64,000 nucleotides of DNA from Thermoanaerobaculia bacterium. Lineage in GTDB: Bacteria; Acidobacteriota; Thermoanaerobaculia; Multivoradales; Multivoraceae. The notes below the pieces were generated by a model. The model had not been told where the DNA came from. It did no database searches and was given only the letters and a program-made list of their open reading frames with translations. A program made the position numbers and the translations under genes. The DNA is taken from positions 2,022,797 through 2,086,796 of the forward strand of contig OY762911.1 in assembly GCA_963666565.1 (NCBI GenBank), read 5' to 3'. Numbering within the stretch: the first letter of the stretch is position 1; each line of letters opens with the position of its first letter. This document shows, piece by piece, positions 1 to 64,000 of this stretch.

Positions 1-5
1 TCGCG

Positions 6-563
6 TTGATGGTGGTCTGCGGCCTCGGCTACGCCGTTCCCTGGGGGGTGGTCACGGTCCACGGCCGGCTGCACCTCCAGGACATGGGCTTCGGCGTCGA
101 TGCCGCGGCGGGTCTGATCGGGCTGATGATCCTCCTGAGCACCTTCGGACGGTTGTCGGGCGCGCTTGGCGACAGGATCTCGCCGCCCCGGCTGCTCGGC
201 GTCGCCCTTGCGATGGAGGGAACGGGAACGGCCTTGTTCCTGTTCGCGGACACGACTTCGGCGGCCCGCGTTGCCCTGATCCTGCTGGGTCTCGGTTTCG
301 GCATGGCCTACATCAGTCAGGCCGCCACCTTCGCCCAGTTCTTCGGCCGCCGCGCCTTCGCCACGACGACGGGCGTCCGTTTCGCCATCGGCGCCGCGCC
401 CGGCGCGGCGATGCCCTGGGTCTCCGGCTGGGTGTTCGACACGCAGGGCAGCTACGCGATTCCCTTCCTGGCCATCGCGGCGGTGTCGCTGGTCGGTTCG
501 GTGGTCGCGTTCTTCCTCAAGCCGCCGCGGAAGAAGGACGCGGCGCAAGCGGCGCCGGCCTGA
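6..563 (+). CDS. MFS transporter, C-terminal portion (5' end outside window)
   Basis: Multiple hydrophobic helices and MFS-like loop motifs; the ORF is open to the window edge. Confidence 0.55.
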   Translation: MMVVCGLGYAVPWGVVTVHGRLHLQDMGFGVDAAAGLIGLMILLSTFGRLSGALGDRISPPRLLGVALAMEGTGTALFLFADTTSAARVALILLGLGFGMAYISQAATFAQFFGRRAFATTTGVRFAIGAAPGAAMPWVSGWVFDTQGSYAIPFLAIAAVSLVGSVVAFFLKPPRKKDAAQAAPA

Positions 564-564
564 C

Positions 565-584
565 GGCCGGCACTGCTGCCGGGA
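565..584. terminator. GC hairpin CCGGC-N6-GCCGG between convergent MFS and photolyase genes (no U-tract)
   Basis: Inverted repeat directly after the MFS stop and before the photolyase stop on the opposite strand; coordinates approximate. Confidence 0.25.
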
Positions 585-597
585 AACCCGCGCCGCG

Positions 598-2049
598 TTA
601 CGGCGACCTTGTCCTTATCCCCCGGACGTGGCTTCGCCAGGCGTCGAGAGCCCGCAGCCGTGCCTCCGCGTGGTCGACCATCGGCAGCGGGTACGTCTCG
701 CCGAGCCGGACGCCGGCTGCGGCGAGGACGCCGTCGGCAGCCAGCCACGGCGCGTGGATCGCGCGATCGGGCAGGCGCCGCAGTTCGGGAATCCACCTTC
801 GCAGATAGTCGCCGGAGGCGTCGTAGCGTCGCGACTGGGCGGCCGGATTGAAGATCCGGAAGTACGGCGCGGCGTCGGCGCCGCTGCCCGCGGTCCACTG
901 CCAGCCGGCGCTGTTGTTCGCCCAGTCCGCGTCGACGAGGGTGTCCCAGAACCACTCCGCGCCGTGCCGCCAGTCGATCAGCAGGTGCTTGGTCAGGAAG
1001 GAGGCGACGAGCATCCGCACCCGGTTGTGCATCCAGCCAGTGGTCCGGAGTTCGCGCATCCCGGCGTCGATGATCGGGTAGCCGGTCTCGGCCCGTTGCC
1101 AGCGGCGGAGATCGCCGGGGGCGCGCCGCCAGGGCATGCGGTCGAACTCCAGCCGGAGGTTGCGGTCGCCCATCTGCGGGTTGTGGGCAAGGAGATGGTG
1201 GCTGAACTCCCGCCAGCCGATCTCGCGCAGGAACGCGTCGCGCCCTGGCCCCGGCGGTAGCGCCGACGCTCCTGCGGCTACCTGGCGGGGGCCGACCTCG
1301 CCGAAGTGCAGGTGCGGCGACAGCCGGCTGGTTGCTTCGACTCCCGGCCGGTCGCGCTCCTGGTCGTACTGTTCGGCCGGGCCGGCGAGGAAGGCCCGGA
1401 GGCGGCGCCGCGCGCCCTCTTCGCCGGGTTGCCAGACCTCGCGGAAGCCCGCCGCCCAGTCCGGCTCGCGGCATCGCAGGTTCCAGCTTTCGAGATCGTC
1501 GCCGGGCGGCCAGACGGCGGGCGAGGCGGGTGGCGGCGGAGCGGGAGCCGGACGGGCGAACGCGTGTTCCAGGCACTTCCGCCAGAACGGCGTGAACACC
1601 CGGTACGGCAGGCCGCTGCCGGAACGGATGTCCCACGGCTCGAAGAGGAGTCCGGCCTGAAAGGTCCGTGTCTCGAGGCCGGCTTCGGCGCAGCGCTCCT
1701 CGATCGCGTCGTCGCGCTGAGCGTTCGCCGGTTCGTAGAGCCGGTTCCAGACGATGGCCGAGGCGCCGGTTTCCCCGGCCAGTTCGGCGATTGCCTGGCG
1801 GGCTGATCCGCGGCGAAGGACGAGCCGGCTGCCCTGGCGGCGCAGTGCCCGGTCCAGCGCCTCAAGGCTGCCGTGCAGCCACCACCGCGAAGCGCCTCCG
1901 AGCGGCCTGTGGCCCTCTTCCTCGTCCAGCACGAACGCCGGGATCGCGGGCCGGCCGGCTTCGACGGCCCACGACCAGGCGGGGTTGTCGGCCAGACGGA
2001 GATCGTGCCGGAACCAGACGAGGACGGGCGATTCAGCGGAACGAGGCAT
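598..2049 (-). CDS. phr: Deoxyribodipyrimidine photolyase / cryptochrome family (FAD-binding)
   Basis: Photolyase N-terminal fold motifs (VWFRHDLRLADNPAW) and the FAD-binding C-terminal domain (TGYPIIDAGMRELRTTGWMHNRVRMLVASFL, WANNSAGWQW). Start moved to the internal Met that gives a roughly 484 aa protein. Confidence 0.85.
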   Translation of the reverse strand: MPRSAESPVLVWFRHDLRLADNPAWSWAVEAGRPAIPAFVLDEEEGHRPLGGASRWWLHGSLEALDRALRRQGSRLVLRRGSARQAIAELAGETGASAIVWNRLYEPANAQRDDAIEERCAEAGLETRTFQAGLLFEPWDIRSGSGLPYRVFTPFWRKCLEHAFARPAPAPPPPASPAVWPPGDDLESWNLRCREPDWAAGFREVWQPGEEGARRRLRAFLAGPAEQYDQERDRPGVEATSRLSPHLHFGEVGPRQVAAGASALPPGPGRDAFLREIGWREFSHHLLAHNPQMGDRNLRLEFDRMPWRRAPGDLRRWQRAETGYPIIDAGMRELRTTGWMHNRVRMLVASFLTKHLLIDWRHGAEWFWDTLVDADWANNSAGWQWTAGSGADAAPYFRIFNPAAQSRRYDASGDYLRRWIPELRRLPDRAIHAPWLAADGVLAAAGVRLGETYPLPMVDHAEARLRALDAWRSHVRGIRTRSP

Positions 2050-2227
2050 CGGGGCTGACGGTATCTTCCCGGACGGAACCGGGGCGGTCGGCCGCCAGCC
2101 AGCCGGACGAGACGTTGGGTTCCCGCTTCCGCTTGCCGGGCAGGCAGGGAGCGCCGCGGGTCTTCTCCGCAACGCAGTGCCGCACGGGTTGACGGAACAG
2201 GCCGTCGCGTCGCAGAGTGTCAGCGCG

Positions 2228-3499
2228 ATGAAAGAACCCCTCTTGGGAACGGCTGGCCGCTGGCGGTCGGTTCCGGTCGCCGCGGTACTGGCCGGACTCG
2301 CGGTTTCGGGCGGCGCGGCAGCCGACGACTGGCCGCAGTGGCGCGGACCGCAGCGCGACGGCGTCTCGATGGAGACCGGCCTTGCCGGCCGCTGGCCGTC
2401 CGGGGGGCCTCCGCTGCTGTGGCGCATCGACGGCCTGGGCGAGGGCTACGGTTCGGTGTCGGCGGTCGGCGGCGCTCTCTACGTGCAGGGAACCCGCGGC
2501 GGCCGCAGCCTCGTGTTCGCCCTCGATGCGTCGGACGGCGACGTCCGCTGGGAACGCGAACTCGGCTCGCGGCTTCGGGACGGCCGGGGCAATGGCCCCC
2601 GCGGCACGCCGACGGTGGCTGGCGACGCGCTCTACGCGCTGACCGGCGTGGGAGAACTGGCGCGCATCCGTCTCGCTGACGGGAGCGTGGCGTGGCGGCG
2701 AAACATCCTCCGCGACTTCGGCCAGCGGAACATCAGTTGGGGGATCAGCGAGTCCCCTTTGATCGAGGGCGGCCGGGTGGTCGTGATGCCGGGAGGAGAG
2801 GGCGGCGCGATCGCGGCCCTCGACCGGGAGACGGGCGGCACGGTGTGGACCAGCACCGGCCTGACCGACCGGGCCGGCTACTCGTCTCTCATCGCCGTCG
2901 ACCTGGAGGACGGCGGCGAGCCGCTGCGGGCGATCGTCGGCTTCACGGCGCGGGCCGGCGTGGGCGTGCGGGCCTCGGACGGCGAACTGCTCTGGCACTA
3001 CCGGGAGCCGGCCAACCGCACGGCGAACGCGGCGACGCCGATCTACTCGGGCGGCCTCGTCTTCTACGCCTCGGACTACGGCACGGGAGGCGGCGCGCTC
3101 CGGGTGCGGGTGGCTGGCGACAACGTGAGCAGCGGCCAGGCGTGGTTCGAGTCGCGCCTGCGCAACCATCACGGCGGCGTCGTGCTCCACGAAGGACATC
3201 TCTACGGGTTCTTCGGCAGCGCGCTCGCCTGCGTGGACTTCGCAACCGGCGAGACCGTGTGGAGGGACCGCAGCGTCGGCAAGGGTTCGCTCACTCTCGC
3301 CGACGGCAAGCTGTTCCTGCTCGGCGAGAGGCACCTCGCCGGCCTGGCGGAAGCGACGCCCGATGGCTACGTCGAGCTGGGCCGCTTCGACGTGGACAAC
3401 CGCGGCCGCCCGAGCTGGGCGCATCCCGTGGTAAGCAACGGCGTGCTGTACCTCCGCAACTGGGACGAACTGCTGGCGTACGACGTCGCGGACCGGTAG
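2228..3499 (+). CDS. PQQ-like beta-propeller repeat protein (BamB-like), secreted
   Basis: Signal peptide, then repeated 'G.LYA/V..DG.L.A.D..TG...W' PQQ-type repeats. Start chosen at the MKEPLL Met downstream of the divergent photolyase. Confidence 0.7.
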   Translation: MKEPLLGTAGRWRSVPVAAVLAGLAVSGGAAADDWPQWRGPQRDGVSMETGLAGRWPSGGPPLLWRIDGLGEGYGSVSAVGGALYVQGTRGGRSLVFALDASDGDVRWERELGSRLRDGRGNGPRGTPTVAGDALYALTGVGELARIRLADGSVAWRRNILRDFGQRNISWGISESPLIEGGRVVVMPGGEGGAIAALDRETGGTVWTSTGLTDRAGYSSLIAVDLEDGGEPLRAIVGFTARAGVGVRASDGELLWHYREPANRTANAATPIYSGGLVFYASDYGTGGGALRVRVAGDNVSSGQAWFESRLRNHHGGVVLHEGHLYGFFGSALACVDFATGETVWRDRSVGKGSLTLADGKLFLLGERHLAGLAEATPDGYVELGRFDVDNRGRPSWAHPVVSNGVLYLRNWDELLAYDVADR

Positions 3500-3550
3500 G
3501 GCGCGGGCTCAGGATTGGCGCCCGCGTCGGGGTGGCGTAGGGTAACGGCC

Positions 3551-3769
3551 ATGCGGACGAAGGTGGAGCTCGACGACGAACTCGTGGCCGAGGCGAGTCG
3601 CTACGCGAACCGAACGGGCCGGACTCTCGGGGCGCTGATCGAGGAGGGCCTGCGCCTCGTGGTCCCCCTTCGGCAGTCACGTGGACCTGCGGAACGGGTG
3701 GAGTTATTGACCGGCGGCAAGGGCGGATTGATGCCCGGCGTCAAGAAGGACGGCTTCAATCACCTCTGA
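3551..3769 (+). CDS. Ribbon-helix-helix / VapB-like type II antitoxin (orphan)
   Basis: MRTKVELDDELVAEASRYANRTGRTLGALIEEGLRLVV resembles VapB/RHH antitoxins; no cognate toxin downstream. Confidence 0.5.
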   Translation: MRTKVELDDELVAEASRYANRTGRTLGALIEEGLRLVVPLRQSRGPAERVELLTGGKGGLMPGVKKDGFNHL

Positions 3770-4423
3770 TCAGTCGCGCAAGGGGCCCGATCGCTCGCCG
3801 TCGGCAAACGCGCTCTGGAACTCCGGCCTGCCTTCGAGCCGGCCCATGTAGGCGACGGTGTTTGGGTACCTTTCGTCCAGTACGCCCAGCCGCTGCGCCA
3901 AGGCCAGCGAGTATCCCATCATGATGTCGGCGGCGGTCAGGTCGTCGCCGAGCAGGTAGTCGCGGCCTTCGAGTGTCGCTTCGACCGCGTCGAGGCAGAT
4001 CTCGGCGCGCTCGCGGCCGTCCTCGACGACGGCCGGGATGCGCTCCGGTGCCGGCTTGAGGATGCGGTGGTGGACCATGTCGCCGAGCGGACGCGCCAGG
4101 CTCGCCTCGGCGAACCAGGACCACTGAAGGAACAGCGCGCTTTCGGGGCTGCCCGCAGGCGGCTGCAGGCGGCCTTTCCCGTATCGCTCCAGGATGTAGT
4201 GGACCATCGCGCCGGACTCGATCATGGTGAAGGGCTTGCCCTTCTCGTCGACGTCCGTCATGGCCGGCACCTTGCCGATCGGGTTGAGCCGCCGCCATTC
4301 GGCCGACTTGCGGTACTCCGGGCTGAAGTCGACCGGGACGACTTCGTACGGGAGATCCAACTCCTCGCACAGCCAGATGACCCGTGCGGAGCGGGTCCGC
4401 GGCACGTGGTAGATCGTGATCAC
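3770..4423 (-). CDS. Glutathione S-transferase
   Basis: GST N-terminal thioredoxin-like domain (IYHVPRTRSARVIWLCEELDLPYE) and C-terminal helical domain. Confidence 0.85.
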   Translation of the reverse strand: MITIYHVPRTRSARVIWLCEELDLPYEVVPVDFSPEYRKSAEWRRLNPIGKVPAMTDVDEKGKPFTMIESGAMVHYILERYGKGRLQPPAGSPESALFLQWSWFAEASLARPLGDMVHHRILKPAPERIPAVVEDGRERAEICLDAVEATLEGRDYLLGDDLTAADIMMGYSLALAQRLGVLDERYPNTVAYMGRLEGRPEFQSAFADGERSGPLRD

Positions 4424-4456
4424 GTGCGAAGGGAGAACGTCGATAATCTGGTCGGT

Positions 4457-5323
4457 CTACGCCAGAGCGCGCTCGAACAGGGCGAGCAGTCGGCTCCACG
4501 CCCGCTCCGCCTGAGCCTCGTTGTAGACCGGCGTGTCCGGCGGGCACCAGCCGTGCATCGCGCCCTCGTAGACCTCGATCTCGGCCGGCAGGCCGGCGGC
4601 CTCGAACGTCTCGCGCAGCACGTCCTTGGCCTCGGGCTGGCGCTGGTCGTCGTTCTCGGCGATCGCGAACAGGTAGTGCGCCGTCATGTCCTTCACGAGG
4701 AGGTGTGGGCTGTCCGGCTGATCCGTGACGAGTCCGCCGCCGTGGAAGGAGGCGCCGGCGCCGATGCGGTCGGGCAGCGCGGCCGCCGTCCGCATCGTCA
4801 TCGGGCCGCCCATGCAGTAGCCCATCGTTCCCATCTTCCGGTCGCTGTCGACGGACGACTGGCCGTCCAGGAAGCTCACGAAGGCCTTCGCGTCCGTCAC
4901 GTTGGTCTCGGGACTCAGCGAACCCATCAGCGGCCGCAGCGTCTCGCGCAAGGCGGCGAAGTCGGTGCCGTCCGCGATGGGCGCCTTCTTCGACCGGTAG
5001 TACTGGTTGACGGCCAGGACGGAGTAGCCCGATTCCGCGAGGCGCGTCGCCATCTGCCGCATCGCCGGCCGCAGGCCGAACGCGTCCGGCCAGATGAGGA
5101 CGCCCGGATGGGCGCCGTTCGCCGGGTGGACGAAGTAGCTGTCGCAGACGCCGTCGGGTGTCGTGATCTCGATCTCGGAGTCGGTGACGTTCAGGGCGTT
5201 CGCCGCCCGCGGCAGCAGGATCGTCAGGCCCGCGCCGGCCGAGACGGCGCCGAACTCCCGACGGGTCAGCCGCTTCCCTTGCAGGTACCGGGCGTTCTCG
5301 GCATCGGTTCTGTCGTCACACAT
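4457..5323 (-). CDS. Dienelactone hydrolase family protein, TAT signal
   Basis: RREFGAVSAGAGL twin-arginine signal; DLH-like motifs GYCMGG and an HGG region. Confidence 0.8.
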   Translation of the reverse strand: MCDDRTDAENARYLQGKRLTRREFGAVSAGAGLTILLPRAANALNVTDSEIEITTPDGVCDSYFVHPANGAHPGVLIWPDAFGLRPAMRQMATRLAESGYSVLAVNQYYRSKKAPIADGTDFAALRETLRPLMGSLSPETNVTDAKAFVSFLDGQSSVDSDRKMGTMGYCMGGPMTMRTAAALPDRIGAGASFHGGGLVTDQPDSPHLLVKDMTAHYLFAIAENDDQRQPEAKDVLRETFEAAGLPAEIEVYEGAMHGWCPPDTPVYNEAQAERAWSRLLALFERALA

Positions 5324-5356
5324 GGGGTCCTCCCGGGTCTGGGTTTCAGGCGTCCC

Positions 5357-5512
5357 TCAGGCCGCTTCATGGATGGTCCGTCCCTCGCCCCGCGCCGCCG
5401 AGCCGAAGAGGATGATCTTCTCCGGCTGGGCAACGTCCACGATGCACCGGACGATCTTGTCCAGGAGGTCGGGGTCGAGGGGGCGTGTGCCGGTTTGCGG
5501 CGGCTCGGTCAT
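5357..5512 (-). pseudogene. Nucleotidyltransferase (MNT-like) domain fragment
   Basis: IILFGSAARGEG nucleotidyltransferase motif, but only about 50 aa precede the stop; probably a truncated remnant. Confidence 0.3.
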
Positions 5513-5610
5513 TGGAACGAGTCTACAGGCCGCCGTTCCGTTTCGGGCCGTTCGGCGCACGCCCGCACGACGGGACGGGGTACCGGCGGCACTTCCATCG
5601 TGTGCTTCTG

Positions 5611-5640
5611 TTGCAATGGACTAATCGATGGTCCAGAATG
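5611..5640 (+). promoter_or_regulatory. Putative promoter/operator of the phd-vapC operon (TTGCAA-N17-CAGAAT with imperfect palindrome GGACTAATCGATGGTCC)
   Basis: A -35/-10-like pair overlapping a palindrome about 40-60 bp upstream of the antitoxin ATG. Type II TA operons are usually autoregulated at such operators. Coordinates approximate. Confidence 0.3.
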
Positions 5641-5674
5641 GGCGAGCCGAGTCCAATGACCTGAGGCCGTTCCC

Positions 5675-5932
5675 ATGCAAATCTCCGTATCCGAGGCCAA
5701 GGCCAAGCTGACTGAACTCGTCCGGCGCGCCGAAGCCGGACACGACGTGGTACTTACTCGTCATGGCCGGGCAACGGTCGCCCTGGTTCCCGTTCGGGCG
5801 CGGCGCGATCCCGAGGCGCGACGGGCCGTGATCGCCTCCGTGCGCGCCGCCGCCGCGGGCAAGGCGGAGATCGGCGCCAGCGCCGCCCGGAGCCAGGACT
5901 TTCTCTACGGCGACAGCGGTCTGCCAGAGTGA
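5675..5932 (+). CDS. Phd/YefM-family type II antitoxin
   Basis: MQISVSEAKAKLTELVRRAEAGHDVVLTRHGRATVALVP is a canonical Phd/YefM N-terminus; 4-nt overlap (GTGA) with the downstream PIN gene. Confidence 0.75.
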   Translation: MQISVSEAKAKLTELVRRAEAGHDVVLTRHGRATVALVPVRARRDPEARRAVIASVRAAAAGKAEIGASAARSQDFLYGDSGLPE

Positions 5933-6309
5933 TTGCCGTAGACACGTCCGCCCTGATGGCCGTTCTGCTGGACGAGCCGACCGCGGGAGATTGTGCTGAG
6001 GTGCTGGCGAGCGAGCGCTGCGCGATTTCCGCGGCTACGGTCGCCGAAGCGTTGATCGTGGCCGATCGCCGAGGCTTGCGTTCGGAGATGGCCGGCTTGA
6101 TCGACGGCCTGGGCCTTGAGGTCGTCAGCGTGTCGGCGGCGGCAGCCCGCCGGGTTGCTGACGCTTATGCGCGATGGGGTAAGGGCGTGCATGCCTCCGC
6201 ACTGAACTTCGGCGATTGCTTCGCCTACGACCTGGCCAAGACCAATGATTGCCCCTTGCTCTACGTTGGGCTGGATTTCGGACGGACCGACGTTGACGCT
6301 GCCATGTAG
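5929..6309 (+). CDS. vapC: VapC-family PIN-domain toxin
   Basis: IAVDTSALMAVLLDEP PIN N-terminus with conserved acidic residues; translationally coupled to phd. Confidence 0.8.
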   Translation: MIAVDTSALMAVLLDEPTAGDCAEVLASERCAISAATVAEALIVADRRGLRSEMAGLIDGLGLEVVSVSAAAARRVADAYARWGKGVHASALNFGDCFAYDLAKTNDCPLLYVGLDFGRTDVDAAM

Positions 6310-6349
6310 GCGATGCCCGGACATGGCACGCTGTTCGCCTCCAACTGCC

Positions 6350-6826
6350 TTAGCCCCACCACACGCCGCAGTCCCTCGCCTGGAGTTCCCGTGCCAACGC
6401 CCTCTCCATGTCTTTGGCCTGATCGGCTGACACGGAGGCTGAACCCACTAGAGGACGCTTGCCGAAGTCTCTGACGAACCCCTTGCCGGCTTGGTAGTTC
6501 CTCTTGTGTCGCTTGAAACGACGCTCGGGCTTGAGTCCGGTTTCGCCCACGTAAAAGAACTGCTTACGGTTCTCCTCCCGGTAGTGAGGGTTCTTCTCCC
6601 GGAACTTCGCTTTCTCCCGCCACACAGACCGGTCAAGGAGAACCACGTAGAGGTTCCGCTCCCGTCCCCCCGGCGGGACCGCGGGGTACCGGCTCAGCAC
6701 GGAGTCGATGGCCTCGCGGACCAACTGGGTCGCTGGCCGAGCCCGCCGCCTTCGGATGAGCTCTATGGCCGCATAGGTGGCTGCTGCGCCAGCGCCAACT
6801 GCGATGGGAATGAGGGGGACGGCCAC
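6350..6826 (-). CDS. Membrane-anchored GIY-YIG-like nuclease family protein (putative)
   Basis: N-terminal TM helix; NLYVVLLD...FFYVGETGLKPERRFKRHKRN resembles the GIY-YIG core; local GC lower (about 58 percent). Confidence 0.4.
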   Translation of the reverse strand: MAVPLIPIAVGAGAAATYAAIELIRRRRARPATQLVREAIDSVLSRYPAVPPGGRERNLYVVLLDRSVWREKAKFREKNPHYREENRKQFFYVGETGLKPERRFKRHKRNYQAGKGFVRDFGKRPLVGSASVSADQAKDMERALARELQARDCGVWWG

Positions 6827-6854
6827 TCTTCGCTGCTCCTATCGTTACACGCTG

Positions 6855-7487
6855 CTACACGTGGCTCTCGCCGGGCTCGTGCTGGCAGCCACGGAAACGC
6901 TCGACGCGGACCCGGTCGGGCAGCCCTAGCGCTTCCGTGCGTCCGACCTTCGAGGTGTAGAAGGCGAACAGCGTACGCCGCTTCAGGTCGCTGAAGAAAG
7001 CGGCGCCGGCGAGCAGTTCCGGCGCGTGTTCCTCGTGCTCGTCGCTGATCTCGCGCAGCATGTCGAGTTGGCGAGCCGCGTCGAGTGCGACGAAGGACGA
7101 GCCGTGCACCTCCGCCGCGCGCCGGTCGATCCAGTCCAGGCCGCCGAGCGCGGCCAACTGCTCGTCGCCGTCGGCGAGCGAGAGTTCGAGGTCGATGAAC
7201 TCGTGGACGGCGGCGTCTCGGGCGCCGGGAGTGTCCGTGCGCGGCAGGATGTGCTCGCAGAGCACGGCGAGCAGTTCGCCCTGGGCCTGCGTCAGCAGCC
7301 GGGGCGTCCAGCCGGCGCCCTCGGCCTGGTAGGCGGCCACCGCCGGGATCGCGGCCCGAATCGGTTCGGCCTGCAGCGTGGCGTAGCCGAAGGCGCCCGC
7401 GCCGGCCGCCAGGACCTTCCGTCTCGTGGTCCGTCCGCCCGCGCTTGCCCCCGCGGCGGTGGTCGCGCCGTTCGTCGGCTTGTTCAT
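6855..7487 (-). CDS. Gluconate 2-dehydrogenase subunit 3 family protein (TAT signal)
   Basis: TRRKVLAAGAGAFGYATL twin-arginine signal; small-subunit partner of GMC dehydrogenases; start overlaps the GMC stop (ATGA). Confidence 0.65.
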   Translation of the reverse strand: MNKPTNGATTAAGASAGGRTTRRKVLAAGAGAFGYATLQAEPIRAAIPAVAAYQAEGAGWTPRLLTQAQGELLAVLCEHILPRTDTPGARDAAVHEFIDLELSLADGDEQLAALGGLDWIDRRAAEVHGSSFVALDAARQLDMLREISDEHEEHAPELLAGAAFFSDLKRRTLFAFYTSKVGRTEALGLPDRVRVERFRGCQHEPGESHV

Positions 7488-9178
7488 GCGAGTTCTCCGC
7501 GCTTGTGCCGCTCGACGACGTACTCGGACGAGCGCAGCGCCAGCGCCATCATGGTCAAGGTCGGGTTGACGCAGCCGATGCTGACGTAGCAGGAGCCGTC
7601 CATGACGAACAGGTTCTTCACGGTGTGGGACTGCTGGTACTGGTTCATCCAGGAGGTCTTCGGATCGTCGCCCATGCGGGCCGTGCCGACCTCGTGGATG
7701 CCCGATCCCAGCGGCGCCGGCTCCGTGTTCTGGGTGATGTTCGTGCAGCCGAGCGCCTCCAGCATGGCCCGGCCTTCCGCGATGATGTCCTGGACCATCG
7801 CGTACTCGTTGCTGCCGAGGGTGCAGTTCATCCGGAGCACGGGCACGCCCCACTTGTCGGTCACGTCCGCGTCGAGCGCGACGCGGTTCTCGGCCCGCGG
7901 CAGGATCTCGCCGAAGCCGCCGAGGCCGATCGTCGAGACGGTGCTCGATTCGACCATCCGCTTGAAGTCGGCGCCGAAGCCGGGAATGCCGTTGCCGTGC
8001 TGCCAGGTGGTGATGTTCTCGCCGCCCTGGTAGCCGTAGCCGCGGATGAAGTTCGGGTTCTTCGTTGCCGCGTCCTTCAGGTTCTGGAAGCGGGGTACGT
8101 AGATCCCGTTCGGTCGATTCGCGCGCTCCGGTTGAGCGCCGGCCCGCGCCTCCAGGACGCCGCGTACTCCGGTCGCGTAGATGTGGTCCATCACGTAGCG
8201 GCCCAGGCAGTCGCTGTCGTTGGCGAGGCCGCCCTCGGCCGAGTTGAGCAGGATGCGGGTCGAAGCGAGGGTCGAGGCGCAGAGCACGACGACGTCGGCC
8301 TTGGCTTCCCGGGTCAGGTCCGTGTTCTTGTCGACGTAGGTGACGCCCGAGGCCAGGTCGCCGGCCTTCATGTCGACCTTGATGACGGCGGCGTCCGGGA
8401 CCAGGGTGAACCGGCCGGTCGCCTCGCAGTCGACGAGGGTCGTCTGCGGCGAGTTGAAGTAGGAGTTCGTCCGGCAGCCGTAGTGGCAGGGGCCGCAGTA
8501 GTGGCACATGTCGCGGCCGTTGTGCCGGCGGGTGAGGACGGCGTTGCGGCCGATCGTCATCGGCCGGTTGAACTTCTCGGCCAGGGTCTCCTTCAGCATC
8601 GCCTCGCCGCACGTGAAGGCCATCGGCGGCAGGAAGTCGCCGTCCGGCAGGATCTCCAGACCCTCCTTGCGGCCGTTGACGCCGATGTAGCGTTCGATCC
8701 GGTCGTAGTACGGCGCCAGGTCGGCGTAGCCGATCGGCCAGTCCATGCCGTAGCCATCGAGGCTGGCCGCCTTGAAGTCGTAGTCGCTCATCCGGTACGA
8801 CTGCCGCGCCCACATGATCGAGCGGCCGCCGACGACGTTGCCCTGGATCCAGTTGAAGTGGGTGCCGGGGGCCTCGGTGTAGGGGTTGTCGACGTCGTCG
8901 ATGAAGAAGTCCGCGTTGACCTCGGTGCAGGCGTAGCAGTACGACTGGCGGTGCCGCCGCTGGAGCAGTTCGTTGCGCGGGTCGGGGCGGCCGCGGAGTT
9001 CCATGTCGTGCGGCAGGGTGTGCTCGCGGAAGTCGTTCTCGGGGTCGAAGGCGCGGCCGGCCTCGAGCATCAGCACGTCCATCCCGGCTTCGGTGAGGAC
9101 CTTGGCGGCCCAGCCGCCGGTGGCGCCGGAGCCGACGACGATGGCGTCCCAGGTCTTCGTGTCGGACGTCTGTTTCAT
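7484..9178 (-). CDS. GMC family FAD-dependent oxidoreductase (gluconate 2-dehydrogenase flavoprotein-like)
   Basis: WDAIVVGSGATGGWAAKVL Rossmann motif; GMC C-terminal HEVGTARMG and CVNPTLTMMALA motifs. Confidence 0.9.
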   Translation of the reverse strand: MKQTSDTKTWDAIVVGSGATGGWAAKVLTEAGMDVLMLEAGRAFDPENDFREHTLPHDMELRGRPDPRNELLQRRHRQSYCYACTEVNADFFIDDVDNPYTEAPGTHFNWIQGNVVGGRSIMWARQSYRMSDYDFKAASLDGYGMDWPIGYADLAPYYDRIERYIGVNGRKEGLEILPDGDFLPPMAFTCGEAMLKETLAEKFNRPMTIGRNAVLTRRHNGRDMCHYCGPCHYGCRTNSYFNSPQTTLVDCEATGRFTLVPDAAVIKVDMKAGDLASGVTYVDKNTDLTREAKADVVVLCASTLASTRILLNSAEGGLANDSDCLGRYVMDHIYATGVRGVLEARAGAQPERANRPNGIYVPRFQNLKDAATKNPNFIRGYGYQGGENITTWQHGNGIPGFGADFKRMVESSTVSTIGLGGFGEILPRAENRVALDADVTDKWGVPVLRMNCTLGSNEYAMVQDIIAEGRAMLEALGCTNITQNTEPAPLGSGIHEVGTARMGDDPKTSWMNQYQQSHTVKNLFVMDGSCYVSIGCVNPTLTMMALALRSSEYVVERHKRGELA

Positions 9179-9200
9179 GCGGGAGGGTCCTCGGCTGGAG

Positions 9201-10256
9201 CTAGCGGACGACCGCCTCGGTCGACGCCTCGACGTTGTACGGCAGGGCGTCGTCGCCCTCGAGGCCCAGCCGCTCGTTGATCGCCAGCAGGTGGTGGTCG
9301 ACGCCGATCTCGGCGCCGGGGCGGAAACCGGGCACGGTGATGACCTGCGCCAGCACGCCGCCCAGGCCGCGGTGGATCACGCCGCGCGGCAGGTAGATCA
9401 GGTCGCCGGCGCGGACGTCGTGAACGTCGAAGAGCTGCCCGGCGAGCTCGGGGGTCATCGTCTCGGGGGACTCGATTGCCTCGGCGCGGTAGCTCGTGAG
9501 GAGTTGGTCCTCGTCGTTGCTCATCTGCACCAGGTAGAACTCGTCGAAGCCCGTGTCCACGGGGTGGTAGTGGGTGAAGGAGTCCGTGATCCGCACGCGG
9601 TGCGCGTTCAGGCCGTGGAAGGTGTAGGGCCCGTTGTCGTTGAGCCAGGTGAGCAGGATGCGACGGTAGGCGCCGGTCTCCGTGGCGCAGCCGCCGGGGA
9701 CGTCCGTGATGTTCGGATCCCAGTCGGGCCGGATCGCCGCCGGCACGTTCTCGTCCGGTGCGTCGGGAACGTCGAACACGAGCGCGGCGATCGCGGGTTC
9801 GACCGTCAGCCGTTCGCCGGGGCGGAGCACCGCGATGTCGCCTACATGGAGCTCGGTCCTGGTTGTGCCCGAGGCGGTGTGGATCTCGGCCGTCGCGGGC
9901 GCCTCCTCGACCGGCGTCTGAACGAAGACGAGCCGGCTCGACGCGTCCGCGGCGATCTCGGTGGCCGCGGCCAGGAACGTCATCGCGTAGCCGGGGTTCG
10001 CCGCCTCGAAGGCCTCCCGGACCCGCGCGAAGGCGGCTTGGCCCTCGGCGTCGTCGTCGAAGAGGTGGGCGCGGACGACTTCAGCCGGACTTCCTACGCT
10101 CTTGAGTTCGGCATCCTCCCCGCCCGGGTCGGCATCGACCTCGCTGGAGATGCAGGCACAGAGCGTGAGCGAGGCCAAGAACGTTGCTGCCGTCGCAGAC
10201 GCGAGCGGTACCGGGCACCTTCGGAATCTCACCGGCGAAACGGTACCACGCGGCAA
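9201..10256 (-). CDS. Cupin-domain lipoprotein (hypothetical)
   Basis: Lipobox-like LTLCAC in the N-terminal signal; C-terminal GDLIYLPRGVIHRG cupin-like motif; start uncertain. Confidence 0.45.
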   Translation of the reverse strand: MPRGTVSPVRFRRCPVPLASATAATFLASLTLCACISSEVDADPGGEDAELKSVGSPAEVVRAHLFDDDAEGQAAFARVREAFEAANPGYAMTFLAAATEIAADASSRLVFVQTPVEEAPATAEIHTASGTTRTELHVGDIAVLRPGERLTVEPAIAALVFDVPDAPDENVPAAIRPDWDPNITDVPGGCATETGAYRRILLTWLNDNGPYTFHGLNAHRVRITDSFTHYHPVDTGFDEFYLVQMSNDEDQLLTSYRAEAIESPETMTPELAGQLFDVHDVRAGDLIYLPRGVIHRGLGGVLAQVITVPGFRPGAEIGVDHHLLAINERLGLEGDDALPYNVEASTEAVVR

Positions 10257-10272
10257 AGGTCGGGCTCGCCCT

Positions 10273-11067
10273 TCAGCTACCCCGATCGTGTCGCTCCTGG
10301 AATCTGGCGTGGAGCTCCAAGTCGAACAGTCTGGCGGATCGGATCTCCGAGAGTGGAAGGATCACACGCATGTCCTCCAGGGACGTGCTCCGGTCTGCTC
10401 CTGGGTGGTGTCTTCGGATCTCGTTGTAGTAGCGGCCGTAGGAAGTAGTCAGCTTGAGTTCCTGCGTGTCCTTGTCGCGGTAGCCGCTGACTACTGGGAG
10501 GAGAGCTATGTCGGGCTCGGTGGCGTCCCTCTGGAAGATGCCGCTGACCGTGGCATAGCCGATGTAGGTCTTGCCGCTGTTGAGTGCGATCTCGACAGTG
10601 GTGGGGCGTTGAGCCGAGTCCTGCAGAGTCAACTCGATGAGATCGCCCCTCTCCGCCGCTGCTCTGCGGGCGCCTTCGAGATCCGTACAGCGGAGACGGC
10701 GCCGCCAGGATAGCGGCGTCTCGGTGTCCACTGCCTCGTGTTCTGCGTCTGTCTCTTTCTTCCGCCGGTTGAGTCCGTACGGAAGAGCGAACCCGCTGAG
10801 AGTTCCGATGCCGACGGCCGCCTGAACCAGGGTGAGCGGCTCCGACAAACGTAGCCAGCCCTTGAGGTCTACGCCGAGGTCCGGAACTGCATACGAGAGA
10901 GCTAGAAGCGGCAGGTATGCGATGGCCGAGAGCAGGCCCCCCAGGCAGGCCGACCGGAAGACCAGGTGGTAGCCCGACTCGCGCAGAGCGCCGTACTTCC
11001 AGCAGTTTGCCCGCGTGAGGGCCCAGTACCCGCCGAGGGCCGGCAGGAGAAGAAGCCCGAGACCCAT
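10273..11067 (-). CDS. Hypothetical membrane protein (3 predicted TM helices + cytoplasmic domain)
   Basis: ORF in a lower-GC (about 58 percent) islet; hydrophobic N-terminus; no recognisable family. Confidence 0.4.
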   Translation of the reverse strand: MGLGLLLLPALGGYWALTRANCWKYGALRESGYHLVFRSACLGGLLSAIAYLPLLALSYAVPDLGVDLKGWLRLSEPLTLVQAAVGIGTLSGFALPYGLNRRKKETDAEHEAVDTETPLSWRRRLRCTDLEGARRAAAERGDLIELTLQDSAQRPTTVEIALNSGKTYIGYATVSGIFQRDATEPDIALLPVVSGYRDKDTQELKLTTSYGRYYNEIRRHHPGADRSTSLEDMRVILPLSEIRSARLFDLELHARFQERHDRGS

Positions 11068-11085
11068 CTGGCTGAGCCGACCGGT

Positions 11086-11292
11086 CTAGCCGGAGTGTGC
11101 CGCCTTGCGATTCGGCGGTGGCGGGTCGACCTGCGCGTAGCGGTGTTCTCGCTCGATGATGGCGGTGCCGGCAGAAAAGGCGTCCGCAACTTCCGGCCTG
11201 CTCAGGAGATCGTCCATGTCGACTTGCCACGCGCCCTTGCTCGTGAAGTGGAGTCGCACCGGCCGGCTGCTCTCCTTGGTCTTGTCGGTCAT
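11086..11292 (-). CDS. Small hypothetical protein (about 68 aa)
   Basis: Short ORF starting MTDKTKESSRPV directly upstream of the membrane protein in the same islet. Confidence 0.3.
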   Translation of the reverse strand: MTDKTKESSRPVRLHFTSKGAWQVDMDDLLSRPEVADAFSAGTAIIEREHRYAQVDPPPPNRKAAHSG

Positions 11293-11488
11293 GACGCGCT
11301 CTTCCGGTTGCTGGCGGGCTCCCGACCACCCCACCTGAGACTCGACGCACAGCGTAGCAGAAGAGCCGACTTCCGTTTGCAGAGGACACGGCACCTGACA
11401 ATGCCGTCGCGAGCTCGGGCCGAACTGGCCCGCGAACGCCCCGTGGGATCCATGCAGAGCACGGTACCATGAGGGGCTCCGGCGAGAC

Positions 11489-12676
11489 GTGACGAAGAAT
11501 GAGGCCGGGGAAGAGGAGTCGACGATGGAACCCTCGACCGGTGGTGCCGAAAACGTCCAGTCCGGAAGGAGTGCGGCAGCGGTCGTGTCCGCTGGTAGGG
11601 CCCGATCCCGATGCTTGAGCGGGAGCCCGCTGGGTACGCAGCGGGTTCATGCCGCTATCCGCTGGCGATTGGCCTCCGTTTCCGGCGCCGCGTTCCTCAT
11701 GGCAACCGCGGCTGCTCATCCGGCTGCGACCGCGGACGAAGGCGGTCCGACGATCGATCTCGCGAAGCGAGCCGGCGCCCGCGTCCTGGTCACCGTCGAC
11801 GGCGAGCCCTTCACCGAGTACCGGCCCGGCGGCGAGGCCGATGGCGGCGGCCACCTGCCGTACCTGTACCCGGTCTACGGCCCCGGCGGGCAGGCGCTCA
11901 CCCGCAACTGGCCGATGGCCGAGGCGGAAGGCGAGGAGCGGGACCATCCGCATCACCGTTCCCTCTGGTTCGCTCACGGCGCCGTTGGCCCGGCCGACGG
12001 CTCGGAGCGCCACGACTTCTGGACCGGCCGCGACGGTTCGGCGATCGTCCACCGGGAGATCCTGGCCGCCGAGTCGGGCGCGGCCGGCGGCCCGGGCCTC
12101 CTGCGCACGGCCAACGTCTGGCTCGCACCCGGCGGCGCCGAGGTGCTTCGCGAGGAACGTGCGATGACCTTCCGCGCCGGCGCTTTCGACGGCGGCCAGG
12201 CCTGGCGCGCGATCGACTTCGACATCCGGCTTCGGGCCGGCGGCGCGGCCGTCGTCCTCGGCGACACGAAGGAAGGCACGATGGCCATCCGCGTCGCGCC
12301 GACTCTCCGCCACCAGGGCGAGCGCGCCGCCGGCGCCATGCTGAACAGTGAAAGCGTCGAAAGCGCCGCCGTCTGGGGCAAGCGCGCCGCGTGGGTCCAC
12401 TACAGTGGCCCGGTCGACGGCAGGCCGGTCGGCATCGCGATCTTCGACCACCCCGGGAACTTCCGCCACCCGACCTGGTGGCACGCCCGCGCCTACGGCC
12501 TGTTCGCCGCCAACCCCTTCGGCGTCCACGACTTCGAGAAGGCGAAGAAGGGCACCGGCGCCTGGACGATTCCGGCGGGCGGCGAGCTGCGGTTGCGGTA
12601 CCGGCTGCTGTTTCACGACGGCGAGGTGGCTGCGGAACAGCTCGCTGGGGAACTGGCGCGCTACGGCTCTGAGTGA
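11489..12676 (+). CDS. PmoA-family (DUF6807-like) protein, probably secreted
   Basis: HPHHRSLWFAHG and the surrounding motifs are typical of the PmoA-like family common in Planctomycetes/Verrucomicrobia-type genomes; true start uncertain (the signal-like segment begins around residue 60 of the ORF). Confidence 0.6.
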   Translation: MTKNEAGEEESTMEPSTGGAENVQSGRSAAAVVSAGRARSRCLSGSPLGTQRVHAAIRWRLASVSGAAFLMATAAAHPAATADEGGPTIDLAKRAGARVLVTVDGEPFTEYRPGGEADGGGHLPYLYPVYGPGGQALTRNWPMAEAEGEERDHPHHRSLWFAHGAVGPADGSERHDFWTGRDGSAIVHREILAAESGAAGGPGLLRTANVWLAPGGAEVLREERAMTFRAGAFDGGQAWRAIDFDIRLRAGGAAVVLGDTKEGTMAIRVAPTLRHQGERAAGAMLNSESVESAAVWGKRAAWVHYSGPVDGRPVGIAIFDHPGNFRHPTWWHARAYGLFAANPFGVHDFEKAKKGTGAWTIPAGGELRLRYRLLFHDGEVAAEQLAGELARYGSE

Positions 12677-12795
12677 CGGCGCACGGGCGATGATCGTGTG
12701 CGGACGGCGTGGTTCGTCTCGAACCCGACCGGCGAGTTGTCACAAGAACTTGTCTTTCTGGCAGAGATTCGCGCGCTTGGGCTAAGGTCCGCCAC

Positions 12796-12880
12796 AATGA
12801 TCCTCAACGCGCAGCAGCTTCGGCAGGCCGTTTCACCAGCTCGCCGAGCCGACCGAGAAGCCCTGCGACGGCCCGTCTCC
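12796..12880 (+). pseudogene. Degenerate internally deleted partial copy of the downstream dCTP-deaminase-like gene (start plus C-terminal piece)
   Basis: ATGATCCTCAACGCGCAGCAG.. and ..CAGCTCGCCGAGCCGACCGAGAAGCC match 13353-13385 and about 13760-13790; the upstream promoter-like segment is also duplicated. Confidence 0.5.
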
Positions 12881-12986
12881 CCTGCGGGATCGCCGAAGAG
12901 CAGGCGGATTATCGGTCCGGTCGTATGCTCCGTCCGGGTTCCAGAGGCGCCCGCCCGTCGACGATGGGAGTGAGGATCCGTACACG

Positions 12987-13208
12987 ATGAGCCGTACGAT
13001 TGGCGCCACGCAGTTCAGGAAACAGTGCCTCGCGATTCTCGATCAGGTGGACCGCGACGGCATCGTGATCACGAAACACGGGCACCCGGTGGCGAAGCTG
13101 ATACCAGTCAAGGGTACTTCCGGGCACTTGATCGGCTGCCTTCGGGGGAAACTGCGGCCTGCGGGCGACACGATGAGCACAGGCGTCAGGTGGGATGCTG
13201 AACACTGA
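12987..13208 (+). CDS. Phd/YefM-family type II antitoxin
   Basis: ATQFRKQCLAILDQVDRDGIVITKHGHPVAKLIP is Phd/YefM-like. Confidence 0.7.
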   Translation: MSRTIGATQFRKQCLAILDQVDRDGIVITKHGHPVAKLIPVKGTSGHLIGCLRGKLRPAGDTMSTGVRWDAEH

Positions 13209-13257
13209 CTCCGACATCCTCGTCGACGCCCTGGAAGGAGAGGCGAGACCGGCGTAG
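13195..13257 (+). pseudogene. Remnant of a VapC/PIN toxin gene (about 20 codons, then stop)
   Basis: MLNTDSDILVDALEGEARPA* overlaps the antitoxin stop in the classic TA arrangement and resembles a PIN N-terminus, but is truncated. Coordinates approximate. Confidence 0.35.
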
Positions 13258-13352
13258 CGAAGCAGCGGCTTGTTGTGGTTCGACCGAGCGGAGCGTCCGA
13301 AGATCTTGCCCGTTTCGTGGAAGTTCGGCGGCTTGCGCTAGGGTCGCGGCAG

Positions 13353-14036
13353 ATGATCCTCAACGCGCAGCAAATCCGGCGGGCTGTGGAGGGCGGTGAC
13401 ATTCGGATCGAGCCGTACGACGAGGATCAGTTGCAGGCGGCCACCTACGACCTGCGGGTCGGTGCGCAGGGCGCGACGACCAGCACGAAGAAGGTGTTGG
13501 ACCTCCGTTCAACCGGCTATCTCTCCATCGAGCCTGGCGACTTCGCGGTCGTCACCGTGCGCGAGGAGATTGCGCTGGGGCCGCAGCACGCCGGACGCTT
13601 CGGGCTGCGCTCGAAGTACGCCCGCAAGGGCCTCATTGCAACGACGGGGCCACAGATCGACCCCGGCTTCCACGGACGGCTGATCCTCGGCCTCACGAAC
13701 CTGACGCCCAAGGCCATCACGCTCTCGCACGACGACGACCTCGTGTCGGTCGAGTTTCACCAACTCGCCGAGCCGACCGAGAAGCCGTACGACGGTCCGT
13801 TCCAGGGGAAGACGAAGCTCGGTCCCGAGGAAATCGAGATGATCACCGAGAGTTCCGGGGGCATGGCCTTCTCGGAGGTGCTGACCACGCTCAGCTCGCT
13901 GAGCAAGAACGTGGCGACCCTCTCAAGGGACGTGCACGAACTTTCGGCCTCGATGAAGACGCAGCGCTGGCTCGTGCCCGTGCTCTTCGGATTCGTCGCG
14001 CTGCTGATCGCGGTGTTCGGGTTCCTCGGCGGCTGA
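13353..14036 (+). CDS. dCTP deaminase (Dcd/dUTPase-fold)-like domain fused to a C-terminal TM-anchored domain
   Basis: MILNAQQIRRAVEGGDIRIEPYDEDQLQAATYDLRVG and IDPGFHGRLILGLTNLTPKAITLSHDDDLVSVEFHQL match the Dcd fold; about 90 extra C-terminal residues ending in a hydrophobic helix WLVPVLFGFVALLIAVFGFLGG. Confidence 0.6.
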   Translation: MILNAQQIRRAVEGGDIRIEPYDEDQLQAATYDLRVGAQGATTSTKKVLDLRSTGYLSIEPGDFAVVTVREEIALGPQHAGRFGLRSKYARKGLIATTGPQIDPGFHGRLILGLTNLTPKAITLSHDDDLVSVEFHQLAEPTEKPYDGPFQGKTKLGPEEIEMITESSGGMAFSEVLTTLSSLSKNVATLSRDVHELSASMKTQRWLVPVLFGFVALLIAVFGFLGG

Positions 14037-14063
14037 CGCCAGAGCTTGGCGGCCCGGCGCTCG

Positions 14064-14621
14064 CTACCGCAAGCGCGCCGGATCGAACATCGCGTAGATG
14101 CGGGTGTCCCGCAGTTCGCCCGCGTTGTCGAGGGCATCGTTCCTGAGCGTCGCTTCCCACTCGAAGCCGAGCCGCTCCGCCACGGCCCAACTGGGCTCGT
14201 TGCGGTCGTCCATCGTGATCTGAACGCGCTTCGCGCCGAGGGTCTCGAAGGCGAGGCCGATCAGCGCGCGGGCGGACTCGGAAGCGTAGCCGTGGCCGAC
14301 GAAAGCGGAGAGCAACCAGTAGCCGATCTCGAACTTGGGCACGTCCCAGTTCGCGAACAGCGAGGAGCCGCCGACGATGCGCCCGGAGGACTTGAGCGCC
14401 AGCAGGACGTGGTACGCGGCTTCTTCTTCCAGTTCGGTCTGGGCCAACTTCAGGTAGGCCGCGAATTCGTCTTCGCCGTATGGCTTCTTTGCCCACGGCA
14501 TCCACTCGGTCAGTTCGGCGAAGGACGCCGCTATCGCGGCGATCAGTTCCTGGCCGTCCGCCGGCGTGGGCGGGCGGAGGATCAGCCGGTCGGTTTCGAG
14601 TTGGTCGGGGAAGCGGGACAT
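14064..14621 (-). CDS. GNAT family N-acetyltransferase (RimJ/RimL-like)
   Basis: ETDRLILRPPTPADGQEL; acetyl-CoA binding region; GNAT fold motifs. Confidence 0.8.
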   Translation of the reverse strand: MSRFPDQLETDRLILRPPTPADGQELIAAIAASFAELTEWMPWAKKPYGEDEFAAYLKLAQTELEEEAAYHVLLALKSSGRIVGGSSLFANWDVPKFEIGYWLLSAFVGHGYASESARALIGLAFETLGAKRVQITMDDRNEPSWAVAERLGFEWEATLRNDALDNAGELRDTRIYAMFDPARLR

Positions 14622-14647
14622 TGGAGTCGACTGCCCGTTTCGGCTTC

Positions 14648-15661
14648 TCAGTCGGCTTCGGGCGGAAGGTACTCGTCGCCTACGGTGCGCCCGCCGTTGC
14701 CGTTCGGGCGGTTCAACCGGCCCGACAGGGCATCCCGGGCAATCTGGACCGCGCTCAGGATGGTCTCCGTCGAGCGGACGCCGACGTAGTCGGAGAACGC
14801 CTTCAGGTTTCCCTCGTCAGCGGCTTCGAGTGCCCGGATGTACGCGGGTTTGCCCTCGGCGGTCACCACGGGAGGCGGCAGGTGCCGCTTCACGTAGGCC
14901 CACGCCATGAGCAGCCGCGAAACCCGTCCGTTGCCGTCCTGGAACGGGTGGGTGCGAACGAAGCGGTGATGCAGCCAGGCGGCCTCCACGTTGACTGGAT
15001 AGCTCCGTTCGCGGATGTCGTCGTCGTACAGGGCGAGGAAGCGGCGCATCTCCGGGTCCACCTGCTCCGGCGGGCAGTACTCGTGAACGAGCCCGTCGGC
15101 GCGGCGCGGGTTGTTGGGCCTCGTCTTCCACTCGCCCTTGCCGCGGAACTCGACCTGAACGCGCCGGCCCTGGAGGTCGAGGCCCGTGATTGTCTCCTGG
15201 TGCCGCGTCAGCAGGGCGTGCCAACTTTTCATCATGTACACCGACAGGGGGCGGCCGCTGGCGACATCCTCGAACATCATGTCGTAGGCGGCCTCCTGGT
15301 CCCGCAGCAGGCCCCGCAGAGTGCGGTCCTCGATCCCCTCGAGAGTGTGCGCCCCCACCGCGCCGGCGAAGCCCTCCGCGATGAACTGCTCGGTGACGCC
15401 CCGCCGCAGCGTGTACAGCCCCTCGATCTGGCCGGTCTCCAGGGCGAAGGCGCGCACCCGCTCCCGCAGCCAGCCGTTCAGGAAGCGCGACTCGGGGGAG
15501 CCGTCCTTGATCCCGCCCAGGCATTCGTTCCACTCGGCCTCGAGGTCGGCGTAGCCGGGCATCGTCCAGCCTTCCGCGCCGTCCGGCATGCCGGTCAGTG
15601 GCTTCCACTGCTCGGGGGCCTGCGCGGCCACTGCCAAACTCCCGTTGCGTCTTCGGTCCAT
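14648..15661 (-). CDS. Fic/DOC family protein (AMPylation-type fold)
   Basis: Canonical Fic motif HPFQDGNGRVSRLL. Confidence 0.85.
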   Translation of the reverse strand: MDRRRNGSLAVAAQAPEQWKPLTGMPDGAEGWTMPGYADLEAEWNECLGGIKDGSPESRFLNGWLRERVRAFALETGQIEGLYTLRRGVTEQFIAEGFAGAVGAHTLEGIEDRTLRGLLRDQEAAYDMMFEDVASGRPLSVYMMKSWHALLTRHQETITGLDLQGRRVQVEFRGKGEWKTRPNNPRRADGLVHEYCPPEQVDPEMRRFLALYDDDIRERSYPVNVEAAWLHHRFVRTHPFQDGNGRVSRLLMAWAYVKRHLPPPVVTAEGKPAYIRALEAADEGNLKAFSDYVGVRSTETILSAVQIARDALSGRLNRPNGNGGRTVGDEYLPPEAD

Positions 15662-15744
15662 CCGGCCGCGATGCTACTACTGGGCCGGCGGTCTCGGCCG
15701 TCCATCGTGACCTGAACGCGCTTGGCGCCGCGCGGCGCAAGCTC

Positions 15745-16512
15745 CTAGTCGAACGCGGGTCTGACCGGCTTCTTCGTCTCCGGCGCCCAGATTCGGATCT
15801 GGCTGAAGCGGCCGGTGTCGTCGAACGACCCGAAGCCGACGCGGCCCCAGCCGAGCGGGTCGCGGTCGGCCGAGACGGTCGGCTGCTTCTCGTCGTCGAA
15901 GTAGACCCGTAGCGAGCCGTCCTGGCGTTCGACGCGCACGCGCTTCCAGCCGCGGCCCCAGTCGACGCCTTCGTCCGGGATCGCGCCCATCGGCGTCCGG
16001 TCGGCGTTGTCGACCAGGAAGATGTTGTGGGCACGGTCGTCCGGCTCGGTGGCGAGGTGGGCGTAGTAGTAGCGGTTCGGTCCCTCGAAGCCGAAGAAGA
16101 GGCTGAGGTCGCGGTGACCGTACTCGCGGCCGGTCTGCCAGGCCTCGGCTTCGAGGACGAAGTCGGCGAGCAGGAGATCGTCGATCAGGGCGATGTTGAG
16201 CGGCGAGCGGTGTTTCGGCTTGTACTTGCTGCCGCCCTTGAGGTCGAGGTAGCCGCGCCAGTCTCCCGCGCCGTACGCCCACGCTCGCCGGTCGCTGAAC
16301 GTGAAGTCGTCGAGCGCGGAGGCCTCGGTGAAGTCCTGGGAGTAGACGAGTTCGTAGCCTTCCGGGACGTCGGACTGGGCGTGGAGGCCGCCGGCGGTGG
16401 CGACGGCAGTCAATGCGGCCAGACTCAGCCAAACCGGCGCTTTGCGCCGGATGCCGGCGAGGGCGCCGGCGCACCCGGTGGGGCGCATCGCGAGACTGCG
16501 AACCGGGCCCAT
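15745..16512 (-). CDS. Secreted DUF1080-like (3-keto-disaccharide hydrolase family) protein
   Basis: Signal peptide; domain often found next to Gfo/Idh/MocA oxidoreductases; start overlaps the upstream stop by 1 nt (alternative Met at 16488). Confidence 0.5.
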   Translation of the reverse strand: MGPVRSLAMRPTGCAGALAGIRRKAPVWLSLAALTAVATAGGLHAQSDVPEGYELVYSQDFTEASALDDFTFSDRRAWAYGAGDWRGYLDLKGGSKYKPKHRSPLNIALIDDLLLADFVLEAEAWQTGREYGHRDLSLFFGFEGPNRYYYAHLATEPDDRAHNIFLVDNADRTPMGAIPDEGVDWGRGWKRVRVERQDGSLRVYFDDEKQPTVSADRDPLGWGRVGFGSFDDTGRFSQIRIWAPETKKPVRPAFD

Positions 16513-17984
16513 CAGACGGTCCGCGGGACGACGAAGGGTTCCCGGTACTCGCGAGTGAGCATCCTGTTCGCCTCCGGGTCGCCTTCGATCGTCTCGGTGT
16601 CCGGGTCGATCTCGAGCCAGGGCCCGACGATCGGCTGCTCGATCTCGAGGTCGACGCCGTTCCTGGCCAGGTGGTCGAGGAAGCGGTCCGGGGTGTCGCC
16701 GGCGTGGCGGAGCTTCGAGGCGATCTTCGACACCTTGGCGGGCCCCCCGGCTTCGCCGCGCAGGTAGGAGATGTTGCCGAGGTGGCAGAGCGCGCTCGAC
16801 AGGTGGCCGTCCTCGATCGAGGCGGTCAGGTTGGCGGCGCGCCGGCTGCGCACAGCGTCCACGAAGTTCGCGTAGTGGTTGGCGCCGCCCTTCCAGGACT
16901 CCAGCTTCTTGCCCTTCTTGTCGTAGGCTGCGGCCTGCGTGTAGCTCGGGATCTGCACGTGGCCGCCCTCGCAGTGGACGATGACGCCGATGCTGGCGCC
17001 CAGGTAATCGTCCATGCCGTCGCGCCACTTGCCGGCCTGCGCCTTGGCGTCGCGCGGCAGGCCGCGGACCTCGAACAGCAGCGGCGCCCGCTCGTAGTCG
17101 TGGTACACGAACTGCGTGTTCGGGGTGTTGCCGTCGTCGACGTAGCCGAACCGGCCGCCGACGCTGATCGTTCGCGGCGGCAACGCGGGCTCGCCCAGCG
17201 CCCAGCGCGCGATGTCCATCTGGTGGATGCCCTGGTTGCCCAGGTCGCCGTTGCCGGTGTCGAAGACCCAGTGCCAGTCGTAGTGCAGGCGCTCCCGCAT
17301 CAGCGGCTTCTTCGGCGCCGGGCCGCACCACAGGTCGTAGTCGACGGCGGGATCGATCTTCTGCGCGCCTTCCACCCGGCCGATGCTCTCGCGCGGCTTG
17401 TAGCAGAGGCCGCGGGCGAGCTGGATCTCGCCGATGTGCCCTTCGTTGACCCAGGCCAGGGCCTCCCGGATCGAGGGCGACGAGCGGATCTGGGTGCCGG
17501 TCTGGACGATGCGGTCGTACTTGGCGGCCGCGTGGACGATCTGGCGGCCCTCCCAGACGTTGTGGGACACGGGTTTCTCCAGGTACACGTCCTTGCCGGC
17601 CTGGCACGCCCACACGGCCTGCAGCGCGTGCCAGTGGTTCGGCGTCGCGATGGAAACCGCGTCGATGTCGTCGCGCTCCAGGAGTTCCCGGTAGTCGACG
17701 AAGGTCATCGGAGCGGTCGCGCCGGCCTCGATCGCCTTGGCCTTGGCCGCTTCGAGCACGTTGCTGTCGACGTCGCAGAGGGCGGCGACTTCGACGCCGG
17801 GCAGCTTGGCGAACTGGTTGACGTGGTCCCGGCCGCGTCCGCGCAGGCCGACGACGGCGACGCGAAGCTGTTGGTTGGGACTCGCGGCTGTGGCCGTGCC
17901 GGCCGAAGCGCGGCATCCCAGAGTCGTCGTGGCGGCGGCAGCGGCGGCCGAGCCGAGGAAGACGCGGCGGGTGATGGCGGACAT
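16512..17984 (-). CDS. Gfo/Idh/MocA family oxidoreductase, TAT signal
   Basis: MSAITRRVFLGSAAAAAA twin-arginine signal; LRVAVVGLRGRGRDHV Rossmann motif; EKP motif. Confidence 0.85.
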   Translation of the reverse strand: MSAITRRVFLGSAAAAAATTTLGCRASAGTATAASPNQQLRVAVVGLRGRGRDHVNQFAKLPGVEVAALCDVDSNVLEAAKAKAIEAGATAPMTFVDYRELLERDDIDAVSIATPNHWHALQAVWACQAGKDVYLEKPVSHNVWEGRQIVHAAAKYDRIVQTGTQIRSSPSIREALAWVNEGHIGEIQLARGLCYKPRESIGRVEGAQKIDPAVDYDLWCGPAPKKPLMRERLHYDWHWVFDTGNGDLGNQGIHQMDIARWALGEPALPPRTISVGGRFGYVDDGNTPNTQFVYHDYERAPLLFEVRGLPRDAKAQAGKWRDGMDDYLGASIGVIVHCEGGHVQIPSYTQAAAYDKKGKKLESWKGGANHYANFVDAVRSRRAANLTASIEDGHLSSALCHLGNISYLRGEAGGPAKVSKIASKLRHAGDTPDRFLDHLARNGVDLEIEQPIVGPWLEIDPDTETIEGDPEANRMLTREYREPFVVPRTV

Positions 17985-18060
17985 GTCGTTTCTCCCAGAG
18001 TCGGAAGCTGGCCCGTAGGCGGCTTCCGATTGTAGCGCCGCGGCTCCATACGAGACTGGC

Positions 18061-18100
18061 CGCCCGCTGGGTGCGCGGGTCTTCCGACCCGCTGCCGCCG
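18061..18100. repeat. REP-like hairpin element (core GCGGGTC TTCC GACCCGC)
   Basis: Member of a dispersed repeat family; paired in inverted orientation with 18235-18273 in the oxidoreductase/sulfatase divergent intergenic region. Confidence 0.6.
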
Positions 18101-18234
18101 GAGGCGGCCGGAGAGACGCGCCGGCCGGAGGCTGCCTCCGCTCCAGCGCCGGCCGCGCCGGCCGCGGCTGGTGCGGTCGCCGGGCGTTCGCCAGCGGCCC
18201 TTCGTCCGGGCTGCACCGCTCCGCGGCGCCGCCC

Positions 18235-18273
18235 GTGGGCGGGTCGGAAGACCCGCGCACCCAGCGGGCGGCC
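18235..18273. repeat. REP-like hairpin element (inverted partner)
   Basis: GGGTCGGAAGACCCGCGCACCCAGCGG. Confidence 0.6.
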
Positions 18274-18315
18274 CATGCCCGTCAGCGCCGCGCCGGCTGC
18301 TACCGTGGCCGGCGG

Positions 18316-19899
18316 ATGAAGTCGGTCGGACATCGGGGACCGTTTGCCGTTCTCGCTTCGGCGGGTCTAGCCGCCTGCTTCGTCGGATGCGTCGCCGACA
18401 TGCCCGCCGAGCCCGCGGCGGCCCCCAACATCGTCTTCCTGCTGGTCGACGACCTGGGCGCCATGGACATCGGTGCCTTCAACCCGGACACCTTCTACGA
18501 GACGCCGAACATCGACCGGCTCGCGGCCGGCGGGGTGCGCTTCACCCGAGGCTACGCCGCGAATCCGGTGTGCAGCCCAACCCGCTTCAGCATCATGACC
18601 GGCCGGTACCCGACCCGGGTGGGCGCGACGAACTACTTCGCGGGCCGGCGGCAGGAGAAGTACGCGCCCGCTCCGCTCAACGACCGGATGCCGCTCGCGG
18701 AGTACACGCTCGCCGAGGCGCTGCGCGACGGCGGCTACCGCACGGCATTCCTGGGCAAGTGGCACCTGGGGCCGACGGAGGAGTTCTGGCCGCTCGCCCA
18801 GGGCTTCGACGTGAATGTCGGCGGCCATCGGGGCGGCATGCCGCGGAGCTACTTTTCGCCCTACTCGAACCCGACGCTTCAGGACGGCCCCGAGGACGAG
18901 CACCTGACGGCGCGGCTGACCGACGAGGCGCTCGCCCTGCTCGACGGCTACGCGGCGGACGAGGAGGGCAGGCGCTTCCTGCTCTACCTTTCGTACTACA
19001 CGGTCCACACACCGCTCGTGGCGCCGGCGGACCTGATCGCGAAGTACGCCGCCAAGGCAGGCGTCGAGGTCGGCGTGTCGGAGAAGCCGCCGGGCCGCGT
19101 GGCCGGCTATCCCGCCGACCCCGCCGATTTCGGCGACGAGGAGCAGATCTGGCCGCGCGACGAGCCGCGCCGGGTGCGCGAGGTGCAGAACCACGCGGTC
19201 TACGCGGCGATGGTGGAGACGCTGGACACGAGCGTCGGCCGCATCCTCGACCGCCTCGACGCCCTGGGTCTGGCCGAGAACACGATCGTCGTCTTCTTCT
19301 CCGACAACGGCGGCCTGTCCACCGCGGAGGGGGCGCCGACCTCGAACCTGCCGCTCCGCGGCGGCAAGGGCTGGCTCTACGAGGGCGGCATCCGCGAGCC
19401 GACGATCGTCCGCTGGCCTGCCGTGGCCCCGGCGGGCGCCGCGACGGCGGCCCCCGTCATCAGCATCGACTTCTACCCGACCTTGCTGGAGGCGGCCGGC
19501 GTCGACCAGCCGGCCGGCGTCGAGATCGACGGCGTGAGCTTCGTGGACGTGCTCCGCGGCGGCGACGCGGGTACGGCGGCTGCCGCCGCGGCCGCCGAGC
19601 GCGACCTGTTCTGGCACTACCCGCACTACGGCAACCAGGGAGGCTTCCCCGGCGGCGCGATCTCACGGGGTCGCTACAAGCTGATCGAGCGCTACGAGGA
19701 CGGCCAGGTCCACCTCTACGACCTGGAGAACGACGTTGGTGAACGGAAGGACCTGGCCGCCGAGCAGCCCGAGCGGGTCGCCGAGATGCGAGCGCGGCTC
19801 CACGCCTGGTACGGCGAAGTCGGCGCCGAGTTCCTGAGCGCCCTGCCGGATGGCCCGGGACCCTGGCAACCGTCGGTGCAGGCCGGGGACGGCGGTTGA
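18316..19899 (+). CDS. Sulfatase (arylsulfatase family), lipoprotein signal
   Basis: NIVFLLVDDLG and CSPTRFSIMTGRYP (the Cys target of formylglycine modification); GKWHLG motif. Confidence 0.85.
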   Translation: MKSVGHRGPFAVLASAGLAACFVGCVADMPAEPAAAPNIVFLLVDDLGAMDIGAFNPDTFYETPNIDRLAAGGVRFTRGYAANPVCSPTRFSIMTGRYPTRVGATNYFAGRRQEKYAPAPLNDRMPLAEYTLAEALRDGGYRTAFLGKWHLGPTEEFWPLAQGFDVNVGGHRGGMPRSYFSPYSNPTLQDGPEDEHLTARLTDEALALLDGYAADEEGRRFLLYLSYYTVHTPLVAPADLIAKYAAKAGVEVGVSEKPPGRVAGYPADPADFGDEEQIWPRDEPRRVREVQNHAVYAAMVETLDTSVGRILDRLDALGLAENTIVVFFSDNGGLSTAEGAPTSNLPLRGGKGWLYEGGIREPTIVRWPAVAPAGAATAAPVISIDFYPTLLEAAGVDQPAGVEIDGVSFVDVLRGGDAGTAAAAAAAERDLFWHYPHYGNQGGFPGGAISRGRYKLIERYEDGQVHLYDLENDVGERKDLAAEQPERVAEMRARLHAWYGEVGAEFLSALPDGPGPWQPSVQAGDGG

Positions 19900-21524
19900 G
19901 CCGGCGCTACACGCCTCCGGGCCACCATCGCACCGTCGGGGCTTTCCGGGAGCATCTGCACGGCCTCGACACCGCGTTCGACTGTGCCGGCGAGTTGCTA
20001 GGCCCGGATGGGCCGCTGGCGAAGCCGCTCACAGTGTTCGGCCGCGAAGTCGGGAACCGGTTCGCGATCCATCCGATGGAGGGCTGGGACGGCAAACGGG
20101 ACGGCAGCCCGAGCGATCTGACTCTGCGGCGCTGGCGGCGGTTCGGGCTGAGCGGGGCGAAGCTGGTCTGGGGCGGGGAGGCGGTGGCGGTGGTCCCGGA
20201 AGGGCGCGCGAATCCGAACCAGCTCTTCATCGACGGCGAACGGCTGGCCGACTGCGTTGCTTGGCTTGAGACGCTTCGCCGGGAGATCCTGGCGGGGCAC
20301 GAAGAGAGCGGCGCCGGCGGCGAGCGGCCGGTCGTCGGCCTCCAGTTGACCCACTCGGGGCGTCTTTCCCGTCCCGATCCGCCGCCCGCGCCGCCGCGGC
20401 CGTTGCGGGCGCAGGTCCATCCCGTGCTCGACGCGCGGCTGGGCGAGGCCGCGAACCGGCCCCTCGTGACCGACGAGCAACTGGAGAAGATCGCCGGCGC
20501 CTACGTGCGGGCGGCGCGCTGCGCCGAGCGGGCAGGGTACGACTTCGTCGACGTCAAGTGCTGCCACGGCTATCTGCTGCACGAACTGCTCGGCGCTCGC
20601 ACCCGGCCGGGCCGCTACGGCGGGGCGTTCGAGAACCGGGTGCGGCTGCCGCTTGAAATCGTCGCGGCGGTGCGCGCCGAGTGTCCCGGTCTTGGGGTCG
20701 GCGTCCGTCTGTCGGTCGGAGACGTGGCGCCGTTCGTTGCGGACGAGAGCGGCGTCGGGATCCCGCAAGAACCGGGAGCGCCGAGCCGCGAAGTCGCACC
20801 CGGCGTCGCGGAGGGATTGTCGCCGCTTCGCGGCGCGTCTCCGTCAGAAGCCGGCGGGGACGCCGGCGCACCCGGTGTGAGGCGCATGGATCAGGGCCGG
20901 AACGCTGACCCCACGGCAGGTGCATCCGGTCCGGCGGCCGCGCTACCTGCTGCCGGCCTGGGCTTCGGCATCGACCGCTCGAACTGCGCTTTGCCCGAAG
21001 CCACCTGCGCCGAGGCGATTCGCTACATTGACCTGCTGATCGAGGCTGGAGTCGAAGTGGTCAACGTGACGATGGGTTCGCCCTATAGTTGCCCGCACCT
21101 GTCGCGACCGTTCACGTATCCGGCGTCGGACAGCTATCTGCCGCCGGAGGATCCGCTGCGTTCGGTGCTGCGTCAACTCGCCGCCGTGCGCACGGTGCGC
21201 ACGGCGTTCCCGCGACTCCCCCTGGTGGGGACGGGCTACAGCTACCTGCAGGAGTGGCTGCCCTACGTCGCCGAGGCGGAGGTCGGGGCCGGTCACGTCG
21301 ACTTCGTCGGCCTGGGCCGGATGGTGCTGGCCTACCCGCGCCTGCCGGCCGACGTTCTGGCGGGCCGGCCGCTCGAGCGGCGCCGGATTTGCCGGACCTT
21401 CAGCGACTGCACCACGGGACCGCGCAACAACATGGTCAGCGGCTGCTACCCGCTGGACGAGCGCTACCGGGAGTCCCCCGAGTTCGCCCGGATCAAGGAG
21501 ATCAAGAAGGCGGTGGCCTCGTGA
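19896..21524 (+). CDS. NADH:flavin oxidoreductase (Old Yellow Enzyme family) with about 80 aa low-complexity insertion
   Basis: CCHGYLLHELLG active-site region and TIM-barrel OYE motifs; the inserted Pro/Gly/Ala-rich segment (about residues 285-365) contains a REP-like sequence. Confidence 0.7.
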   Translation: MSRRYTPPGHHRTVGAFREHLHGLDTAFDCAGELLGPDGPLAKPLTVFGREVGNRFAIHPMEGWDGKRDGSPSDLTLRRWRRFGLSGAKLVWGGEAVAVVPEGRANPNQLFIDGERLADCVAWLETLRREILAGHEESGAGGERPVVGLQLTHSGRLSRPDPPPAPPRPLRAQVHPVLDARLGEAANRPLVTDEQLEKIAGAYVRAARCAERAGYDFVDVKCCHGYLLHELLGARTRPGRYGGAFENRVRLPLEIVAAVRAECPGLGVGVRLSVGDVAPFVADESGVGIPQEPGAPSREVAPGVAEGLSPLRGASPSEAGGDAGAPGVRRMDQGRNADPTAGASGPAAALPAAGLGFGIDRSNCALPEATCAEAIRYIDLLIEAGVEVVNVTMGSPYSCPHLSRPFTYPASDSYLPPEDPLRSVLRQLAAVRTVRTAFPRLPLVGTGYSYLQEWLPYVAEAEVGAGHVDFVGLGRMVLAYPRLPADVLAGRPLERRRICRTFSDCTTGPRNNMVSGCYPLDERYRESPEFARIKEIKKAVAS

Positions 21525-22684
21525 CGGCCGCCGCCGAACGGACGGGCGCCGCCGAACGGACGGGCGCCATCGGCCGGACAGGCACAGCCGGCCGCCCCGC
21601 CGTTCCGCCGCTGCCGAGGCTCTGTTTCGCCGCACTTCACGTCGTCGTGCGCGACGGCTACGCCCAGGCTGGCCACTCGCTCGAACAGCCCGGCTCGCCG
21701 CAGGAGATCGAACACTGGATCGACTGGAAGGCGACCGCCGGGCTGCGCCGCCACGTCGACTCGCTCGGATTCGGCGTCGCGGAGGCGATGGATACGGCCC
21801 AGCGTTTCGAGATCGGCTGGCCCAGCGCGCGGCGGTTGATCGAACTCTGCGCCTCGCTCGAACTCCGCAACGGCTTCGTCGCCGGGGCCGGCAGCGACCA
21901 GTTCGATGCCGTCGACAGCAACGCGAAACTGGTGGACGCGGTGGTGGAACAGGCGGAGTTCATCGACGGGCTGGGCGGAGTCCCGGTCCTGCTGCCGATG
22001 CCGCGGCTGACGGAGACCGGGGCCTCGGAGCGCGAGTACGTCGACGTCTACGGCGCGATCATCGACCAGCTCGAGGGGCCGCTGTTCCTCCACTGGCTGG
22101 GCGAGATGTTCCACCCGGCGATGCGCGGCTACTTCCCGGGCAACAGCCTGGAGCGCATCCTCGCCCGTCACGACGACAAGGTGCGCGGCGTCAAGCTCTC
22201 GCTGCTGGACGAGGAGTTCGAGGTGCGCCTTCGACGTCGCCTCGCCATGCGCGGCCAGATCGTCCTGACAGGGGACGACTACCACTTCGCCAGCCTGCTG
22301 GAGGGGCAGCCGGCGGCCAGGGGGTCGAGGCTCGGCGGCACGTTCGAACTGATGGGCCGCGGAGTGGCCATGGGCGACTTCAGCCACGCGCTGCTCGGCG
22401 CCTTCGACGCGGTAGCCGAGCCGGCGGCCGAGGCGCTTCGCGCCCTCGGCGACGGTGACGTCGGCCGCTATCGCGAACTGATGGGCCCGGCGGAAGAGCT
22501 CGCCCGCTTCATCTTCCAGCCGCCGACGCGCCACTACAAAGCCGGACTCGCCTACCACGCCTGGCTGCGCGGTCTGCAGGACAACCCGATGCTGGTCAAT
22601 CGGGAGGATCTGGCGCGGGACGAGGCGCACTACCGCGGAGTCGCGTCTCTCGCGCGGCGCGCGGGCACGTTGGGCGACGGCTGA
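21521..22684 (+). CDS. DUF993-like TIM-barrel family protein (putative)
   Basis: FAALHVVVRDGYAQ N-region; GTG start overlapping the upstream stop; N-terminal hexapeptide repeats AAERTG x2-3; true start uncertain. Confidence 0.45.
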   Translation: MTAAAERTGAAERTGAIGRTGTAGRPAVPPLPRLCFAALHVVVRDGYAQAGHSLEQPGSPQEIEHWIDWKATAGLRRHVDSLGFGVAEAMDTAQRFEIGWPSARRLIELCASLELRNGFVAGAGSDQFDAVDSNAKLVDAVVEQAEFIDGLGGVPVLLPMPRLTETGASEREYVDVYGAIIDQLEGPLFLHWLGEMFHPAMRGYFPGNSLERILARHDDKVRGVKLSLLDEEFEVRLRRRLAMRGQIVLTGDDYHFASLLEGQPAARGSRLGGTFELMGRGVAMGDFSHALLGAFDAVAEPAAEALRALGDGDVGRYRELMGPAEELARFIFQPPTRHYKAGLAYHAWLRGLQDNPMLVNREDLARDEAHYRGVASLARRAGTLGDG

Positions 22685-22734
22685 CCGGCGCCTCACCGAC
22701 AGTCACGCGATGTGCGAGAGTTCGCGCGGGCGGG

Positions 22735-25713
22735 ATGGCGATCGTGACGAGAACCGAGAACGGGACGGGCGGCGGCCCCGGCGGTGGACGACCGGGCCGG
22801 ATTGGCGCCGCGTCCCTGGCTGTTGCGCTGCTGCTTTGCGCCCACGCCGCGACAGCCCAGCAGACCGGGCGCATCGAAGGAACGGTGACGCTGCGCGGCG
22901 CCGCCTCGCCGGACGGCATCGCCGTTCTGGCCGAGACCGGCGCCGTGCCCCGGCCAAGGTCGACCGTTGTCGACGCGTCCGGCCGCTACGCGCTGCCGCG
23001 GCTCTACCCGGGCCGCTATCGGGTCACGTTCACGACCCCGGCGGGAGCGAGCCGCACCGTCGAGGCCCGGGTCCTGCTCGGCCAGACGACGACCCTGGAC
23101 CTGGAACTCGACGCCGCCGCCGCTTTCAGCGAGGAACTCGTCGTGGTCGGAGAGCGGGTCGCCGTCCGCGGCCGTGCCGCAGTAGCCAGCGCCATCGACG
23201 GCGAAGCGGTGCGGGACATGCCTCTCGGTCCCGACTATCGCAGCCTCGTCCGGCTCGCTCCGGGCGTCCAGGTGACGCAGGACGGCGTGCGGGGACCGGC
23301 CAGCGGCGGCAGCGGTCAGGACAACGTGTACCGATTCGACGGCGTCGACGTGTCGCTGCCGATGTTCGGCACGCTGTCGGCCGAACTCTCGAGCCACGAC
23401 GTCGACCAGGTGACCTTCGAGCGCGCCGGCGCCACGGCGGTGGGCTTCAACCGTAGCGGCGGGTTCACGATGGACTCGACGGCGAGATCGGGTACGAACG
23501 CCTTCACGGGCAGCGTCGAGTACACCGTGGAGCCGCCCGATCTTCAGGCGGAGCCCGAGACGGTCCTGGAGTCCGCGGCTGGACACGACACGGACCGCCA
23601 GCGCGCCGTCGCCACCTTCGGCGGCCCGATCGTTCCGTCGCGGCTCTTCTTCTTCGCTTCCGCTTTCCGGCCCACGGAAGAGCGGACGAACGCGGCCACG
23701 GCCTACGGACCGGTCAAGGACTACGAGAACACGCGCCGCGAGTTCTACGGCAGGCTGACGCACGCGCCGTCGGACCGGGTGCTGCTCAACGCCGGCTACC
23801 GTGCCTCGCGGCGCGAGGAGAACGGCGTCTCGGTCGGGCCGTACGAAGCCGATTCGGTATCGCTCGGCGGCAGGGCGGACCAGCGAGTCGCGAACGTCGA
23901 CGGCGTCTGGCAGACACGCCTGGGCGCCCTCTCGTTCCGGCTCAGCGATTACGAACTCGAGGGCTCTTCCCGGCCCGACGTGGGGCTGGCCGTCCAGCCG
24001 GCGCTCGACGGCGCCCTGGACGTGGACAATCTGGACCGGATGGGCTACTTCAGCGTCCCCGAGTACGTGGACGGCGCCGATGCCTACAACGCCGCGGTCG
24101 GGCCCCTGGTGGAGCGCTACGGCTACGCGGACGAGCAGGGCGTGCGCCGGGGAGGCGGCGCCGTCGGCGCGCACCCGTCGATCAACGACCAGGCGTTCTA
24201 CCGGCGGAGCTTCGAACTGACGTTCGATCGCGAGTTCGACCGGGGCGCGATCGGCCACGACGTCCACTTCGGGTTGCGGGCCGCCGAGGCGCGCGAGACG
24301 CTGAGCCGTGAATCGAACGGCTGGGGCGCCATCGAGGCGCCGGGCGGCGTCGACCTGGCCGCGGCCGGAACGCCGGTCTTCTACGTCGCCACGGTGCAGC
24401 AGATGAGCCTCCGGCGCCCGGACGGCACGGTGGTTTCGCCCATCGACTCCTTCACGGAGACGATGTCCCTGGGGGTGCACGACCGCGTGACCGCGGGCGA
24501 CTTCACCTTCGACGCTGGCGTGCTGCTGAGCCGGGACGTTCTGTACGGGCAGGGTCTAAGAGCGGCGCCGGGGACGGTGTCCGGCTACGCCCTGGCGCCG
24601 GGCGAGAAGTACAGGATGTACACGATCGACTGGCGAGACATGATTCAGCCGCGTCTCGGCGTAACGTGGTCCTGGCGGGCGGAGGGCACGGTCTTCGCGA
24701 ACTACGCCCGCTACCACCCGGAGGCGTCCTCGCTGGCGCGCGCGGCCTCCTGGGACCGGAACACCCGCGCCAGCCTCCGCGTGCTGTTCGACGAAGGCGG
24801 CCGCGTCATTGCCCACGAGCCGTACCCGGGATCTTCCGGCAAGGTGTTCCAGGACGGCATGAAGCCCCGCCGCATCGACGAGTGGACGCTCGGCGCGACC
24901 CGGACGTTGTCGCGGGGACTGTCGCTCAGCGCTCACCTGCGCCGCCGGGAGGGCGGGAACTTCTGGGAGGACACATGGAACGGATCCCGGGGTTACGACA
25001 GCGCCCCCGCCCACATCGCCGCCCGCGGTCTCTACGTGCCGGGTCTCGATGCCGTGCGAGCGGAAATCGGCGGTTCGAGCTACGTGATCGCGGAACTCGA
25101 CGGCGCTTACACTGAGTACTCGGAGGCTGCGGTCGAACTGGTGTGGCGGGGCGAGCGCGGCTACCTGAACGCCTCGTACGTGCGGAGCCGCTACACCGGC
25201 AACTTCGATCAGGACAACACGAGCTGGAACAACGACGCCAACCTGTTCATCGGCTCGTCCAATCTCGCCGACGGCTATGGCCGGCAGCTATGGGACAACA
25301 AGGACGGGACGCTGCGCGGGGACCGGCCGCATCTCGCGAAGGTGTTCGGCCGTCTCGACCTGCCGTGGCGGGCGAGCGTCGGCGCGTTCGTCTTCTTCCA
25401 GTCCGGGCAGCCGTGGGAAGCGTGGGACTCGGTCGCCTACGGGCTACCCTCCTACTTCTCGTCGACCAACCGTTACGCGGAGCAGGCCGGCAGCAGGCGC
25501 AGTCCGAGCCACTGGCAACTGGACCTGGGCTACACGCAGCACTTCCTCCTGCCGACGGACCTGGGCCTTCGGCTGCGCGTCGATCTCTTCAACCTCTTCG
25601 ACCGCCAGACCGGCTACAACATGAATCCGTTCCGGCGCGACGCCGCTTTCGGGGAACCCCGCGACCGCTTCGATCCGCGCCGGGTGCAGATCTCCCTGAG
25701 CGTCGAGTTCTGA
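22735..25713 (+). CDS. TonB-dependent receptor with N-terminal carboxypeptidase-regulatory-like domain
   Basis: Signal peptide; CarbopepD-reg-like GRYALPRLYPGRYRVTF; plug domain; terminal aromatic residue (..LSVEF). Confidence 0.8.
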   Translation: MAIVTRTENGTGGGPGGGRPGRIGAASLAVALLLCAHAATAQQTGRIEGTVTLRGAASPDGIAVLAETGAVPRPRSTVVDASGRYALPRLYPGRYRVTFTTPAGASRTVEARVLLGQTTTLDLELDAAAAFSEELVVVGERVAVRGRAAVASAIDGEAVRDMPLGPDYRSLVRLAPGVQVTQDGVRGPASGGSGQDNVYRFDGVDVSLPMFGTLSAELSSHDVDQVTFERAGATAVGFNRSGGFTMDSTARSGTNAFTGSVEYTVEPPDLQAEPETVLESAAGHDTDRQRAVATFGGPIVPSRLFFFASAFRPTEERTNAATAYGPVKDYENTRREFYGRLTHAPSDRVLLNAGYRASRREENGVSVGPYEADSVSLGGRADQRVANVDGVWQTRLGALSFRLSDYELEGSSRPDVGLAVQPALDGALDVDNLDRMGYFSVPEYVDGADAYNAAVGPLVERYGYADEQGVRRGGGAVGAHPSINDQAFYRRSFELTFDREFDRGAIGHDVHFGLRAAEARETLSRESNGWGAIEAPGGVDLAAAGTPVFYVATVQQMSLRRPDGTVVSPIDSFTETMSLGVHDRVTAGDFTFDAGVLLSRDVLYGQGLRAAPGTVSGYALAPGEKYRMYTIDWRDMIQPRLGVTWSWRAEGTVFANYARYHPEASSLARAASWDRNTRASLRVLFDEGGRVIAHEPYPGSSGKVFQDGMKPRRIDEWTLGATRTLSRGLSLSAHLRRREGGNFWEDTWNGSRGYDSAPAHIAARGLYVPGLDAVRAEIGGSSYVIAELDGAYTEYSEAAVELVWRGERGYLNASYVRSRYTGNFDQDNTSWNNDANLFIGSSNLADGYGRQLWDNKDGTLRGDRPHLAKVFGRLDLPWRASVGAFVFFQSGQPWEAWDSVAYGLPSYFSSTNRYAEQAGSRRSPSHWQLDLGYTQHFLLPTDLGLRLRVDLFNLFDRQTGYNMNPFRRDAAFGEPRDRFDPRRVQISLSVEF

Positions 25714-25717
25714 TCCG

Positions 25718-26968
25718 TTGCCTCGGAACGTCGCGGATGCCGTTTCGGCGGGAGCTCGCCGGGCCGAGATCACGGTCCGGGACGCGCGCCGTCTGGCGCT
25801 GGCCCGCGCGGGGCTGCTGAAGCCCGAGTGGACCGGCCTGCCGCGTTCGGCTTCCGGCCGCGGCGTGCGGGCGCGCCGGGCGCTCCACGCACTGATCGAG
25901 CGCTTCGGCTACCTCCAGCTCGACACGATCTCGGTCGCGGGGGCCCGCACCCACGCGCTGGTGCCGTTGTCGCGCTGGCCCGGAATCGACCGGAACCTGC
26001 CGGAGGAACTCCTGCAGCCCGGCGAGCCGATCTTCGAGTACTGGGGCCACGAAGCGAGCTGGATCCCGATCGACCTCTACCCGGCGTTCGGCTTCCGCCG
26101 GGACGAGTACCGAAGCGGCAGGACCTGGCACAGCCGCGGGATCCGCGATCACCCGGACGTGGCGAACGCGATCCTCCGCCAGGTCGAGGCCGAGGGGCCC
26201 CTCCGGTCGCTCGATCTCAAGGGGCCGATGATGGGCGAGATGTGGCGCTCGAAGCGAGAGCGGTGGGTCGCCTACTCGCTGTGGTCGACCGGCGAACTCG
26301 CCATCCGTTCGCGGCACAACTTCCAGCGAACGTTCGACTTGCCCGAGCGGGTGATCCCCGAGCGTTGGCGGAGCGAGGAATGGCGCCTGGAGGAGGGGAT
26401 CCGGGCGCTGATCCTGCGCGCCCTCGAGGGTCACGGCTGGGCGACGATCGGCGCGCTCGCCGACACCTTCCGGCTCAAGAACGTGCGCCCGCAGATCGGG
26501 ACCGCGCTGGAGGAACTGGCCGCGGCGGGGGAGGCGGCCCCGTGCGACGTGATCGCGGCCGGCGGCAAGAGGCGGTCGGGATGGGTGCGCCCCGCCGACC
26601 TCGAACTCGCCGCCCGGTTGCGCCGCGTGCGCCCGGCGCCCGACCGGGGCGTGCTGCTGTCGCCGTTCGATCCGGTGCTGTGGCGGCGGAACCGGGTGGC
26701 GCATCTGTTCGGTTTCGACCAGATCCTGGAGATCTTCAAGCCGGCCTCGCAGCGGCGCTACGGCTACTACTGCATGCCGGTGCTCGCCGGCGACCGGCTG
26801 GCGGCGCGCTACGACCTGAAGGCGCACCGGCGCGAGGGCCGGCTGGAGGTGCTGGCGCTCCACTACGAGGCGGACGGTCCGAAGCCTCCCGCAGCCGACC
26901 GGGCGGCCGCGAAGAGCGCGTTGGCGAGATTCGCGGAGTCGGTGGAGCTGGCTGTCGACCAGGAGTAG
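25718..26968 (+). CDS. Winged-helix DNA glycosylase YcaQ/AlkZ family (DUF1006) protein
   Basis: FDPVLWRRNRVAHLFGFDQILEIFKPASQRRYGYYCMPVL is typical of YcaQ-like crosslink-repair glycosylases. Confidence 0.65.
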   Translation: MPRNVADAVSAGARRAEITVRDARRLALARAGLLKPEWTGLPRSASGRGVRARRALHALIERFGYLQLDTISVAGARTHALVPLSRWPGIDRNLPEELLQPGEPIFEYWGHEASWIPIDLYPAFGFRRDEYRSGRTWHSRGIRDHPDVANAILRQVEAEGPLRSLDLKGPMMGEMWRSKRERWVAYSLWSTGELAIRSRHNFQRTFDLPERVIPERWRSEEWRLEEGIRALILRALEGHGWATIGALADTFRLKNVRPQIGTALEELAAAGEAAPCDVIAAGGKRRSGWVRPADLELAARLRRVRPAPDRGVLLSPFDPVLWRRNRVAHLFGFDQILEIFKPASQRRYGYYCMPVLAGDRLAARYDLKAHRREGRLEVLALHYEADGPKPPAADRAAAKSALARFAESVELAVDQE

Positions 26969-27012
26969 TCGCAGCCGCGAGAGGCTGTGCTGGCGCGCGT
27001 GGAATGGCCAGT

Positions 27013-27070
27013 GCGGGTCGGAAGACCCGCGCACCCAGCGGAAGCCGGCGCACCCGGTGTGCGGCGAGTC
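27013..27070. repeat. REP-like hairpin element plus GCCGGCGCACCCGGTGTGCGGCG submotif
   Basis: GCGGGTCGGAAGACCCGCGCACCCAGCGG followed by a second recurring motif also seen at about 20850 and 16445. Confidence 0.55.
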
Positions 27071-27087
27071 CAGTACGCTGCAGCGCG

Positions 27088-28035
27088 ATGAGAAACACGC
27101 ATCTTTGCCGGACCGTCCCGGTCCTGCTCTTCGCCGTATCGCTGACGGTCGGGTGCGCCGCCGAAGGCCCAAGCGACGAAGCCGACGCGCGGCCGCGGGT
27201 CGCGCTGGTCATGAAGTCGCTCGCCAACGAGTTCTTCGAGACGATGGCCGAGGGCGCGCGGGCGCACCATGAGGCGAATGCCGACGACTACGACCTTGTC
27301 GTCAACGGCACGCGGAACGAGAGCGACCTCGCCCAGCAGGTCGCCCTGGTCGAGCAGATGGTGGCCTCCGGGAGCGACGCGATCGTCATCGCGCCGGCGG
27401 ACTCGAAGGCCCTGGCGCCGGCGCTCGCGCGGGCGCAGGCTGCCGGGGTCGTCGTCGTCAACATCGACAACCGCCTCGATGCCGAGGTGGCGGCCGACAC
27501 GGGTCTCGACGCGCCCTTCGTGGGCCCCGACAACCGCGACGGCGCCCGACGGGTCGGCGAGGCCCTGGCCGCGCACCTCGAGCCCGGCGACCGGGTGGCG
27601 ATCGTCGGCGGCATTCCGACCGCCTTCAACGCGCAGCAGCGGCAGGCCGGCTTCGAGGACGCGATGAACGCGGCCGGCGCCGAGATCGTCGACACGCAAA
27701 GCGGCGGCTGGGAGCAGGCGCAGGCGAACGCGGTGGCGGCGGCGATGCTGCGCGAGCACCCGGATCTGCGGGCGCTGCTCTGCGCCAACGACAACATGGC
27801 GCTCGGCGCGCTGGCGGCCAGGCGCCAGAGCGGGCGCGACGACGTGGCGATCGTCGGCTTCGACAACATCGACGCGGTCGCGGACCTGGTGGCCCGGGGC
27901 GAGATCCTGGCGACCGCCGACCAGCACGCGGACCGGCTCGCCGTGTTCGGGATCGAGGCGGCGCTCGAGATCCTGCGCGGCGGCGAGGCGAAGGACCGCC
28001 AGACGCCGGTCGACGTGATCGTCGCGCCCGACTGA
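27088..28035 (+). CDS. Sugar ABC transporter substrate-binding protein (RbsB-like), lipoprotein
   Basis: Periplasmic-binding fold type I motifs; lipobox LTVGC. Confidence 0.8.
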   Translation: MRNTHLCRTVPVLLFAVSLTVGCAAEGPSDEADARPRVALVMKSLANEFFETMAEGARAHHEANADDYDLVVNGTRNESDLAQQVALVEQMVASGSDAIVIAPADSKALAPALARAQAAGVVVVNIDNRLDAEVAADTGLDAPFVGPDNRDGARRVGEALAAHLEPGDRVAIVGGIPTAFNAQQRQAGFEDAMNAAGAEIVDTQSGGWEQAQANAVAAAMLREHPDLRALLCANDNMALGALAARRQSGRDDVAIVGFDNIDAVADLVARGEILATADQHADRLAVFGIEAALEILRGGEAKDRQTPVDVIVAPD

Positions 28036-28036
28036 A

Positions 28037-28075
28037 CCCGCTGGGTGCGCGGGTCTTCTGACCCGCCTTCGGTGA
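28037..28075. repeat. REP-like hairpin element
   Basis: CCCGCTGGGTGCGCGGGTCTTCTGACCCGCC; inverted partner at 28180-28215. Confidence 0.55.
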
Positions 28076-28179
28076 AGCCCCGAAGCGGCGCAGTCCGTAT
28101 GACGGGGCGGCCGGCCGCAGGCCGGCGACAATCGCGGAGCCGGCCTTGGGGGCCGGCGCGTTCTTCTGGCCGCCTCCGG

Positions 28180-28215
28180 CGGCAGCGGGTCGGAAGACCC
28201 GCGCACCCAGCGGAC
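28180..28215. repeat. REP-like hairpin element
   Basis: GCAGCGGGTCGGAAGACCCGCGCACCCAGCGG. Confidence 0.55.
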
Positions 28216-29016
28216 TCAGGGCAGCTTCGTTACGAGGGCTTGGCCCGTCGGCAGCGCGAGCGGGGCCTCGGGCCGGCCGGCGAAGAACTCGTCCACGGCC
28301 TCCTTCTCGCCGCGTGCGGCGGGGAAGCCGTAGTCGTCGAAGACGACGACCGCGCCGGCGGCGAGGCGCGGGTAGAAGTAGTCCAGGCAGTCGAGGGTCG
28401 AGCGGTAGAGGTCGACGTCGATGTGGACGAAGGCGAAGCGCGAGTCCTCCAGGCCCTCGAACGTCGACGGGATGAAGCCCTCGTGGATCCGGAGGCTGCC
28501 CGGGAAGCGGCCGAGAAGCCGCTCGACGTCCCGCGCCGAGGTGGCCCGGAAGACGCCCTCTTCCAGGTCCGGGTCCCGCTCCGGATCGGGCGCCGGGAGC
28601 CCCTCGAAGCTGTCGAAGAGATGAAGGGCCTTGCCGCTTCCTTTCAGCACCCTGGAGAGGAGGAGCGCCGTGCCGCCGCGGTACACGCCGCACTCCGCGA
28701 AGTCGCCCGCGACGGACAGCGCCTGGCGGCCGAGGCGGTAGAGCACCTGGCAGCGGTCGGCGGAGACCACCGTGTACGGCTCGACGCCGTCGTACGCCTC
28801 CCGGAAGTCCGGTTCGCCGCGCCAGGGGGCCCAGATCGGCGATGGGGAGCGCCACTCGCGGTAGAAATCCCCGGAGGCGTCCGCCATTGCGGTCGAGTCC
28901 CGGCGGGACCGGGGAAAGACCTCGAAGTCGTAGCCGAAGCGGCGCAGGAGGCCCTTCGTCAGCCGGTATGCAGCGGCCCTCGCGTCGCCGCGGAGCCTGC
29001 GAACGAGAGAGAGCAT
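28216..29016 (-). CDS. TylF/MycF-type class I SAM-dependent O-methyltransferase
   Basis: Macrocin-O-methyltransferase-like motifs (VFDSFEGLP, ECGVYRGG, VVVFDDYG); start chosen at MLSLVRRL. Confidence 0.65.
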   Translation of the reverse strand: MLSLVRRLRGDARAAAYRLTKGLLRRFGYDFEVFPRSRRDSTAMADASGDFYREWRSPSPIWAPWRGEPDFREAYDGVEPYTVVSADRCQVLYRLGRQALSVAGDFAECGVYRGGTALLLSRVLKGSGKALHLFDSFEGLPAPDPERDPDLEEGVFRATSARDVERLLGRFPGSLRIHEGFIPSTFEGLEDSRFAFVHIDVDLYRSTLDCLDYFYPRLAAGAVVVFDDYGFPAARGEKEAVDEFFAGRPEAPLALPTGQALVTKLP

Positions 29017-29070
29017 CGGCGCCGGTCGCGACTGTATCCTCGGCTCGATGCTCGGCGGGGGTTTTGATCG

Positions 29071-30036
29071 ATGACGCTGGCGGCTGCCGGCTGGCGCCGC
29101 GCCCTCGCTCCGGGCTATCGGAGCGGACTCGTCCTGGTGCTCCTCGGCCTGTGCGTGGTCTTCGGACTCGTAACCGACCACTTCTGGAGCGCGCTGACCT
29201 TCCGCACGCTGGCGAACCAGTTGCCGCCGCTGGTGGTGGCGTCGGCCGGACTGACCCTGGTGCTGATCGCCGGCGGCATCGACCTCTCGGTCGGCTCCGT
29301 GCTGGCGCTGGCGGCGGCGGTTCTGGGCGTGCTGACGGTCGATCAGGGGCTGCCGCTGGTGGCGGCGGCGCTGGTTGCGCTCGTCGTCGGCGCGCTCTGC
29401 GGCGCGATCAACGGCGCCCTCGTGGCGCGCTGGTCCATTCCGTCCTTCCTGGTCACGCTCGGCATGCTGGAGATCGCCCGCGGCTCGACCTATCTCGTCA
29501 CCGCGTCGCGGACGAGCTACCTGGGCGACCGCGTCTCGGTTCTCGGCGCGGCGACGCCGGTGCTCGGGCTCTCCGCGGCGTTCATCGGCTCGCTCGCGCT
29601 GGTCGGCGCGCTGCAGTTCGTCCTCTCGCGCACGGCCTTCGGGCGATGGGTGTTCGCGGTGGGCGGCAACCGGGAGGCCCTGCGGCGTTGCGGCGTTCGC
29701 CCCGCGCGCGTCCAGTTCGCGGTGTTCACGCTCGCCGGTTTGCTGGCGGCCGTCGCCGGGCTGTGCCAGGTCGGCTACCTGCAGTCGGCCGATCCGAACG
29801 CGGCCATCGGAATGGAACTGTCGGCCATCGCCGCGGTCGTCATCGGCGGCACGTCGCTCATGGGCGGGCGGGGGTCCGTCGCGGGCACCTTGCTCGGCGT
29901 GCTCGTGATCGCCGTGCTGCAGACGGGCCTCGCCCAGGCCGGCGCCACGGAGCCGACGAAGCGGATCATTACCGGCGCCGCGATCCTGCTGGCGGTGGCT
30001 ACGGACATGTGGCGGCGCCGCCGCGTGCGGCGGTAA
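29071..30036 (+). CDS. Sugar ABC transporter permease (RbsC-like)
   Basis: 8-10 TM helices and the ribose/branched-chain permease family signature. Confidence 0.85.
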   Translation: MTLAAAGWRRALAPGYRSGLVLVLLGLCVVFGLVTDHFWSALTFRTLANQLPPLVVASAGLTLVLIAGGIDLSVGSVLALAAAVLGVLTVDQGLPLVAAALVALVVGALCGAINGALVARWSIPSFLVTLGMLEIARGSTYLVTASRTSYLGDRVSVLGAATPVLGLSAAFIGSLALVGALQFVLSRTAFGRWVFAVGGNREALRRCGVRPARVQFAVFTLAGLLAAVAGLCQVGYLQSADPNAAIGMELSAIAAVVIGGTSLMGGRGSVAGTLLGVLVIAVLQTGLAQAGATEPTKRIITGAAILLAVATDMWRRRRVRR

Positions 30037-30165
30037 GGTCGCCGCTCCGCGGCGCGTTCTCTCAAGGCGGGTCGGAAGACCCGCGCACCCGGCGGCGGTA
30101 AGGCCGTCGCTTCGCGGTGCGTTTTCTCAAGCGGGTCGGAAGACCCGCGCACCCGGCGGCCGTTC
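30033..30165. repeat. Tandem duplication (about 62 bp x2) carrying two REP-like hairpins
   Basis: GGTAAGGnCGnCGCTnCGCGGnGCGTTnTCTCAAGnCGGGTCGGAAGACCCGCGCACCCGGCGGC repeated head-to-tail. Confidence 0.6.
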
Positions 30166-30240
30166 CGCAGCCGGGGCGGCTATTCTGGGTGCCGCGGACG
30201 TACTCGCGCCCGGAGCAGCCCGACCGATGAGGAGGCCGAC

Positions 30241-31440
30241 ATGAAGAACCGATCCACCATCCGCAGTCTGACCCTCGCCGCCGCGACGCTGGCCGTGGCG
30301 GTCGCGCCGCTCGCCGCCCAGGAGCGGGCGATCGAGTTCCCCGACGTCGACGGCTATCGGACCTTCGCCGTCGACCTGCACACCCACTCCGTCTTCTCCG
30401 ACGGCATGGTCTGGCCGATCATCCGCATGCAGGAGTCCGAACGCGACGGCCTCGCGTTGATGGCCGTCACCGAACACCTGGAGTACCAGCCGCGGATGCA
30501 GGACATCCCGCACCCGGACCGGAATCGCTCCTACGTCGTCGCCAGCGAGTACGTCGCGGAGGCGGGGCTGGACGCGATGGTGGTCAACGGCGCCGAGATC
30601 ACGCGCAGCATGCCGCCGGGCCACGTCAACGCCGTGTTCATCGAGGACGCGAACGCGCTCCTCGTGCAGACCAGCGGCGCGGACTACATGACTCGGCTTC
30701 GTCCCTCCACACCGGAGGAGCAGGCCGCGAGCGAGCGGGAGGCGCGGCGGGCGATCGAGGCGGCCAACGCGCAGAACGCCTTCGTCTTCTGGAATCACCC
30801 GAACTGGCCGCGCCAGCGGCCCGACGGCGTCGCCAGGCTGACCGACATGCACCGCGATCTCATCGCCGAGGGCCTGCTGCACGGCATCGAGGTGGCGAAC
30901 GGGGACTTCTACTCGGCCGAGTCGCTCCAGATCGCGCTCGACAACGACCTGGCGATCCTCGGCGTCTCCGACGTCCACTACCTGATCGACTGGGACTACC
31001 TGCCCCATGCCGGCGGCCACCGCACGGTGACTCTCGTCTTCGCCGAAGAACGGACCGCCGAGTCGATCAAGGAGGCGCTGCACGCGAACCGCACGGTCGC
31101 CTGGCTGGCCAACTGGCTGATCGGCCGCGAAGACGCGCTGATGCCGCTGCTCGAGGCGTCGCTGCTGCTGACGAAGGTCGAACGCAGCGATGGCGACGAA
31201 CTGATCGACATCCGGCTCTCGAACGTCTCGGACGCCGCCTTCGACCTGCGGGTGACGAGCGGGCACCGCTTCAACGGCCCGCCGTCGACGATGCGGGTCG
31301 AGCCGCACAGCGACATCGACCTGGCGATCAGCGGCGAAACGCGCTCCAGCTTCGAGATGGCCTTCGAGGTTCTGAACGCCATCACGGCGCCGGAGACGCA
31401 CCCGACGCTGCGGCTGCCGGTCGAGCTGCCGCCGCAGTAG
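30241..31440 (+). CDS. Secreted PHP-domain (polymerase/histidinol-phosphatase-like) metal-dependent phosphoesterase
   Basis: Signal peptide; DLHTHSVFSDG PHP motif. Confidence 0.55.
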   Translation: MKNRSTIRSLTLAAATLAVAVAPLAAQERAIEFPDVDGYRTFAVDLHTHSVFSDGMVWPIIRMQESERDGLALMAVTEHLEYQPRMQDIPHPDRNRSYVVASEYVAEAGLDAMVVNGAEITRSMPPGHVNAVFIEDANALLVQTSGADYMTRLRPSTPEEQAASEREARRAIEAANAQNAFVFWNHPNWPRQRPDGVARLTDMHRDLIAEGLLHGIEVANGDFYSAESLQIALDNDLAILGVSDVHYLIDWDYLPHAGGHRTVTLVFAEERTAESIKEALHANRTVAWLANWLIGREDALMPLLEASLLLTKVERSDGDELIDIRLSNVSDAAFDLRVTSGHRFNGPPSTMRVEPHSDIDLAISGETRSSFEMAFEVLNAITAPETHPTLRLPVELPPQ

Positions 31441-31560
31441 CAAGACTGGGTGCGCGGGTCTGCCATCCGTGCGCCCGATGACGGCCGCACGGACCGGTTC
31501 ACGGCTGGCGCGGTTCGCGCCACCCGGGTGCCTGGCCCGCTGCCGGGTGCCTGACCCGCT
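31441..31560. repeat. Composite REP-like element (degenerate hairpin plus CCATCCGTGCGCCCGATGACGnnCGCACGGA submotif)
   Basis: Shares an extended composite with 35176-35340; located between convergent genes. Confidence 0.5.
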
Positions 31561-31571
31561 GCCGGTGGCGC

Positions 31572-32669
31572 TCAGTCCCGTTCGCCGCGGCGCTGGCGCT
31601 CGACGATCCGGCGCACCGAATCCACGTCGGGCGCCCAGTACCGTTCCCGGTCTTCGACCGGCGGTTCGGCCAGCGGCCGTACGACGCGGAAGCCCAGGAA
31701 GCGGGCGTTCGTGTGGTACCAGACGCTCTGCGGGATCTGGGGATCCATCCGCTTCCACGAGAGGTCCGATCCGCGGCGGGCGGCGCAGCGAAGGTCGGCC
31801 GGCTCGTCCCGCCAGGAGCCGCCGCGGACGCTGCGCGGGTACTCCCTCTCCGGCCAGGCGATCGGGTCGACGAGAACCTCGCCCTCGCCGAGTTCCGCGT
31901 AGGCGGCCCAGGCGTCGAGGGTCCACTCGGCGACGTTGCCGTGCAAGTCGAAGAGTCCCCAGGCGTTCGGTTTCAGCCGGGCGATCTCGCGGTAGCGGCG
32001 GCCGCTGTTGCCGGCGTGCCAGGCGAAGCGGTCGATCTCCGCCGGGGCGTCGCCGAACGACCATGCCGTGTCCGCGCCGGCGCGGCAGGCGCGTTCCCAC
32101 TCGGCCTCGGTCGGCAGCCGGTAGAAACGGCCGGTCTTCATCGACAGCCACTTGGTGAAGTGGCGAGCCGCGAACTGGGTCATCGAGATGGCCGGGAATC
32201 CCTCGACGCCCATGCCGAAGTCCATCGGCCGGTAGGGCGGCGTCGGCCGGCTCACCGCGTCCGCCCAGGCGGCCGCAGGTTCCTCGCCGCCGCGGTCCAT
32301 GTCGAACATGAAGACGCGGTACAGGGCCCAGGTCGTCTCGTGGGTCGCCATCCAGAACGGGCCGACTCGCACCCGGAGGCGCGGGGATTCCAGTTCGCCG
32401 CGTCCGGGTTCCGTGTCCGGGCTGCCGAGCAGGAACTCGCCGCCCGGAACCGGCGTCATGTCGAGGTGAAGCTCTCCGCCTTCGACGCCGGCGCCGACGC
32501 CGACGATCCGCTCCCGGTAGGGCCGCATGTCGGCCTCCGCGGCCGCGACGGCGGCCGGCACTTCCACCGGCGGCGGTTCGCCGGGAGGCATGTCCGGGTA
32601 GCGGCTCGCTCCTGGCTCTTGCGCCGCGGCCAGGAACAGCGCTCCTGCGAGCGCCGGCCCCCTCAGCAT
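31572..32669 (-). CDS. Formylglycine-generating enzyme (FGE/SUMF1 family)
   Basis: FGE-sulfatase domain motifs (RGGSW, RCAARRG, YRLPTEAEWE). Confidence 0.85.
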   Translation of the reverse strand: MLRGPALAGALFLAAAQEPGASRYPDMPPGEPPPVEVPAAVAAAEADMRPYRERIVGVGAGVEGGELHLDMTPVPGGEFLLGSPDTEPGRGELESPRLRVRVGPFWMATHETTWALYRVFMFDMDRGGEEPAAAWADAVSRPTPPYRPMDFGMGVEGFPAISMTQFAARHFTKWLSMKTGRFYRLPTEAEWERACRAGADTAWSFGDAPAEIDRFAWHAGNSGRRYREIARLKPNAWGLFDLHGNVAEWTLDAWAAYAELGEGEVLVDPIAWPEREYPRSVRGGSWRDEPADLRCAARRGSDLSWKRMDPQIPQSVWYHTNARFLGFRVVRPLAEPPVEDRERYWAPDVDSVRRIVERQRRGERD

Positions 32670-32678
32670 TTCCTCTGA

Positions 32679-32795
32679 GTGCGCGGGTCCTCCGACCCGC
32701 CGCCGCCGAAGGCGGCCTCCGAACCGTACATCCGCTGGGTGCGCGGGTCTTCCGACCCGCTGCCGCCGAAGGCGGCCTCCGAACCATCGCCGGCT
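32679..32795. repeat. Two tandem REP-like elements
   Basis: GTGCGCGGGTC(C/T)TCCGACCCGC(C/T)GCCGCCGAAGGCGGCCTCCGAACC x2. Confidence 0.6.
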
Positions 32796-32859
32796 CTGCC
32801 GGCGTCCGCACTGTTCAGCACGCCGCCGTCACCCATGCGTCAGCGCTGCGACCACTCGC

Positions 32860-33651
32860 CTAACGTCCCTTGAAGACCGGCCGCCGCTTCTCCAGGAAGG
32901 CCGCGATGCCTTCCGCCGCGTCTTCGGTGCGGGCGGCGTCGGCGATCGCCTGCGACTCGAACTCCATCTGGGACTCCAGGTCCTCGGAGAAGGACTGCAG
33001 AACGAGTTCCCTCGCCCTGCCGAAGGCCCACGTCGGCCCCGCGGCGAGCTGCTTCGCCAGCGCCTCCGCCCGCGCATCGAGATCTTCCGGCGCCACGACT
33101 TCGGTCACCAAGCCCCAGTCCAGGGCCTCGGCAGCCGAGAGCGCCCGGTTCGTCAGGATGAGCTCGAGCGTGCGGTGACGCCCCAGGAGCCTCGGCAGGA
33201 ACCAGGTCGAACTGCCGTCCGGCGTCAGGCCGGCGGCCGTGTAGGCCATCGTGAACCTCGCCTTCTCCGAGGCGACGACCAGGTCGGCGGCGCAGGCCAT
33301 CGAGAAGCCGGCGCCGGCCGCCGCCCCCTGCACCGCGGCGACGATCGGCGCCCGCCCGCGGACCAGCCGCGTCAGCGACGCGTGAAGGAAAGCCGTCATC
33401 TCCTTGAGCACCTTGGGCAGCGAGTCGCCGGCGGCGTTGAACGCCGCCACGTCGCCGCCGCCGCAGAACATCGGCCCCGTGCTTCGCAGCAGGATCGCCC
33501 GGACCTCGGGGTTCTCGTCGCACTCGATCCCGATCTGGAGCAGCTCCCGCGCCATCTGCGGGCTGATCGTGTTTGCCGCTTCGGGCCGGTTCAGCGTGAT
33601 CCGGGCGACGCCGTCCCGGAGGTCGAGGGTCACGGTGCTCGTGTCGTTCAT
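32860..33651 (-). CDS. Enoyl-CoA hydratase/isomerase family protein
   Basis: Crotonase fold motifs (FCGGGD, AAVQGAAAGAG). Confidence 0.85.
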   Translation of the reverse strand: MNDTSTVTLDLRDGVARITLNRPEAANTISPQMARELLQIGIECDENPEVRAILLRSTGPMFCGGGDVAAFNAAGDSLPKVLKEMTAFLHASLTRLVRGRAPIVAAVQGAAAGAGFSMACAADLVVASEKARFTMAYTAAGLTPDGSSTWFLPRLLGRHRTLELILTNRALSAAEALDWGLVTEVVAPEDLDARAEALAKQLAAGPTWAFGRARELVLQSFSEDLESQMEFESQAIADAARTEDAAEGIAAFLEKRRPVFKGR

Positions 33652-33841
33652 GGCGGCGATGGTAGCGGAGGCTGACGGTGGCGCCAGCGTCCGAGACGCC
33701 TCGCAGGCTCGGCGCTTCGGCCCATCCGGTCCTCGCTCGGGAGCTTGAGCCGCGAACTCGCTACACTGCGTTCCGCGGCGCAAGCTACTAGACTAGGACG
33801 ACCGGAGACGAAGACGGCACCTGGCGGTGCGGGGAGACACG

Positions 33842-35173
33842 ATGGACGGAACCTCTCGACGCAGTTTCATCACCGGGGCCTCGGCGGCCCTGCTGGCAGG
33901 CGGAGTCGGCGGCCGCGCGGCGGCGGCCGCGAACGCGGACCCCGACGTGGGCCGCGCCCGCGGCGACGACACGCTCCGCATCGGCCTGATCGGCTGCGGC
34001 GGCCGCGGCACCGGCGCCGCGGCGCAGGCGCTCTCGACTTCGGGGCCGGTCGAACTGGTGGCGATGGCCGACGCCTTCGAGGACCGGGTCGAGAACTGCT
34101 ACGCGCGGCTCGCCGAGATGGGCGAGGAAGGCTCGTTCGAGAACGGCAAGCGCCTCCAGGTGCCGGCCGAGAACCGCTACGTGGGCTTCGACGCCTACCG
34201 CAGGGTGATCGACTCCGGCGTCGACGTCGTCGTCCACGCGACGCCGCCGGGCTTCCGGCCCGAGCATTTCGAGTACGCGGTCGAGCAGGGCAAGCACGTC
34301 TTCATGGAGAAGCCGGTCGCGGTCGACGCGCCGGGCGTGCGGCGCGTGCTCAAGGCCGCCAAGCTGGCGAAGGAGAAGGACCTCAAGGTCGGCGTCGGCC
34401 TGCAGCGGCACCACAGCGCGATGTACAACGCGACGATCGACCGGGTCCACGACGGCGCCATCGGCGACGTGGTCGCGCTTCGCGTCTACTGGAACGGCGC
34501 CGGCCTCTGGGTGCGGGAGCGCCAGCCCGGCCAGACCGAGATGGAGTACCAGATGCGCAACTGGTACTACTTCAACTGGCTCTGCGGCGACCACATCGTC
34601 GAACAGCACATCCACAACATCGACGTCGGCAACTGGGTCAAGGGCGGGCACCCCGTCGAAGCCCAGGGCCAGGGCGGCCGCCAGTGGCGGAACGGCCCCG
34701 ACCACGGCGAGATCTTCGACCACCACTTCGTCGAGTACACCTACGACGACGGCGCCGTCATGCTGAGCCAGTGCCGCCACATCCAGAACTGCTGGGACCA
34801 GGTCGCCGAGTTCGCGCACGGCACCAAGGGCAAGGCGGCCCTGGCCGCCGGCGTGATCAAGGCGCCGGGCGGCTGGAAGCACCGCGAACCGGAGGACGAG
34901 AAGAGCCCGTACCAGGTCGAGCACGACCGCCTGTTCGAGGCCATCCGCGAAGGCAAGCCCTTCAACGAGGCGAAGAACGGCGCCATCGCCACGATGACCG
35001 CCGTCATGGGCCGCATGGCCACCTACTCCGGCAAGAAGATCACCTGGGACGAGGCGCTCAAGTCGGACGTGTCCTTCGAGCCGGCGAAGTACGCCTGGGA
35101 CGCCGCGCCGCCGACGGTGCCGGACGAGCACGGCCGGTACACCGTGGCGGTGCCGGGAGTGACGAAGGCGTAG
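33842..35173 (+). CDS. Gfo/Idh/MocA family oxidoreductase, TAT signal
   Basis: SRRSFITGASAALLAGG twin-arginine signal; LRIGLIGCGGRG Rossmann motif; EKP motif. Confidence 0.85.
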   Translation: MDGTSRRSFITGASAALLAGGVGGRAAAAANADPDVGRARGDDTLRIGLIGCGGRGTGAAAQALSTSGPVELVAMADAFEDRVENCYARLAEMGEEGSFENGKRLQVPAENRYVGFDAYRRVIDSGVDVVVHATPPGFRPEHFEYAVEQGKHVFMEKPVAVDAPGVRRVLKAAKLAKEKDLKVGVGLQRHHSAMYNATIDRVHDGAIGDVVALRVYWNGAGLWVRERQPGQTEMEYQMRNWYYFNWLCGDHIVEQHIHNIDVGNWVKGGHPVEAQGQGGRQWRNGPDHGEIFDHHFVEYTYDDGAVMLSQCRHIQNCWDQVAEFAHGTKGKAALAAGVIKAPGGWKHREPEDEKSPYQVEHDRLFEAIREGKPFNEAKNGAIATMTAVMGRMATYSGKKITWDEALKSDVSFEPAKYAWDAAPPTVPDEHGRYTVAVPGVTKA

Positions 35174-35175
35174 AC

Positions 35176-35340
35176 AAGTCTGACGCCAGTCACTGGGTGC
35201 GCGCGGGTCGTCTGACCCGCTGCCGCCGAACACTGGGTGCGCCGGGGTGCCATCCGTGCGCCCGATGACGAGCGCACGGATGGCTCGCGCGTGGCGCGGG
35301 CCGCGCCACCCGGGTTCTCGCCAGTTTCCGAAGAAACGCG
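35176..35340. repeat. Composite REP-like element (two degenerate hairpins plus shared CCATCCGTGCGCCCGATGACG..GCGCCACCCGGG tail)
   Basis: Homologous to 31441-31560; between convergent genes. Confidence 0.5.
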
Positions 35341-35367
35341 CCGCGAAGCGGCGGCCGTTGTGCCGCG

Positions 35368-36024
35368 CTACGGCGCGGCCTCGAATGCGGCGAGGAACTG
35401 GTGATCGCCCCAGGCGATCCTCAACACCGCGCCCGGTTCGACCTCCAGGAACTCGATCGTCAGCTTCTCGGTCGGCTCGTCGGCCGTGGAGTGCTCGAGC
35501 GGCACCTCGACGGCGTCGGCCGCCGGGGCGCGCTGACTGCCCCAGATGTCGGCGTCGCCGTTGAAGACGAGGTTCCAGCCGTCGGCGGTGCGCTTCGGCC
35601 ACAGGCTGTAGACGCCCGGGTAGTCGGGGGAGGCGTTGCCTTGCGGCACGACGACTCCGCCGAAGGAGAGCGAGACGCCGGTGAGCAGCTTGAGCGCCCG
35701 GCCGCTGTTCCAGACGGCAACCTGGCCGGGTTCGAGATTCTCGAATGCGCGGTAGTCGTCGCTGTCCGCCAGGAGATCCGGATAGGAGATTCGGAGCTGC
35801 TTGCCGCCGAGTTCGAGTTCGGCGAGGTTGCCGTAGCGCAGGCGTCGCAACCGCTCGCGGCGGGCGGCGGCCCTGGCGGCGGCGTCGCCGTCGTCGGCCT
35901 GGGCGGTGGCCGGGGCGGGGTCGGAGCGGCTTGAGCCAGCCGGTTCCTGGGCGGTGATCGGCGCCGCTTCGAGGAGCAGGGCGGAAAGGAGGGCGAGGGC
36001 GGCGATGGCGGTCGTCGTTCTCAC
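35368..36024 (-). CDS. Secreted DUF2911-like protein
   Basis: Signal peptide; family commonly found in high-GC environmental genomes. Confidence 0.5.
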   Translation of the reverse strand: MRTTTAIAALALLSALLLEAAPITAQEPAGSSRSDPAPATAQADDGDAAARAAARRERLRRLRYGNLAELELGGKQLRISYPDLLADSDDYRAFENLEPGQVAVWNSGRALKLLTGVSLSFGGVVVPQGNASPDYPGVYSLWPKRTADGWNLVFNGDADIWGSQRAPAADAVEVPLEHSTADEPTEKLTIEFLEVEPGAVLRIAWGDHQFLAAFEAAP

Positions 36025-36154
36025 GGCGAGCTCCGGTAGAGGTTGCGGAAGGAAGGGGCGGTCGTGGCCGCTCGGCGGAGCTTACAGGCCGGAGTGACCG
36101 CTTGCGGCTCGGCGGTAGACTCGGCGAAGGCGCTTGCCGCCCGGAGACCGCTCC

Positions 36155-39100
36155 ATGACGACGCCCGAACAGGATCCGCGGATCCGCCTCGCCGAAGACG
36201 CCAGCCCGCTCCGGTTCGTGACGGCGGCGTCGCTCTTCGACGGGCACGACGCGGCGATCCACATCATGCGGCGCATGATCCAGGACCGCGGGGCCGAGGT
36301 GATCCACCTGGGCCACAACCGCGGCGTCGACGAGATCGTCCGCGCCGCGGTGCAGGAGGACGCCGACGCCATCGCGGTCAGTTCCTACCAGGGAGGCCAC
36401 ATCGAGTTCTTCCGCTACATGATCGACCGGCTGGCGGAGGAGGGCAGGGAAGACGTTCTCGTGTTCGGCGGCGGCGGCGGCACGATCACGCCGGAGGAGA
36501 TCGCGGAACTTGAGGCCTACGGCGTCGAGCGGATCTACCACCCCGACGACGGCCTGAAGATGGGTCTGCCGGCGATGATCGACGACGTCGTCGAGCGGGC
36601 GCACGCGAAGCGCCGGCCGGCGGCCGCCGAGCCGCGGTTCCGGGCGCGGATGGCGGCGGATCCCGGCGGCGACATCGAGCTCTCGGGGCTGTTGTCGGCG
36701 ATCGAGCGAGGCGCGCTGGACGAAGCCGAACTGCGCCGGCTACGCAAGGAGTGGCGCCTCGCCGGCGCCGGCGTGCCGGTCGTGGGCCTCACCGGCACCG
36801 GCGGCGCGGGCAAGAGCAGCGTCGCCGACGAACTGCTGAATCGCTTCCTCGATTCCATGCCGGAGGCCGCCTCTGAGATGCGGATCGCCCTGCTGGCGGT
36901 CGACCCGACCCGGCGGCGCACTGGCGGCGCGTTGCTCGGCGACCGCATCCGCATGAACAGCCTGCGCAGCGACCGCGCCTTCATGCGCTCGATGGCGACC
37001 CGCCGGCAGCACCGCGCCACCAGCGAGGTGCTGGGCGACGCGATCGCCCTGCTCAAGGCGTCCGGGTTCTCCATGGTCCTCGTGGAGACCGCCGGCATCG
37101 GCCAGAGCGACAGCGAGATCGTCGACCTGGTGGACCTCTCGATCTACGTGATGACCTCGGACTACGGCGCGGCCAGCCAGCTCGAGAAGATCGACATGCT
37201 CGACTTCGCCGACGTGATCGTGCTGAACAAGTTCGACCGGCGCGGCGGCCGGGACGCGCTGCGCGACATCCGCAAGCAGTGGCGTCGCAACCGCCTGGCC
37301 TTCCAGACCGCGGACGAGGACGTGCCGGTCTACCCGACGATCGCGAGCCAGTTCCAGGATCCCGGCGTCAACTGGATGTTCTGGAACGTCTGCCGGCTGC
37401 TGCAGGAGCGGCTCGACCTGGACGAGGAGGCGTGGACGCCGGAGATCGCACTGGACGAGCGCGAACCGAGCGCGGCGGCGCTGATCCCGGACAGCCGCAG
37501 CCGCTACCTCGCCGAGATCGCCGAGGCGAGCCGGGCCGCCGAGGCCGAGGCGGAGCGGCGCGCCGCCGCGGCGTCCAGGGCGCACGCCTGCTACCGGGCG
37601 CTGGCGGAACTCGACGACCCGGAGCTTCCCGAACCGCTCGCCGCGTACGCTGAGTCGGCGCTGGAGACGGCCCGCGGCGCCGGCGCCGAGTCGCCCGCTG
37701 GCGCAGGCGGGGAGACCGGCACGGGCGCGGCCGCCCGCGCCGCCACTCCCGACGTCGCCCGCGCCGCCGCGCCCTCCGGCACGGCCCCCGCCGCCGCTCT
37801 CGGCACGACCGCCGACGAGACCCTCTTGCGCCTGCGCCGGAGCTACCAGCAGGCGCTGGCGGAAGTGGGCGCCGGCGCGGCGGCACTCCTCCGCGCCTGG
37901 CCGGCCCGCGCCGCGGCCGCGCGTGCGGACCGGTACAGCTACCCGGTCCGCGGCCGCGAGGTCACCGGCGACAACTACGTCACGACGCTCAGCCACCTGC
38001 GGATGCCGAAGCTGGCCCTGCCCGAGTACTCGGACTGGGGCGACCTGCTGCGCTTCCTGCTGAAGCACAACCTGCCCGGCGCTTGGCCCTACACCGCCGG
38101 CGTTTACCCCTACCGTCGCCGCGGCGAGGAGCCGACGCGGATGTTCGCCGGCGAGGGGATCGCGGAGCGCACGAACCGACGGTTCCACTTCGTCTCGCGC
38201 GGCCAGCCCGCGAACCGCCTGTCCACCGCCTTCGACTCGGTCACCCTCTACGGCTCGGACCCCGGCGAGCGGCCCGACATCTGGGGCAAGGTCGGCAACT
38301 CGGGCGTCTCCATCGCCACGGTCGACGACATGAAGCGGCTTTACTCGGGCTTCGACCTGTGCGACCCCGCGACCTCCGTGTCGATGACGATCAACGGCCC
38401 GGCGCCGACCATCCTCGCCTTCTTCATGAACGCCGCCATCGACCAGCAGGTCGAACTGCACCTGCGCGAGACCGGCGGCTTGGAGCGGGCGCGGGCCGAG
38501 ATCGACCGGCTGTCAGGCGGCGACGTGCCGGTCTACCGCGGCGAACTGCCGGAGGAGAACGACGGCCTGGGACTGGCACTGCTTGGCATCTCGGGCGACC
38601 GGGTCGTCGAGCGCGAGGTCTACGAGCGCATCCGCGCCGACGCCCTGAGCCGGGTTCGGGGCACGGTGCAGGCCGACATCCTGAAGGAGGACCAAGCCCA
38701 GAACACATGCATCTTCTCGACCGAGTTCTCGTTGCGGACGATGGGCGACGTCCAGCAGTTCTTCATCGACGAGAACGTCCGCAACTACTACAGCGCCTCG
38801 GTCAGCGGCTACCACATCGCCGAAGCCGGCGCGAACCCGATCACGCAACTCGCGTTCACGCTCGCCAACGGCTTCACGATCGTCGAGTACTACCTCGCGC
38901 GCGGCATGGCGATCGACGACTTCGCTCCCAACCTGTCGTTCTTCTTCTCGAACGGGATGGACCCGGAGTACGCCGTGATCGGGCGGGTCGCCCGCCGCAT
39001 CTGGGCGCGCGCGATGCGCGAGCGCTACGGCGCCTCGGCGCGCAGCCAGATGCTCAAGTACCACATCCAGACCTCCGGCCGTTCGCTGCACGCGCAGGAG

Positions 39101-39760
39101 ATCCAGTTCAACGACATCCGCACCACGCTGCAGGCGCTCTACGGAATCCTCGACCGCTGCAACTCCCTGCACACGAACGCCTTCGACGAGGCGATCACGA
39201 CCCCGACCGAGCAGTCCGTCCGGCGCGCGCTGGCGATCCAGTTGATCATCAACCGCGAGTTCGGCCTCAACCGGAGCGAGAACCCCTGGCAGGGCTCGTT
39301 CGCCCTCGACCAGTTGACCGACGCCGTGGAGGAGGCCGTCTACCTGGAGTTCGAGCGCCTGTCCGAGCGGGGCGGCGTGCTGGCGGCGATGGACACGATG
39401 TACCAGCGCTCGAAGATCCAGGACGAGAGCATGGAGTACGAGGCGAAGAAGCACGACGGCAGCCTGCCGGTGGTCGGCGTCAACACCTTCCTCGCCGAGG
39501 GGCAGGAGCACGCCGAGACGGTCGAGGCGGAACTCATCCGCTCGACCGACGAGGAGAAGCGGCAGCAGATCGAGAGTCTGGCCTCCTTCCACCGCCGGCA
39601 CGCCGGCCACTCCGAGGCGTGTCTCGAACGCCTACAGGACGTCGCGCGGCGGCGGGGCAACGTCTTCGAGGAACTGATGGAGACGGTCAAGCACTGCTCG
39701 CTCGGCCAGATCTCGGACGCGCTCTACCGCGTCGGCGGCGAGTACCGGCGCAGCATGTAG
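36155..39760 (+). CDS. icmF: Fused isobutyryl-CoA mutase IcmF (B12-binding domain + MeaB-like GTPase + mutase catalytic domain)
   Basis: N-terminal B12-binding (DGHD), central G-protein (GLTGTGGAGKSS), C-terminal methylmalonyl-CoA-mutase-like barrel. Confidence 0.85.
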   Translation: MTTPEQDPRIRLAEDASPLRFVTAASLFDGHDAAIHIMRRMIQDRGAEVIHLGHNRGVDEIVRAAVQEDADAIAVSSYQGGHIEFFRYMIDRLAEEGREDVLVFGGGGGTITPEEIAELEAYGVERIYHPDDGLKMGLPAMIDDVVERAHAKRRPAAAEPRFRARMAADPGGDIELSGLLSAIERGALDEAELRRLRKEWRLAGAGVPVVGLTGTGGAGKSSVADELLNRFLDSMPEAASEMRIALLAVDPTRRRTGGALLGDRIRMNSLRSDRAFMRSMATRRQHRATSEVLGDAIALLKASGFSMVLVETAGIGQSDSEIVDLVDLSIYVMTSDYGAASQLEKIDMLDFADVIVLNKFDRRGGRDALRDIRKQWRRNRLAFQTADEDVPVYPTIASQFQDPGVNWMFWNVCRLLQERLDLDEEAWTPEIALDEREPSAAALIPDSRSRYLAEIAEASRAAEAEAERRAAAASRAHACYRALAELDDPELPEPLAAYAESALETARGAGAESPAGAGGETGTGAAARAATPDVARAAAPSGTAPAAALGTTADETLLRLRRSYQQALAEVGAGAAALLRAWPARAAAARADRYSYPVRGREVTGDNYVTTLSHLRMPKLALPEYSDWGDLLRFLLKHNLPGAWPYTAGVYPYRRRGEEPTRMFAGEGIAERTNRRFHFVSRGQPANRLSTAFDSVTLYGSDPGERPDIWGKVGNSGVSIATVDDMKRLYSGFDLCDPATSVSMTINGPAPTILAFFMNAAIDQQVELHLRETGGLERARAEIDRLSGGDVPVYRGELPEENDGLGLALLGISGDRVVEREVYERIRADALSRVRGTVQADILKEDQAQNTCIFSTEFSLRTMGDVQQFFIDENVRNYYSASVSGYHIAEAGANPITQLAFTLANGFTIVEYYLARGMAIDDFAPNLSFFFSNGMDPEYAVIGRVARRIWARAMRERYGASARSQMLKYHIQTSGRSLHAQEIQFNDIRTTLQALYGILDRCNSLHTNAFDEAITTPTEQSVRRALAIQLIINREFGLNRSENPWQGSFALDQLTDAVEEAVYLEFERLSERGGVLAAMDTMYQRSKIQDESMEYEAKKHDGSLPVVGVNTFLAEGQEHAETVEAELIRSTDEEKRQQIESLASFHRRHAGHSEACLERLQDVARRRGNVFEELMETVKHCSLGQISDALYRVGGEYRRSM

Positions 39761-39890
39761 CGCCGCCGACCGCCGCGCATGCCGGGTCCGTTGACGGCGA
39801 AGAACTGCGGCATATCTGCGCTCGCCAATGCTCAGGCCGAGCTACCAGTCATGCGCCAGGTTCCAGCCAGCTCCAGCGAGTCGTAGTCCT

Positions 39891-40877
39891 TCATCGCCTG
39901 GCCCGAAGCGGCCTGAAGAACAACTCCAGTTCGTTGACCTTCTCCTTGCGGGGCAACCTGAGTGTTCCACTGTCCAGGATACTCCCGGTGACCTCGATCG
40001 CGTAGACGCCGAACACATCGTCGTCTTCGACGTCGATGTCAACCACACTGATCAAGAGCGTGTCGCCTTCGTAGACCTTCACGAGCGTGCCGGACCGACG
40101 GAAGTTGTACCGGCCTGACTTCCTGGATCGCTCGGGTGTTCGCCCCCGGACAAGCCGCTCGACGCAGGCCAGTTCTAGCCTGTACCGTCCTGAGGCCGCG
40201 TTCAACATGGATTGCTGAATCGGTATCTCGTACCTTCGAGCCCTCTCGGCATCGGACAGCGGTGGGCTTGGCTTGCGCTTGCTGGCCTCATCCTTCGCTT
40301 CGAGCTCGGTGAGTTCCGTTTCGCGTAACGACACTTCGGCGGAGCTGAGTTGCAGCCTGCCTTCCGAGTACGCCTGCGTTTCGGACTTCAGTTGGTTCAT
40401 CCGCGTGCGCTCGCTCTCGGTTAGTGGCAGCTTCGGCTTTGACAGCTCGTCCTTCTGGACGAGTGCCGACAGCTCGGCCTGGAGGCGCTCCACCCTTGCG
40501 GCGATCTCCGCCAGACCGGTGCCGAGGTCGTCGACCAGCCCTTCCATCCTCAGGTCCTGGCGTTCCACGCGCACCTGGACGTCGGCCCCACTCAGGAAGT
40601 CCATCGCGCTTTGGCCTGAAACGCTGAGAGCGCCAACGCCCAGGCCATGGGCGCGGCTGGTTGGCAGGAGGTCGGAAGCCGACTCGCAAGAAGGCGGATC
40701 GAGCGGCACCGGCTCTTGTTGCAGAGACCAGGCTGGACCGCCAGCGAGAACTCCAAGACTGACCGCGATGAGGAACCGCGCCGGATCGACCGACCGCCAA
40801 GCTGCGACTGCCGGAGCGCCCCGGTGGCGGCTCCGCACCCGCTGTCGCGCACTCTCTTTCCCCATTCTGGCGGTCAC
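39891..40877 (-). CDS. Hypothetical coiled-coil protein with PL(S/T)(D/E)xExxR repeats and a conserved C-terminal VYEGD...FRP domain (paralog of 43199-44629)
   Basis: Lower-GC region; clear similarity to the downstream paralog in the coiled-coil, repeat and C-terminal roughly 65 aa regions. Confidence 0.5.
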   Translation of the reverse strand: MTARMGKESARQRVRSRHRGAPAVAAWRSVDPARFLIAVSLGVLAGGPAWSLQQEPVPLDPPSCESASDLLPTSRAHGLGVGALSVSGQSAMDFLSGADVQVRVERQDLRMEGLVDDLGTGLAEIAARVERLQAELSALVQKDELSKPKLPLTESERTRMNQLKSETQAYSEGRLQLSSAEVSLRETELTELEAKDEASKRKPSPPLSDAERARRYEIPIQQSMLNAASGRYRLELACVERLVRGRTPERSRKSGRYNFRRSGTLVKVYEGDTLLISVVDIDVEDDDVFGVYAIEVTGSILDSGTLRLPRKEKVNELELFFRPLRARR

Positions 40878-41035
40878 GACTCTTCTGTCTCCTCGGCCTT
40901 GAGCGGCGCCGAGATGCGGAGAACAGCGGCGCCGGTGTCGTCCGTTGTCTCAACCTCGCATCTGGTGGGCGTTGCATCGGCTGAGGCAAGGCTGATTGTC
41001 GATCCCATGGAGAGATCACTCTAACCTGAGAACGG

Positions 41036-41067
41036 GCTTGTAGTAGCGAGCAAGAACGTGTAGCTGG
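41036..41067 (-). promoter_or_regulatory. Conserved upstream motif CTTGTAGT-N14-ACGTGTAGC (copy 1)
   Basis: About 80 percent identical to 49099-49130; both lie about 150-200 bp upstream of minus-strand gene starts in the accessory cluster; coordinates approximate. Confidence 0.35.
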
Positions 41068-41158
41068 CCGATCGGCCTGGGTCGCTCAAGGGTCTCGTCC
41101 GGGATCGTGACCTTCCCCCGGCGAAGCTAGGGGAACGCGTGCGCGGGGAACGGGTCGC

Positions 41159-41503
41159 CTACTGGCACGGAAACGCCGTGATGTCCGACTTCGTGGTGGC
41201 GGTCGCGCCCTGCGGGTTGCCGTGCGTCCAGCGGCTGCCGTCGGGTCCCGTAATCCACAGGTTGAAGTCCAGGGTCGTCACCGGCGCCACGAACGCCCAG
41301 CGGTGGCCGTTGACTTGGCAACCGTCGAGCACCTTGACGAGAACCTCGGGGTTGTTGCGGCCGAAGAACCACAGAATGCCGGCCTCGCTGGACCAGGCTT
41401 CGGCCTTGACCGGGCCCGACTCGCCCTCTTGCGTGACGTAGCACATGCTGACCTCGAAGCCGCCGTCGAAGCGGAGGGCCACGGTCGTGGGCGTGCAGGT
41501 GCC
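41159..41503 (-). repeat. Dispersed about 340 bp repeat copy 1 (encodes the shared four-Cys domain)
   Basis: About 80 percent nucleotide identity to 44893-45231 and 48054-48392. Confidence 0.7.
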
Positions 41504-43060
41504 GACGGGATCCTCGGCCGGTCCGGAATCCGGGTCCGGGTCGGGGTCCGGATCCGGATCGGGCGAAGGCGTTCGCGGGCGTCTGTCGGCGAAACCGTCC
41601 TTGATCCAGTCGAACACCTTCGTGTTGGCCACGGTGCCGCGCACGTTCTCCGACGTGCGGCCGACCGCGTAGATCATCACGTCTTCGCCGGCGTGGGTCT
41701 CCAGGAACAGCGGGACCGTCGCCTCCTGCCGATATGCCGTGTGGCTGGTGCTCGTGGGAACGGCGCCGCCGCGGCCCGGCGTCCTGTCGCTGTTCGGATT
41801 GACCCGCGAACCGCTCCGGTGGCCCGGCCCGTTGGCGTAGCCCAGGATGGTGTAGGGAATGCCCCCCGAGTCGCCGCTCTCCGAGATCGTGCCGCCGCTG
41901 TCTATGTCGTGAACCGTTCCCAGGATGCCGTTGTGCGGCTGGTTGCGGAACGACGCGGGCACCGAGCGGGGGCTGTAGCGCAGGTCGCCGAGCGGCCGCA
42001 TCGGGTAGCCGGCGATCGTGAAGACGTGGCTGTGGTCCGCGGTCGCGAGGATCAGCGTCCTGTTGAGATTGACGCTCCGCTGCGCGGCGGCGATCGCTCG
42101 ATCGAACATCCGGGTGTCGGTGAAGGCGCGATAGGCGTTCCCCTCGTGGTGCGCGTGGTCGATCCGTCCCCCTTCGACCATCAGGAAGTACGGCTTTCCC
42201 GTGGCGGCGAGAATCTGGATCGCCTTCCTCGTCATCTCCTCCAGGCTCGGCTCGCCGCTGTCCCGGTCCGTTTCGTACTCCAGATGACTCGACGCGAACA
42301 GGCCGATCGCGCGGCCGGAACCGCCCAGCGAGTTGAGTCCCTGCCGGTTCCAGACGTAGCGGTAGCCCCGCTCTCGCAGTTCGTTTCGCAGATCGCGGCC
42401 GTCCGATCGGCTCCCTGGAAGTCCCTCGTCGTCCGATGCGGAAGTGGGAAGGAAGTGCCGTCGGCCGCCTCCGAAGACGACGTGGAGGCCCTGTCCGAGG
42501 CGGTCGTTGTATCCGCCGCCGCCCGGCGTCATCTGCCTGGCGATCTCGTTCTCCAGGTTGCGGTCGTTGACGTGCCCGAAAACGGCCGCCGGCGTCGCGT
42601 GGGTGACCCGCGTCGTCGTCACGATGCCCACTGCGTAGCCCATCGATATGGCCAGTTCGCCGATGTTGGTCAGCCTCGCGCTGTTGCCGTTGCCGTTGAA
42701 GTCCGCGTACTCGGTGGCCGGGCCGTAGCCGATCACGCCCGTGTTCGTGTTGACGCCGGTCATCATCGCCGACATCGTGGCGGCGCTGTCGGGGGTGATG
42801 TAGTCGGCCGACGCCGTGCGCGAGATGGCGGTGTAGGGCATGCGGTCGAGCGCCAGTTGCCCGTCGACGCCGACCGTCGCGATGCGGGTGGACGTGACGG
42901 TCGACACCCCCATGCCGTCGCCGACGAACAGGATGACGTTGTTCCTCTGCGCGGCCGCGGGCAGTGCCGCCGCCAGCAGGAGTGCGATGGTTGAGAGAGT
43001 GCTCAACGACGGGACGAGATTTCCGCGCACGCTTCCGATCTGCACGACACGACTCTTCAT
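41159..43060 (-). CDS. Alkaline phosphatase (PhoA family) fused via a (PD)n linker to a C-terminal roughly 114 aa four-cysteine domain
   Basis: Signal peptide; PhoA motifs (VGDGMG, TDSAATMSA, DHAHHEGN, ADHSH); linker PSPDPDPDPDPDPD; C-terminal domain shared with two neighbouring genes. Confidence 0.8.
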   Translation of the reverse strand: MKSRVVQIGSVRGNLVPSLSTLSTIALLLAAALPAAAQRNNVILFVGDGMGVSTVTSTRIATVGVDGQLALDRMPYTAISRTASADYITPDSAATMSAMMTGVNTNTGVIGYGPATEYADFNGNGNSARLTNIGELAISMGYAVGIVTTTRVTHATPAAVFGHVNDRNLENEIARQMTPGGGGYNDRLGQGLHVVFGGGRRHFLPTSASDDEGLPGSRSDGRDLRNELRERGYRYVWNRQGLNSLGGSGRAIGLFASSHLEYETDRDSGEPSLEEMTRKAIQILAATGKPYFLMVEGGRIDHAHHEGNAYRAFTDTRMFDRAIAAAQRSVNLNRTLILATADHSHVFTIAGYPMRPLGDLRYSPRSVPASFRNQPHNGILGTVHDIDSGGTISESGDSGGIPYTILGYANGPGHRSGSRVNPNSDRTPGRGGAVPTSTSHTAYRQEATVPLFLETHAGEDVMIYAVGRTSENVRGTVANTKVFDWIKDGFADRRPRTPSPDPDPDPDPDPDSGPAEDPVGTCTPTTVALRFDGGFEVSMCYVTQEGESGPVKAEAWSSEAGILWFFGRNNPEVLVKVLDGCQVNGHRWAFVAPVTTLDFNLWITGPDGSRWTHGNPQGATATTKSDITAFPCQ

Positions 43061-43198
43061 GGCCCAGACCCTCCTTCGTTGGTGCCCGGCCCCGGCAAGG
43101 GGCTTCATCGTCGGGATCGCGCCGCTCTTCAGCCGACCCGATGCCGACTCTTCCAACGATGGTAGTGGACTTGGCCTCAATCGGAGACTCGGCGGCCC

Positions 43199-44629
43199 CT
43201 ACCGAAGAGCGCCGGGCCGGAACTTCAACTCCACGTACTCCACGTCCGTCATGCGGGCGCGGAGAACTCCCTCTTCAAGCGTCCGACGATCGAGGACGAC
43301 CGTCGTCCTGCCGTAGAGGTCGTCGTACAAGACGTCCGCGTCCCAGACCTCGACGTCCAGTTCGTCTCCCTCGTAGACGGTGAGGATCTCGCGGTCGCCG
43401 AAGTTCACCACGGGACTCGACGTCTCCACCTTGCGCGTCCGAGCCGAGAGCAGGGCATCGAGCCGAGCCTGCTCCTCCTGCGCTTCGGCCCTCTCCTGCT
43501 GCAGGGTGCCGAGGTTCGCGGTCAGAGCCGTGAGGCGGACGGACTCCGACTCGGTCAGCGGGTCACCGGGAACGACTTCGCTTTCCGCCTTCCGCTCGGT
43601 CAGGTACTCAAGTTCGCGGCACATCGCGCACCGTGGGCAGGGATCCCGTTCGTCGAACGGGCTGCACGCCGCGCAGGCGGTCTCCGTGTAGACGGCGCAC
43701 GAGTGCGACACTTCGGCATCGAGTTCCCGCAGCCGTGCCAACTGGGTGTCGCTGAGAGGATCGCCGACAGCGACCTTGCTGGCCGTGTCCCTGGCCTCGA
43801 GTACTTCCAGTTCCGCCACGACCGCAGCTTGTTCCTCGGCCAACTCCGCCACCCTGCCGCCCAGCCAGTCCATAGCTCCCTGGATCTCGGGAACGTGCCG
43901 CCGGACCTGCACGAACGGATCGGGGTCCGAACTGGAGTCCTGGCGGTGCTTCCTGACGCGCATGACGCCGACGGAAAGGATGTACGGCGCCCGGCGATCC
44001 GGGCTGGCCACGCCCGGGCCACACGCCTTCTCTCCCTCGGTCGCGGGGTGCAGAGTCGAAGCGTGAACCCATCCGCGAGTGATGGGATCGTCGCCCAGAC
44101 GGGCCGAGGACGGTGCCGGATTCCGCGGCCCATGGTGTGCGGCATACAGCCAGCAGTTCCGCCTTTCGCGGACGTACACGAGTTGATCGTTGGAGGCTTG
44201 GAAGTCCATGGCGGCCGCGGCATGAGCCGGCGCTCGCCGGAAAGGCGCGCCCTCGCTCAGCATGCCGATGCGTAGCCATTCGTGGCGTTGTTTCAACTCC
44301 GCGGACAAGCCGCTGGTGTCCAGCACGCTTCGGCAGCCGGGCAACTCGTCCCGAGCGAACCGCAGATGGACACGCTCGCCGAGGAACTCAAGGACGCCCG
44401 AGGCTTCGCTCTCGCCCCGGGAAAGTGCTTCGGGATCGGACGACGCTTCGATCCGGAAACGTGGCGTCCGGCCTCGTCTCGTTTCCTCGCCAGCGAAGAA
44501 AAAGGAGCAGCCGAACTGCGGAAACGATGCCGAGCCGTTGCCGATCCGGAACTGCTCGTGGTAGCCCGTCAGCGAGCCGCTGGCCGGGTCGAAGGCGATC
44601 ACGGTGTCTCCGTCGTTACCCGGCACCAC
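43199..44629 (-). CDS. Hypothetical protein: N-terminal unknown domain, CxxC/CPRC zinc-ribbon-like motif, coiled coil, PL(S/T)(D/E) repeats, C-terminal VYEGD...FRP domain
   Basis: Paralog of 39891-40877; GTG start per the ORF track; no signal peptide evident. Confidence 0.5.
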   Translation of the reverse strand: MVPGNDGDTVIAFDPASGSLTGYHEQFRIGNGSASFPQFGCSFFFAGEETRRGRTPRFRIEASSDPEALSRGESEASGVLEFLGERVHLRFARDELPGCRSVLDTSGLSAELKQRHEWLRIGMLSEGAPFRRAPAHAAAAMDFQASNDQLVYVRERRNCWLYAAHHGPRNPAPSSARLGDDPITRGWVHASTLHPATEGEKACGPGVASPDRRAPYILSVGVMRVRKHRQDSSSDPDPFVQVRRHVPEIQGAMDWLGGRVAELAEEQAAVVAELEVLEARDTASKVAVGDPLSDTQLARLRELDAEVSHSCAVYTETACAACSPFDERDPCPRCAMCRELEYLTERKAESEVVPGDPLTESESVRLTALTANLGTLQQERAEAQEEQARLDALLSARTRKVETSSPVVNFGDREILTVYEGDELDVEVWDADVLYDDLYGRTTVVLDRRTLEEGVLRARMTDVEYVELKFRPGALR

Positions 44630-44766
44630 CTGCGCCCACGAGGGCGCCGCGAACGGCAGTGCCGAAGCGAAGAGGGCAAGGAACCCGCGCCAGACTGAAC
44701 GGCCGTACTCGGAGCCAGTGAACGTGCTTGACGGCCGCGGTCGGTCGTGGTGGTTGTCCGGGAGTA

Positions 44767-47340
44767 TCAGGGCACTCTCTCCCCTCGTTCCGACTGCGCC
44801 GAGATGCGAAGAACCGCGGCGCCGGTGTTGCCCGTCACATCCACTTTCCCGTCATCATCGCCGTCCCCGTCGTCGTCATCATCCTCGTTCGCGCACTGGA
44901 ACGCGTTCGTGTCGCTCCTGGTCGAGGCCGTCTGGCCTTGCCGATTGCCGTGCGTCCACCGGGTGCCGTCCGGGCCCGTTATCAAGAGATTGAACTCCAG
45001 GGTCGTGACCGGCGCCACGAACGCCCAGCGGTGTCCGTTGTGCTTGCAGCCGTCGAGCACCTTGACCAGAACTTCCGCGTTGCCCCGGTCGAAGAACCAC
45101 AGGATGCCGGACTGGCCGGATGCCCAGACGCCGGACCTGGCCTGGCCCCCGTCTCCGTCGGGCGTGCGGTAGCACATGCTGACCTTGTAGCCGCCGTCGA
45201 ACTGAAGCGCGGTCGTCGTCGGCCTGCAGCCCATGGTCGGCGGAGCTGGGCGGTCACCTTCCCGAACCACGCGGATGTCGTGACCGGAAGGCGCCAGCAC
45301 CAACTCGTAGCGGTTGCCCCGCCAGGTGAACGGCCTGTCGGGGAGGAGCGCACCAGGCCTCGTCCTGTTTCCGTCCACGTCTTCGGTGAAGTCGCACTCG
45401 TTCAGCCAGCCGTTCCGGTCGAGGTCGAGGCAGACGAAGTCCTTGTCGTCCTCGGGCAGCGCGTCAGATGGGGAGTCGAACCGTCCGTCGCCGTTCCCAT
45501 CGACAGCCAGCGCCAGCAGCCGCCCTCCCGACGGCAGCTCGACTTCGCCCCTCCAGACGCTGGACGGGCCGTACACGAGACCGTTCGACAAGTCGCCGCG
45601 CTGGGCGGACATCGTAATGGCGTAGGGCAGGACCAGCCCCGACGCATAGGGCACTTCCAGAACCGCCCCGGTTGTCCCCACAGCCCACGGACGCTCCGTG
45701 TTCCACGCCGTGAGCAGCGGCGGTCCGTCGTCGGTGAGATTTCGGTTCCTGTTCCGATCAACCCAAACGCGGATGAACCGGTTCTGGAAGTACGACGAGT
45801 AGTACCCACTCGCCGCGAACCGTTCGACATCGCAAAGCTGAGGCAGGAGCACCGTCGGGCAGGACTCGGGTCTCCTATGGCTGTCGACGAGGATCTCGAA
45901 CCGGCCTCCCGCGTCTCCAAGCTCAAGAAACTGGTAGGACGCCGAGTCTCCCCGAACTGCCGGATAGACCACGTCGGATGGCCGACTTGCATGAACCTGT
46001 ACCCGCTGAGTGATGTGGAGGCCGGTGTAGCCGCTCAGCCTGCCGTTTCGGCTCACGAAGGCGAGTCCGCGGCCGTCCGTGTTGTCGTCCATCCGGTCCC
46101 CGATGCCGTCGCCGTCCGTGTCCCGCTGCTCCCGCGGGTTCAGAGGGAAGGCGTCCGCGGCGTTACTCACGCCGTCGCCGTCGGCGTCCCGGTCCAGTGC
46201 GTCGGCGATGCCGTCACCGTCCGTATCGCGCCAGTCTCGGTGGTCCAGAGGCAGAGCGTCGATGAAGTCCGGTGCTCCGTCGCCGTCGTCGTCAAGGTCG
46301 GTCCGATTCGGCGTGCCGTCGCCGTCAGTGTCGTTCGCGGTCCCTGGGCGCGCCAGCGCGGCGCCGGACGACAGCCACTCGAAGATCTCTCTCGGGGGCG
46401 TGTCGCCAGACGAGCAGTGACCGCCGGGCGCATCCAGATCCGCGCGGGTTTCCAGGCCCAGCCAGTCTGAGTAGTACCTCGCCATCGACTCGGCGTCCTG
46501 ATGCAGGAAGTCTCCCGTCGTGGCTTCCACGAACACGCGAAAGCGCTCCCTCACGAACTGGGCGGCGAATGGGGTCCACTGAAACGAGGGCCTCCACGGT
46601 GCGTGGTGGAACGGCGGAGCGACGGCGTAGGTGTCGTGCGAGGCGTCGCCGTCGAAATCCAGCCAGAAGCACCCGCAATGCGCGTGAAAGCCACCGCCGT
46701 AGCTGCCGCCGTAGAACTCCATGAACTGCGCCAGGAAGCAAGTGCCCTGGGAGCCGCCGGCGAAGACGATTCGGTCGTGGTCGAGAGCAAGCCGCGACTT
46801 CAGGTTGTTCTGGAGCAGTTCATGGATCAGGCGCGCGTCTTCGCCTTGCCAGAACCGGGTTCCTCCCGCGCCGACTGCTTCGGGGAGCAACGTGCGTTCA
46901 CCGAATGAGATCTCCTCCGGCACCGAGTTGGGAGACGCCGGCACGATCAGCGCCAGCCCAAGATCCAGAGCCGTATCGACGTGCTGGTACCTGGGCTGCC
47001 GCAGCTCCTCGGCCGTTCCCCTGTTGTTCCCGTGGAAGAAAACGACCGCTCCGCGAGGCGTCGTCGGATCCCAGCCGCTCCTCACCCAGTACCGGTAGAG
47101 GAGAGTCCGGCCGGTGGAATCGGTGAACGAGTCATCGTGCCATACCGTGGACTGCCCTTGGACGGCGCCGGAAGCGGCGAGGAGCGCAACTGTCAGCGCC
47201 CAACGTCGTCGTCCGAGTCTCCGAGTCAGCGCCTGCCGGGAGAGTCGCATCAGTTCTGCACAGTCCGCCAGGGTCGTCCCCATCGCTTGTTCTCTCACCT
47301 TTTGCCGCCCTTCGATGGATGCACGGGATTCAACTCGCAC
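44767..47340 (-). CDS. Secreted multidomain protein: alpha/beta-hydrolase (GGSQG serine esterase), thrombospondin type-3 Ca-binding repeats, unknown middle region, shared four-Cys domain, acidic tail
   Basis: Signal peptide; VVFFHGNN...FAGGSQGTCF; DTDGDGxxD TSP3 repeats x4-5; C-terminal domain about 90 percent identical to that of 47388-48953. Confidence 0.65.
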   Translation of the reverse strand: MRVESRASIEGRQKVREQAMGTTLADCAELMRLSRQALTRRLGRRRWALTVALLAASGAVQGQSTVWHDDSFTDSTGRTLLYRYWVRSGWDPTTPRGAVVFFHGNNRGTAEELRQPRYQHVDTALDLGLALIVPASPNSVPEEISFGERTLLPEAVGAGGTRFWQGEDARLIHELLQNNLKSRLALDHDRIVFAGGSQGTCFLAQFMEFYGGSYGGGFHAHCGCFWLDFDGDASHDTYAVAPPFHHAPWRPSFQWTPFAAQFVRERFRVFVEATTGDFLHQDAESMARYYSDWLGLETRADLDAPGGHCSSGDTPPREIFEWLSSGAALARPGTANDTDGDGTPNRTDLDDDGDGAPDFIDALPLDHRDWRDTDGDGIADALDRDADGDGVSNAADAFPLNPREQRDTDGDGIGDRMDDNTDGRGLAFVSRNGRLSGYTGLHITQRVQVHASRPSDVVYPAVRGDSASYQFLELGDAGGRFEILVDSHRRPESCPTVLLPQLCDVERFAASGYYSSYFQNRFIRVWVDRNRNRNLTDDGPPLLTAWNTERPWAVGTTGAVLEVPYASGLVLPYAITMSAQRGDLSNGLVYGPSSVWRGEVELPSGGRLLALAVDGNGDGRFDSPSDALPEDDKDFVCLDLDRNGWLNECDFTEDVDGNRTRPGALLPDRPFTWRGNRYELVLAPSGHDIRVVREGDRPAPPTMGCRPTTTALQFDGGYKVSMCYRTPDGDGGQARSGVWASGQSGILWFFDRGNAEVLVKVLDGCKHNGHRWAFVAPVTTLEFNLLITGPDGTRWTHGNRQGQTASTRSDTNAFQCANEDDDDDGDGDDDGKVDVTGNTGAAVLRISAQSERGERVP
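44893..45231 (-). repeat. Dispersed about 340 bp repeat copy 2
   Basis: About 95 percent nucleotide identity to 48054-48392. Confidence 0.75.
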
Positions 47341-47387
47341 AGAGCCTCTGTCGGGTCGTCGTCATGCGGCGGCTCCCTCGCGGCCCT

Positions 47388-48953
47388 CTACCTCCTGGTC
47401 TCTACCCAGGTACCGGCCGTAACCGTTCTCCCTTCGATCCGGCAGGTGCTCGCGTCGCATGTGTACCGATAGGGACGCCTCTCGACGTAGCCGTTCCGAG
47501 AACAGCGCACGTTCGTTTTGCCACCGGAGTTGCTGAGGGAACACCTCGACAACCCGCCGTTGAGGCTCCACGAATCCGAGGGCAACGTCGTAATGACGTC
47601 ACCGACGTTGTACCTGGTTCCCGACCCGCCGCCGCCGCTGACCGTCACGCGGACGCCGCTGGAACAGTTGTTGCCGGTGTTCGATTCGCCCGACACGGAA
47701 TCCACGCAGGCGCCGTAGTAGTACGTGCCCGCGCTGGACGGCGCCGTCAGGCTGATCGACTCGGCACTGGAGCTCGAGGCGGAGAGGACACCGACCGAAT
47801 CCGTGCCGACCTGCGTGTCGGAGGTGCCGATGCTGGAGTTCGACGAGCGGTAGTAGCGCAGCGTCGTGGCGGCGGAGCGACCGTCGCCCTGGTTGCGCAC
47901 CGTGGCGCGGAGCGTGAAGCGGTCGCCCGCGCTGAGGCTGCTGTCGCTGACCGACGGGCTCGACACCACGAGGTCGGGCGCCGACGTTGGTTCGTCATCG
48001 TCCCCGTCATCATCACTGTCGTCCCCGTCATTGTCGTCATCACCATCGGTCGCGCAAGCGAACGCTCTGTTGTCGCTCTTGGTCGAAGCCGTCTGGCCTT
48101 GCCGGTTGCTGTGCGTCCACCGCTTGCCGTCCGGTCCCGTGATCCAGAGGTTGAACTCCAGGGTCGTGACCGGCGCCACGAACGCCCAGCGGTGTCCGTT
48201 GTGTGTGCAACCGTCGAGCACTTTGACCAGAACTTCCGCGTTGCCCCGGTCGAAGAACCACAGGATGCCGGACTGGCCGGATGCCCAGACGCCGGACTTC
48301 GCCTGGCCCACGTCCCCAGCGGGCGTGCGGTAGCACATGCTGACGTCGTAGCCGCCGTCGAAGCGGAGCGCCGTTGTCGTGGGCCTGCAGCCTGCGGTTG
48401 GCGGGGGGTCGGGATCGGGATCCGGCGGCTGACTTTCTTCGGACGTTGCGCGCACTTCGCATCCGGTGGGCGTTGCTCCAGAGACCGTCCCGGTCATGTG
48501 GAAGGTCCTGGTCTGGTTGGCCTCCATCCTCCCGAGGAGCTGATTGCCTATCTGGCGCCGCCCCGGCTCGATATAGCCCCGTACCCTGACGTTCCTGACG
48601 GACCGTTGGGCCGTCACGCTCCCGCCGATGGTCGCGTTCCAGGTGCTGCCGGCGGTCTGGTCAGCCCTGCAGGTCGTGACGCGGCCGGTCAAGGCCGGGC
48701 CGGACGCTGCTGCATGGACGGATTCGGTGTCACCGGCGGCGGCATTGACGAACACCGTGCTCGGTGCGGCGTGCAGAGGCACTTCCCAGGCAACAAGTTC
48801 CCGGTCCTGCTGAGCGGCCGATGGCGCCGAAACGGCCATGGTCAACGCCATCAGCGTCAGCAGGACGGCGGGTCGAGGAACGCGAACGCCTCCGGCTCCG
48901 TTCCCTCCGCGGGTCTGGCGCTTCTGGCTCGGGCCGATCATTGTGTTGTTCAT
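47388..48953 (-). CDS. Secreted multidomain protein: unknown N-domain, PDPDPD linker, shared four-Cys domain, poly-acidic linker, CARDB-like domain, Cys-containing C-terminal domain
   Basis: Signal peptide; CARDB-like region LVVSSPSVSDSSLSAGDRFTLRATVRNQGDG; shared domain GCRPTTTALRFDGGYDVSMCY...AFAC. Confidence 0.6.
   Translation of the reverse strand: MNNTMIGPSQKRQTRGGNGAGGVRVPRPAVLLTLMALTMAVSAPSAAQQDRELVAWEVPLHAAPSTVFVNAAAGDTESVHAAASGPALTGRVTTCRADQTAGSTWNATIGGSVTAQRSVRNVRVRGYIEPGRRQIGNQLLGRMEANQTRTFHMTGTVSGATPTGCEVRATSEESQPPDPDPDPPPTAGCRPTTTALRFDGGYDVSMCYRTPAGDVGQAKSGVWASGQSGILWFFDRGNAEVLVKVLDGCTHNGHRWAFVAPVTTLEFNLWITGPDGKRWTHSNRQGQTASTKSDNRAFACATDGDDDNDGDDSDDDGDDDEPTSAPDLVVSSPSVSDSSLSAGDRFTLRATVRNQGDGRSAATTLRYYRSSNSSIGTSDTQVGTDSVGVLSASSSSAESISLTAPSSAGTYYYGACVDSVSGESNTGNNCSSGVRVTVSGGGGSGTRYNVGDVITTLPSDSWSLNGGLSRCSLSNSGGKTNVRCSRNGYVERRPYRYTCDASTCRIEGRTVTAGTWVETRR
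48054..48392 (-). repeat. Dispersed about 340 bp repeat copy 3
   Basis: See copies 1 and 2. Confidence 0.75.
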
Positions 48954-49098
48954 GGTGACCGTGTCTCCTTGGTCCGGTTGGCCGCCAGGTCTCCTGCCCT
49001 TCCGCCGTCAACACCCGGCGATTTGCCGCGACGGACGCGCGCTTCGCGTTTACCGAAGACGCGCTCTTCATCATGCTCGTCAGCCTACGACGGACGCG

Positions 49099-49130
49099 GC
49101 TTGTAGTGCCGAGGAGAAACGTGTAGCCGG
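49099..49130 (-). promoter_or_regulatory. Conserved upstream motif CTTGTAGT-N14-ACGTGTAGC (copy 2)
   Basis: Upstream of the first gene of the minus-strand cluster (start 48953); see copy 1. Confidence 0.35.
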
Positions 49131-49151
49131 TCGCGGTGGCGCGGCAGCCGG

Positions 49152-51845
49152 TCAGGAGTCGCCGGGGATCAGGCCCATGTCCCAGGCCCGCCGGACGGCC
49201 TCCGCCCGATTGCGGGTGCCGAGCTTGGCGAAGATGCTCCGCAGGTTGTACCTCACGCCATGCGTCGTCAGACCCAGTTCGGCGGCGATCTCCTTGTCGC
49301 GGCGACCCGGCAACCGGTGCAGCACTTCAAGTTCGCGCTCGCTGAGCGACGGCGCCGAACCATCGTCCGCGTCGCACATCGCCAGGAGCGAACGGGCGGC
49401 TGGCCGGTGGGAGGCGTCCGCGCCGAGCTCGAGGTACATCCGCAACGCGTCCGCGCAGGTTGCCTGGTCCCGCACCAGGGGCCAGGCGTAGGGCGACTCG
49501 ACGAACAGCCTTAGGTACTCCGTCAGATGCCGCAGGCTCGCCTGGGTGTCGCCGGCCTGCTGTTCCAGCGAGACGGACAGCGCCAGGGCGCGCATCTCGA
49601 CGGTGCGGAGGCCCAGCTCGGCCGCAACCGAGCGTAGCCGGCGCAGCAACGAGCGCCCTTCCTCCCACCGTCGGCCCGCGATCGACAATCGGGCGCGAGC
49701 TTCCGAAACGGCCTCCATTTCCCTCCAGCTCTGAGCCGTCAGATCCACGCAGTCCTCAGGCTCCTCCGGCAACGCCTCCCGCCGCCAGGCGCGCTCGGCT
49801 TCCGTCGTGCGGCCGGCGATCGCCAGCACCGATATCCGGAGCGCGACGATCAGTCTCAGGAAGGCGGTCAATCCGGCCCTGCGTGAACGAAGCACCAGCT
49901 TGTCTGCCACGGCGAGAGCCTCTTCGACCTGTCCGGACCCGAGTCTGGCGCCGATCAACACGTTGCTGGCCGTTGCGAAGTACGAGAAGGGCACGCCGTG
50001 GCGCGTCAACACGCTCAGTACGCCGGGCGGGTTGGCGGCTGCCGAAGCCGGGTTGCATTCCAGGGCGATTTCGTGCCGCACGAGATCGCAGCTCGTGGTC
50101 GCCGTGGGATCGAGCATGAAGCACTTCCTGGCAATCCGCCGTGCTCTGCGGCAGTGTGCCCGGGCGTCCCGTGGCCGGCCCCTCACGAAGTCGATCTGGC
50201 CATGCAGGATTCCTCCGTACAGCGCGATGTAGTCGGTACCGGTGGACTCGAGCGCCGCGGAGAGCGTGTCGAGAGCGTCGGCGAACTCTCCCTTCAGAAA
50301 GTGGAGGATGCACAGCCCGTACTCGAACCCGCCGCGCTTGGCCGGGGCCAGATCCGCATCCGCCGTCAGCCGGGCGATGTCGCGAAGCAGGGCCTCCGAC
50401 GAGTCCGACCCGACGGGAGATATCCCGTACAGGGCCAGGCAGAAGCGAGCGGTGAGATGCTCCAGGCGGTAGCGGAAGTCGTCCTCGTCGTCGCTGGCGG
50501 GGACAGGACGGGGACACGTCCGGTAGAGATCCCGAGCTTGGTCGCCACGTCCGGTAAGCGCCAGCGTGACGCATCTGAGGAGCTTGAGTCGCGGCGATTC
50601 GGCGACGACAGCCTCGCTCAACAGGCGGTTCGCTTGCTGCAACTCCGGGACGCCGTTGCGCATCCACAAGCGTACCCCGCCCGCCTGTTCGGCAATCCGA
50701 CCGGCGAGGAACGGATCGCGCCCCTCGATCGCGTGGCGCATGGCCGCTATCGTCTCGCGGCGTTTCGCCAGGGCGGCGGCGATGCGCCGATGGATGGCGG
50801 CGAAGCGTTCCGGGTCTTCGCGAAGCCGCCTGGCGGCGCAGTGCTCTCGCACCAGCGGATGCAGCCGCCAGCGCCGGGTTTCGCCGTCGCTCAGCGGCTC
50901 AAGCAGCCCGGTCAGCGCGGCCATCGACTCGAAGCGGCGCATCGAGTCGTTTCGTTGCAGGACTTCGTCCAACAGCGCCGCGTCGGTCCAGTCGAGCAGG
51001 GACATGTCCAGAACGAAGTCCCGGTCGCCGCGCCCGAGAGGCGCGAACAGGCGGGACTCGATCCAGTTTCCGAGGAAGCCATGCCCACTGTCGCGGTCGT
51101 CGTGCGCTTCGTGTTGCATACCGTTGCGGGCAATGCGCAGTGCGACCGGCCATCCGGCTGAACGGTCGATCTCTCTCGCCAGGGCTCGGCGGGAAAGGCG
51201 GAGACCGAAGAACCTGGCCACCTCCGCTCGGGAGAACCTCAGGTCTTCGGTTTCCACGGCCTCCGCGTGGCCCGCCAGCAGGGGACTGGCCACATCGAGG
51301 CCGTCCGGGATCTCCCGGCCCGCCAAAGCCAGGTGCAGATTGGAGGGGCCGCGTTGCAGGAGCAACGTCAGGAGCGGGACGGAGGCGGGATTCAGACGCT
51401 CCAGCTCGTCGAACGCAATGACGAAGGGTCTTCCGAGGGACTCGATTCCGTGCAGAACGGTGCCGATCCGGCTCGCCGGTCCAGCGCGCGTTTCCCTCAC
51501 GGGCGGCACGTCGCCCAGGTTCAACCCGGCCTCGGCGCAGGCGAAGGCGATGTAAACGTCGAGTACGCCGGGCTCGTCGTTCTCGTCCAGCGAAATCCAG
51601 GCCGTGGCGACCCCGTCCCGGCGGACTCGGCGGCAGCACTCCGCCATCAGGGTCGTCTTCCCGAAACCGCCGGAGGCCCTCAGCACCGAGAGCTTGCGGC
51701 GCGTGGGCAGCGCCCGCTTCTCGAGTTCCGGCCGGCTGAGGTAGCCGGCCACCCTGTCCGGGATCGCGACCTTCCGCCGCAGCAGCCAAGGGAACGCGCG
51801 CGCGGGGAAGGACTCCGCGGGCATTCCTCGCGACGCTCCGGTCAT
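49152..51845 (-). CDS. Large ATP-binding LuxR-family transcriptional regulator (LAL / MalT-like)
   Basis: N-terminal P-loop (GGFGKTTL), long helical/TPR-like middle, C-terminal LuxR HTH (LSERELEVLHRLPGRRDKEIAAELGLTTHGVRYNLRSIFAKLG). Confidence 0.8.
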   Translation of the reverse strand: MTGASRGMPAESFPARAFPWLLRRKVAIPDRVAGYLSRPELEKRALPTRRKLSVLRASGGFGKTTLMAECCRRVRRDGVATAWISLDENDEPGVLDVYIAFACAEAGLNLGDVPPVRETRAGPASRIGTVLHGIESLGRPFVIAFDELERLNPASVPLLTLLLQRGPSNLHLALAGREIPDGLDVASPLLAGHAEAVETEDLRFSRAEVARFFGLRLSRRALAREIDRSAGWPVALRIARNGMQHEAHDDRDSGHGFLGNWIESRLFAPLGRGDRDFVLDMSLLDWTDAALLDEVLQRNDSMRRFESMAALTGLLEPLSDGETRRWRLHPLVREHCAARRLREDPERFAAIHRRIAAALAKRRETIAAMRHAIEGRDPFLAGRIAEQAGGVRLWMRNGVPELQQANRLLSEAVVAESPRLKLLRCVTLALTGRGDQARDLYRTCPRPVPASDDEDDFRYRLEHLTARFCLALYGISPVGSDSSEALLRDIARLTADADLAPAKRGGFEYGLCILHFLKGEFADALDTLSAALESTGTDYIALYGGILHGQIDFVRGRPRDARAHCRRARRIARKCFMLDPTATTSCDLVRHEIALECNPASAAANPPGVLSVLTRHGVPFSYFATASNVLIGARLGSGQVEEALAVADKLVLRSRRAGLTAFLRLIVALRISVLAIAGRTTEAERAWRREALPEEPEDCVDLTAQSWREMEAVSEARARLSIAGRRWEEGRSLLRRLRSVAAELGLRTVEMRALALSVSLEQQAGDTQASLRHLTEYLRLFVESPYAWPLVRDQATCADALRMYLELGADASHRPAARSLLAMCDADDGSAPSLSERELEVLHRLPGRRDKEIAAELGLTTHGVRYNLRSIFAKLGTRNRAEAVRRAWDMGLIPGDS

Positions 51846-51888
51846 TCGGCGATCTTACCGGGGACGCCTACTGCTAGATTGCCCGCCC

Positions 51889-53559
51889 ATGAGCGACTGG
51901 CATCACGCGGACATTCTCGAAGCGATCGCCCGGCACCAGCCGGAGGCGCCGGCGCAAGCCTTCGTCGATCCCCTGGGCGGCGAACCGGCGCGCCGCTACT
52001 CGCAGGCCGAGCTGCACCGTCGCGCGAACGGCGTCGCGGCGACGCTGATCGCGCGCGGCGCGAAGCGCCAGGACAAGGTTGCACAGTACCTCTACAACGT
52101 GCCGGAGTACCTGGAGTCCGTCCTCGCCTGCTTCAAGGCGTCGCTGGTGCCGGTGAACACGAACTACCGCTACGTGGAGAGCGAGCTCCTCTACCTGTGG
52201 GACAACGCCGACGTCGTGGCGGTTGTCTTCCACGGCTGCTTCGCCTCGCGGATCGCGGACCTGCGGGCGAAGATGCCGGCGATCCACACTTGGCTGTGGG
52301 TCGACGACGGCTCGGGTCCCTGCCCCGAGTGGGCGATCCCCTACGAGCAGGCGGCCGCCGCGGCGTCCGGCGAGCCCGGCGACTCGCTGGCCTTCGAGGC
52401 GCCTTGGCCGCGCAGCGGCGACGATCTGTGGCTGCTCTACACCGGCGGCACGACCGGCATGCCGAAGGGCGTCATGTGGCGGCTCGACGACCTCTGGCTG
52501 CTCGGCAACGAAGGCCGGCCCGAGCCGTTCGACCTCTCGGGCGGCGTCGAGGGCCTCGTGCCCCAGTTCGACGAACTCCTCATGCGGCGCGTCTCGCTTC
52601 CCGCCTGCCCGCTGATGCACGGCACCGGCTTCCTCACCGCGCTCGGCGGCATGTTGAACGGCGGCACGGTGATCACCCTGGCCAACCGCCGCTTCGACGC
52701 GGTCGCGACCCTCGAGGCGATCACCGGCGAGAAGATCAACGGGATGGCGATCGTCGGCGACGCGTTCGCCAGGCCGATGGTGCGGGCGCTGGAGGCGGAA
52801 CCGGACCGCTTCGATCTCTCCAGCCTGGAGGCCGTCGTCTCCTCCGGCGCGATGTGGAGCGCCGAGGTCAAGCGGGCCTTCCTGCGGTTCTGCCCGCCGG
52901 AGACGATCCTGACGGACAGCCTCGGGTCGTCCGAGTCGATCGGCATGGGCCGTTCGGACTCGACCGCCGGCGAGGAGAGCGAAACGGCCTCCTTCGTGCT
53001 CGGCGACAACGCCTGCGTCATCGACGACGACGGCAACAAGGTCGAACCGGGCTCGGGCGTGCTCGGCCGCATCGCCGTGACCGGTCACATCCCGCTCGGC
53101 TACTACAAGGACCCCGAGAAGACCGCGGCCATATTCACCGAAGTCGACGGCGTCCGCTACTCGATGGCGGGCGACTACGCCACCGTCGAGGCGGACGGCT
53201 CCCTCAAGCTCTACGGCCGCGGCTCCGTGTGCATCAACAGCGGCGGCGAGAAGATCTTCCCCGAGGAGGTCGAGGAAGTGCTGAAGACCCACCCTTCGGT
53301 CCGCGACGCGGTGTGCGTCGGCGTGCCGGACGAGCGCTTCGGTCAGGCGGTGACGGCGGTCGTCGAGCTGGACGACGCCGCCCGCTTCAGCGAGCCGGAC
53401 GTCATCGGCTGGGTCAAGCGGGAACTGGCGTCCTACAAGGCGCCCAAGCGCGTCCTGGTGCGGGACAGCGTGGGCCGGGCCGCGAACGGCAAGGCCGACT
53501 ACAACGGCCTGCGCGAGTGGGCGGTCGGCGAGCTCGCCGCGGGCGAGGCGGCGCCGTGA
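51889..53559 (+). CDS. Acyl-CoA synthetase (AMP-dependent synthetase/ligase)
   Basis: LYTGGTTGMPKGV AMP-binding motif; C-terminal GEKI and K..PK motifs. Confidence 0.85.
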   Translation: MSDWHHADILEAIARHQPEAPAQAFVDPLGGEPARRYSQAELHRRANGVAATLIARGAKRQDKVAQYLYNVPEYLESVLACFKASLVPVNTNYRYVESELLYLWDNADVVAVVFHGCFASRIADLRAKMPAIHTWLWVDDGSGPCPEWAIPYEQAAAAASGEPGDSLAFEAPWPRSGDDLWLLYTGGTTGMPKGVMWRLDDLWLLGNEGRPEPFDLSGGVEGLVPQFDELLMRRVSLPACPLMHGTGFLTALGGMLNGGTVITLANRRFDAVATLEAITGEKINGMAIVGDAFARPMVRALEAEPDRFDLSSLEAVVSSGAMWSAEVKRAFLRFCPPETILTDSLGSSESIGMGRSDSTAGEESETASFVLGDNACVIDDDGNKVEPGSGVLGRIAVTGHIPLGYYKDPEKTAAIFTEVDGVRYSMAGDYATVEADGSLKLYGRGSVCINSGGEKIFPEEVEEVLKTHPSVRDAVCVGVPDERFGQAVTAVVELDDAARFSEPDVIGWVKRELASYKAPKRVLVRDSVGRAANGKADYNGLREWAVGELAAGEAAP

Positions 53560-54620
53560 ACCGGACCTCCAGGCGGAAGGTCGTCGTTCAGCTTCCCGCG
53601 ATCGCCAAGGCCGCGGCCTCGGTCGACACCCGCTACTCCTTCGAGCTCGAGGCGCTGCTTCCGGTGGCGGACCTGGTCGAGGTCGCCGCGACCTCGGAGG
53701 AGGAGTTCCTGGCCGAGGCGTCGGACGCGGCCGCCGTCATCACCTCCTGGGGCTTCCGCATCGGCCGCTCGGTGATCGCCGGTCTCGACGAGTGCATCGT
53801 CATCGGCGTCGGCAGCGTCGGCGTCGACATGGTCGACGTCGAGGCGGCGACGGAGGCGGGCATCGTCGTCACCAACGTCCCGGACGTGTTCATCGAGGAG
53901 GTGGCCGACCACACGATGGCGCTGCTCCTCGCCGGCGCGCGGCGGATGCGCGAGATGGACTCCATGGTCCGCCGCGGCGACTGGTTCCAGGGGCGGCCGC
54001 TGCTGAACGAGGTGCCGCGGCTGTGGGGCCAGACCCTGGGGCTCGTCTCGTTCGGCAACGTGGCTCGGGCGGTGGCGCGGCGGGCGAAGCCCTTCGGCAT
54101 CCACGTCATCGCGCACGACCCGTACGTCAGCGAGCTGAAGATGACGGGAGAGGGCGTCGAGCCGGTCAGTTTCGACGAACTTCTGGAGCGCTCCGACTAC
54201 CTCTCCATGCACGCGCCGCTCAACGCGGAGACCCGGCACATGCTCTCGGGGCCGGAGTTCGCGGCGATGAAGGAGACCGCGGTGGTGATCAACGCCGGCC
54301 GCGGACCGACGATCGACGAGGCGGCCATGATCGAAGCGCTCGAGTCGGGCGGCATCGCCGGCGCCGCCCTCGACGTGCTGGAACGGGAGCCGCCGGCCGA
54401 AGACAACCCGCTCCTCGGCATGGACAACGTGATCCTGACCCCGCACGTCGCCTCGGCGACGACGCGCATGAGGCCCGTGACCCGGCGCCGCGTGGGCCGC
54501 GAGGTCGCCCTGGCCCTCTCCGGCCGCTGGCCGATGAGCTGCGTCAACCCGACCGTGCTGCCGCGGGTCGAACTCGAACGCTGGCAGCCGGTGCCGATGG
54601 AGCGCGGCCCGAACCGCTGA
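53556..54620 (+). CDS. D-isomer-specific 2-hydroxyacid dehydrogenase family protein
   Basis: NAD-binding GLVSFGNVARAVA; catalytic R/E/H triad region; GTG start overlapping the upstream stop. Confidence 0.8.
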   Translation: MNRTSRRKVVVQLPAIAKAAASVDTRYSFELEALLPVADLVEVAATSEEEFLAEASDAAAVITSWGFRIGRSVIAGLDECIVIGVGSVGVDMVDVEAATEAGIVVTNVPDVFIEEVADHTMALLLAGARRMREMDSMVRRGDWFQGRPLLNEVPRLWGQTLGLVSFGNVARAVARRAKPFGIHVIAHDPYVSELKMTGEGVEPVSFDELLERSDYLSMHAPLNAETRHMLSGPEFAAMKETAVVINAGRGPTIDEAAMIEALESGGIAGAALDVLEREPPAEDNPLLGMDNVILTPHVASATTRMRPVTRRRVGREVALALSGRWPMSCVNPTVLPRVELERWQPVPMERGPNR

Positions 54621-54622
54621 CG

Positions 54623-55144
54623 CTACCCGGCCCGTTTCGGCGTGCTGAACCAGTCCAGCCGGCCGGAGTACGGCTCGATCTCGCTCCAGGACGCGACGTC
54701 GAGGTGTACGCAGGCCGCCGCCGCGGTGACGAACCGGGGCGGCTCGTCGCCGGTGAGCCGCCGGACCAGTTCCGCGCAGGTCGGCTGGTGGCCGACGATG
54801 AGGATCGAGTGCGCGTCGTCGGACTGCCCGCCGAGCAGGTCGATCGCGGCGCCCGGCGAGGCGAGGTAGAGCGCCGGTTCCAGGATCGTCGTGCGGTTCC
54901 AGTCCCCGGCGGCGACCGCCAGATCGATCGTCTGCCGTGTGCGCACCGCCGTCGAACAGAGGATTCGGTCGGGCACGGCCTGCCGCTCCGCGAACCGGCG
55001 GCCCATCTTCCGGGCCGCCTTGACGCCCCGGGCGTTCAGCGGCCGCTCGTGGTCGACCCCGCCGTAGGCGGCGGTCCAGTCCGACTTCGCATGCCGCAGC
55101 ACGTAGAGGACCCGCACCGGGCCACGGTAGCAGCGTTCGCGCAT
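54623..55144 (-). CDS. Histidine phosphatase family protein (SixA-like)
   Basis: LYVLRHAKS RHG motif; short phosphohistidine-phosphatase-like fold. Confidence 0.7.
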   Translation of the reverse strand: MRERCYRGPVRVLYVLRHAKSDWTAAYGGVDHERPLNARGVKAARKMGRRFAERQAVPDRILCSTAVRTRQTIDLAVAAGDWNRTTILEPALYLASPGAAIDLLGGQSDDAHSILIVGHQPTCAELVRRLTGDEPPRFVTAAAACVHLDVASWSEIEPYSGRLDWFSTPKRAG

Positions 55145-55177
55145 GGAACGGCTCGCTGCTCTCCCTCCGCCTCCGGC

Positions 55178-55215
55178 GGGAGCGGGTCAGAAGACCCGCG
55201 CACCCAGCCTGTGGC
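55178..55215. repeat. REP-like hairpin element
   Basis: GCGGGTCAGAAGACCCGCGCACCCAGCC in a divergent intergenic region. Confidence 0.5.
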
Positions 55216-55226
55216 ATTCTCCTGCC

Positions 55227-56762
55227 ATGCAGAGGGCGGATCGATGGTGGCGGGCCGAGTGGTTCGTCCTTCTCGGTTTGGCGGCAGCGGCGACGGCAGC
55301 GGCGCAGCCACCGCGCCAGCCGGCCGACTCCGCCGCGAATCCCAGCCTGGAGACCTTCGACTTCGCCTGGCAGAGGATCGCCGACACCTTCTGGGACGAA
55401 GACATGGCCGGCGTCGACTGGCACGCCGTGCGCGACGAGCTGCGGCCGCTCGCCCGCGACGCCGGCGGCGCCGACGAACTCCGGCCCGTGCTGCGGGACA
55501 TGCTCTCGCGGCTCGGCCAGTCCCACTTCGGCGTGCTGCCGGGGCCCGGTTCGGCGGCGAGCCGCGAGGGCTCGCCCGCCGGGTCGGGCGCCGGCGGCGG
55601 GGCGCTCCACGTCTGTACGCCCGCTCTCGCGCGCGCCGTGGCCGGCGGCGGCGGATCGCCCCTCTCCGACGCCGGCCCCGGCTTCGACTTCCGCTTCCTC
55701 GACTCGGCCGCCGTGGTCACCCGCGTCGAGCCCGGTTCCGCCGCGGAGCGCGCGGGCCTCGCCGCCGGCCTGGAGGTCGTGCGCGTCGGGGACCAGGACC
55801 TGGCGCCGCTGGCCCGCTGCCTGGGCCTCGAGTCCGCGGACGGGCCGGTCGCCGCGACGCTGCGCTCTCGAGTCGTGGAGGGCCTGCTGTACGGCCGCGC
55901 CGGCGAGCCGGTGACGGTCGAGTTCGCGGACCGCGACGGCAGCCGGCGCCTGCTCGAACTCGAGCGGCACCACCGCCCGGACGCGGTCGAGATCGCCTTC
56001 GGGAACCTGCCGCCGGTGCGCTATCGGTTCGAGAGCGAGGTCGTCGAGACCCCGGCGGGCCGCGTGCTGGCGGTGCGCTTCAACGTCTGGATGCTGCCCG
56101 TCGTGCAGGCCTTCGGCGCCGCCCTCTACGGCGACCCGCCCGCCGGCACGGCGCCGTTCGACGGCGTGCTCATCGATCTGCGCGGCAACCCGGGCGGCGT
56201 CGGCGGCACGGCCATCGGCGTCGCCGGCTACCTCCTGGACGAGCCGGCCGAACTGGGCCGGATGGTGAACCGGGGCAGCGACTTCCGCTTCCGGGTCACG
56301 CCGCGCCGATCGTCGAGCGGCGGTCGGAGATTGACGCCGTTCGCCGGCCCGGTGGCCGTGCTCGTCGACGGCGGCAGCGCCAGCACGAGCGAGATCTTCG
56401 CGGCCGGACTCCAGGATCACGGCCGCGCCCGCATCTTCGGCCAGCCGACGATGGCCGCGGCCCTTCCCTCGGTGATCGAGAGGATGCCGAACGGCGACCT
56501 GCTGATGCGGGCCGTCGCCGACTTCGTGCGCCCGAACGGCGAGCGGGTCGAGGGCCGGCCCATCGCGCCCGATTCACCCCATCCTCTGACCCGCGAGGGG
56601 CTGGCGGCGGGCCGGGACGAGCCGCGCGAGGCGGCCCTGGCCTGGATCGTCTCCGAATTGGACGGGACGGCGCCGCCGGCCGCCAGTCCCGGAGAGTCCG
56701 GGGCGGAAGGGCGCGGAGAGTCCAGTGCGGGCGGCCGCGGAGAGTCCGGGGCGGAAGGATAG
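55227..56762 (+). CDS. S41 family peptidase (C-terminal processing protease) with Gly/Glu/Ser repeat tail
   Basis: Signal peptide; PDZ-like region; IDLRGNPGG and VLVDGGSASTSEIFA catalytic motifs; C-terminal GESGAEGRGESSAGGRGESGAEG repeats. Confidence 0.75.
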   Translation: MQRADRWWRAEWFVLLGLAAAATAAAQPPRQPADSAANPSLETFDFAWQRIADTFWDEDMAGVDWHAVRDELRPLARDAGGADELRPVLRDMLSRLGQSHFGVLPGPGSAASREGSPAGSGAGGGALHVCTPALARAVAGGGGSPLSDAGPGFDFRFLDSAAVVTRVEPGSAAERAGLAAGLEVVRVGDQDLAPLARCLGLESADGPVAATLRSRVVEGLLYGRAGEPVTVEFADRDGSRRLLELERHHRPDAVEIAFGNLPPVRYRFESEVVETPAGRVLAVRFNVWMLPVVQAFGAALYGDPPAGTAPFDGVLIDLRGNPGGVGGTAIGVAGYLLDEPAELGRMVNRGSDFRFRVTPRRSSSGGRRLTPFAGPVAVLVDGGSASTSEIFAAGLQDHGRARIFGQPTMAAALPSVIERMPNGDLLMRAVADFVRPNGERVEGRPIAPDSPHPLTREGLAAGRDEPREAALAWIVSELDGTAPPAASPGESGAEGRGESSAGGRGESGAEG

Positions 56763-56768
56763 GCGCGG

Positions 56769-57362
56769 GTGGACTGGCGCCTCTGGAGCGACGGAGTCAG
56801 CCTCGGCCGGTTCGGCGACGAGGGCGCTCTGGGTCCGCCCTGGTTGTGGATCGTCGCCGGTCTGCTGTTGCTGTTCCTGGGGCGCCGGCTCTACACGGCG
56901 CTGATCGGCCTCGTCGGCTTCTTCGTCGTCTACGGCGTTCCCGAGGACGTGCTGACCCTGCCGGACGAGATGCGGCTGATGGTCGCCGTCGGCGTCGGCG
57001 TGCTGGCCGCGCTGCTCGCCTTCATCGTGCGCAAGGTGGCGGTGGCGCTCGCCGGGGCCCTCCTGGGCGCCGGCGCGGCGCTGTGGGCGATCAGCTTCTT
57101 CGGCGTCGAGTGGGAGGTCCTCTGGTGGATCGTGGTCGCGGTGGCCGCGGTGCTCGGCGCGCTCGTGCTGCGCGCCGTCTTCGAGACGGCGCTGATCGTC
57201 GTCTCGTCGTTCGTCGGCGCGCTGCTGATCATGGCGGCCACCGGCCTCGAAGGGCTGCCGGCCCACGTCGGCGTCGCGTTGCTGATCGTGGTCGGCGTGA
57301 CCTTCCAGTTGGGACGCCGGCGCGCCGCGGACAAGGACGCGAAGAAGAAGTCCGCCGGCTAG
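56769..57362 (+). CDS. Integral membrane protein (4-5 TM helices), hypothetical
   Basis: Strongly hydrophobic ORF with GTG start 7 nt after the peptidase stop. Confidence 0.5.
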   Translation: MDWRLWSDGVSLGRFGDEGALGPPWLWIVAGLLLLFLGRRLYTALIGLVGFFVVYGVPEDVLTLPDEMRLMVAVGVGVLAALLAFIVRKVAVALAGALLGAGAALWAISFFGVEWEVLWWIVVAVAAVLGALVLRAVFETALIVVSSFVGALLIMAATGLEGLPAHVGVALLIVVGVTFQLGRRRAADKDAKKKSAG

Positions 57363-58903
57363 CGGTTCGGCATCGTCACGGCGACCTTGCCGGCGCCGGC
57401 CGCGGCAACCGAACGGGCGGCGGCGGGCAGGAGCGCTGCCTGACCGGGGCGCAGGCGGACCTCGCCGGAGAGGTTGCCGACCTCGATGTCGCCTTCGAGA
57501 GCGAGGGCGATTCGCGGGCCATCGTCTCCCGGCAGCGGCGCCGCCGCGTGCTCCGCGACCTCGAGAATCTCCAGCCGGAAGTCTGCCACCGGCGGCGTGA
57601 AGCGGGTGCGCCGGCCCCAGGGCGGTTCCTCGACTTCGGTCTCCAGGCCGGGGTCTCCCAGTGTCCTGTAGTGGAGGATGTCGAGGAACGCGTCGGCGTC
57701 GACCGGCTTGGACGTCAGGCCGAAGCGGAGCACGTTGTCGGAGCTCGCCATGACCTCGACGCCCGAGCCCTCCAGGTAGCTGTGAGGCACGCCGGGTCCC
57801 GTGAACAGGACCTCGCCAGGTTCGAGGTGAACGAGCCGGAGGAACAGGGGCGCGACGACCAGCGGGTCTTCGGGATGGTGGTCGGCGATGCGGACGATCC
57901 AGCGCAGCGCCTCCCTGGTGGCGGCGCTGGCGTTGGCCAAGACGGTCACGGCGCGCCACGCGGCCGCGACGGCTCGCTCGGCGAGGCCGTTGCCCGCCGG
58001 CCCACGCAGCGCCGAGAGCAGACGCGCGTACGCGGCGGCGCCTTCCTTTCTCAAGTGCCGGACGTGCGGCCGGAGTTCGTCGAGGTTGAGAGCGGCCAGC
58101 AGCCGCGCGGCCTCCGCGGCCGGCCGGAATCCGGACATGGCCTCGAAAGGCGTCAGCGCGTAGATCAGCTCCGGCTTGTGGTTCGGATCGCGGTAGATGC
58201 GACCCTCGGCGGCAGACCCGCGCGCGCCGCCGTCCGTCTCGGCGGCGAAGCCTCGCTCCGCCTGCTCTCGGTCGGGATGGGCCTGGATCGACAGCGGCCG
58301 GTCGGCGGAGAGGATCTTCGTCAGGAAGGGCAGGGCGGCGCGGGCCTCCCCGGCTCCGCCGGCCCCGAGAATCTCCGCCGGGCGGCCGGCGATCAGGCGG
58401 TCGAAGGGAATCGCGCCGGGTCGGGAGGCGGCCGGCGCCTCGGCCCGTGCGGCGCCGCGTTCGCCGTCGGGGCCGTGGGGCCCGCCCCCGGAACCCGCTT
58501 CGAGGACGACGCTGGCGGGCGCGTCCGGGTGGGCGCCGAACCAGAGCTCGGCTTCCGGCTCGTCCGACGGCTCGCGGCCGAGCAGCCTGGGAATGAAGTC
58601 GCGGGTGCCCCAGTCGTAGCGGCGAACCCGGGGCAGCAGCCGCAACGGACGGTCGAGTGCGCCCGGTTCGACGCGGCCGCCCGCCGGGCCGCGGCTCGTC
58701 CGCTTCGGCGCCCTCTCCGGCCTGCCCGGACCGCTCACGTTCGCGCCCGCCCGAAGGTCCACGACCGGGCCTCCGCCTCGGTGTCGATGTCGCGCAGCGG
58801 CAGCGCCGAGTCCAGTTCGACCTGGGCGACCTGCCCGTCCAGACGGTTCAGGAGCGGCCGGGCGCCTCGGTCGCCGCGCAGCCGTTCCAGATCCCCGAAC
58901 CAC
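57359..58903 (-). CDS. manA: Mannose-6-phosphate isomerase class I (ManA); true start probably downstream of the ORF's first start
   Basis: RYDWGTRDF, ELWFGAHP, PLSIQAHPD, YRDPNHKPELIYALTPF, VMASSDNVLRFGLT match class I PMI; the N-terminal roughly 80 ORF residues are RG-rich and overlap the upstream gene. Confidence 0.7.
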   Translation of the reverse strand: MVRGSGTAARRPRRPAAPEPSGRAGRPGRTGLGAAAARHRHRGGGPVVDLRAGANVSGPGRPERAPKRTSRGPAGGRVEPGALDRPLRLLPRVRRYDWGTRDFIPRLLGREPSDEPEAELWFGAHPDAPASVVLEAGSGGGPHGPDGERGAARAEAPAASRPGAIPFDRLIAGRPAEILGAGGAGEARAALPFLTKILSADRPLSIQAHPDREQAERGFAAETDGGARGSAAEGRIYRDPNHKPELIYALTPFEAMSGFRPAAEAARLLAALNLDELRPHVRHLRKEGAAAYARLLSALRGPAGNGLAERAVAAAWRAVTVLANASAATREALRWIVRIADHHPEDPLVVAPLFLRLVHLEPGEVLFTGPGVPHSYLEGSGVEVMASSDNVLRFGLTSKPVDADAFLDILHYRTLGDPGLETEVEEPPWGRRTRFTPPVADFRLEILEVAEHAAAPLPGDDGPRIALALEGDIEVGNLSGEVRLRPGQAALLPAAARSVAAAGAGKVAVTMPNR

Positions 58904-59478
58904 CGCCGCCCGAAGGTGACCGGGGCGCCGCGGCGGCCCCGGAAGGCGGGCGCCACGATGGAGTCCGGCCCGCGGAACCCGCCGAGCAGCCGGTCGATGA
59001 CGGCGGCGTCGAGCCCCGGCTGGTCCGCCGGCAGGAACATCGCGCCGTCGGCCCGGTCCGACACGGCGGCCAGCCCCGCGCGCACCGAGCCGCTCTGGCC
59101 CTGCTCGTAGTCCGGGTTGTGGACCGCTCGCAGGTCGAGATCGGCAACCTCCGCTTCAACCTGGCGCCGCGCGTGGCCGGTGACGAGGACGACCTCCGCC
59201 AGCCCGGAAGCGAGCGCCGCGCGGCAGACGCGCCGAACGAGGCTCTCGCCGTCGATTCGGTAGAGCTGCTTCGGCTGTGCCGCGGCGCCGCCGTCCATTT
59301 CGGTACGGCGGCCCGTCCCGCCGCGGCGGTCCATGAGGCCACGGCTGTTCGTTCCGGCACGGCGGTCCGTGCCGGCGCCGGCGTCCGTTCCCGCACCGCC
59401 GGCGTTTCGGCCTCTTCCGGCGACGAACCGGGTCGACAGCCCGGCGGCGAGCACGACGCCTGAGACCCGCCCGGTCAT
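58735..59478 (-). CDS. MobA-like NTP transferase domain protein (molybdenum cofactor cytidylyltransferase MocA-like) with low-complexity insertion
   Basis: VVLAAGLSTRF and LPADQP motifs; start overlaps the XdhC stop; inserted AG(T/D)-rich repeat segment. Confidence 0.65.
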   Translation of the reverse strand: MTGRVSGVVLAAGLSTRFVAGRGRNAGGAGTDAGAGTDRRAGTNSRGLMDRRGGTGRRTEMDGGAAAQPKQLYRIDGESLVRRVCRAALASGLAEVVLVTGHARRQVEAEVADLDLRAVHNPDYEQGQSGSVRAGLAAVSDRADGAMFLPADQPGLDAAVIDRLLGGFRGPDSIVAPAFRGRRGAPVTFGRRWFGDLERLRGDRGARPLLNRLDGQVAQVELDSALPLRDIDTEAEARSWTFGRART

Positions 59479-60203
59479 CGCTTCCCGGCGGCCTGCCGGC
59501 CGTTTCGCACGGCGACCAGTTCCGCGGCGATGGCCATCGCGATCTCCTCGGGCCTGCGGCCGCCGAGGTCGAGGCCGATCGGCGCGTGGATCCGGTCGAT
59601 CAGTTCGTCCGGCAGGCCGGCCTCGCGAAGCGACGCGGCCCGCTTCGCGTGCGTGCGCGACGAGCCCAGGGCGCCGGCGTAGCGGACCCCGGCCTCCAGC
59701 GCGACCCGGAGCGCCGGGTTGTCCAGCTTCTCGTCGTGGGTGAGGAACACGCAGTACGCGTTGGCGTGGAGCGGCGCACGGGCCAGGTAGGCGGCCGGCC
59801 ACTCGACGACCAGTTCGTCGGCGTGGGGAAAGCGCTCGGCGGTGGCGAAGGCCGAGCGCGCATCGACGACCACCGTGCGGAACCCGAGCCGCCGCGCGAA
59901 GTGGACCAGATGGATCGCGACGTGGACCGCGCCGACGACGAACAGTTGCGGCAGCGGCTCGAACGTCTCGACGAACACCTCGACGCCCTCGATCTCGCGC
60001 AGGCCGGTGGCCGGCAGCGCGTCCGCGGTGGCCAGGTCGAGTGCTTCCCGGTCGAGGCCGGCGTCGTTCAGCGTCCCTTCCGCCCGGCCGTCCGTCCATG
60101 CCAGCAGGCGCGCTCCGAGTTCGGCGCCGTCGGCGCGGGTGAACGCGACCACGGGTTCGCCCGCGAGCAGCGACCGGCGGAGGGACTCGAACCGGGATTC
60201 CAT
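59475..60203 (-). CDS. XdhC/CoxI family molybdoenzyme maturation protein (Rossmann-like C-terminal domain)
   Basis: LFVVGAVHVAIHLVHFARRLGFRTVVVD; XdhC_C-like. Confidence 0.7.
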   Translation of the reverse strand: MESRFESLRRSLLAGEPVVAFTRADGAELGARLLAWTDGRAEGTLNDAGLDREALDLATADALPATGLREIEGVEVFVETFEPLPQLFVVGAVHVAIHLVHFARRLGFRTVVVDARSAFATAERFPHADELVVEWPAAYLARAPLHANAYCVFLTHDEKLDNPALRVALEAGVRYAGALGSSRTHAKRAASLREAGLPDELIDRIHAPIGLDLGGRRPEEIAMAIAAELVAVRNGRQAAGKR

Positions 60204-60229
60204 CGGTACGCGCGTCCGGCCGGCGGGCC

Positions 60230-60544
60230 TCAACCATCGATGCGTTCGACCAGCACCTCGACCTCGCCGCCGCAGGTCAGCCCGACGGACCATGCCTGCT
60301 CGTCCGAGATGCCGTAGCGGCGCCGCTTCGGCCGGCCGTCCTCCAGTACGGACTGCGCCTCCTCGATCACCGCGCCTTCGATGCAGCCGCCGCTGACCGA
60401 GCCGGCGATGCTCCCCGCGTCGGACACGGCCATCTTCGAGCCGAGGGGCCGGGGCGAGGAACCGACGGTGCGGATCACGGTCGCGACGGCCACGCGCCGG
60501 CCGTCCGCGCGCCAGCGATCCACGTCGCTGAGAATGTCCAGCAC
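60230..60544 (-). CDS. XdhC/CoxI N-terminal domain protein (separate ORF or frameshifted N-part of xdhC)
   Basis: VAVATVIRTVGSSPRPLGSKMAVSDAGSIAGSVSGGCIEG...GLTCGGEVEVLVERI; GTG start inferred. Confidence 0.4.
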   Translation of the reverse strand: MLDILSDVDRWRADGRRVAVATVIRTVGSSPRPLGSKMAVSDAGSIAGSVSGGCIEGAVIEEAQSVLEDGRPKRRRYGISDEQAWSVGLTCGGEVEVLVERIDG

Positions 60545-60592
60545 GGCGGCAAGTCTACCGCCAGAGGCGGAGGGGCGTAGACTCCGGGCTGG

Positions 60593-63007
60593 ATGAAGGG
60601 TGTCGATCGCAGGCCGGTGGCGTGGATGGCGCTCCTGTTGGCCGCCTGGGCGGGTACCCCGGCGGCGCGGGGGCAGGCCGGCGCCGAGGACTCCGGCGAC
60701 GCGGACGCGGACGAGACGCCGGCCGTGATGGAGACGCTGACCGTCGTCGCCGAGGCGCCGCGGACCTTCGCGACGAACGTGGTCGCCGAGCCGATGCTCG
60801 AGCAGCAGTCGGCGATCACCAGCGTCCTCGCCACGGTCGACAACCTGCCCGGCGTCTCGGTGCAGGAGGGCGACACCTACGGCTTCGACGCCTGGAGCAC
60901 CAGCATCACGATGCGCGGCTTCCAGCAGCTCCAGGACGAGTCGCAGATAGGCACCACGATCGACGGCATCCCGAACGGCACCTCCGACTACTGGAGCGGC
61001 GGCTCGAACGCGAACCGCTTCGTCGACTCGATCAACCTCGGCGGCGTCGACGTGTCGCAGGGCACGGCCGACATCGCATCGCGCTCGGTGGAGGCGCTGG
61101 GCGGCACGCTGAACTTCACCACCGACGCGCCCCTGCCGGAGCGGGCCTACACGCTGGAGCTCTCGTTCGGCGCCCACGACGGCCAGCGCCAGGCGATGCG
61201 GGTCGACACCGGGCCGCTGTTCGGCGGCGGTACGCTCGCCTGGTTCTCCGTTTCGCGCCGGCAGGCGACGGACTGGGTCCAGGGCGCGGCCCGCAACGAG
61301 CGCGAGCACGTCGCGGGCAAGGTCGAGTCGCGGGTCGGCCGGGTGGACCTCGTCGGCTACTTCTCGTACGACGACGCCCACGAAGAGGACTACGCGCGCC
61401 TCTTCTCGGAGGCCGAGTTCGAGAGCAACCCGCGCTGGGACCGGCTGATCGCCGACTGGACGGACACGCCCTGGGTCAACCAGGTCTACCGCCGCGGCTG
61501 GAAGACGCCGCGCGCCAACACGTTCGGCTACCTGAAGGCGAAGTTCGAGCCGAAGCCGGGCCTGACCTTCGACGCCGCCGGCTACTACCACCGGCTGAGC
61601 GGCATCGGCACCTGGCTGCCGCCGTATCTGCTCGACGTGACAGACGACGGCGGCGGCCCCGAGTCGGAGCTCGGCGGCGGCGCCGCGCCGCGCGGCGGAT
61701 CGCCCCTGGGCCGCCTGTACTTCGTGGATCCGAACGGCGTCGCCCTCGCCCCCGCGGCCGGCTGCGAGTCGTCGCTCGGCTTCCCGTACGGCGGCGGCGG
61801 TGCCGAGTACGACCCGGGCTGCTACCCGGCGAACGCGATTCCGGTGCAGACCCTCCGCATGGCGCACTACGGCAAGGAGCGCTTCGGCTTCTCGCTCGAC
61901 CAGGAGTGGCTGACCGCCATCGGCTCGTCCGGCCGGATCGGCAACACCCTGCGGGCCGGCGTCTGGCACGAGGACGCCCGCCGCCGCCTGGGCAGGGACT
62001 GGCACAAGGTGATCGACGCGCGGTTCAGCGTCCAGTGGGACCGGGCGCCGTACTGGCGGCAGTACGACTGGGACTTCCCGAAGCGGGTCTTCAAGTGGTA
62101 TGTCGAGGACACCGTGGACGCCGGCGACTTCGCCTTCACCGCCGGCGTGAAGCAGTTCCTCGTCGACCTGGAGCGGGTGGATCGGTTCGGCGCCACGGAC
62201 GCCTTCGCGGTGGACTCCGACTCGGAGATCCTGTTCTCCGGCGGCGTGACCTGGGACGCGCCCGTGGACGGCCTGGAGCTGTTCGCCGGCTACGCCGAGA
62301 ACTTCCGGGCGTTCTCGCCGCGGGTGCTGGAGGTGCCGGGCCGCAGCCTCGACGAACTCGAACCGGAGGCGGCCGCCAACGTCGACTTCGGCGTCCGCTT
62401 CGCCGGCGAGCGGCTGTCGATGACGGCGACCTGGTACGACATCGACTTCGACAACCGGGTCTTCTTCCTGTCGCCGCAGACGGCGGCGGGGCCGGACTAC
62501 GTCATCGCGGGCGGCGGCTCGTACTTCAACGCCGGCGGCATCGACTCGACCGGCATCGAGATCGCCGGCACGCTGCGGCTCGGCGAGGCGACCTCGCTCT
62601 ACGCCGCCTACACGCGGAACGACGCCGAGTACGCCGGCGCCGGCGACCCGCTGGTCGACGCGGCGCAGGGGATCGTGCCCGGCATGGCGGTCACCGGCGT
62701 GCCGGAGACGCTGCTCGTCGTGTCGCTCGACCACGCCGGCGAGGTCCTCTCCGCCGGCGCCTCGGCGAAGTACACGGACTCCCGCTCCGTGACCCTGGAC
62801 GAGTCCTGGATCGCTCCCGACTACTGGCTGGCGGACGCCTACCTGACCTTCGCCCTCGACGCCTTGCACGAGCGCCTCGCCGGCGCCGAGGTCTCCCTCG
62901 TCGCGAACAACCTGCTCGACGAGTCCTACCTGTCCACCATCAGCGCCCAGGGCGCGTTCCTGGGCGCGCCCCGCACCGTCTCGCTCAACCTGACCGTCTC
63001 CTTCTGA
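60593..63007 (+). CDS. TonB-dependent receptor
   Basis: Signal peptide; plug domain (ETLTVVAEA, SITMRGF); 22-strand barrel; terminal F. Confidence 0.8.
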   Translation: MKGVDRRPVAWMALLLAAWAGTPAARGQAGAEDSGDADADETPAVMETLTVVAEAPRTFATNVVAEPMLEQQSAITSVLATVDNLPGVSVQEGDTYGFDAWSTSITMRGFQQLQDESQIGTTIDGIPNGTSDYWSGGSNANRFVDSINLGGVDVSQGTADIASRSVEALGGTLNFTTDAPLPERAYTLELSFGAHDGQRQAMRVDTGPLFGGGTLAWFSVSRRQATDWVQGAARNEREHVAGKVESRVGRVDLVGYFSYDDAHEEDYARLFSEAEFESNPRWDRLIADWTDTPWVNQVYRRGWKTPRANTFGYLKAKFEPKPGLTFDAAGYYHRLSGIGTWLPPYLLDVTDDGGGPESELGGGAAPRGGSPLGRLYFVDPNGVALAPAAGCESSLGFPYGGGGAEYDPGCYPANAIPVQTLRMAHYGKERFGFSLDQEWLTAIGSSGRIGNTLRAGVWHEDARRRLGRDWHKVIDARFSVQWDRAPYWRQYDWDFPKRVFKWYVEDTVDAGDFAFTAGVKQFLVDLERVDRFGATDAFAVDSDSEILFSGGVTWDAPVDGLELFAGYAENFRAFSPRVLEVPGRSLDELEPEAAANVDFGVRFAGERLSMTATWYDIDFDNRVFFLSPQTAAGPDYVIAGGGSYFNAGGIDSTGIEIAGTLRLGEATSLYAAYTRNDAEYAGAGDPLVDAAQGIVPGMAVTGVPETLLVVSLDHAGEVLSAGASAKYTDSRSVTLDESWIAPDYWLADAYLTFALDALHERLAGAEVSLVANNLLDESYLSTISAQGAFLGAPRTVSLNLTVSF

Positions 63008-63045
63008 CTCGCCGGGTGCGCTGGGTGCGCGGGTCTTCCGACCCG
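63008..63045. repeat. REP-like hairpin element
   Basis: GCTGGGTGCGCGGGTCTTCCGACCCGCATCCGG. Confidence 0.55.
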
Positions 63046-63099
63046 CATCCGGGCCAAGCCGCGGAGCGGCGTCGGTCGCTGCCGCCCGGACGGGGAGCG

Positions 63100-63180
63100 G
63101 AGGGAGGGTCCCATCGGCCGCGGCATCCGGGCGTCCGCCAGCGGACGCCCGGGCTGCGACGCATGTGGCGCGGGGACGCG
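63100..63180. repeat. Two additional perfect palindromes (CCGGGCGTCCGC-CAG-CGGACGCCCGG and CATGTGGCGCG-GGGA-CGCGCCACATG)
   Basis: Stem-loops visible in a repeat-rich intergenic region. Confidence 0.5.
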
Positions 63181-63280
63181 CCACATGGGTGCGCGCTTTC
63201 CCGGTAGAGGGAAAGCTGGCGCTCGCTTCGGTCGACTGCGCTCCGCCGCGTCGGCGGTCGATGGAAGGTCATTGGCAGTC

Positions 63281-63378
63281 GCTTGTCTTCAGCCCGCCGG
63301 GACCCTCCCCCCGGACTCCCGTCGCAGACTGGGCTGTGGTGGGCGTCGCTTGCCTCCAGCCCGCTGGGACCCTCCCTC
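63281..63378. repeat. About 30 bp direct repeat x2 (CGCTTGyCTyCAGCCCGCyGGGACCCTCCC)
   Basis: Direct repeats separated by about 36 bp. Confidence 0.5.
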
Positions 63379-63419
63379 CGCTCCCCGTCCGGGCTGGACG
63401 CCGGCTGGGTGCCTGGGTA

Positions 63420-63470
63420 CGCGGGCCGCTGGGTGCGCGGGTCTTCTGACCCGCCCCCCGGGGCGACGCC
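63420..63470. repeat. REP-like hairpin element
   Basis: GCTGGGTGCGCGGGTCTTCTGACCCGCC. Confidence 0.55.
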
Positions 63471-63549
63471 GCGGAGCGGCGGCGTCCAGGGAAGCGGCGA
63501 GGCGAAGCCTCGCTCCGAAATGGCGCCACATGAAACACTGCGGCGACTC

Positions 63550-64000
63550 ATGAACGGTCTCGCGCGCTGCTTCGCAACTGTCATGTTCCTGGCCACGGCC
63601 GCATTTGCGGAAGTGCGGCTGCTCGACACGCCGGCGGCGGACAGGAGCGGCAGCTATGCCCTGAACGCGGGGCCCGACGGCACGACCGTTCTCAGTTGGG
63701 TCGAGCCCCTGGACGACGGCGGCCACGCGCTACGGTTCGCCGAACTGCACGGAGACGAGTGGAGCGACCCGGCGACGGTGGCCTCGGGCGAAGGCTGGTT
63801 CGTCAACTGGATCGACCATCCGGCCGTCGCGCCCCTGGGCGGTGGCCGCGTGGTGGCGCACTGGCTGGTCCACGACCAGGACCGGGAGGGCGACTACGGC
63901 TACGGCATCCGCTTGGCGTTCTCGGACGACCGGGGCGCCACCTGGCGAGAGGCGTTTCGGGCAAGCGGCGAAGGCGCTGACGGTTACGCCGGGTTCGTCG
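63550..64000 (+). CDS. BNR/Asp-box repeat (sialidase-like) protein, 3' end outside window
   Basis: Signal peptide; Asp-box SDDRGATW; the ORF is open to the window end; start coordinate approximate. Confidence 0.45.
   Translation, partial: MNGLARCFATVMFLATAAFAEVRLLDTPAADRSGSYALNAGPDGTTVLSWVEPLDDGGHALRFAELHGDEWSDPATVASGEGWFVNWIDHPAVAPLGGGRVVAHWLVHDQDREGDYGYGIRLAFSDDRGATWREAFRASGEGADGYAGFV

Follow-up and report, generated by a model that had tools for sequence, protein, structure and literature searches.

The gene of a 158-aa GIY-YIG-like protein is hypervariable among close relatives, far above any of the genes that surround it. This is the new finding from our analysis of a 64,000-nt stretch of DNA (the window, always taken at its full length) from a sponge-associated Holophagales bacterium. 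The best explanation of region 5357-6826, which we hold with about even confidence as a whole, is a variable accessory islet of three independent modules: an intact toxin-antitoxin (TA) pair, a dead HepT/MNT remnant, and a stand-alone, membrane-tethered GIY-YIG nuclease putatively acting in conflict or defence. Only the nuclease is out of the ordinary; TA pair and MNT remnant are of familiar kinds. Across uncultured sponge symbionts, the locus forms a clean natural series in which modules were gained, were lost or decayed.

Setting and composition of the islet

The islet occupies a slot between the conserved genes for gluconate-2-dehydrogenase subunit 3 (G2DH3) and dienelactone hydrolase (DLH). 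Its features are compiled in Table 1. Since the nuclease gene lies 28 nt 3' of G2DH3 on the same strand, co-transcription with the metabolic operon is possible. An earlier note on this DNA had described a lower-GC islet of about 58 percent. The atypical composition was borne out, but not the value: the gene of the 158-aa protein has a GC content of 63.9%, which places it in the bottom 3.4% among segments of the same size, and the lowest 400-nt segment reaches 59.8%. The clearest contrast was found for GC3, with 0.76-0.77 in the islet versus 0.90-0.95 in the flanking genes. Across all alleles of the nuclease GC3 ranged from 0.70 to 0.77, compared to 0.85-0.95 in the flanks. Rfam and tRNA scans of the neighbourhood gave zero matches. 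Hence, neither a tRNA-linked integration site nor an RNA antitoxin was found.

Table 1. Features of the islet, with positions counted from the first letter of the window
Feature	Position	Strand	Basis or details
158-aa protein: hydrophobic anchor, basic cluster, variable linker helix, GIY-YIG-like domain	6350..6826	-	profile, alignment, structure model
Predicted single-pass anchor, codons 1-24 (MAVPLIPIAVGAGAAATYAAIELI)	6755..6826	-	hydropathy; RRRRAR directly after
GIY-YIG-like domain, codons 57-158	6353..6658	-	Y60, Y92-V-G94, R103, H107, E141
MNT-type nucleotidyltransferase antitoxin remnant, 51 codons	5357..5512	-	start at the conserved ATG 5512
MNT deletion junction GCGAGG/G	5382..5388	-	in relatives, the missing 189 nt lie between GCGAGG hexamers
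Phd/YefM-family antitoxin, 85 aa	5675..5932	+	PF02604 E 7.4e-12, TIGR01552 E 8.9e-12
VapC-type PIN toxin, 126 aa, GTG start	5929..6309	+	PF01850 E 2.2e-14
Promoter-like element TTGCAA (5611-5616)-N17-CAGAAT (5634-5639)	5611..5639	+	sequence; 8/12 sigma-70 consensus positions
Candidate operator, inverted repeat TGGAC-N9-GTCCA	5617..5635	+	fills the promoter spacer

The 158-aa protein and its family

The start codon of the 158-aa ORF is backed by an N-terminus, M-A-V/L-P-L-I-P-I, that is conserved in seven loci. As the earlier note had proposed, a protein with a predicted transmembrane (TM) anchor is encoded on the strand opposite to the TA pair: a hydrophobic N-terminus is followed by RRRR. The Kyte-Doolittle maximum over 19 residues was 1.70 in the window allele, whose Ala/Gly-rich segment is thereby marginally TM-like, and 1.6-2.3 in the other alleles. 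A hydrophobic N-terminus followed by Arg/Lys is kept across alleles, and the anchor segment is 50% identical among them, versus 12% for the linker. According to the positive-inside rule, the basic cluster behind the anchor would place the nuclease domain in the cytoplasm; membrane insertion and topology are thus predicted from the sequence. Anchor and nuclease domain are separated by a linker of about 30 residues, which in some alleles carries a CxC...CxC motif.

The GIY-YIG-like core withstood a closer look. PF01541 matched the window protein with an E-value of 3e-4 and 21.4 bits, below the gathering score of 22.6, and matched 61 of 102 family members at E<=0.01 (best E 2.3e-6). Y92, G94 and R103 are invariant in the 102 family sequences, whereas Y60, H107 and E141 are conserved in at least 90% of them. 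An insertion of about 20 residues separates the GIY and YIG strands, and an F-R-x-x-N-P insertion between the strands is the hallmark of the family. Many members end with W-W-N or W-S-N, compared to W-W-G in the window allele; this terminal position is the putative counterpart of N90 of I-TevI. A structure model built from the 102 sequences (pLDDT 88.6), which replaced a poor model from five sequences (pLDDT 61), contains the beta-beta-alpha-(alpha)-beta-alpha fold, and the best structural match of the modelled domain was the I-TevI catalytic domain. In an hhalign comparison of the family with a single I-TevI sequence, the register fitted Y17, R27 and H31; the probability was low because the template consisted of one sequence. 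Foldseek against PDB returned nothing significant, and a PDB sequence search with two profiles nothing meaningful.

The family comprises 536 clusters at 50% identity. Most members are GIY-YIG proteins of 105-120 aa, and the N-terminal modules vary between a TM helix, a Tudor-like DUF3553, TPR and an inactive tandem copy. The anchored form is confined to the clade of the window, and a metagenome scan added unanchored members only. Neither literature on this family nor a model specific to it in Pfam, NCBIfam or PADLOC was found. The Pfam scan of the 158-aa protein gave nothing besides GIY-YIG, in particular no DUF4041 and no DNA-binding or sensor domain; PHROGs and NCBIfam scans of this protein and the NCBIfam scan of the 102-member family resulted in zero matches, and no relatives were detected in a scan of viral contigs. 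The defence-system HMM library lent nothing to the abortive-infection likeness drawn in the earlier note: PADLOC returned 0 families at E<=1 for the 158-aa protein and no meaningful match for the 102 family members, one of which was marginal (E 0.006). Genes neighbouring non-anchored members are mixed, including peptidases, an amidase, some type I R-M and MNT, and thus give no consistent defence-island signal. No PIN or Phd neighbours were found outside the clade. As points against the favoured explanation, the lack of a PADLOC match, the lack of a recognisable DNA-binding or sensor domain and the heterogeneous family contexts should be mentioned, along with the marginal hydropathy of the window allele, its Pfam score below the gathering score, its terminal Gly and the possible co-transcription with the metabolic operon.

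Variation among related loci

Identity of the nuclease between relatives was 96, 81, 48 and about 40%. In the same genomes the GMC oxidoreductase, G2DH3, DLH, GST, Phd and PIN are 82-98% identical, and the flanking genes of the compared genomes 82-95%. The dN/dS ratio of the nuclease was 0.43-0.50, compared to 0.07-0.21 for the comparison genes, at an observed dS of 0.25-0.55. One allele (locus L008) is nearer to homologues from Gemmatimonadota (53-57%) than to the window allele.

The slot of the nuclease is constant in the related loci, but not its placement with respect to the TA genes. Apart from L006, every locus has the gene in the orientation of G2DH3 and 28-80 nt 3' of it. The L006 copy lies on the opposite side of the TA pair, and this locus additionally contains a relic copy of the 3'-end of G2DH3. 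A 130-nt deletion inactivated the nuclease in L007 and L011. No empty site was found among at least nine related loci, each of which has the nuclease or a remnant of it. The gene adjoins Phd-PIN or Phd alone in eight of nine arrangements: L008 has the nuclease without any TA genes, whereas L009, L013 and L014 combine it with Phd but lack PIN, and there it occupies the place expected for PIN. Deletions removed PIN, HEPN, MNT and nuclease, each of them in a separate lineage. The possibility raised along with the GIY-YIG assignment, that this similarity would dissolve and leave a conserved core-genome membrane protein, was thus answered in two ways: the similarity holds, and the gene is syntenically fixed in the clade, but its sequence is not core-like.

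TA pair and nucleotidyltransferase remnant

Judged from its sequence, the Phd/VapC pair is an ordinary, intact type II TA system. The assignment as a vapBC-type pair with a Phd/YefM antitoxin was confirmed by the Pfam and TIGR matches and by a 4-nt overlap (GTGA) of the antitoxin stop and the GTG start of the toxin. The PF01850 alignment covers profile positions 1-118 of 120, and the acidic residues D5, E40, D96 and D116 of the PIN toxin are all present. In relatives, Phd is 85-94% and PIN 91-98% identical. The Phd/YefM antitoxin presumably neutralises the VapC PIN RNase. It is also the probable repressor of its own promoter, where it would bind the candidate operator, the inverted repeat in the promoter spacer. 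For the promoter-like element itself, the sequence and the 17-nt spacer are as first described, but it agrees with the consensus only in part and was not called by a consensus promoter scan. The palindrome overlapping it, described before as an autoregulatory arrangement, is a plausible operator, with one match in 64 kb versus 0.02 expected. The GGAC/GTCC arms and TTGCAA are invariant or conserved across eight related loci, whereas the centre varies and the inner ATCGAT is specific to this genome. Homology between the eight loci begins a few bases 5' of TTGCAA, and the flanks further upstream differ. A perfect 10-nt inverted repeat (5507-5516 / 5652-5661) was rejected as a chance occurrence because it is not conserved in relatives.

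The nucleotidyltransferase gene had been regarded as truncated. It is indeed a remnant, but one that arose by an internal in-frame deletion between GCGAGG repeats, as read from the alignment with the 114-aa orthologues of L002, L003 and L005. The remnant, whose mechanical ORF starts at GTG 5560, retains the N-terminus up to and including the GS..RGE motif, as well as the final 8 codons, whereas 63 codons (189 nt) including the DxD catalytic core are gone. Matches to Pfam NTP_transf_2/Polbeta were weak and limited to residues 35-61, and in tblastn the MNT of L002 matched over residues 1-43 only. The interpretation as a HepT/MNT relic gained support from L006, L013 and L014, which retain MNT and an overlapping HEPN gene at the same position; the window contains no HEPN gene. 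HEPN was probably lost earlier in the lineage, and the MNT catalytic core would then have been removed here by a repeat-mediated deletion.

Role of the nuclease

[quoted passage not shown] We infer that its most likely role lies in conflict or defence, where it would attack DNA at the membrane. Its anchor would hold it off the chromosome, as in the membrane-bound nuclease SNIPE, and the variable linker together with repeated allele replacement would reflect an arms race. The anchored branch behaves like an arms-race gene, with about 40-96% identity at a single address in genomes that share about 90% identity elsewhere. A more specific proposal, which is possible but on the unlikely side, is that the anchored proteins represent a minimal single-gene 'entry nuclease' immunity. 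A membrane helix with a bare GIY-YIG core would degrade phage, plasmid or transforming DNA as it enters at the inner membrane, and the choice of target or partner would depend on the hypervariable linker. Recombination at a fixed hotspot would exchange the alleles within populations of sponge symbionts.

GIY-YIG is a classic fold of free-standing homing endonucleases. The rival that survives best, although we consider it unlikely, is a selfish homing-type cassette that persists and spreads in the intergenic slot because it cuts naive alleles and is copied in during repair, so that hypervariability would result from repeated invasions rather than from defence. The typical fold with I-TevI as its best structural match, the atypical GC3 and the xenologous-looking alleles at a fixed intergenic site are in agreement with this, as are the relic of the upstream gene's 3'-end borne by the L006 allele and the degenerate copies in L007 and L011, which fit an invasion-decay cycle. 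In contrast, the protein consists of a catalytic core of about 100 residues and an anchor, with no DNA-binding domain, which speaks against homing, and site-specific cleavage of the chromosome hardly fits a protein with a conserved membrane anchor. Furthermore, neither empty sites among the at least nine loci nor relatives in viral contigs were found.

Quite unlikely is a role in housekeeping or repair as a small nuclease, or as an accessory subunit that is expressed along with the GMC oxidoreductase/G2DH3 operon; the variability would then reflect relaxed constraint. The near-constant position behind G2DH3 (except in L006) and a dN/dS below 1 are consistent with such a role. Other family members carry a Tudor-like DUF3553, which hints at repair roles; a Tudor-like domain of this type binds RNA polymerase in PcrA/UvrD (PMC6511836). 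However, GC3 is 0.77 compared to 0.90-0.95 in the operon, and about 40% identity amid genomes of about 90% cannot come from in-situ drift at the observed dS. Pseudogenisation in L007 and L011 and confinement of the anchored form to the clade also speak against it.

The nuclease is independent of the TA genes, and the abortive-infection-like single module suggested in the earlier note was not upheld. A three-component module of this type, in which for example Phd or PIN controls the nuclease, is very unlikely. It could draw on the frequent adjacency to Phd-PIN or Phd and on the three loci in which the nuclease stands in the place of PIN beside a retained Phd. However, the nuclease occurs without TA genes in L008 and without PIN in these same three loci, orientation and order differ between loci (L006), and neither PADLOC matches nor PIN/Phd neighbours outside the clade were found. 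Identity of Phd and PIN stays at 85-98% where that of the nuclease is down to about 40%; thus there is no co-variation and no sign of co-evolution.

Least probable of all is a catalytically inert GIY-YIG-like fold, in which case the small membrane protein would serve some purpose other than as a nuclease. The Pfam score below the gathering threshold, the empty Foldseek search, the terminal Asn to Gly exchange in the window allele and the large insertion that parts the GIY strand from the YIG strand could be cited for it. However, the principal catalytic residues (two Tyr, Arg, His and Glu) are kept across more than 100 divergent members, the window protein included, and an inert fold would not be expected to keep them.

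Comparison with known systems

The TA pair resembles VapBC type II systems with a Phd/YefM-fold antitoxin in the full acidic quartet of PIN, the upstream antitoxin gene with its 4-nt overlap and a promoter-region palindrome consistent with antitoxin autoregulation, and as far as sequence tells there is no notable difference. The MNT copy is orthologous to that of relatives at the same position. It differs from a HepT/MNT system by the absence of HEPN and of 63 codons including DxD, and is a remnant rather than a system.

With small GIY-YIG proteins of the YhbQ/COG2827 type (URI) the nuclease shares a core of about 100 residues without an added DNA-binding domain, but by sequence its family is a separate one, characterised by the F-R-x-x-N-P insertion and by variable N-terminal targeting modules. 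The homing endonucleases I-TevI and T4 Seg share the catalytic residues, with the I-TevI catalytic domain as best structural match, and a similar setting, i.e. an intergenic slot between conserved genes, atypical composition and decayed copies. In contrast to them, the catalytic domain is C-terminal rather than N-terminal, a predicted membrane anchor is present, a DNA-binding domain is not, and neither empty sites nor phage copies of the gene were found.

The best analogue is SNIPE (PD-lambda-1), although the 158-aa protein is not a member of this family. SNIPE is a membrane-bound GIY-YIG nuclease that defends the cell by cutting phage DNA while it is being injected; its tethering keeps the nuclease from the chromosome, and its DUF4041 is required for DNA binding and defence (bioRxiv 10.1101/2025.11.03.685801). 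The 158-aa protein lacks DUF4041, has no PADLOC match, is far smaller (the catalytic Glu of SNIPE is residue 414), belongs to another GIY-YIG subfamily, in which an insertion of 20 residues follows the GIY strand and precedes the YIG strand, and has a conserved anchor sequence, which in SNIPE is poorly conserved. Common to both are a single gene, an N-terminal single-pass anchor (N-out, C-in) and a C-terminal GIY-YIG domain facing the cytoplasm, for the 158-aa protein both as predicted, and a variable middle, with the N-proximal or linker region most variable among homologues. Should the 158-aa protein indeed serve as a defence nuclease, immunity that relies on confining a non-specific nuclease to the membrane would have a second, independent example, and the smallest so far, whose size makes it easy to test and engineer. 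If the 'entry nuclease' proposal holds true, the SNIPE principle of spatial rather than sequence-based discrimination between self and non-self would extend to an unrelated and much smaller family.

Gene content and comparative context of the islet

Gene order in the window was derived from the ORF listing and Pfam scans. The islet between the genes of gluconate-2-dehydrogenase subunit 3 (G2DH3) and dienelactone hydrolase (DLH) stands out more sharply in GC3 than in GC. GC3 values were 0.77, 0.76 and 0.77 for the Phd, PIN and 158-aa genes versus 0.94, 0.90 and 0.95 for the flanking DLH, G2DH3 and GMC genes, and 0.70-0.77 for the 158-aa nuclease gene across all lineages compared. The earlier note had assigned about 58% GC to this gene; the measured value is 63.9% in a window of 70.1%, and the minimum 400-nt window at the gene has 59.8%, with 3.4% of the windows of this size being equally low.

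Features of the islet and its surroundings (window coordinates)
Feature	Position	Strand	Basis
Orphan VapB-type RHH antitoxin	3515-3769 (likeliest start Met at 3551)	+	PF09957 E 1e-6
GST	3770-4423	-	ORF listing, Pfam
DLH	4457-5323	-	ORF listing, Pfam
Short nucleotidyltransferase-like (MNT) ORF	5357-5560	-	ORF listing, Pfam
Promoter-like element	TTGCAA 5611-5616, 17-nt spacer, CAGAAT 5634-5639	+	sequence
Inverted repeat TGGAC-N9-GTCCA	5617-5635		sequence
Phd/YefM antitoxin	5675-5932	+	PF02604 E 7.4e-12, TIGR01552 E 8.9e-12
PIN toxin	5929-6309	+	PF01850 E 2.2e-14
158-aa ORF	6350-6826	-	ORF listing
G2DH3	6855-7490	-	ORF listing, Pfam
GMC oxidoreductase	7484-9178	-	ORF listing, Pfam

The main new result is the comparative context of this slot, which is common to contigs of related sponge-associated Holophagales and varies in content by lineage. 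The nuclease gene is its constant occupant and its only hypervariable gene, while toxin-antitoxin (TA) genes come and go.

Content of the G2DH3-DLH slot in the window and in related loci (L numbers)
Locus	Content
Window	nuclease, PIN-Phd, deleted MNT
L002-L005	nuclease, PIN-Phd, intact MNT
L007, L011	as L002, nuclease gene with 130-nt frameshifting internal deletion
L001	nuclease, PIN-Phd, without MNT
L006	PIN-Phd, nuclease, MNT-HEPN
L013, L014	nuclease, Phd without PIN, MNT-HEPN
L009 (1.6-kb contig)	nuclease, Phd without PIN, MNT, HEPN start at contig end
L008	nuclease, unrelated 90-aa gene, zero TA genes

Identity to the window was 90-95% for GMC, 90-94% for G2DH3, 88-93% for DLH, 82-91% for GST and 91-98% for PIN; Phd reached 91-94% in L001, L002, L006 and L007 and 85-86% in L009, L013 and L014. 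For the nuclease it fell from 96% (L002) and 81% (L001) to 48% (L008), 41% (L006) and 38-40% (L009, L013 and L014, by tblastn), and the L008 allele is nearer to Longimicrobiales homologues (53-57%) than to that of the window. Among the three closest genomes, nuclease dS between the window and L001 (0.26) resembled that of the neighbors (0.25-0.55), and nuclease dN/dS was 0.43-0.50 versus 0.07-0.21. At the measured rates in-situ divergence cannot account for alleles of about 40% identity, and replacement by distant alleles is therefore implied. Between the window and L002, synonymous divergence was 0.03 for the nuclease and 0.11 for PIN, corresponding to only 4 and 10 differences, in comparison to 0.20-0.40 for the flanking genes. 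Because both values lie below those of the flanks, a recent exchange of the nuclease-PIN part between lineages is suggested.

Several loci carry traces of decay or rearrangement. In L007 (5920-6270) and L011 (400-760) the start and anchor codons of the nuclease gene are kept; the deletion took out the basic cluster together with the linker and first catalytic strand, and the annotated 90-aa protein P0004 is the downstream remnant. A relic of about 70 nt of the G2DH3 3'-end (about 80% identical by eye) lies directly upstream of the L006 nuclease gene (5870-5945), with the PIN-Phd cassette between it and the real G2DH3, and shows that rearrangement or cassette transfer has occurred. The 90-aa protein encoded after the L008 nuclease gene (6527-6799) has a hydrophobic helix at its C-terminus and gives a weak, below-threshold CCDC90-like (DUF1640-type) match (E 4e-5). 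On the opposite side of the DLH-GST pair, the orphan VapB gene, whose end coincides with that of the GST gene, forms a second variable islet. In all relatives VapB is followed by a PIN toxin of 148-164 aa and in most it is preceded by a D12-class adenine methyltransferase. Both are missing from the window, whose VapB is, by eye, far more diverged in DNA than the surrounding genes.

TA pair and nucleotidyltransferase remnant

The previously proposed Phd/YefM-PIN pair was upheld by the domain matches. The GTG start of the toxin overlaps the antitoxin stop by 4 nt, and its acidic quartet is complete (D5, E40, D96 and D116). The promoter-like element is positioned as claimed, but agrees with the consensus at only 8 of 12 positions and was not called by a consensus promoter scan. 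The palindrome at this element occurs once in 64 kb (0.02 expected). In an alignment of Phd upstream regions from eight related loci, whose farther-upstream DNA is unlike owing to different gene order, homology starts a few bases 5' of TTGCAA; the arms GGAC and GTCC are unchanged in all eight and the central 9-10 nt vary. Such a pattern is expected where a promoter contains an operator that is recognized by its half-sites, making the palindrome a candidate operator for the Phd antitoxin. A perfect 10-nt inverted repeat, GGTCATTGGA / TCCAATGACC, at 5507-5516 (overlapping the MNT start codon) and 5652-5661 flanks the MNT remnant-Phd intergenic region; it lacks conservation among relatives and is thus probably due to chance.

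The MNT orthologue of L002-L005 has 114 aa. Aligned to its relatives, the window copy retains the N-terminus up to ILFGSAARGE and the final eight codons (GRTIHEAA and stop), and has lost, between two GCGAGG repeats, 189 nt that include the DVDLLVV catalytic motif. By this alignment it is an in-frame, repeat-mediated internal deletion and not a truncation as had been assumed. Its supposed descent from a HepT/MNT pair holds, since in relatives MNT is followed by HEPN: the HEPN gene overlaps and succeeds MNT in L006, L013 and L014, and its start is visible after MNT in L009.

The 158-aa protein

Only 4 relatives, all from Holophagales/Acidobacteria MAGs, were retrieved from 5.8 billion proteins by a word-indexed search. 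When 1.84 billion cluster representatives were searched exhaustively with HMMER, 536 matched at E<=1e-3, all aligning to residues 55-157. Across an alignment of 102 sequences, Y92, G94 and R103 do not vary and Y60, N79, T96, P100, H107 and E141 are at least 90% conserved; among these are the Tyr of GIY, the Tyr-x-Gly of YIG and the active-site Arg, His and Glu of GIY-YIG nucleases. A low-probability, single-sequence template alignment to I-TevI gives the register Y92/R103/H107 = Y17/R27/H31. An insertion of about 20 residues with an F-R-x-x-N-P motif separates the GIY and YIG strands. The protein itself scores 21.4 bits (E 3e-4) against the Pfam GIY-YIG cut-off of 22.6, and 61 of the 102 relatives match at E<=0.01. 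AlphaFold with the deep alignment reached a pLDDT of 88.6; structural support is moderate, as Foldseek found nothing. From these lines of evidence we conclude that the GIY-YIG-like core noted earlier is a GIY-YIG-superfamily domain with an intact active site.

Residues 1-24 (MAVPLIPIAVGAGAAATYAAIELI) are hydrophobic (Kyte-Doolittle 19-residue maximum 1.70) and followed by RRRRAR. The same layout, an M-A-V/L-P-L-I-P-I-A start, an Ala/Gly-rich helix (KD 1.6-2.3) and basic residues, recurs in family members P0001, P0003, P0005, P0008, P0009, P0012, P0017 and P0027. This conservation speaks for the claimed transmembrane anchor, but anchor and topology, with a cytoplasmic nuclease domain by the positive-inside rule, remain predictions. 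Identity across alleles is 50% in the anchor, 12% in the linker and 42% in the nuclease domain. Paired cysteines in the linker (CxC ... W-x-C-x-C) of P0009, P0012, P0005, P0027, P0054 and L014 4731-5369 possibly form a small zinc knuckle; no linker cysteine is present in the window allele.

Outside the anchored clade the family mostly consists of bare domains of 105-120 aa. Other members carry TPR repeats, a degenerate tandem copy or, in 7 of 102 cases, a Tudor-like DUF3553, which one study places nearest to the domain through which PcrA/UvrD interacts with RNA polymerase (PMC6511836). With such varied appended domains, the family looks like a single nuclease core with interchangeable targeting modules. 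Tandem duplications occur in P0018, P0030, P0065, P0069, P0119, L058, L059 and L061; in several of these (P0018, P0065, P0069, P0119, L058, L059 and L061) the first copy has lost Y-V-G and the second has kept it, which suggests that the domain functions as a dimer that has a single active site.

Possible function

Hypervariability centered on the linker, replacement of alleles, atypical composition and decay in particular lineages all fit a conflict gene. A defence role specifically is a tentative reading, less likely than not. PADLOC models, covering the defence-system search proposed earlier, had zero matches for the protein or for 102 members of its family. Neighbors of 22 unanchored members from other phyla included HSDR_N (3) and Methylase_S (2) of type I restriction, MNT (3) and DUF4411 (2), hinting at residence in variable regions. 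The remaining neighbors were ordinary metabolic genes, as in the further gene contexts inspected, and none was a constant partner. A scan of viral contigs found no relatives. Rival explanations are a selfish homing-type cassette, a repair or operon-linked nuclease, and an inert GIY-YIG-like fold, the last to be weighed against the conserved catalytic residues. Functional coupling to the TA genes, as in the suggested three-gene abortive-infection module, is unlikely, because the nuclease is constant, occurs in L008 without any TA gene, and differs between loci in order and orientation relative to Phd-PIN, which does not co-vary with it.

With considerable confidence, the Phd-VapC pair is intact, the MNT gene is a remnant, and the GIY-YIG nuclease is anchored and independent of the pair. 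The first two are ordinary; the nuclease gene, of putative function, is of moderate interest because it is hypervariable at a fixed address and has a precedent in SNIPE.

In SNIPE/PD-lambda-1 an N-out, C-in anchor is combined with DUF4041 and a GIY-YIG domain at the C-terminus; the protein is toxic without the anchor and was experimentally shown to cleave phage DNA during injection (bioRxiv 10.1101/2025.11.03.685801). The most likely mechanism follows the same logic: the conserved helix would hold a GIY-YIG endonuclease of no or weak specificity at the inner membrane, on its cytoplasmic side. So confined, the enzyme would leave the nucleoid unharmed and would have access to DNA crossing or contacting the membrane. 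The 158-aa protein is nevertheless not a SNIPE member: it lacks DUF4041 and an HMM match, belongs to another GIY-YIG subfamily, and is far smaller than SNIPE, in which the catalytic Glu is residue 414.

What the first reader, a model, noticed from the sequence alone, without database searches (positions are those of the whole stretch)
12698..15661. TA/defence-like islet: Phd antitoxin with decayed PIN toxin, dCTP-deaminase-like/TM fusion, GNAT and Fic genes
A Phd/YefM antitoxin gene is followed by only about 20 codons of a VapC-like ORF, so the toxin appears lost. It is followed by a gene whose N-terminal 160 aa have the dCTP deaminase/dUTPase fold (IDPGFHG...L.N motif) fused to a C-terminal segment ending in a TM helix. 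Nucleotide-depleting dCTP deaminases are established anti-phage effectors, but those characterised carry kinase-like N-domains, not a C-terminal membrane anchor, so this architecture is unusual. Fic (HPFQDGNGRVSRLL) and GNAT genes lie convergently next to it.
Basis: partly seen in the sequence, partly recalled or inferred. Interest (0 to 1): 0.65.

Follow-up and report, generated by a model that had tools for sequence, protein, structure and literature searches.

The report
Membrane-anchored dUTPase-like gene in decaying islet

Summary
The window carries phd (12987-13208), a 20-codon vapC stump (13195-13257), a 227-aa Dcd-like protein with a C-terminal TM helix (13353-14036), a GNAT (14064-14621, minus strand) and a Fic gene (14648-15661, minus strand).

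Synteny with four related 'Ca. Multivorans' genomes shows a variable islet between conserved core genes. The relatives carry an intact phd-vapC pair and a 1591-aa PDC-S37/Hhe-like helicase-nuclease that the window has lost.

- **Not a deaminase.** The Dcd catalytic Glu (M. tuberculosis E129) is an invariant Gly across the family.
- **Closest relatives are dUTPases.** The best sequence and structure matches are the archaeal monofunctional dUTPases P45 and T. pacificus (34% identity, TM 0.92).
- **Different fold from defensive deaminases.** Those enzymes are zinc-dependent cytosine deaminases.
- **Not a one-off architecture.** At least 766 homologues, 55-80% identical across more than 10 phyla, share the head, heptad coiled-coil stalk and C-terminal TM anchor.

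The gene is solitary and patchily distributed. It also occurs at accessory positions in temperate phages and next to IS and TA genes. PADLOC does not recognise it, and a control scan showed no defence-gene gradient around it.

Best reading: a tail-anchored, probably trimeric pyrimidine-dNTP pyrophosphatase carried as mobile cargo. A defence role remains a hypothesis.

The parts
12645..15768 (.). Variable islet between conserved core genes (DUF6807 gene on the left, a LamG/DUF1080-like gene and an oxidoreductase on the right)
   Evidence: In blastn against Ca. Multivorans relatives L039, L050, L053 and L001, the flanks 11726-12644 and 15769 onwards are syntenic at 84-93% identity, while the content between them differs in every genome. 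GC is 0.644 for 13001-14000 against about 0.70 in the flanks.
12726..12880 (+). Frameshifted remnant (pseudogene) of a second DCD-TM copy: upstream region plus 12 codons, fused to a mid-gene piece
   Evidence: 12726-12816 matches 13281-13372 at 78% identity, and 12797-12831 matches 13353-13387 at 86%. These join at a GT microhomology to 12830-12876, which matches 13754-13800 at 91%. Together they imply an internal 368-nt deletion (tblastn). The remnant is absent from L050.
12987..13208 (+). phd/yefM-family antitoxin gene (73 aa), now an orphan
   Evidence: PF02604 E 2.9e-9, above the cutoff; TIGR01552 above its cutoff. It is 86% identical at nucleotide level to the phd of L001, which precedes an intact PIN gene.
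13195..13257 (+). vapC (PIN toxin) stump of 20 codons; homology to the intact gene ends at 13259
   Evidence: Read directly from the sequence. 15 of 20 residues are identical to the N-terminus of the 122-aa PIN protein of L001. The blastn breakpoint is at window 13259 / L001 387.
13353..14036 (+). DCD-TM gene: a 227-aa tail-anchored Dcd-type dUTPase homologue, intact
   Evidence: PF22769 E 9e-25. 766 homologues. All invariant family residues are present. AF2 model mean pLDDT 83.9, head above 95.
13353..13820 (+). Head domain (aa 1-156): dUTPase/Dcd beta-barrel with conserved nucleotide-binding motifs (RSKYARKG, QIDPGFHG, PYDGPFQG), and Gly113 where the deaminase Glu would be
   Evidence: Foldseek: 9ln0, P. 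furiosus dUTPase P45, E 1.4e-17, TM(target) 0.92, rmsd 1.4 A, 34% identity; 8y1w, T. pacificus dUTPase with dUMP, TM 0.93. phmmer alignments to 9ln0, 8y1w and the M. tuberculosis enzyme 2qxx. Invariant columns.
13863..13967 (+). Stalk (aa 171-205): conserved helix GMAxSEVLTTLxSLSxNV followed by a heptad coiled coil of family-variable length
   Evidence: 9 of 10 a/d positions are hydrophobic in one register. Helix 172-226 in the model, with low pLDDT at 167-191 as a monomer. C-terminal segment lengths in the family are 62-85 aa, mostly 66 or 73, with longer stalks in the 256- and 282-aa members P0132 and P0131.
13971..14027 (+). C-terminal transmembrane anchor (aa 207-225), preceded by K/R residues
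   Evidence: The 19-residue Kyte-Doolittle mean is 2.77. All 27 aligned family members have a C-terminal window above 1.6, and no other segment in any of them reaches it.
14064..14621 (-). GNAT (RimJ/RimL-type) acetyltransferase, a window-specific insertion
   Evidence: PF13302 E 2.8e-28. Absent from L001, L050 and L053, where the DCD-like gene and Fic lie about 80-150 nt apart.
14648..15661 (-). Class II Fic-domain protein (337 aa), probably an AMP-transferase, SoFic-like in layout
   Evidence: PF02661 E 8.6e-18. PADLOC PDC-S04 E 2.4e-18 and SoFic E 1.4e-16. The motifs HPFQDGNGRVSR and the inhibitory TGQIEG were read from the translation. Syntenic in L001, L050 and L053.

Best explanation
The gene at 13353-14036 encodes a tail-anchored, probably trimeric homologue of the Dcd-type (archaeal-like) dUTPases. 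It is not a dCTP deaminase.

**Proposed mechanism**
- The cytoplasmic head binds a pyrimidine deoxynucleoside triphosphate, most likely dUTP or a close non-canonical analogue. It cleaves the alpha-beta phosphoanhydride bond to give dNMP and PPi, using the conserved Asp of the IDPG motif, the Ser and Arg of the RSKxxR motif and the C-terminal PYxGPxQG lid.
- It cannot deaminate, because the general-acid Glu is an invariant Gly.
- A conserved helix and a three-stranded heptad coiled coil of variable length hold the head at the inner face of the cytoplasmic membrane, through a single C-terminal TM helix per subunit.

**Biology.** The gene is a self-contained mobile accessory gene with its own upstream region and no conserved partner. 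It travels on temperate phages and IS/TA-rich islets. In this genome it sits in a fast-turning-over islet that has already lost a vapC toxin and a helicase-nuclease and holds a dead second copy of the same gene. I infer that it serves in phage-host or mobile-element conflict by removing dUTP or a modified pyrimidine dNTP.

**How firm each step is**
- Shown: fold, loss of the Glu, conserved binding residues, TM and heptads, family size and distribution, islet variability.
- Inferred: hydrolase activity, trimer, topology.
- Hypothesised: a defence role.
For: **Fold and active site**
- Foldseek best hits are dUTPase P45 (9ln0) and T. pacificus dUTPase with dUMP (8y1w): E about 1e-17, TM(target) 0.92-0.93, rmsd 1.3-1.4 A.
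- phmmer ranks the same two first, at E 5.5e-21 and 2.8e-18, ahead of every Dcd.
- Aligned to M. tuberculosis DCD-DUT, E129 falls on G113, S102 on S87, R106 on R91 and D119 on D103.
- G113, S87, R86, R91, D103, Y146, G148, P149 and Q151 are invariant in 27 diverse members.

**Anchor**
- TM KD 2.77; 27 of 27 members have it; heptad register 9 of 10.
- Long C-terminal helix in the model.
- A profile search with the C-terminal module finds almost only this architecture or fragments of it; two hits (P0127, P0166) look like chimeric calls.
- Relatives at 25-32% identity on plasmids and phages keep the head, coil and TM layout.

**Mobility and accessory status**
- 48 loci in 185,579 species genomes across Acidobacteriota, Alpha- and Gammaproteobacteria, Verrucomicrobiota, Planctomycetota, Nitrospirota, Gemmatimonadota, Bacteroidota and others, at 48-81% identity.
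- No conserved neighbour.
- IS1 or IS1595 transposases are nearby in at least 9 loci.
- TA modules are adjacent in several loci.
- Copies at 60-65% identity sit in tailed temperate phages, next to the integrase, the endolysin or a module boundary.
- Specific defence neighbours occur in some loci: SspBCD/Dnd, EcoRII R-M, PDC-S37 helicase, BrxC, RmrA, TIR.
- The islet varies between strains.
Against: - No biochemical data exist for any member.
- Conserved binding residues cannot separate catalysis from mere ligand binding.
- PADLOC has no model that hits it.
- My control scan found PADLOC-model hits at about the same rate 6.5-10 kb away (about 7%) as in the two genes on either side (about 8%). 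Enrichment near defence genes is therefore not demonstrated.
- Many loci have plain housekeeping neighbours such as purD, tRNA synthetases and recA.
- 55-80% identity across phyla is unusually conservative for an immune gene.
- In all four close relatives of this genome the gene is frameshifted, truncated or reduced to 222 bp, so it is dispensable here.
- There is no obvious reason why a dUTPase should need a membrane anchor.
Confidence: 0.4

Rival explanations
1. Sensor-effector abortive-infection protein. The dUTPase-like head is a nucleotide sensor, for example for a phage-made or phage-depleted pyrimidine dNTP. Ligand-dependent closing of the C-terminal lid is passed through the conserved helix and coiled coil to the TM helices, which cluster and permeabilise the membrane.
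For: - The lid motif PYxGPxQG runs straight into the most conserved part of the C-terminal half (invariant M171, A172, S174, E175, S184), which is more than a passive tether would need.
- Most stalk-length variants seen (66 versus 73 aa, and several longer forms) differ by multiples of 7 or by 11 residues, which would keep helical register.
- The distant plasmid subfamily keeps the head, coil and TM but has lost the Ser and the lid motif, which looks like a binder rather than an enzyme.
- It is a solitary gene, as many single-protein Abi effectors are.
Against: - The TM segment is poorly conserved apart from a W/P at its start, as expected of a plain anchor.
- One TM helix per subunit gives only a three-helix bundle.
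- The catalytic Asp103 and the phosphate-binding Ser and Arg are invariant, which points to chemistry rather than sensing alone.
- There is no evidence of toxicity or of a partner immunity gene.
Confidence: 0.2
2. An ordinary nucleotide-sanitising dUTPase of mobile elements with no immune role. Temperate phages often carry dUTPases to keep uracil out of their DNA. This would be a membrane-localised version, and the chromosomal copies would be prophage or IS leftovers.
For: - The closest characterised relatives are housekeeping dUTPases.
- Copies occur in bona fide tailed phages.
- Viral Dcd/dUTPases are common.
- Sequence conservation is very high.
- There is no defence-gene gradient around the gene.
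- The gene decays in the Ca. Multivorans relatives.
Against: - In the phage contigs the gene lies next to the integrase, the endolysin or a structural-module boundary, not within replication or nucleotide-metabolism modules.
- Most chromosomal loci show no prophage genes nearby.
- The invariant coiled-coil and TM anchor has no precedent among sanitising dUTPases.
- The archaeal-type dUTPase equivalog model is far from met, at 21 bits against a cutoff of 130.
Confidence: 0.25
3. A new toxin-antitoxin pairing. After vapC was lost, the orphan Phd antitoxin now controls or neutralises the downstream DCD-TM protein, which would act as a nucleotide-depleting or membrane toxin.
For: phd lies 145 nt upstream on the same strand, and the vapC stump ends just before the DCD-TM upstream region.
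Against: - In L001 and L050 phd-vapC is intact and separated from the DCD-like gene by a helicase block of about 5.7 kb. The present adjacency is a deletion artefact.
- No phd-like or other conserved partner is found next to the gene in 51 loci.
- The DCD-TM upstream region is duplicated together with the gene remnant, so it behaves as the gene's own.
Confidence: 0.03
4. A bona fide dCTP deaminase (Dcd paralogue) that depletes dCTP.
For: TIGR02274 'dCTP deaminase' scores 101.3 bits, above its 92.8 cutoff. Sources name homologues 'dCTP deaminase'.
Against: - The catalytic Glu (E129 in M. tuberculosis; E138 in E. coli and E145 in M. jannaschii, as named in the PDB variant titles) is an invariant Gly.
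- The nearest structures are monofunctional dUTPases that also lack this Glu.
- Defensive dCTP deaminases belong to a different fold.
Confidence: 0.04

Closest known systems
Archaeal Dcd-type monofunctional dUTPases (P. furiosus P45, PDB 9LN0/9LN3; Thermococcus pacificus dUTPase, PDB 8Y1W)
   Same: Same fold and size of catalytic domain: 34% and 30% identity, TM(target) 0.92-0.93, rmsd 1.3-1.4 A. The RS.xAR.G, (I/V)DPG(F/W).G and PY.G.(Y/F)QG motifs are shared. Both lack the deaminase Glu: Met or Leu in the archaeal enzymes, Gly here.
   Different: The archaeal enzymes are soluble proteins of about 155 aa that end right after the lid. This family adds about 70 residues: a conserved helix, a coiled coil and a TM anchor. 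It is bacterial or phage-borne and patchily distributed. The archaeal dUTPase equivalog NF002598 scores only 21 bits against a cutoff of 130.
Bacterial dCTP deaminase Dcd and bifunctional DCD-DUT (E. coli 1XS1, M. tuberculosis 2QXX/2QLP, M. jannaschii 1OGH)
   Same: Homologous beta-barrel, with the Ser, Arg and Asp of the active site conserved. The NCBIfam Dcd model is passed.
   Different: The catalytic Glu is replaced by an invariant Gly. Identity is 18-25%. The Dcd insertions are missing (153 query residues align to 169 in M. tuberculosis). The C-terminal membrane anchor is added.
Defensive dCTP deaminase of Tal et al. (bioRxiv 10.1101/2021.04.26.441389) and AvcD
   Same: Only the name, and the general idea of acting on the pyrimidine dNTP pool. 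Both are single genes that can lie near defence genes.
   Different: Those proteins have a zinc-dependent cytosine deaminase domain (zinc-binding cysteines C370 and C401) plus an N-terminal kinase domain. This protein has neither, and no PADLOC model hits it.
Unvalidated 'dUTPase / MazG-C kinase / aGPT-Pplase' predicted defence systems of DefensePredictor (PMC13092281)
   Same: Relatives at 25-28% identity with the same head, coiled coil and TM layout sit on rhizobial plasmids. They lie among HTH and ImmA/IrrE genes, a C1 peptidase, MazG, a nucleotide kinase, thymidylate-synthase-like genes, UDG and a 'DNA base hypermodification protein' gene. This matches the gene content described for that prediction.
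   Different: The window's subfamily is solitary and has none of these partners. The plasmid subfamily has lost the Ser and the lid motif. I could not confirm that the DefensePredictor dUTPase is the same protein family. None of these predicted systems has been tested.
Type II TA phd/yefM-vapC, and Fic (class II, SoFic-like) single-gene defence candidates
   Same: phd and the vapC stump are orthologous to an intact pair in L001. The Fic protein has the canonical HxFx(D/E)GNGRxxR motif and an N-terminal (S/T)xxxE(G/N) inhibitory motif, and it hits the PADLOC SoFic and PDC-S04 models.
   Different: The toxin is gone, so the TA module is dead. The Fic protein scores 18.9 bits against the 550-bit SoFic equivalog cutoff, so it is not a SoFic orthologue.

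Membership tests
dCTP deaminase (Dcd, EC 3.5.4.13) | dUTPase-like beta-barrel fold with a Dcd family profile match | tested here: met
   PF22769 E 9e-25. TIGR02274 101.3 bits against a cutoff of 92.8. Foldseek hits to E. coli, M. tuberculosis and M. jannaschii Dcd at E 1e-11 to 1e-14.
dCTP deaminase (Dcd, EC 3.5.4.13) | Catalytic glutamate (E. coli E138, M. tuberculosis E129, M. jannaschii E145) in the 'LE(L/F)xN' strand | tested here: not met
   M. tuberculosis 'itlElsn' aligns to 'lilGltn'. Gly113 is invariant in 27 family members.
dCTP deaminase (Dcd, EC 3.5.4.13) | Active-site Ser and Arg (E. coli S111 and R115; M. tuberculosis S102 and R106) | tested here: met
   S87 and R91 align to them and are invariant.
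Dcd-type monofunctional dUTPase (archaeal P45 type) | Closest sequence and structure relationship, with no deaminase Glu | tested here: met
   9ln0 and 8y1w are the top hits by phmmer (E 5.5e-21 and 2.8e-18) and by Foldseek (TM(target) 0.92-0.93). Both have 'LTLMLYN' or 'LTLMLFN' at the Glu position.
Dcd-type monofunctional dUTPase (archaeal P45 type) | Curated equivalog score (NF002598) | tested here: not met
   21 bits against a cutoff of 130. It is a relative, not an orthologue.
Dcd-type monofunctional dUTPase (archaeal P45 type) | dUTP to dUMP + PPi activity and uracil specificity | not testable with these tools
   Only conservation of D103, S87, R86, R91, Y146 and Q151 can be shown.
Defensive dCTP deaminase (Tal et al. 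/ AvcD) | Zinc-dependent cytidine/cytosine deaminase domain plus N-terminal kinase-like domain | tested here: not met
   No dCMP_cyt_deam or kinase Pfam hit. No PADLOC hit. The family definition is taken from the preprint.
Known or candidate anti-phage system (PADLOC v2) | Match to a defence-protein model | tested here: not met
   0 families at E<=0.01 for the DCD-TM protein.
Defence-island gene (guilt by association) | Enrichment of defence genes in the neighbourhood relative to a control | tested here: inconclusive
   The two genes on either side: roughly 15 of 182 ORFs hit PADLOC models, some very specifically (SspC, SspD, BrxC, PDC-S37, RmrA). Control ORFs 6.5-10 kb away: roughly 8-10 of 126 hit. 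No genome-wide background is available.
Tail-anchored membrane protein | A single C-terminal TM helix, no N-terminal signal, positive charges on the cytoplasmic side | tested here: met
   KD 2.77 at residues 207-225. No other segment exceeds 1.6. K/R residues precede the TM. 27 of 27 members share this. Actual membrane insertion was not tested.
Phd/YefM-VapC type II TA module | Antitoxin with the Phd_YefM domain | tested here: met
   PF02604 37 bits against 29.8; TIGR01552 30.6 bits against 20.8.
Phd/YefM-VapC type II TA module | Intact cognate PIN toxin immediately downstream | tested here: not met
   Only 20 codons remain, against 122 aa in L001.
Fic AMP-transferase, class II (SoFic-like) | HxFx(D/E)GNGRxxR active-site motif and N-terminal (S/T)xxxE(G/N) inhibitory motif | tested here: met
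   HPFQDGNGRVSR and TGQIEG are present in the translation. PF02661 E 8.6e-18.
Fic AMP-transferase, class II (SoFic-like) | SoFic orthology (NF046030 equivalog) | tested here: not met
   18.9 bits against a cutoff of 550. The PADLOC SoFic model hits at only E 1.4e-16 over part of its length.

The most novel reading that the evidence does not exclude
DCD-TM is a new single-gene anti-phage or superinfection-exclusion system spread by temperate phages and islets. It would be a membrane-tethered trimeric pyrimidine-dNTP pyrophosphatase, or a dNTP sensor coupled to a membrane effector. It would block phages that depend on dUTP or hypermodified pyrimidine dNTPs, and would represent a nucleotide-pool defence built on the dUTPase fold rather than on the CDA or HD folds.
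Probability: 0.3. Interest if true: 0.7.

Novelty: new variant of a known kind. Interest (0 to 1): 0.5.

Why it matters
Hundreds of genes across at least ten bacterial phyla and several temperate phages are auto-annotated as 'dCTP deaminase'. They cannot deaminate, and they carry an invariant coiled-coil and membrane anchor that no characterised dUTPase or Dcd has. If the family proves to be an immune or exclusion factor, it would add a third enzyme fold to nucleotide-pool-based immunity. It would also tie in with the untested 'dUTPase / MazG / hypermodification' clusters on plasmids. If it proves to be only a membrane-localised sanitising dUTPase, it still corrects a systematic mis-annotation and raises the question of why dUTP hydrolysis would be placed at the membrane. 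The islet itself is a clear small example of rapid gain, loss and decay of TA and defence cargo between fixed core genes.

Tried and rejected
1. **Conserved partner gene.** All-against-all clustering of ORFs within 5 kb in 51 loci found only shadow ORFs, IS1/IS1595 transposases and lineage-specific synteny. I rejected the idea of a multi-gene system.
2. **Phd as a new antitoxin for DCD-TM.** Rejected on synteny.
3. **RosmerTA-type pairing.** RmrA-like HTH-M78 genes occur next to the gene in about 3 loci. In L054 the RmrA-like gene has a candidate upstream partner, a 193-aa ORF ending 3 nt before it, so DCD-TM is more likely a neighbour than its toxin.
4. **C-terminal module as a portable effector.** A profile search of 1.84 billion proteins found it essentially only in this architecture or in fragments.
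5. **Defence-island enrichment.** The PADLOC hit rate near the gene was not higher than in a control 6.5-10 kb away. I therefore do not claim enrichment.
6. **Promoter and terminator scan of the islet.** Nothing found. Upstream regions across the family share no common element.
7. **Integron- or cassette-like flanking repeats.** Only weak chance-level inverted repeats.
8. **Literature.** Searches for the architecture, for the Pfam id and for PDB ids 8Y1W and 9LN0 found no description of this family. Burroughs et al. 2015 is not held.
9. **Foldseek libraries.** AFDB50 was unavailable. BFVD gave only generic viral Dcd/dUTPases.

Full report
**1. What is in the window**

The window has about 70% GC, and GC dips to 0.644 over 13001-14000. 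ORF listing, profile scans and direct reading give the following genes:
- a DUF6807 gene at 11489-12676 (+);
- phd at 12987-13208 (+), above the PF02604 and TIGR01552 cutoffs;
- a 20-codon ORF at 13195-13257 that overlaps the phd stop;
- a 227-aa Dcd-like gene at 13353-14036 (+), PF22769 E 9e-25;
- a RimJ/L-type GNAT at 14064-14621 (-);
- a Fic gene at 14648-15661 (-).

The Fic protein carries HPFQDGNGRVSR and, nearer the N-terminus, the class II inhibitory motif TGQIEG.

- 12726-12831 repeats the 5' region and first 12 codons of the gene at 78-86% identity.
- At a GT microhomology this joins 12830-12876, which repeats codons 135-149 at 91% identity.
- Together these imply a 368-nt, frame-breaking internal deletion.

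**2. The islet is real and in decay**

The closest relatives are 'Candidatus Multivorans' MAGs. In blastn against L001, L039, L050 and L053, the flanks (window 7.5-10.1 kb, 11726-12644, and 15769 onwards) are collinear at 84-93% identity. The content between them differs in every genome.
- L001 has phd, an intact 122-aa PIN gene, a 1591-aa DUF4011/AAA_11/AAA_12/MTES_1575/DUF3320 protein, a 105-aa ORF, the DCD-like gene and Fic. The large protein matches PADLOC PDC-S37 end to end and Hhe at E 1e-208.
- In the window, homology to L001 stops at 13259, two bases after the stop codon of the vapC stump, and resumes at 13330. About 5.7 kb, holding most of vapC and the helicase-nuclease, is missing.
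- The stump matches 15 of the first 20 PIN residues.
- The GNAT gene is present only in the window.
- The DUF6338-like gene block at 10086-11726 is another window-specific insertion.

The DCD-like gene itself is decaying in all four relatives. It is frameshifted with S87W and Y146C in L001, lacks its first 34 codons in L039, and is reduced to 222 bp in L050 and L053. Only the window copy is full length with every family-invariant residue.

**3. The Dcd-like protein is not a deaminase**

phmmer against PDB ranks two 155-aa 'dCTP deaminase' chains first, 9ln0 and 8y1w. The entry titles identify them as the thermostable dUTPase P45 and the Thermococcus pacificus dUTPase with dUMP.

An AlphaFold2 model built on 27 homologues has mean pLDDT 83.9, with the head above 95. 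It superposes on these two structures with TM(target) 0.92-0.93 and rmsd 1.3-1.4 A. Bacterial Dcd and DCD-DUT enzymes follow at 18-25% identity.

In the alignment to the M. tuberculosis enzyme, the numbering is confirmed by A115, the residue named in the title of entry 4a6a. There, E129 faces Gly113, S102 faces S87, R106 faces R91 and D119 faces D103. Gly113 is invariant in the family. So are S87, R86, R91, D103 and the lid residues Y146, G148, P149 and Q151.

The deaminase general acid is therefore absent throughout the family, while everything needed to bind a pyrimidine dNTP and attack its alpha-phosphate is kept. The NCBIfam Dcd equivalog is nevertheless passed (101.3 against 92.8 bits). 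That explains the 'dCTP deaminase' labels in public sources.

Those enzymes combine a zinc-dependent cytosine deaminase domain with a kinase domain, which is an unrelated fold. PADLOC has no hit for the protein.

**4. The C-terminal half is an invariant part of the family**

Residues 171-205 show a clean heptad pattern, with 9 of 10 a/d positions hydrophobic. Residues 207-225 form a strongly hydrophobic helix (KD 2.77) preceded by K/R residues. All 27 aligned members have this feature.

The first part of this half, GMAxSEVLTTLxSLSxNV, is as conserved as the enzyme core. The coiled coil behind it varies in length: C-terminal segments are mostly 66 or 73 aa within a range of 62-85, and stalks are much longer in P0131 and P0132. 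The TM sequence is free to vary apart from a W..P at its start.

A profile of this module searched against 1.84 billion representatives finds almost only this architecture or fragments of it; two hits (P0127, P0166) look like chimeric calls. Much more distant relatives, at 25-32% identity on rhizobial plasmids and in IMG/VR phages, keep the same three-part layout.

Because dUTPases and Dcd enzymes are trimers (established knowledge), the simplest picture is a trimeric head on a three-stranded stalk, tail-anchored at the inner face of the membrane.

**5. Distribution and context**

There are 766 homologues at E<=1e-3. The best 120 are 180-273 aa long, 59-94% identical to the window protein, and nearly all cover at least 92% of it. 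A pattern scan of 185,579 species genomes found 48 loci in Acidobacteriota, Alpha- and Gammaproteobacteria, Verrucomicrobiota, Planctomycetota, Nitrospirota, Gemmatimonadota, Bacteroidota, Marinimicrobia, Chloroflexota and others. The gene is rare, patchy and highly conserved, which points to horizontal transfer rather than housekeeping.

No neighbour is conserved across the family, and upstream regions are unrelated between loci.

Neighbours are a mixture:
- IS1 or IS1595 transposases in at least 9 loci;
- TA modules: ParE, PIN_10-DUF433, Panacea, and phd-vapC here;
- Ssp/Dnd phosphorothioation genes;
- EcoRII R-M;
- BrxC, RmrA and TIR hits;
- prophage or GTA tail genes;
- but also purD, tRNA synthetases and recA.

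Five IMG/VR contigs carry copies at 60-65% identity. Four of them (L056-L059) were scanned against PHROGs and carry tailed-phage genes such as terminase, portal, integrase and Ant. In three of these the gene lies next to the integrase (L057), upstream of the endolysin (L058), or at a module boundary (L059). These are accessory ('moron') positions, not nucleotide-metabolism modules.

I tested whether defence genes are enriched next to the gene.
- About 8% of the two ORFs on either side hit PADLOC models.
- A control set 6.5-10 kb away hit at about 7%.
- Some of the near hits are very specific, but no gradient was shown and no genome background was available.

I therefore treat defence association as suggestive only.

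**6. Mechanism and rivals**

Best-supported reading, about 0.4 for the whole chain:
- The protein is a tail-anchored trimeric pyrimidine-dNTP pyrophosphatase, most likely a dUTPase.
- It is carried as stand-alone mobile cargo.
- It is used in phage or mobile-element conflict.

Confidence in the sub-claims:

| Sub-claim | Confidence |
|---|---|
| dUTPase/Dcd fold, not a deaminase | about 0.9 |
| Tail-anchored coiled-coil oligomer | about 0.75 |
| Catalytically active hydrolase | about 0.55 |
| Immune or exclusion role | about 0.3 |

Rivals:
- **Nucleotide sensor coupled to a membrane effector (0.2).** Favoured by the very conserved lid-to-helix junction and by the plasmid subfamily that has lost its catalytic Ser and lid.
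- **Ordinary sanitising dUTPase of mobile elements (0.25).** Favoured by high conservation, the phage copies, the lack of a defence gradient and local decay.
- **New Phd-controlled toxin (0.03).** Refuted by synteny.
- **True dCTP deaminase (0.04).** Refuted by the missing Glu.

**7. Comparison with known systems and novelty**

The head is a relative of archaeal Dcd-type dUTPases, but not an orthologue (NF002598: 21 against 130 bits). I found no description of a dUTPase or Dcd with a coiled-coil and TM tail in the searchable literature.

The nearest published pointer is an unvalidated DefensePredictor prediction of systems containing a dUTPase with a MazG-C kinase and an aGPT-Pplase. The gene content described there matches the rhizobial plasmid clusters around the distant subfamily. 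I could not confirm that the predicted dUTPase is the same protein family, and the window's subfamily has none of those partners.

I class the finding as a new variant of a known kind, with moderate interest (0.5). The architecture and distribution are striking and testable. The immune role is not established, and the local islet is largely a graveyard of decayed cargo.

Noticed in passing
window 12726-12880: Frameshifted remnant of a second DCD-TM copy upstream of phd. The upstream region and 12 codons are joined by a GT microhomology to codons 135-149, implying a 368-nt internal deletion. The about 70-nt upstream region is duplicated together with the gene, as if gene and leader move as a unit.
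   Followed up: yes
L001 749-5554 (absent from window between 13259 and 13330): Relatives carry a 1591-aa DUF4011/AAA_11/AAA_12/MTES_1575/DUF3320 helicase-nuclease here. It matches PADLOC candidate PDC-S37 end to end and Hhe at E 1e-208. The window has lost it together with most of vapC.
   Followed up: partly
window 10086-11726: Window-specific insertion relative to L039, L050 and L053, with low GC (0.646). It holds a 264-aa membrane protein with a borderline DUF6338 match (26.3 bits against a cutoff of 26.5) and an upstream 102-aa ORF. Function unknown.
   Followed up: no
L001 6115-6819; L039 10001-10563; L050 8461-8682; L053 10069-10290: The DCD-TM gene is frameshifted with S87W and Y146C in L001, N-terminally truncated in L039, and reduced to 222 bp in L050 and L053. 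All four close relatives carry a damaged copy, while the window copy is intact.
   Followed up: yes
L062 (CP140872.1), L063 (NZ_CP133481.1), L064 (NZ_CP024308.1): Relatives at 25-28% identity on alphaproteobacterial plasmids share the head, coiled coil and TM layout. They sit in clusters with HTH and ImmA/IrrE genes, a C1 peptidase, MazG, a nucleotide kinase, thymidylate-synthase-like genes, UDG and a 'DNA base hypermodification protein'. The plasmid proteins lack the Ser and the lid motif.
   Followed up: partly
L068-L070 (JGI/Logan contigs), genes just upstream of the DCD-TM gene: A Panacea-domain (SocA/PanA) antitoxin gene and a 147-aa ORF lie immediately upstream, 17 nt from the DCD-TM gene and on the same strand. 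A DUF695/RraB gene lies 44 nt downstream. This may be an operon in that lineage only.
   Followed up: no
family alignment A2, columns for residues 171-190: The linker helix GMAxSEVLTTLxSLSxNV, with invariant M171, A172, S174, E175 and S184, is as conserved as the active site. AlphaFold models it at pLDDT below 50 as a monomer. Its role (trimer interface, partner binding or signal relay) is unexplained.
   Followed up: no
window 39001-48000: A long stretch with lower GC (0.64-0.68 against 0.70-0.76 elsewhere). It may be another acquired region. Not examined.
   Followed up: no

Follow-up and report, generated by a model that had tools for sequence, protein, structure and literature searches.

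REP-like hairpin repeats of Thermoanaerobaculia and their probable RAYT transposase partner

The window, meaning the whole 64-kb stretch of DNA that was analysed, contains 13 copies and one half copy of a hairpin repeat consisting of the core GCGGGTC-RGAA-GACCCGC and the tail GCACCCAG(CGG). All these copies lie between genes, the identity of the flanking genes being backed by Pfam hits, and the repeat elements represent about 1.9% of the window. They are distributed as follows:

18058-18273, both strands: head-to-head REPIN-like doublet; type-A unit 18064-18136 (-) and type-B unit 18190-18267 (+), cores 18064-92 (-) and 18239-67 (+)
27012-27043, + strand: solo core and tail; core 27013-41, second tail-like piece GCCGGCGCACCCGGTG at 27045-27060
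28037-28214, both strands: head-to-head doublet; type-B unit 28037-28116 (-) and type-A unit 28138-28214 (+), cores 28038-66 (-) and 28185-213 (+)
30036-30159, + strand: two tandem type-B-like units, 30036-30095 and 30103-30159, period 64 nt; cores 30067-95 and 30131-59
31445-31564, - strand: variant or degenerate half copy; 3' half of the stem and tail at 31445-31464 (half copy 31446-61)
32670-32795, - strand: two tandem type-A units, 32670-32727 and 32730-32795, period 60 nt; cores 32672-700 and 32732-60
35190-35242, - strand: degenerate type-A unit (GCGGGTCAGACGACCCGC-GCGCACCCAGTG) in a convergent spacer; core 35191-225, second tail copy 35233-35242
55135-55208, + strand: solo type-A unit; core 55182-210
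63017-63078, - strand: solo type-B unit beginning 10 nt past the stop codon of a TonB-dependent receptor gene; core 63018-46
63426-63492, - strand: solo type-B unit; core 63426-54, extra tail-like pieces at about 63405-63425

The first doublet has its tails outward, with the inverted repeat extended to GGCCGCCCGCTGGGTGC..., and lies where a GFO/IDH/MocA oxidoreductase gene (-) and a sulfatase gene (+) diverge. The second takes up the spacer of two convergent genes, for a binding protein and a TylF-like methyltransferase, from one stop codon to the other. The solo copy at 27.0 kb is found between co-directional AlkZ-like and periplasmic-binding-protein genes, the 30.1-kb tandem downstream of an ABC permease gene, the 32.7-kb tandem between enoyl-CoA hydratase and FGE-sulfatase genes, both on the - strand, and the 55.2-kb unit in the divergent spacer between histidine-phosphatase (-) and S41 peptidase (+) genes. 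The half copy at 31.45 kb, also in a convergent spacer, is preceded by a different hairpin module (..CCGTCATCGGGCGCACGGATGGCA..) and followed by weak tail-like remnants up to 31564; its variant, CACGGATGGCAG-(half stem)-GCACCCAG, was found again in other loci. A previous sequence-only reading had located the repeat at a dozen or more intergenic sites and its 14 positions were all correct, as were the inverted pairs at 18.07/18.25 and 28.05/28.19 kb, the tandem pairs at 30.07/30.13 and 32.68/32.74 kb, and the read-through peptides (W)VRGSSDP... and AG(R/Q)KTRAPSG. Its statement that most sites are convergent or divergent holds for about half of them only: the 28.1-, 31.45- and 35.2-kb sites are convergent and those at 18.1 and 55.2 kb divergent, but the 27.0-, 30.1- and 32.7-kb sites are co-directional and the 63.0/63.4-kb ones probably so.

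The 18-mer GCGGGTCGGAAGACCCGC, allowing up to 2 mismatches, occurs 13 times in the window against 0.07 expected from shuffles, and the stem-plus-tail 18-mer 14 times against 0.74. An nhmmer profile of the window recovered the same 13 strong copies and the half copy (31446-31461), and no further ones at 1-18 kb or 36-55 kb. The Rfam search of the window gave no family match reaching the gathering score. When the window and the related loci (numbered with L) were considered together, 91 of 101 copies lay outside crude gene calls spanning 85% of the sequence, and the other 10 were mostly at ORF edges or within read-through ORFs. This copy excess, together with the presence of the family in independent assemblies from many samples, long-read chromosomes included, refutes an artefact of assembly or of chance in a 70% GC genome, a virtually negligible alternative for which only the short contig L029, with a palindromic end around a doublet that may come from the assembler, could be invoked.

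The full repeat unit is larger than the core, with one or two accessory GC hairpins preceding the core and the tail, and reaches about 60-80 nt. Its module is a GC-rich hairpin of 7 bp with a 4-nt loop plus an invariant single-stranded motif, which reads GCACCCAG(CGG) on the 3' side of the hairpin and, on the opposite strand, (CCG)CTGGGTGC on its 5' side. The core hairpin folded as DNA gave -9.4 kcal/mol. Head-to-head doublets gave z = -9.1 and -9.4; the RNA fold of 18055-18275, with z = -9.1, reached -183.6 kcal/mol with an outer stem of 36 bp. Neighbouring units were arranged head-to-head in 20 cases, tail-to-tail in 6 and head-to-tail (tandem) in 12. The head-to-head doublet, formed by two inverted units, is about 141 nt long and uniform (134-143 nt), and its interior is not self-complementary, showing three separate hairpins within a 29-bp outer stem.

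Across 610 kb, a perfect 7-4-7 hairpin was found ahead of GCACCCAG in 222 of 276 occurrences, with six stem sequences (GCGGGTC, GCGGACC, GCGGGCC, GCCGGCG, GCCGGCC and GCCGACG); stem pairing and covariation were above all 500 shuffles and all slid controls. The canonical unpaired GTAG/GTGG was absent from the 5' foot, the invariant foot being (CCG)CTGGGTGC; the only copies with GTAG ahead of the stem were the 33-nt tandem ones of L009 and L028. Sister subfamilies carry different hairpins with the same tail, and two of their units are present in the window:

16434-16481, + strand: sister-subfamily unit, intergenic; accessory hairpin, then GCCGGCG-AGGG-CGCCGGC, then GCACCCGGTGG
20766-20933, + strand: sister-subfamily unit within the Oxidored_FMN gene (19896-21524), as an in-frame insertion of 55 residues; hairpin GCCGGCG-GGGA-CGCCGGC at 20850-20867, tail GCACCCGG at 20868-20875

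The Oxidored_FMN insertion is also present in L040 and absent from L041, L043 and L044. Other units likewise lie in frame inside protein-coding genes, where their predicted translation gives inserted peptides or linkers.

The repeat had been proposed to be genome-specific. This was not the case, nor is it confined to the window: the family is common to a lineage of Thermoanaerobaculia / 'Ca. Multivorans' MAGs, of which about 10 at species level have the exact 29-mer, in 35 loci in all. Repeat densities in the related loci are biased, since these were sampled for containing the repeat. The 26-mer core is identical in about 10 species-level genomes. Occupancy of individual sites changes from one close relative to another. 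Over about 20 kb of syntenic sequence the window has 11 copies and L040 has 3, while L041, L042, L044, L045 and L046 have none. The 28.1-kb spacer, of 180 nt in the window and 7 nt (TGAgcggacTCA) in L040, is a clean filled/empty pair; the spacer orthologous to the 32.7-kb site has 10-13 nt in L040 and L041, those orthologous to the 18.1-kb site in L041 and L044 have no doublet, and the 30.1-kb site is empty in L041, L043 and L044 and occupied by a tail-to-tail pair in L040. No target-site duplication longer than 2 nt was detected at the window/L040 filled/empty pair, and none at the flanks of 20 doublets. In some cases this turnover suggests recombination or replacement more than a simple insertion: L015 has a 105-nt extra inverted unit with respect to L003, with flanks 99.5-99.9% identical and a stretch of about 25 nt in which the flank differs; the hairpin of the 27.0-kb site appears in L040 with its loop flipped and a tail on either side; and L013 holds a collapsed form of the repeat.

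It had also been suggested that the repeats mark the targets of a RAYT transposase. No RAYT gene or remnant was found in the window or in the 35 exact-copy loci, except in L004, but relatives do have RAYT genes bracketed by this repeat. The L004 ORF, ending ..DWCVMPNHVHVLV, has a sister-subfamily doublet ahead of it, and the homologues of this ORF are PF01797 proteins, in many cases labelled RayT at source. Scores with the NCBIfam model REP_Tyr_transpos (NF047646) were 76.8-84.3 bits for a cut-off of 80, P0121 passing it and three others falling slightly short; the HUH histidines and the tyrosine of the Y-I-x-x-N-P-V motif align with those of E. coli RayT, and the PDB matches of these transposases were ISDra2 TnpA and 4ER8. 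In L052-54 the RAYT gene (10001-10606) is placed between doublets at 9797-9940 and 10643-10784, both having the core and tail of the window, and in L047 and L048 arrays of copies flank it. The REPtron arrangement, in which these repeats flank a RAYT gene, was seen in L052-54, L047, L048, L049-51 and L004. The P0126 RAYT, 63% identical and from a more distant genome, is flanked by the GCGGACC/GGTCCGC variant, in which the stem changes are compensatory and the tail is kept, and each of three different RAYT lineages is bracketed by a matching repeat variant. Additionally, members of the RAYT cluster and exact 29-mer copies share one contig (length 333,333). For the window's own genome we infer a cognate RAYT.

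Systems of REP, BIME or REPIN sequences with RAYT (TnpA-REP) have been described in E. coli, Pseudomonas and Stenotrophomonas (PMC3116915, PMC3733652, PMC6006769; structure 4ER8). Like them, the repeats studied here are short extragenic palindromes, rich in GC, whose unpaired flank is conserved; they occur singly, as inverted doublets and in clusters, without target duplications, persist across a lineage while sites turn over, and bracket a Y1 HUH gene (REPtron), with hairpin variation tracking transposase variation. The differences are that the host belongs to Acidobacteriota (Thermoanaerobaculia, MAGs with sponge-type names), that the doublet interior is not self-complementary, and that units have one or two extra accessory hairpins, making a richer mosaic than in known REPs. 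Moreover, tagged REPs have a canonical unpaired GTAG/GTGG (or CGTC) tetranucleotide (PMC3733652, PMC6006769), whereas the unpaired motif is here the 8-11-nt CTGGGTGC / GCACCCAG(CGG), and the 26-mer core is shared among species although REPs are usually called species-specific.

Class 3 TnpA-Y1 and 'TIRYT' systems have been reported in Acidobacteria, with multi-copy flanking hairpins or inverted repeats (about 600 in Solibacter usitatus); for Class 3, descriptions give a CnGA foot to the hairpins, along with a Y----Q motif (PMC6006769, PMC3733652). They coincide with the present family in the phylum and in having Y1 genes flanked by atypical multi-copy hairpins or inverted repeats. However, the foot is here CTGGGTGC, and the proteins score best on the RayT model and have the Y-I-x-x-N-P-V motif. 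The units in frame within genes recall intragenic REPs and Rickettsia palindromic elements (RPE), the latter being part of the CGTC-tagged group, for which a dedicated transposase is not known (PMC3733652). Unlike RPEs, the copies of this family are mostly extragenic.

With all these data, the repeats are very probably REP elements, mostly as REPIN/BIME-like doublets and tandems, acting as non-autonomous partners of a Thermoanaerobaculia RAYT (HUH-Y1). The reading proposed from the sequence alone, of a REP/BIME-like family marking the targets of a RAYT encoded elsewhere, is supported by the extragenic GC-rich palindromes, the inverted doublets and tandems, the turnover without duplications and the bracketed Y1 HUH gene. 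If it acts as E. coli TnpA-REP and the enzymes of the IS200/IS605 family do, the RAYT would bind the hairpin in its folded form, together with the foot, in single-stranded DNA, for instance at the replication fork, and would cut and rejoin this hairpin-foot DNA; in such a way units and doublets could be copied or moved, often beside existing units, giving rise to clusters. The stable hairpins, presumably co-transcribed with the adjoining genes, could influence termination or mRNA decay, and the identical repeat sequences may serve as substrates for recombination, deletion and inversion.

We also considered that the repeats could be structures selected by the host, such as factor-independent terminators, mRNA-stabilising hairpins or sites for nucleoid or topoisomerase proteins, spread or homogenised by recombination or gene conversion, with the RAYT being incidental. 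The extreme conservation of the 26-mer between species, the copies right behind stop codons and between cistrons, and the recombinational look of several polymorphisms agree with this explanation, which is nevertheless unlikely: relatives that have the family elsewhere mostly lack it at the orthologous sites, so the element is not required at any particular one; units point at random with respect to transcription (22 sense, 25 antisense); there is no U-tract; copies are present in divergent promoter spacers and even in frame within genes; and the RAYT genes of three lineages are bracketed by the matching variant.

Even less probable is that the doublet of about 141 nt is a MITE, an IS deletion derivative moved in trans by a DDE transposase recognising its terminal inverted repeats of 29-36 bp. 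Correia/NEMIS-type MITEs are intergenic, measure about 100-150 nt, end in long inverted repeats and are co-transcribed with their neighbours, and the doublets resemble them in size, termini and location; their near-perfect ends, uniform length and presence or absence among relatives also fit. Correia elements, however, generate TA target duplications and have no Y1 partner, and here neither a target duplication, at the 20 doublets or at the clean filled/empty pair, nor a DDE partner was seen. Single units, tandems (33-, 60-, 64- and 73-nt periods) and tail-to-tail pairs match the doublets in frequency, no IS/DDE transposase with these ends is present among the protein families that recur in about 476 kb (window and loci to L046), and the bracketed gene is a Y1 transposase instead. 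The MITE explanation is already disfavoured.

REP/REPIN-RAYT is known as a kind of element, and what is new is the example of it in an uncultured Acidobacteriota lineage. The elements give rise to spurious ORFs and to gene fusions by read-through, and indels, duplications and gene insertion occur at the sites they mark. Gene callers and comparative work on these MAGs should mask them. The sharp occupancy differences among close relatives could be used as strain markers, and the unusual fixed foot with several hairpin variants offers a natural series in which to study what a RAYT reads. It is a tentative idea, more doubtful than probable, that this RAYT lineage may read a long single-stranded motif of 8-11 nt (CTGGGTGC / GCACCCAG), fixed while the hairpin varies, and that REP units have been repeatedly captured, RPE-like, as translated in-frame insertions or interdomain linkers in enzymes. 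If true, the long fixed recognition motif would depart from the GTAG-foot rule, and in-frame REP capture would be a source of protein novelty in sponge-associated Acidobacteriota.

The 18-nt palindrome GCGGGTC-GGAA-GACCCGC, searched with up to two mismatches, was found 13 times in the window, while 0.07 matches were expected from dinucleotide-preserving shuffles. In addition, its 3' half-stem followed by the tail GCACCCAGCGG gave 14 matches against 0.74 expected. A profile obtained from all copies recovered the same 13 strong copies and a half copy at 31446-31461, with no further ones in 1-18 kb or 36-55 kb of the window. The 14 positions reported by the sequence-only reading were all correct. 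It was also right about two inverted pairs (18.07/18.25 and 28.05/28.19 kb), two tandem pairs (30.07/30.13 and 32.68/32.74 kb) and the peptides of read-through ORFs, (W)VRGSSDP... and AG(R/Q)KTRAPSG. Since the window is 66-75% GC, its genes were called by codon-position GC and 20 of them were checked against Pfam; with these calls, all core copies of the window were intergenic. Three sites are placed between convergent genes, two between divergent genes and four or five between co-directional ones, so that the proposal of a mostly convergent or divergent context was only half right. The repeat elements, together with two sister units having the same tail and other hairpin stems, account for ~1.9% of the window, in which neither Rfam matches at gathering score nor tRNA or tmRNA genes were found.

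A recurrent variant, ..CCGTCATCGGGCGCACGGATGGCA-(3' half stem)-GCACCCAG, in which a different upstream hairpin takes the place of the 5' half of the core, was observed at 31445-31500 and 35233-35260 of the window and at ~7900-7960 of L043, a locus syntenic with it. Likewise, positions 38000-52000 of the window form a lower-GC block (0.66-0.68) without REP copies. Inside this block, three similar ~300-nt segments (41193-41471, 44892-45202 and 48053-48362) are the 5' parts of paralogous genes, present in the related loci L004 and L024 too.

Alignment of 96 copies from the window and related loci revealed that the 29-mer of core and tail is merely the constant end of larger units with accessory hairpins.

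Units of the repeat and their arrangements
Type A unit: [hairpin such as GTCGGCC-TTCG-GCCGGC] - ~8 nt - [GCCGCC-TNC-GGCGGC] - A - core - tail
Type B unit: [CGGGC-tgc-GCCGC-TCC-GCGGC-tcc-GCCCG] - g - core - tail
Head-to-head arrangement (20 cases): a reversed A unit and a B unit with a common central hairpin, 134-143 nt from CCCAG to CCCAG
Tail-to-tail arrangement (6 cases)
Tandem arrangement (12 cases): periods of 33, 60, 64 and 73 nt

The core as DNA folds at -9.4 kcal/mol, and the head-to-head doublet presents an outer stem of 29-36 bp around three small hairpins, with folding z values of -9.1 (window, 18 kb) and -9.4 (locus L003). This anatomy led to the rejection of integron attC, CRISPR and riboswitch readings, as the elements occur in both orientations, without spacers and with no fixed gene partner.

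All occurrences of GCACCCAG in the window and loci (610 kb) were then taken, without selection for pairing. A perfect 7-4-7 hairpin preceded 222 of the 276 occurrences, with six different stem sequences. For the 61 distinct sequences, none of the 500 shuffles and none of the slid registers reached the observed percentage of pairing or covariation score. Consequently, the superfamily is constant in its unpaired motif, and its hairpins differ in sequence between subfamilies.

Sister units in the window
16434-16481: intergenic sister unit
20766-20933: sister unit inside an Oxidored_FMN (old-yellow-enzyme-like) gene (19896-21524), as an in-frame insertion of 55 residues

This insertion is shared with the syntenic locus L040, is absent from the orthologues in L041, L043 and L044, and resembles the behaviour of the Rickettsia palindromic elements. 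REP pairs or units were also in frame within ORFs at 3649-3746 and 1708-1736 of L004 and at 15820-15881 and 13771-13832 of L052. Tail-to-tail pairs are placed in frame within the linker of a ~700-aa two-domain ORF, radical-SAM/methyltransferase-like, for which L047 carries a different, low-complexity linker of similar length, and in a single 697-764-aa ORF in-frame units separate the GFO_IDH_MocA part from the aldo-keto-reductase part. These ORFs may be either true fusions or read-through calls.

The sequence-only reading had suggested that the repeats mark targets of a RAYT, a Y1 HUH transposase, whose gene would be flanked by inverted copies. A phmmer search with E. coli RayT gave no match among all ORFs of the window and loci. 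The gene was located by a regular expression for the HUH motif, which identified an ORF with the end ..DWCVMPNHVHVLV at the edge of L004 (chromosome OZ220742.1). Its start codon is ~85 nt downstream of a head-to-head doublet of a sister subfamily (core GCCGGCC-AGAA-GGCCGGC, tail GCACCGAC). With the 121-residue L004 fragment 745 homologues were retrieved; among those listed, nearly all belong to PF01797 and many were named by their source 'REP element-mobilizing transposase RayT'. The closest ones scored 76.8-84.3 bits against NCBIfam REP_Tyr_transpos, the cut-off of which is 80. The HUH histidines and the tyrosine of Y-I-x-x-N-P-V align with those of E. coli RayT, and ISDra2 TnpA and TnpA-REP 4ER8 were the PDB matches. 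The loci of these homologues were scanned for the hairpin plus tail.

RAYT genes and their flanking repeats
L052-54, 10001-10606: RAYT gene bracketed by doublets at 9797-9940 and 10643-10784, with the exact core and tail of the window
L047 and L048: RAYT gene flanked by arrays of GCGGGTC and GCGGGCC copies
L049-51: RAYT 63% identical to the query; stem GCGGACC/GGTCCGC and the same tail in all flanking copies

The stem of L049-51 represents two compensatory pair changes. In addition, a 333,333-bp contig contains members of the cluster of RAYT protein P0124 as well as exact 29-mers. The RAYT neighbourhood is common to L004, L047 and L052 (dihydroxy-acid dehydratase, GFO/AKR and radical-SAM genes), which suggests that the gene is vertically inherited. 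A RAYT gene flanked by the repeats, in the REPtron arrangement, is present in related genomes; a profile of the found RAYTs gave neither a copy nor a remnant within the 64-kb window itself.

The family had been considered genome-specific, a claim that did not hold, as 35 loci of ~10 species-level MAGs contain the exact 29-mer; these MAGs bear the labels Thermoanaerobaculia, 'Candidatus Multivorans', Acidobacteria bacterium COS3_bin_14 and Holophagales SB0670_bin_39. The family was nearly absent from the JGI metagenome collection (2 contigs) and gave no match in the viral collection searched, so no phage link was indicated. In the window and loci, 91 of 101 copies were outside crude gene calls covering 85% of the sequence, and the remaining 10 were mostly at ORF edges or within read-through ORFs. 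In co-directional spacers, 22 copies were sense and 25 antisense to transcription, which argues against a strand-specific RNA function; an orientation-dependent one was accordingly disfavoured. Between orthologous loci, indels of 140-190 nt without the GCGGGTC core were also noticed (L001 390-539 and 1317-1459; L027/L035 ~740-2100), which may be other small repeat families of the same genomes.

None of the loci obtained by the first scan with the 29-mer was orthologous to the window, and syntenic loci were found by homologue search with the permease gene (29071-30036). Their protein identity was 96% for L040, 93% for L041-43 and 89% for L044-46. In the same ~20 kb the window has 11 core copies and L040 three; L041, L042, L044, L045 and L046 have none, and L043 gave a single match, with 5 mismatches. 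JAPVWO01, one of these genomes, has exact copies elsewhere. The binding-protein and TylF-like genes converge on a spacer that in the window contains a doublet and measures 180 nt, versus 7 nt in L040 (TGAgcggacTCA); this junction is clean, and any duplication there is of at most 2 nt. Similarly, the spacer of the 32.7-kb tandem pair is 10-13 nt in L040 and L041. The loci of the first scan presented the same turnover. L015 has an extra 105-nt inverted unit with respect to L003, with flanks 99.5-99.9% identical, and the outgroup L013 has the short form there; 231 nt of L014 are absent from L002. At one orthologous site, four genomes presented four states: empty, single unit, tandem pair and doublet. 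The repeats as purely host-selected terminators or stabilisers are disfavoured by these empty orthologous sites and by the random orientation. A DDE-type MITE is also disfavoured, because target duplications are missing (direct repeats flanked 0 of 20 doublets) and no parent IS was found among the recurring protein families of ~476 kb of the window and loci up to L046.

Some site differences look recombinational: the collapsed tail-core-tail form of L013, a loop flipped between the window and L040 at one site, and the insertion of a gene in L005 between duplicated segments of a unit. There (3276-4160), a lower-GC ORF of ~195 aa, DJ-1/PfpI-like by eye, is flanked by two copies of the same ~50-nt type A segment; the orthologous L034 3290-3471 has the doublet only, which suggests gene insertion or recombination at the REP. 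In L017 (370-1209), REP units interrupt and flank an N-terminal fragment that is phosphoglucosamine-mutase-like by eye; it is probably a pseudogene within a REP-rich patch. In some relatives, the sulfatase and Oxidored_FMN genes have HicA/HicB toxin-antitoxin genes between them, as a pair in L045 (3481-4073) and as HicB alone in L041 (3774-4085) and L046 (2493-2825), which are absent from the window and L040.

In their architecture, extragenic bias, turnover without target duplication, REPtron in relatives and hairpin variation tracking the transposase, these elements behave as REP/REPIN sequences served by a RAYT. Simple membership is counted against by the foot, which is GTAG/GTGG in canonical REPs (PMC3733652, PMC6006769) and CTGGGTGC here, and by the RAYT being seen in relatives' loci only. 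By analogy with E. coli TnpA-REP and IS200/IS605 (PMC6006769), the RAYT would recognise single-stranded DNA in which the hairpin is folded, together with the foot, and its tyrosine would cleave and rejoin the repeat DNA; the repeats may also affect transcripts. No description of this repeat family was found in a literature search, and the supplement of PMC6006769 has no acidobacterial REP sequences for comparison. The family belongs to a well-known kind of system; it is of some interest for its long foot, which stays fixed with interchangeable hairpins, for a core that is identical in many species and for the copies translated in frame.
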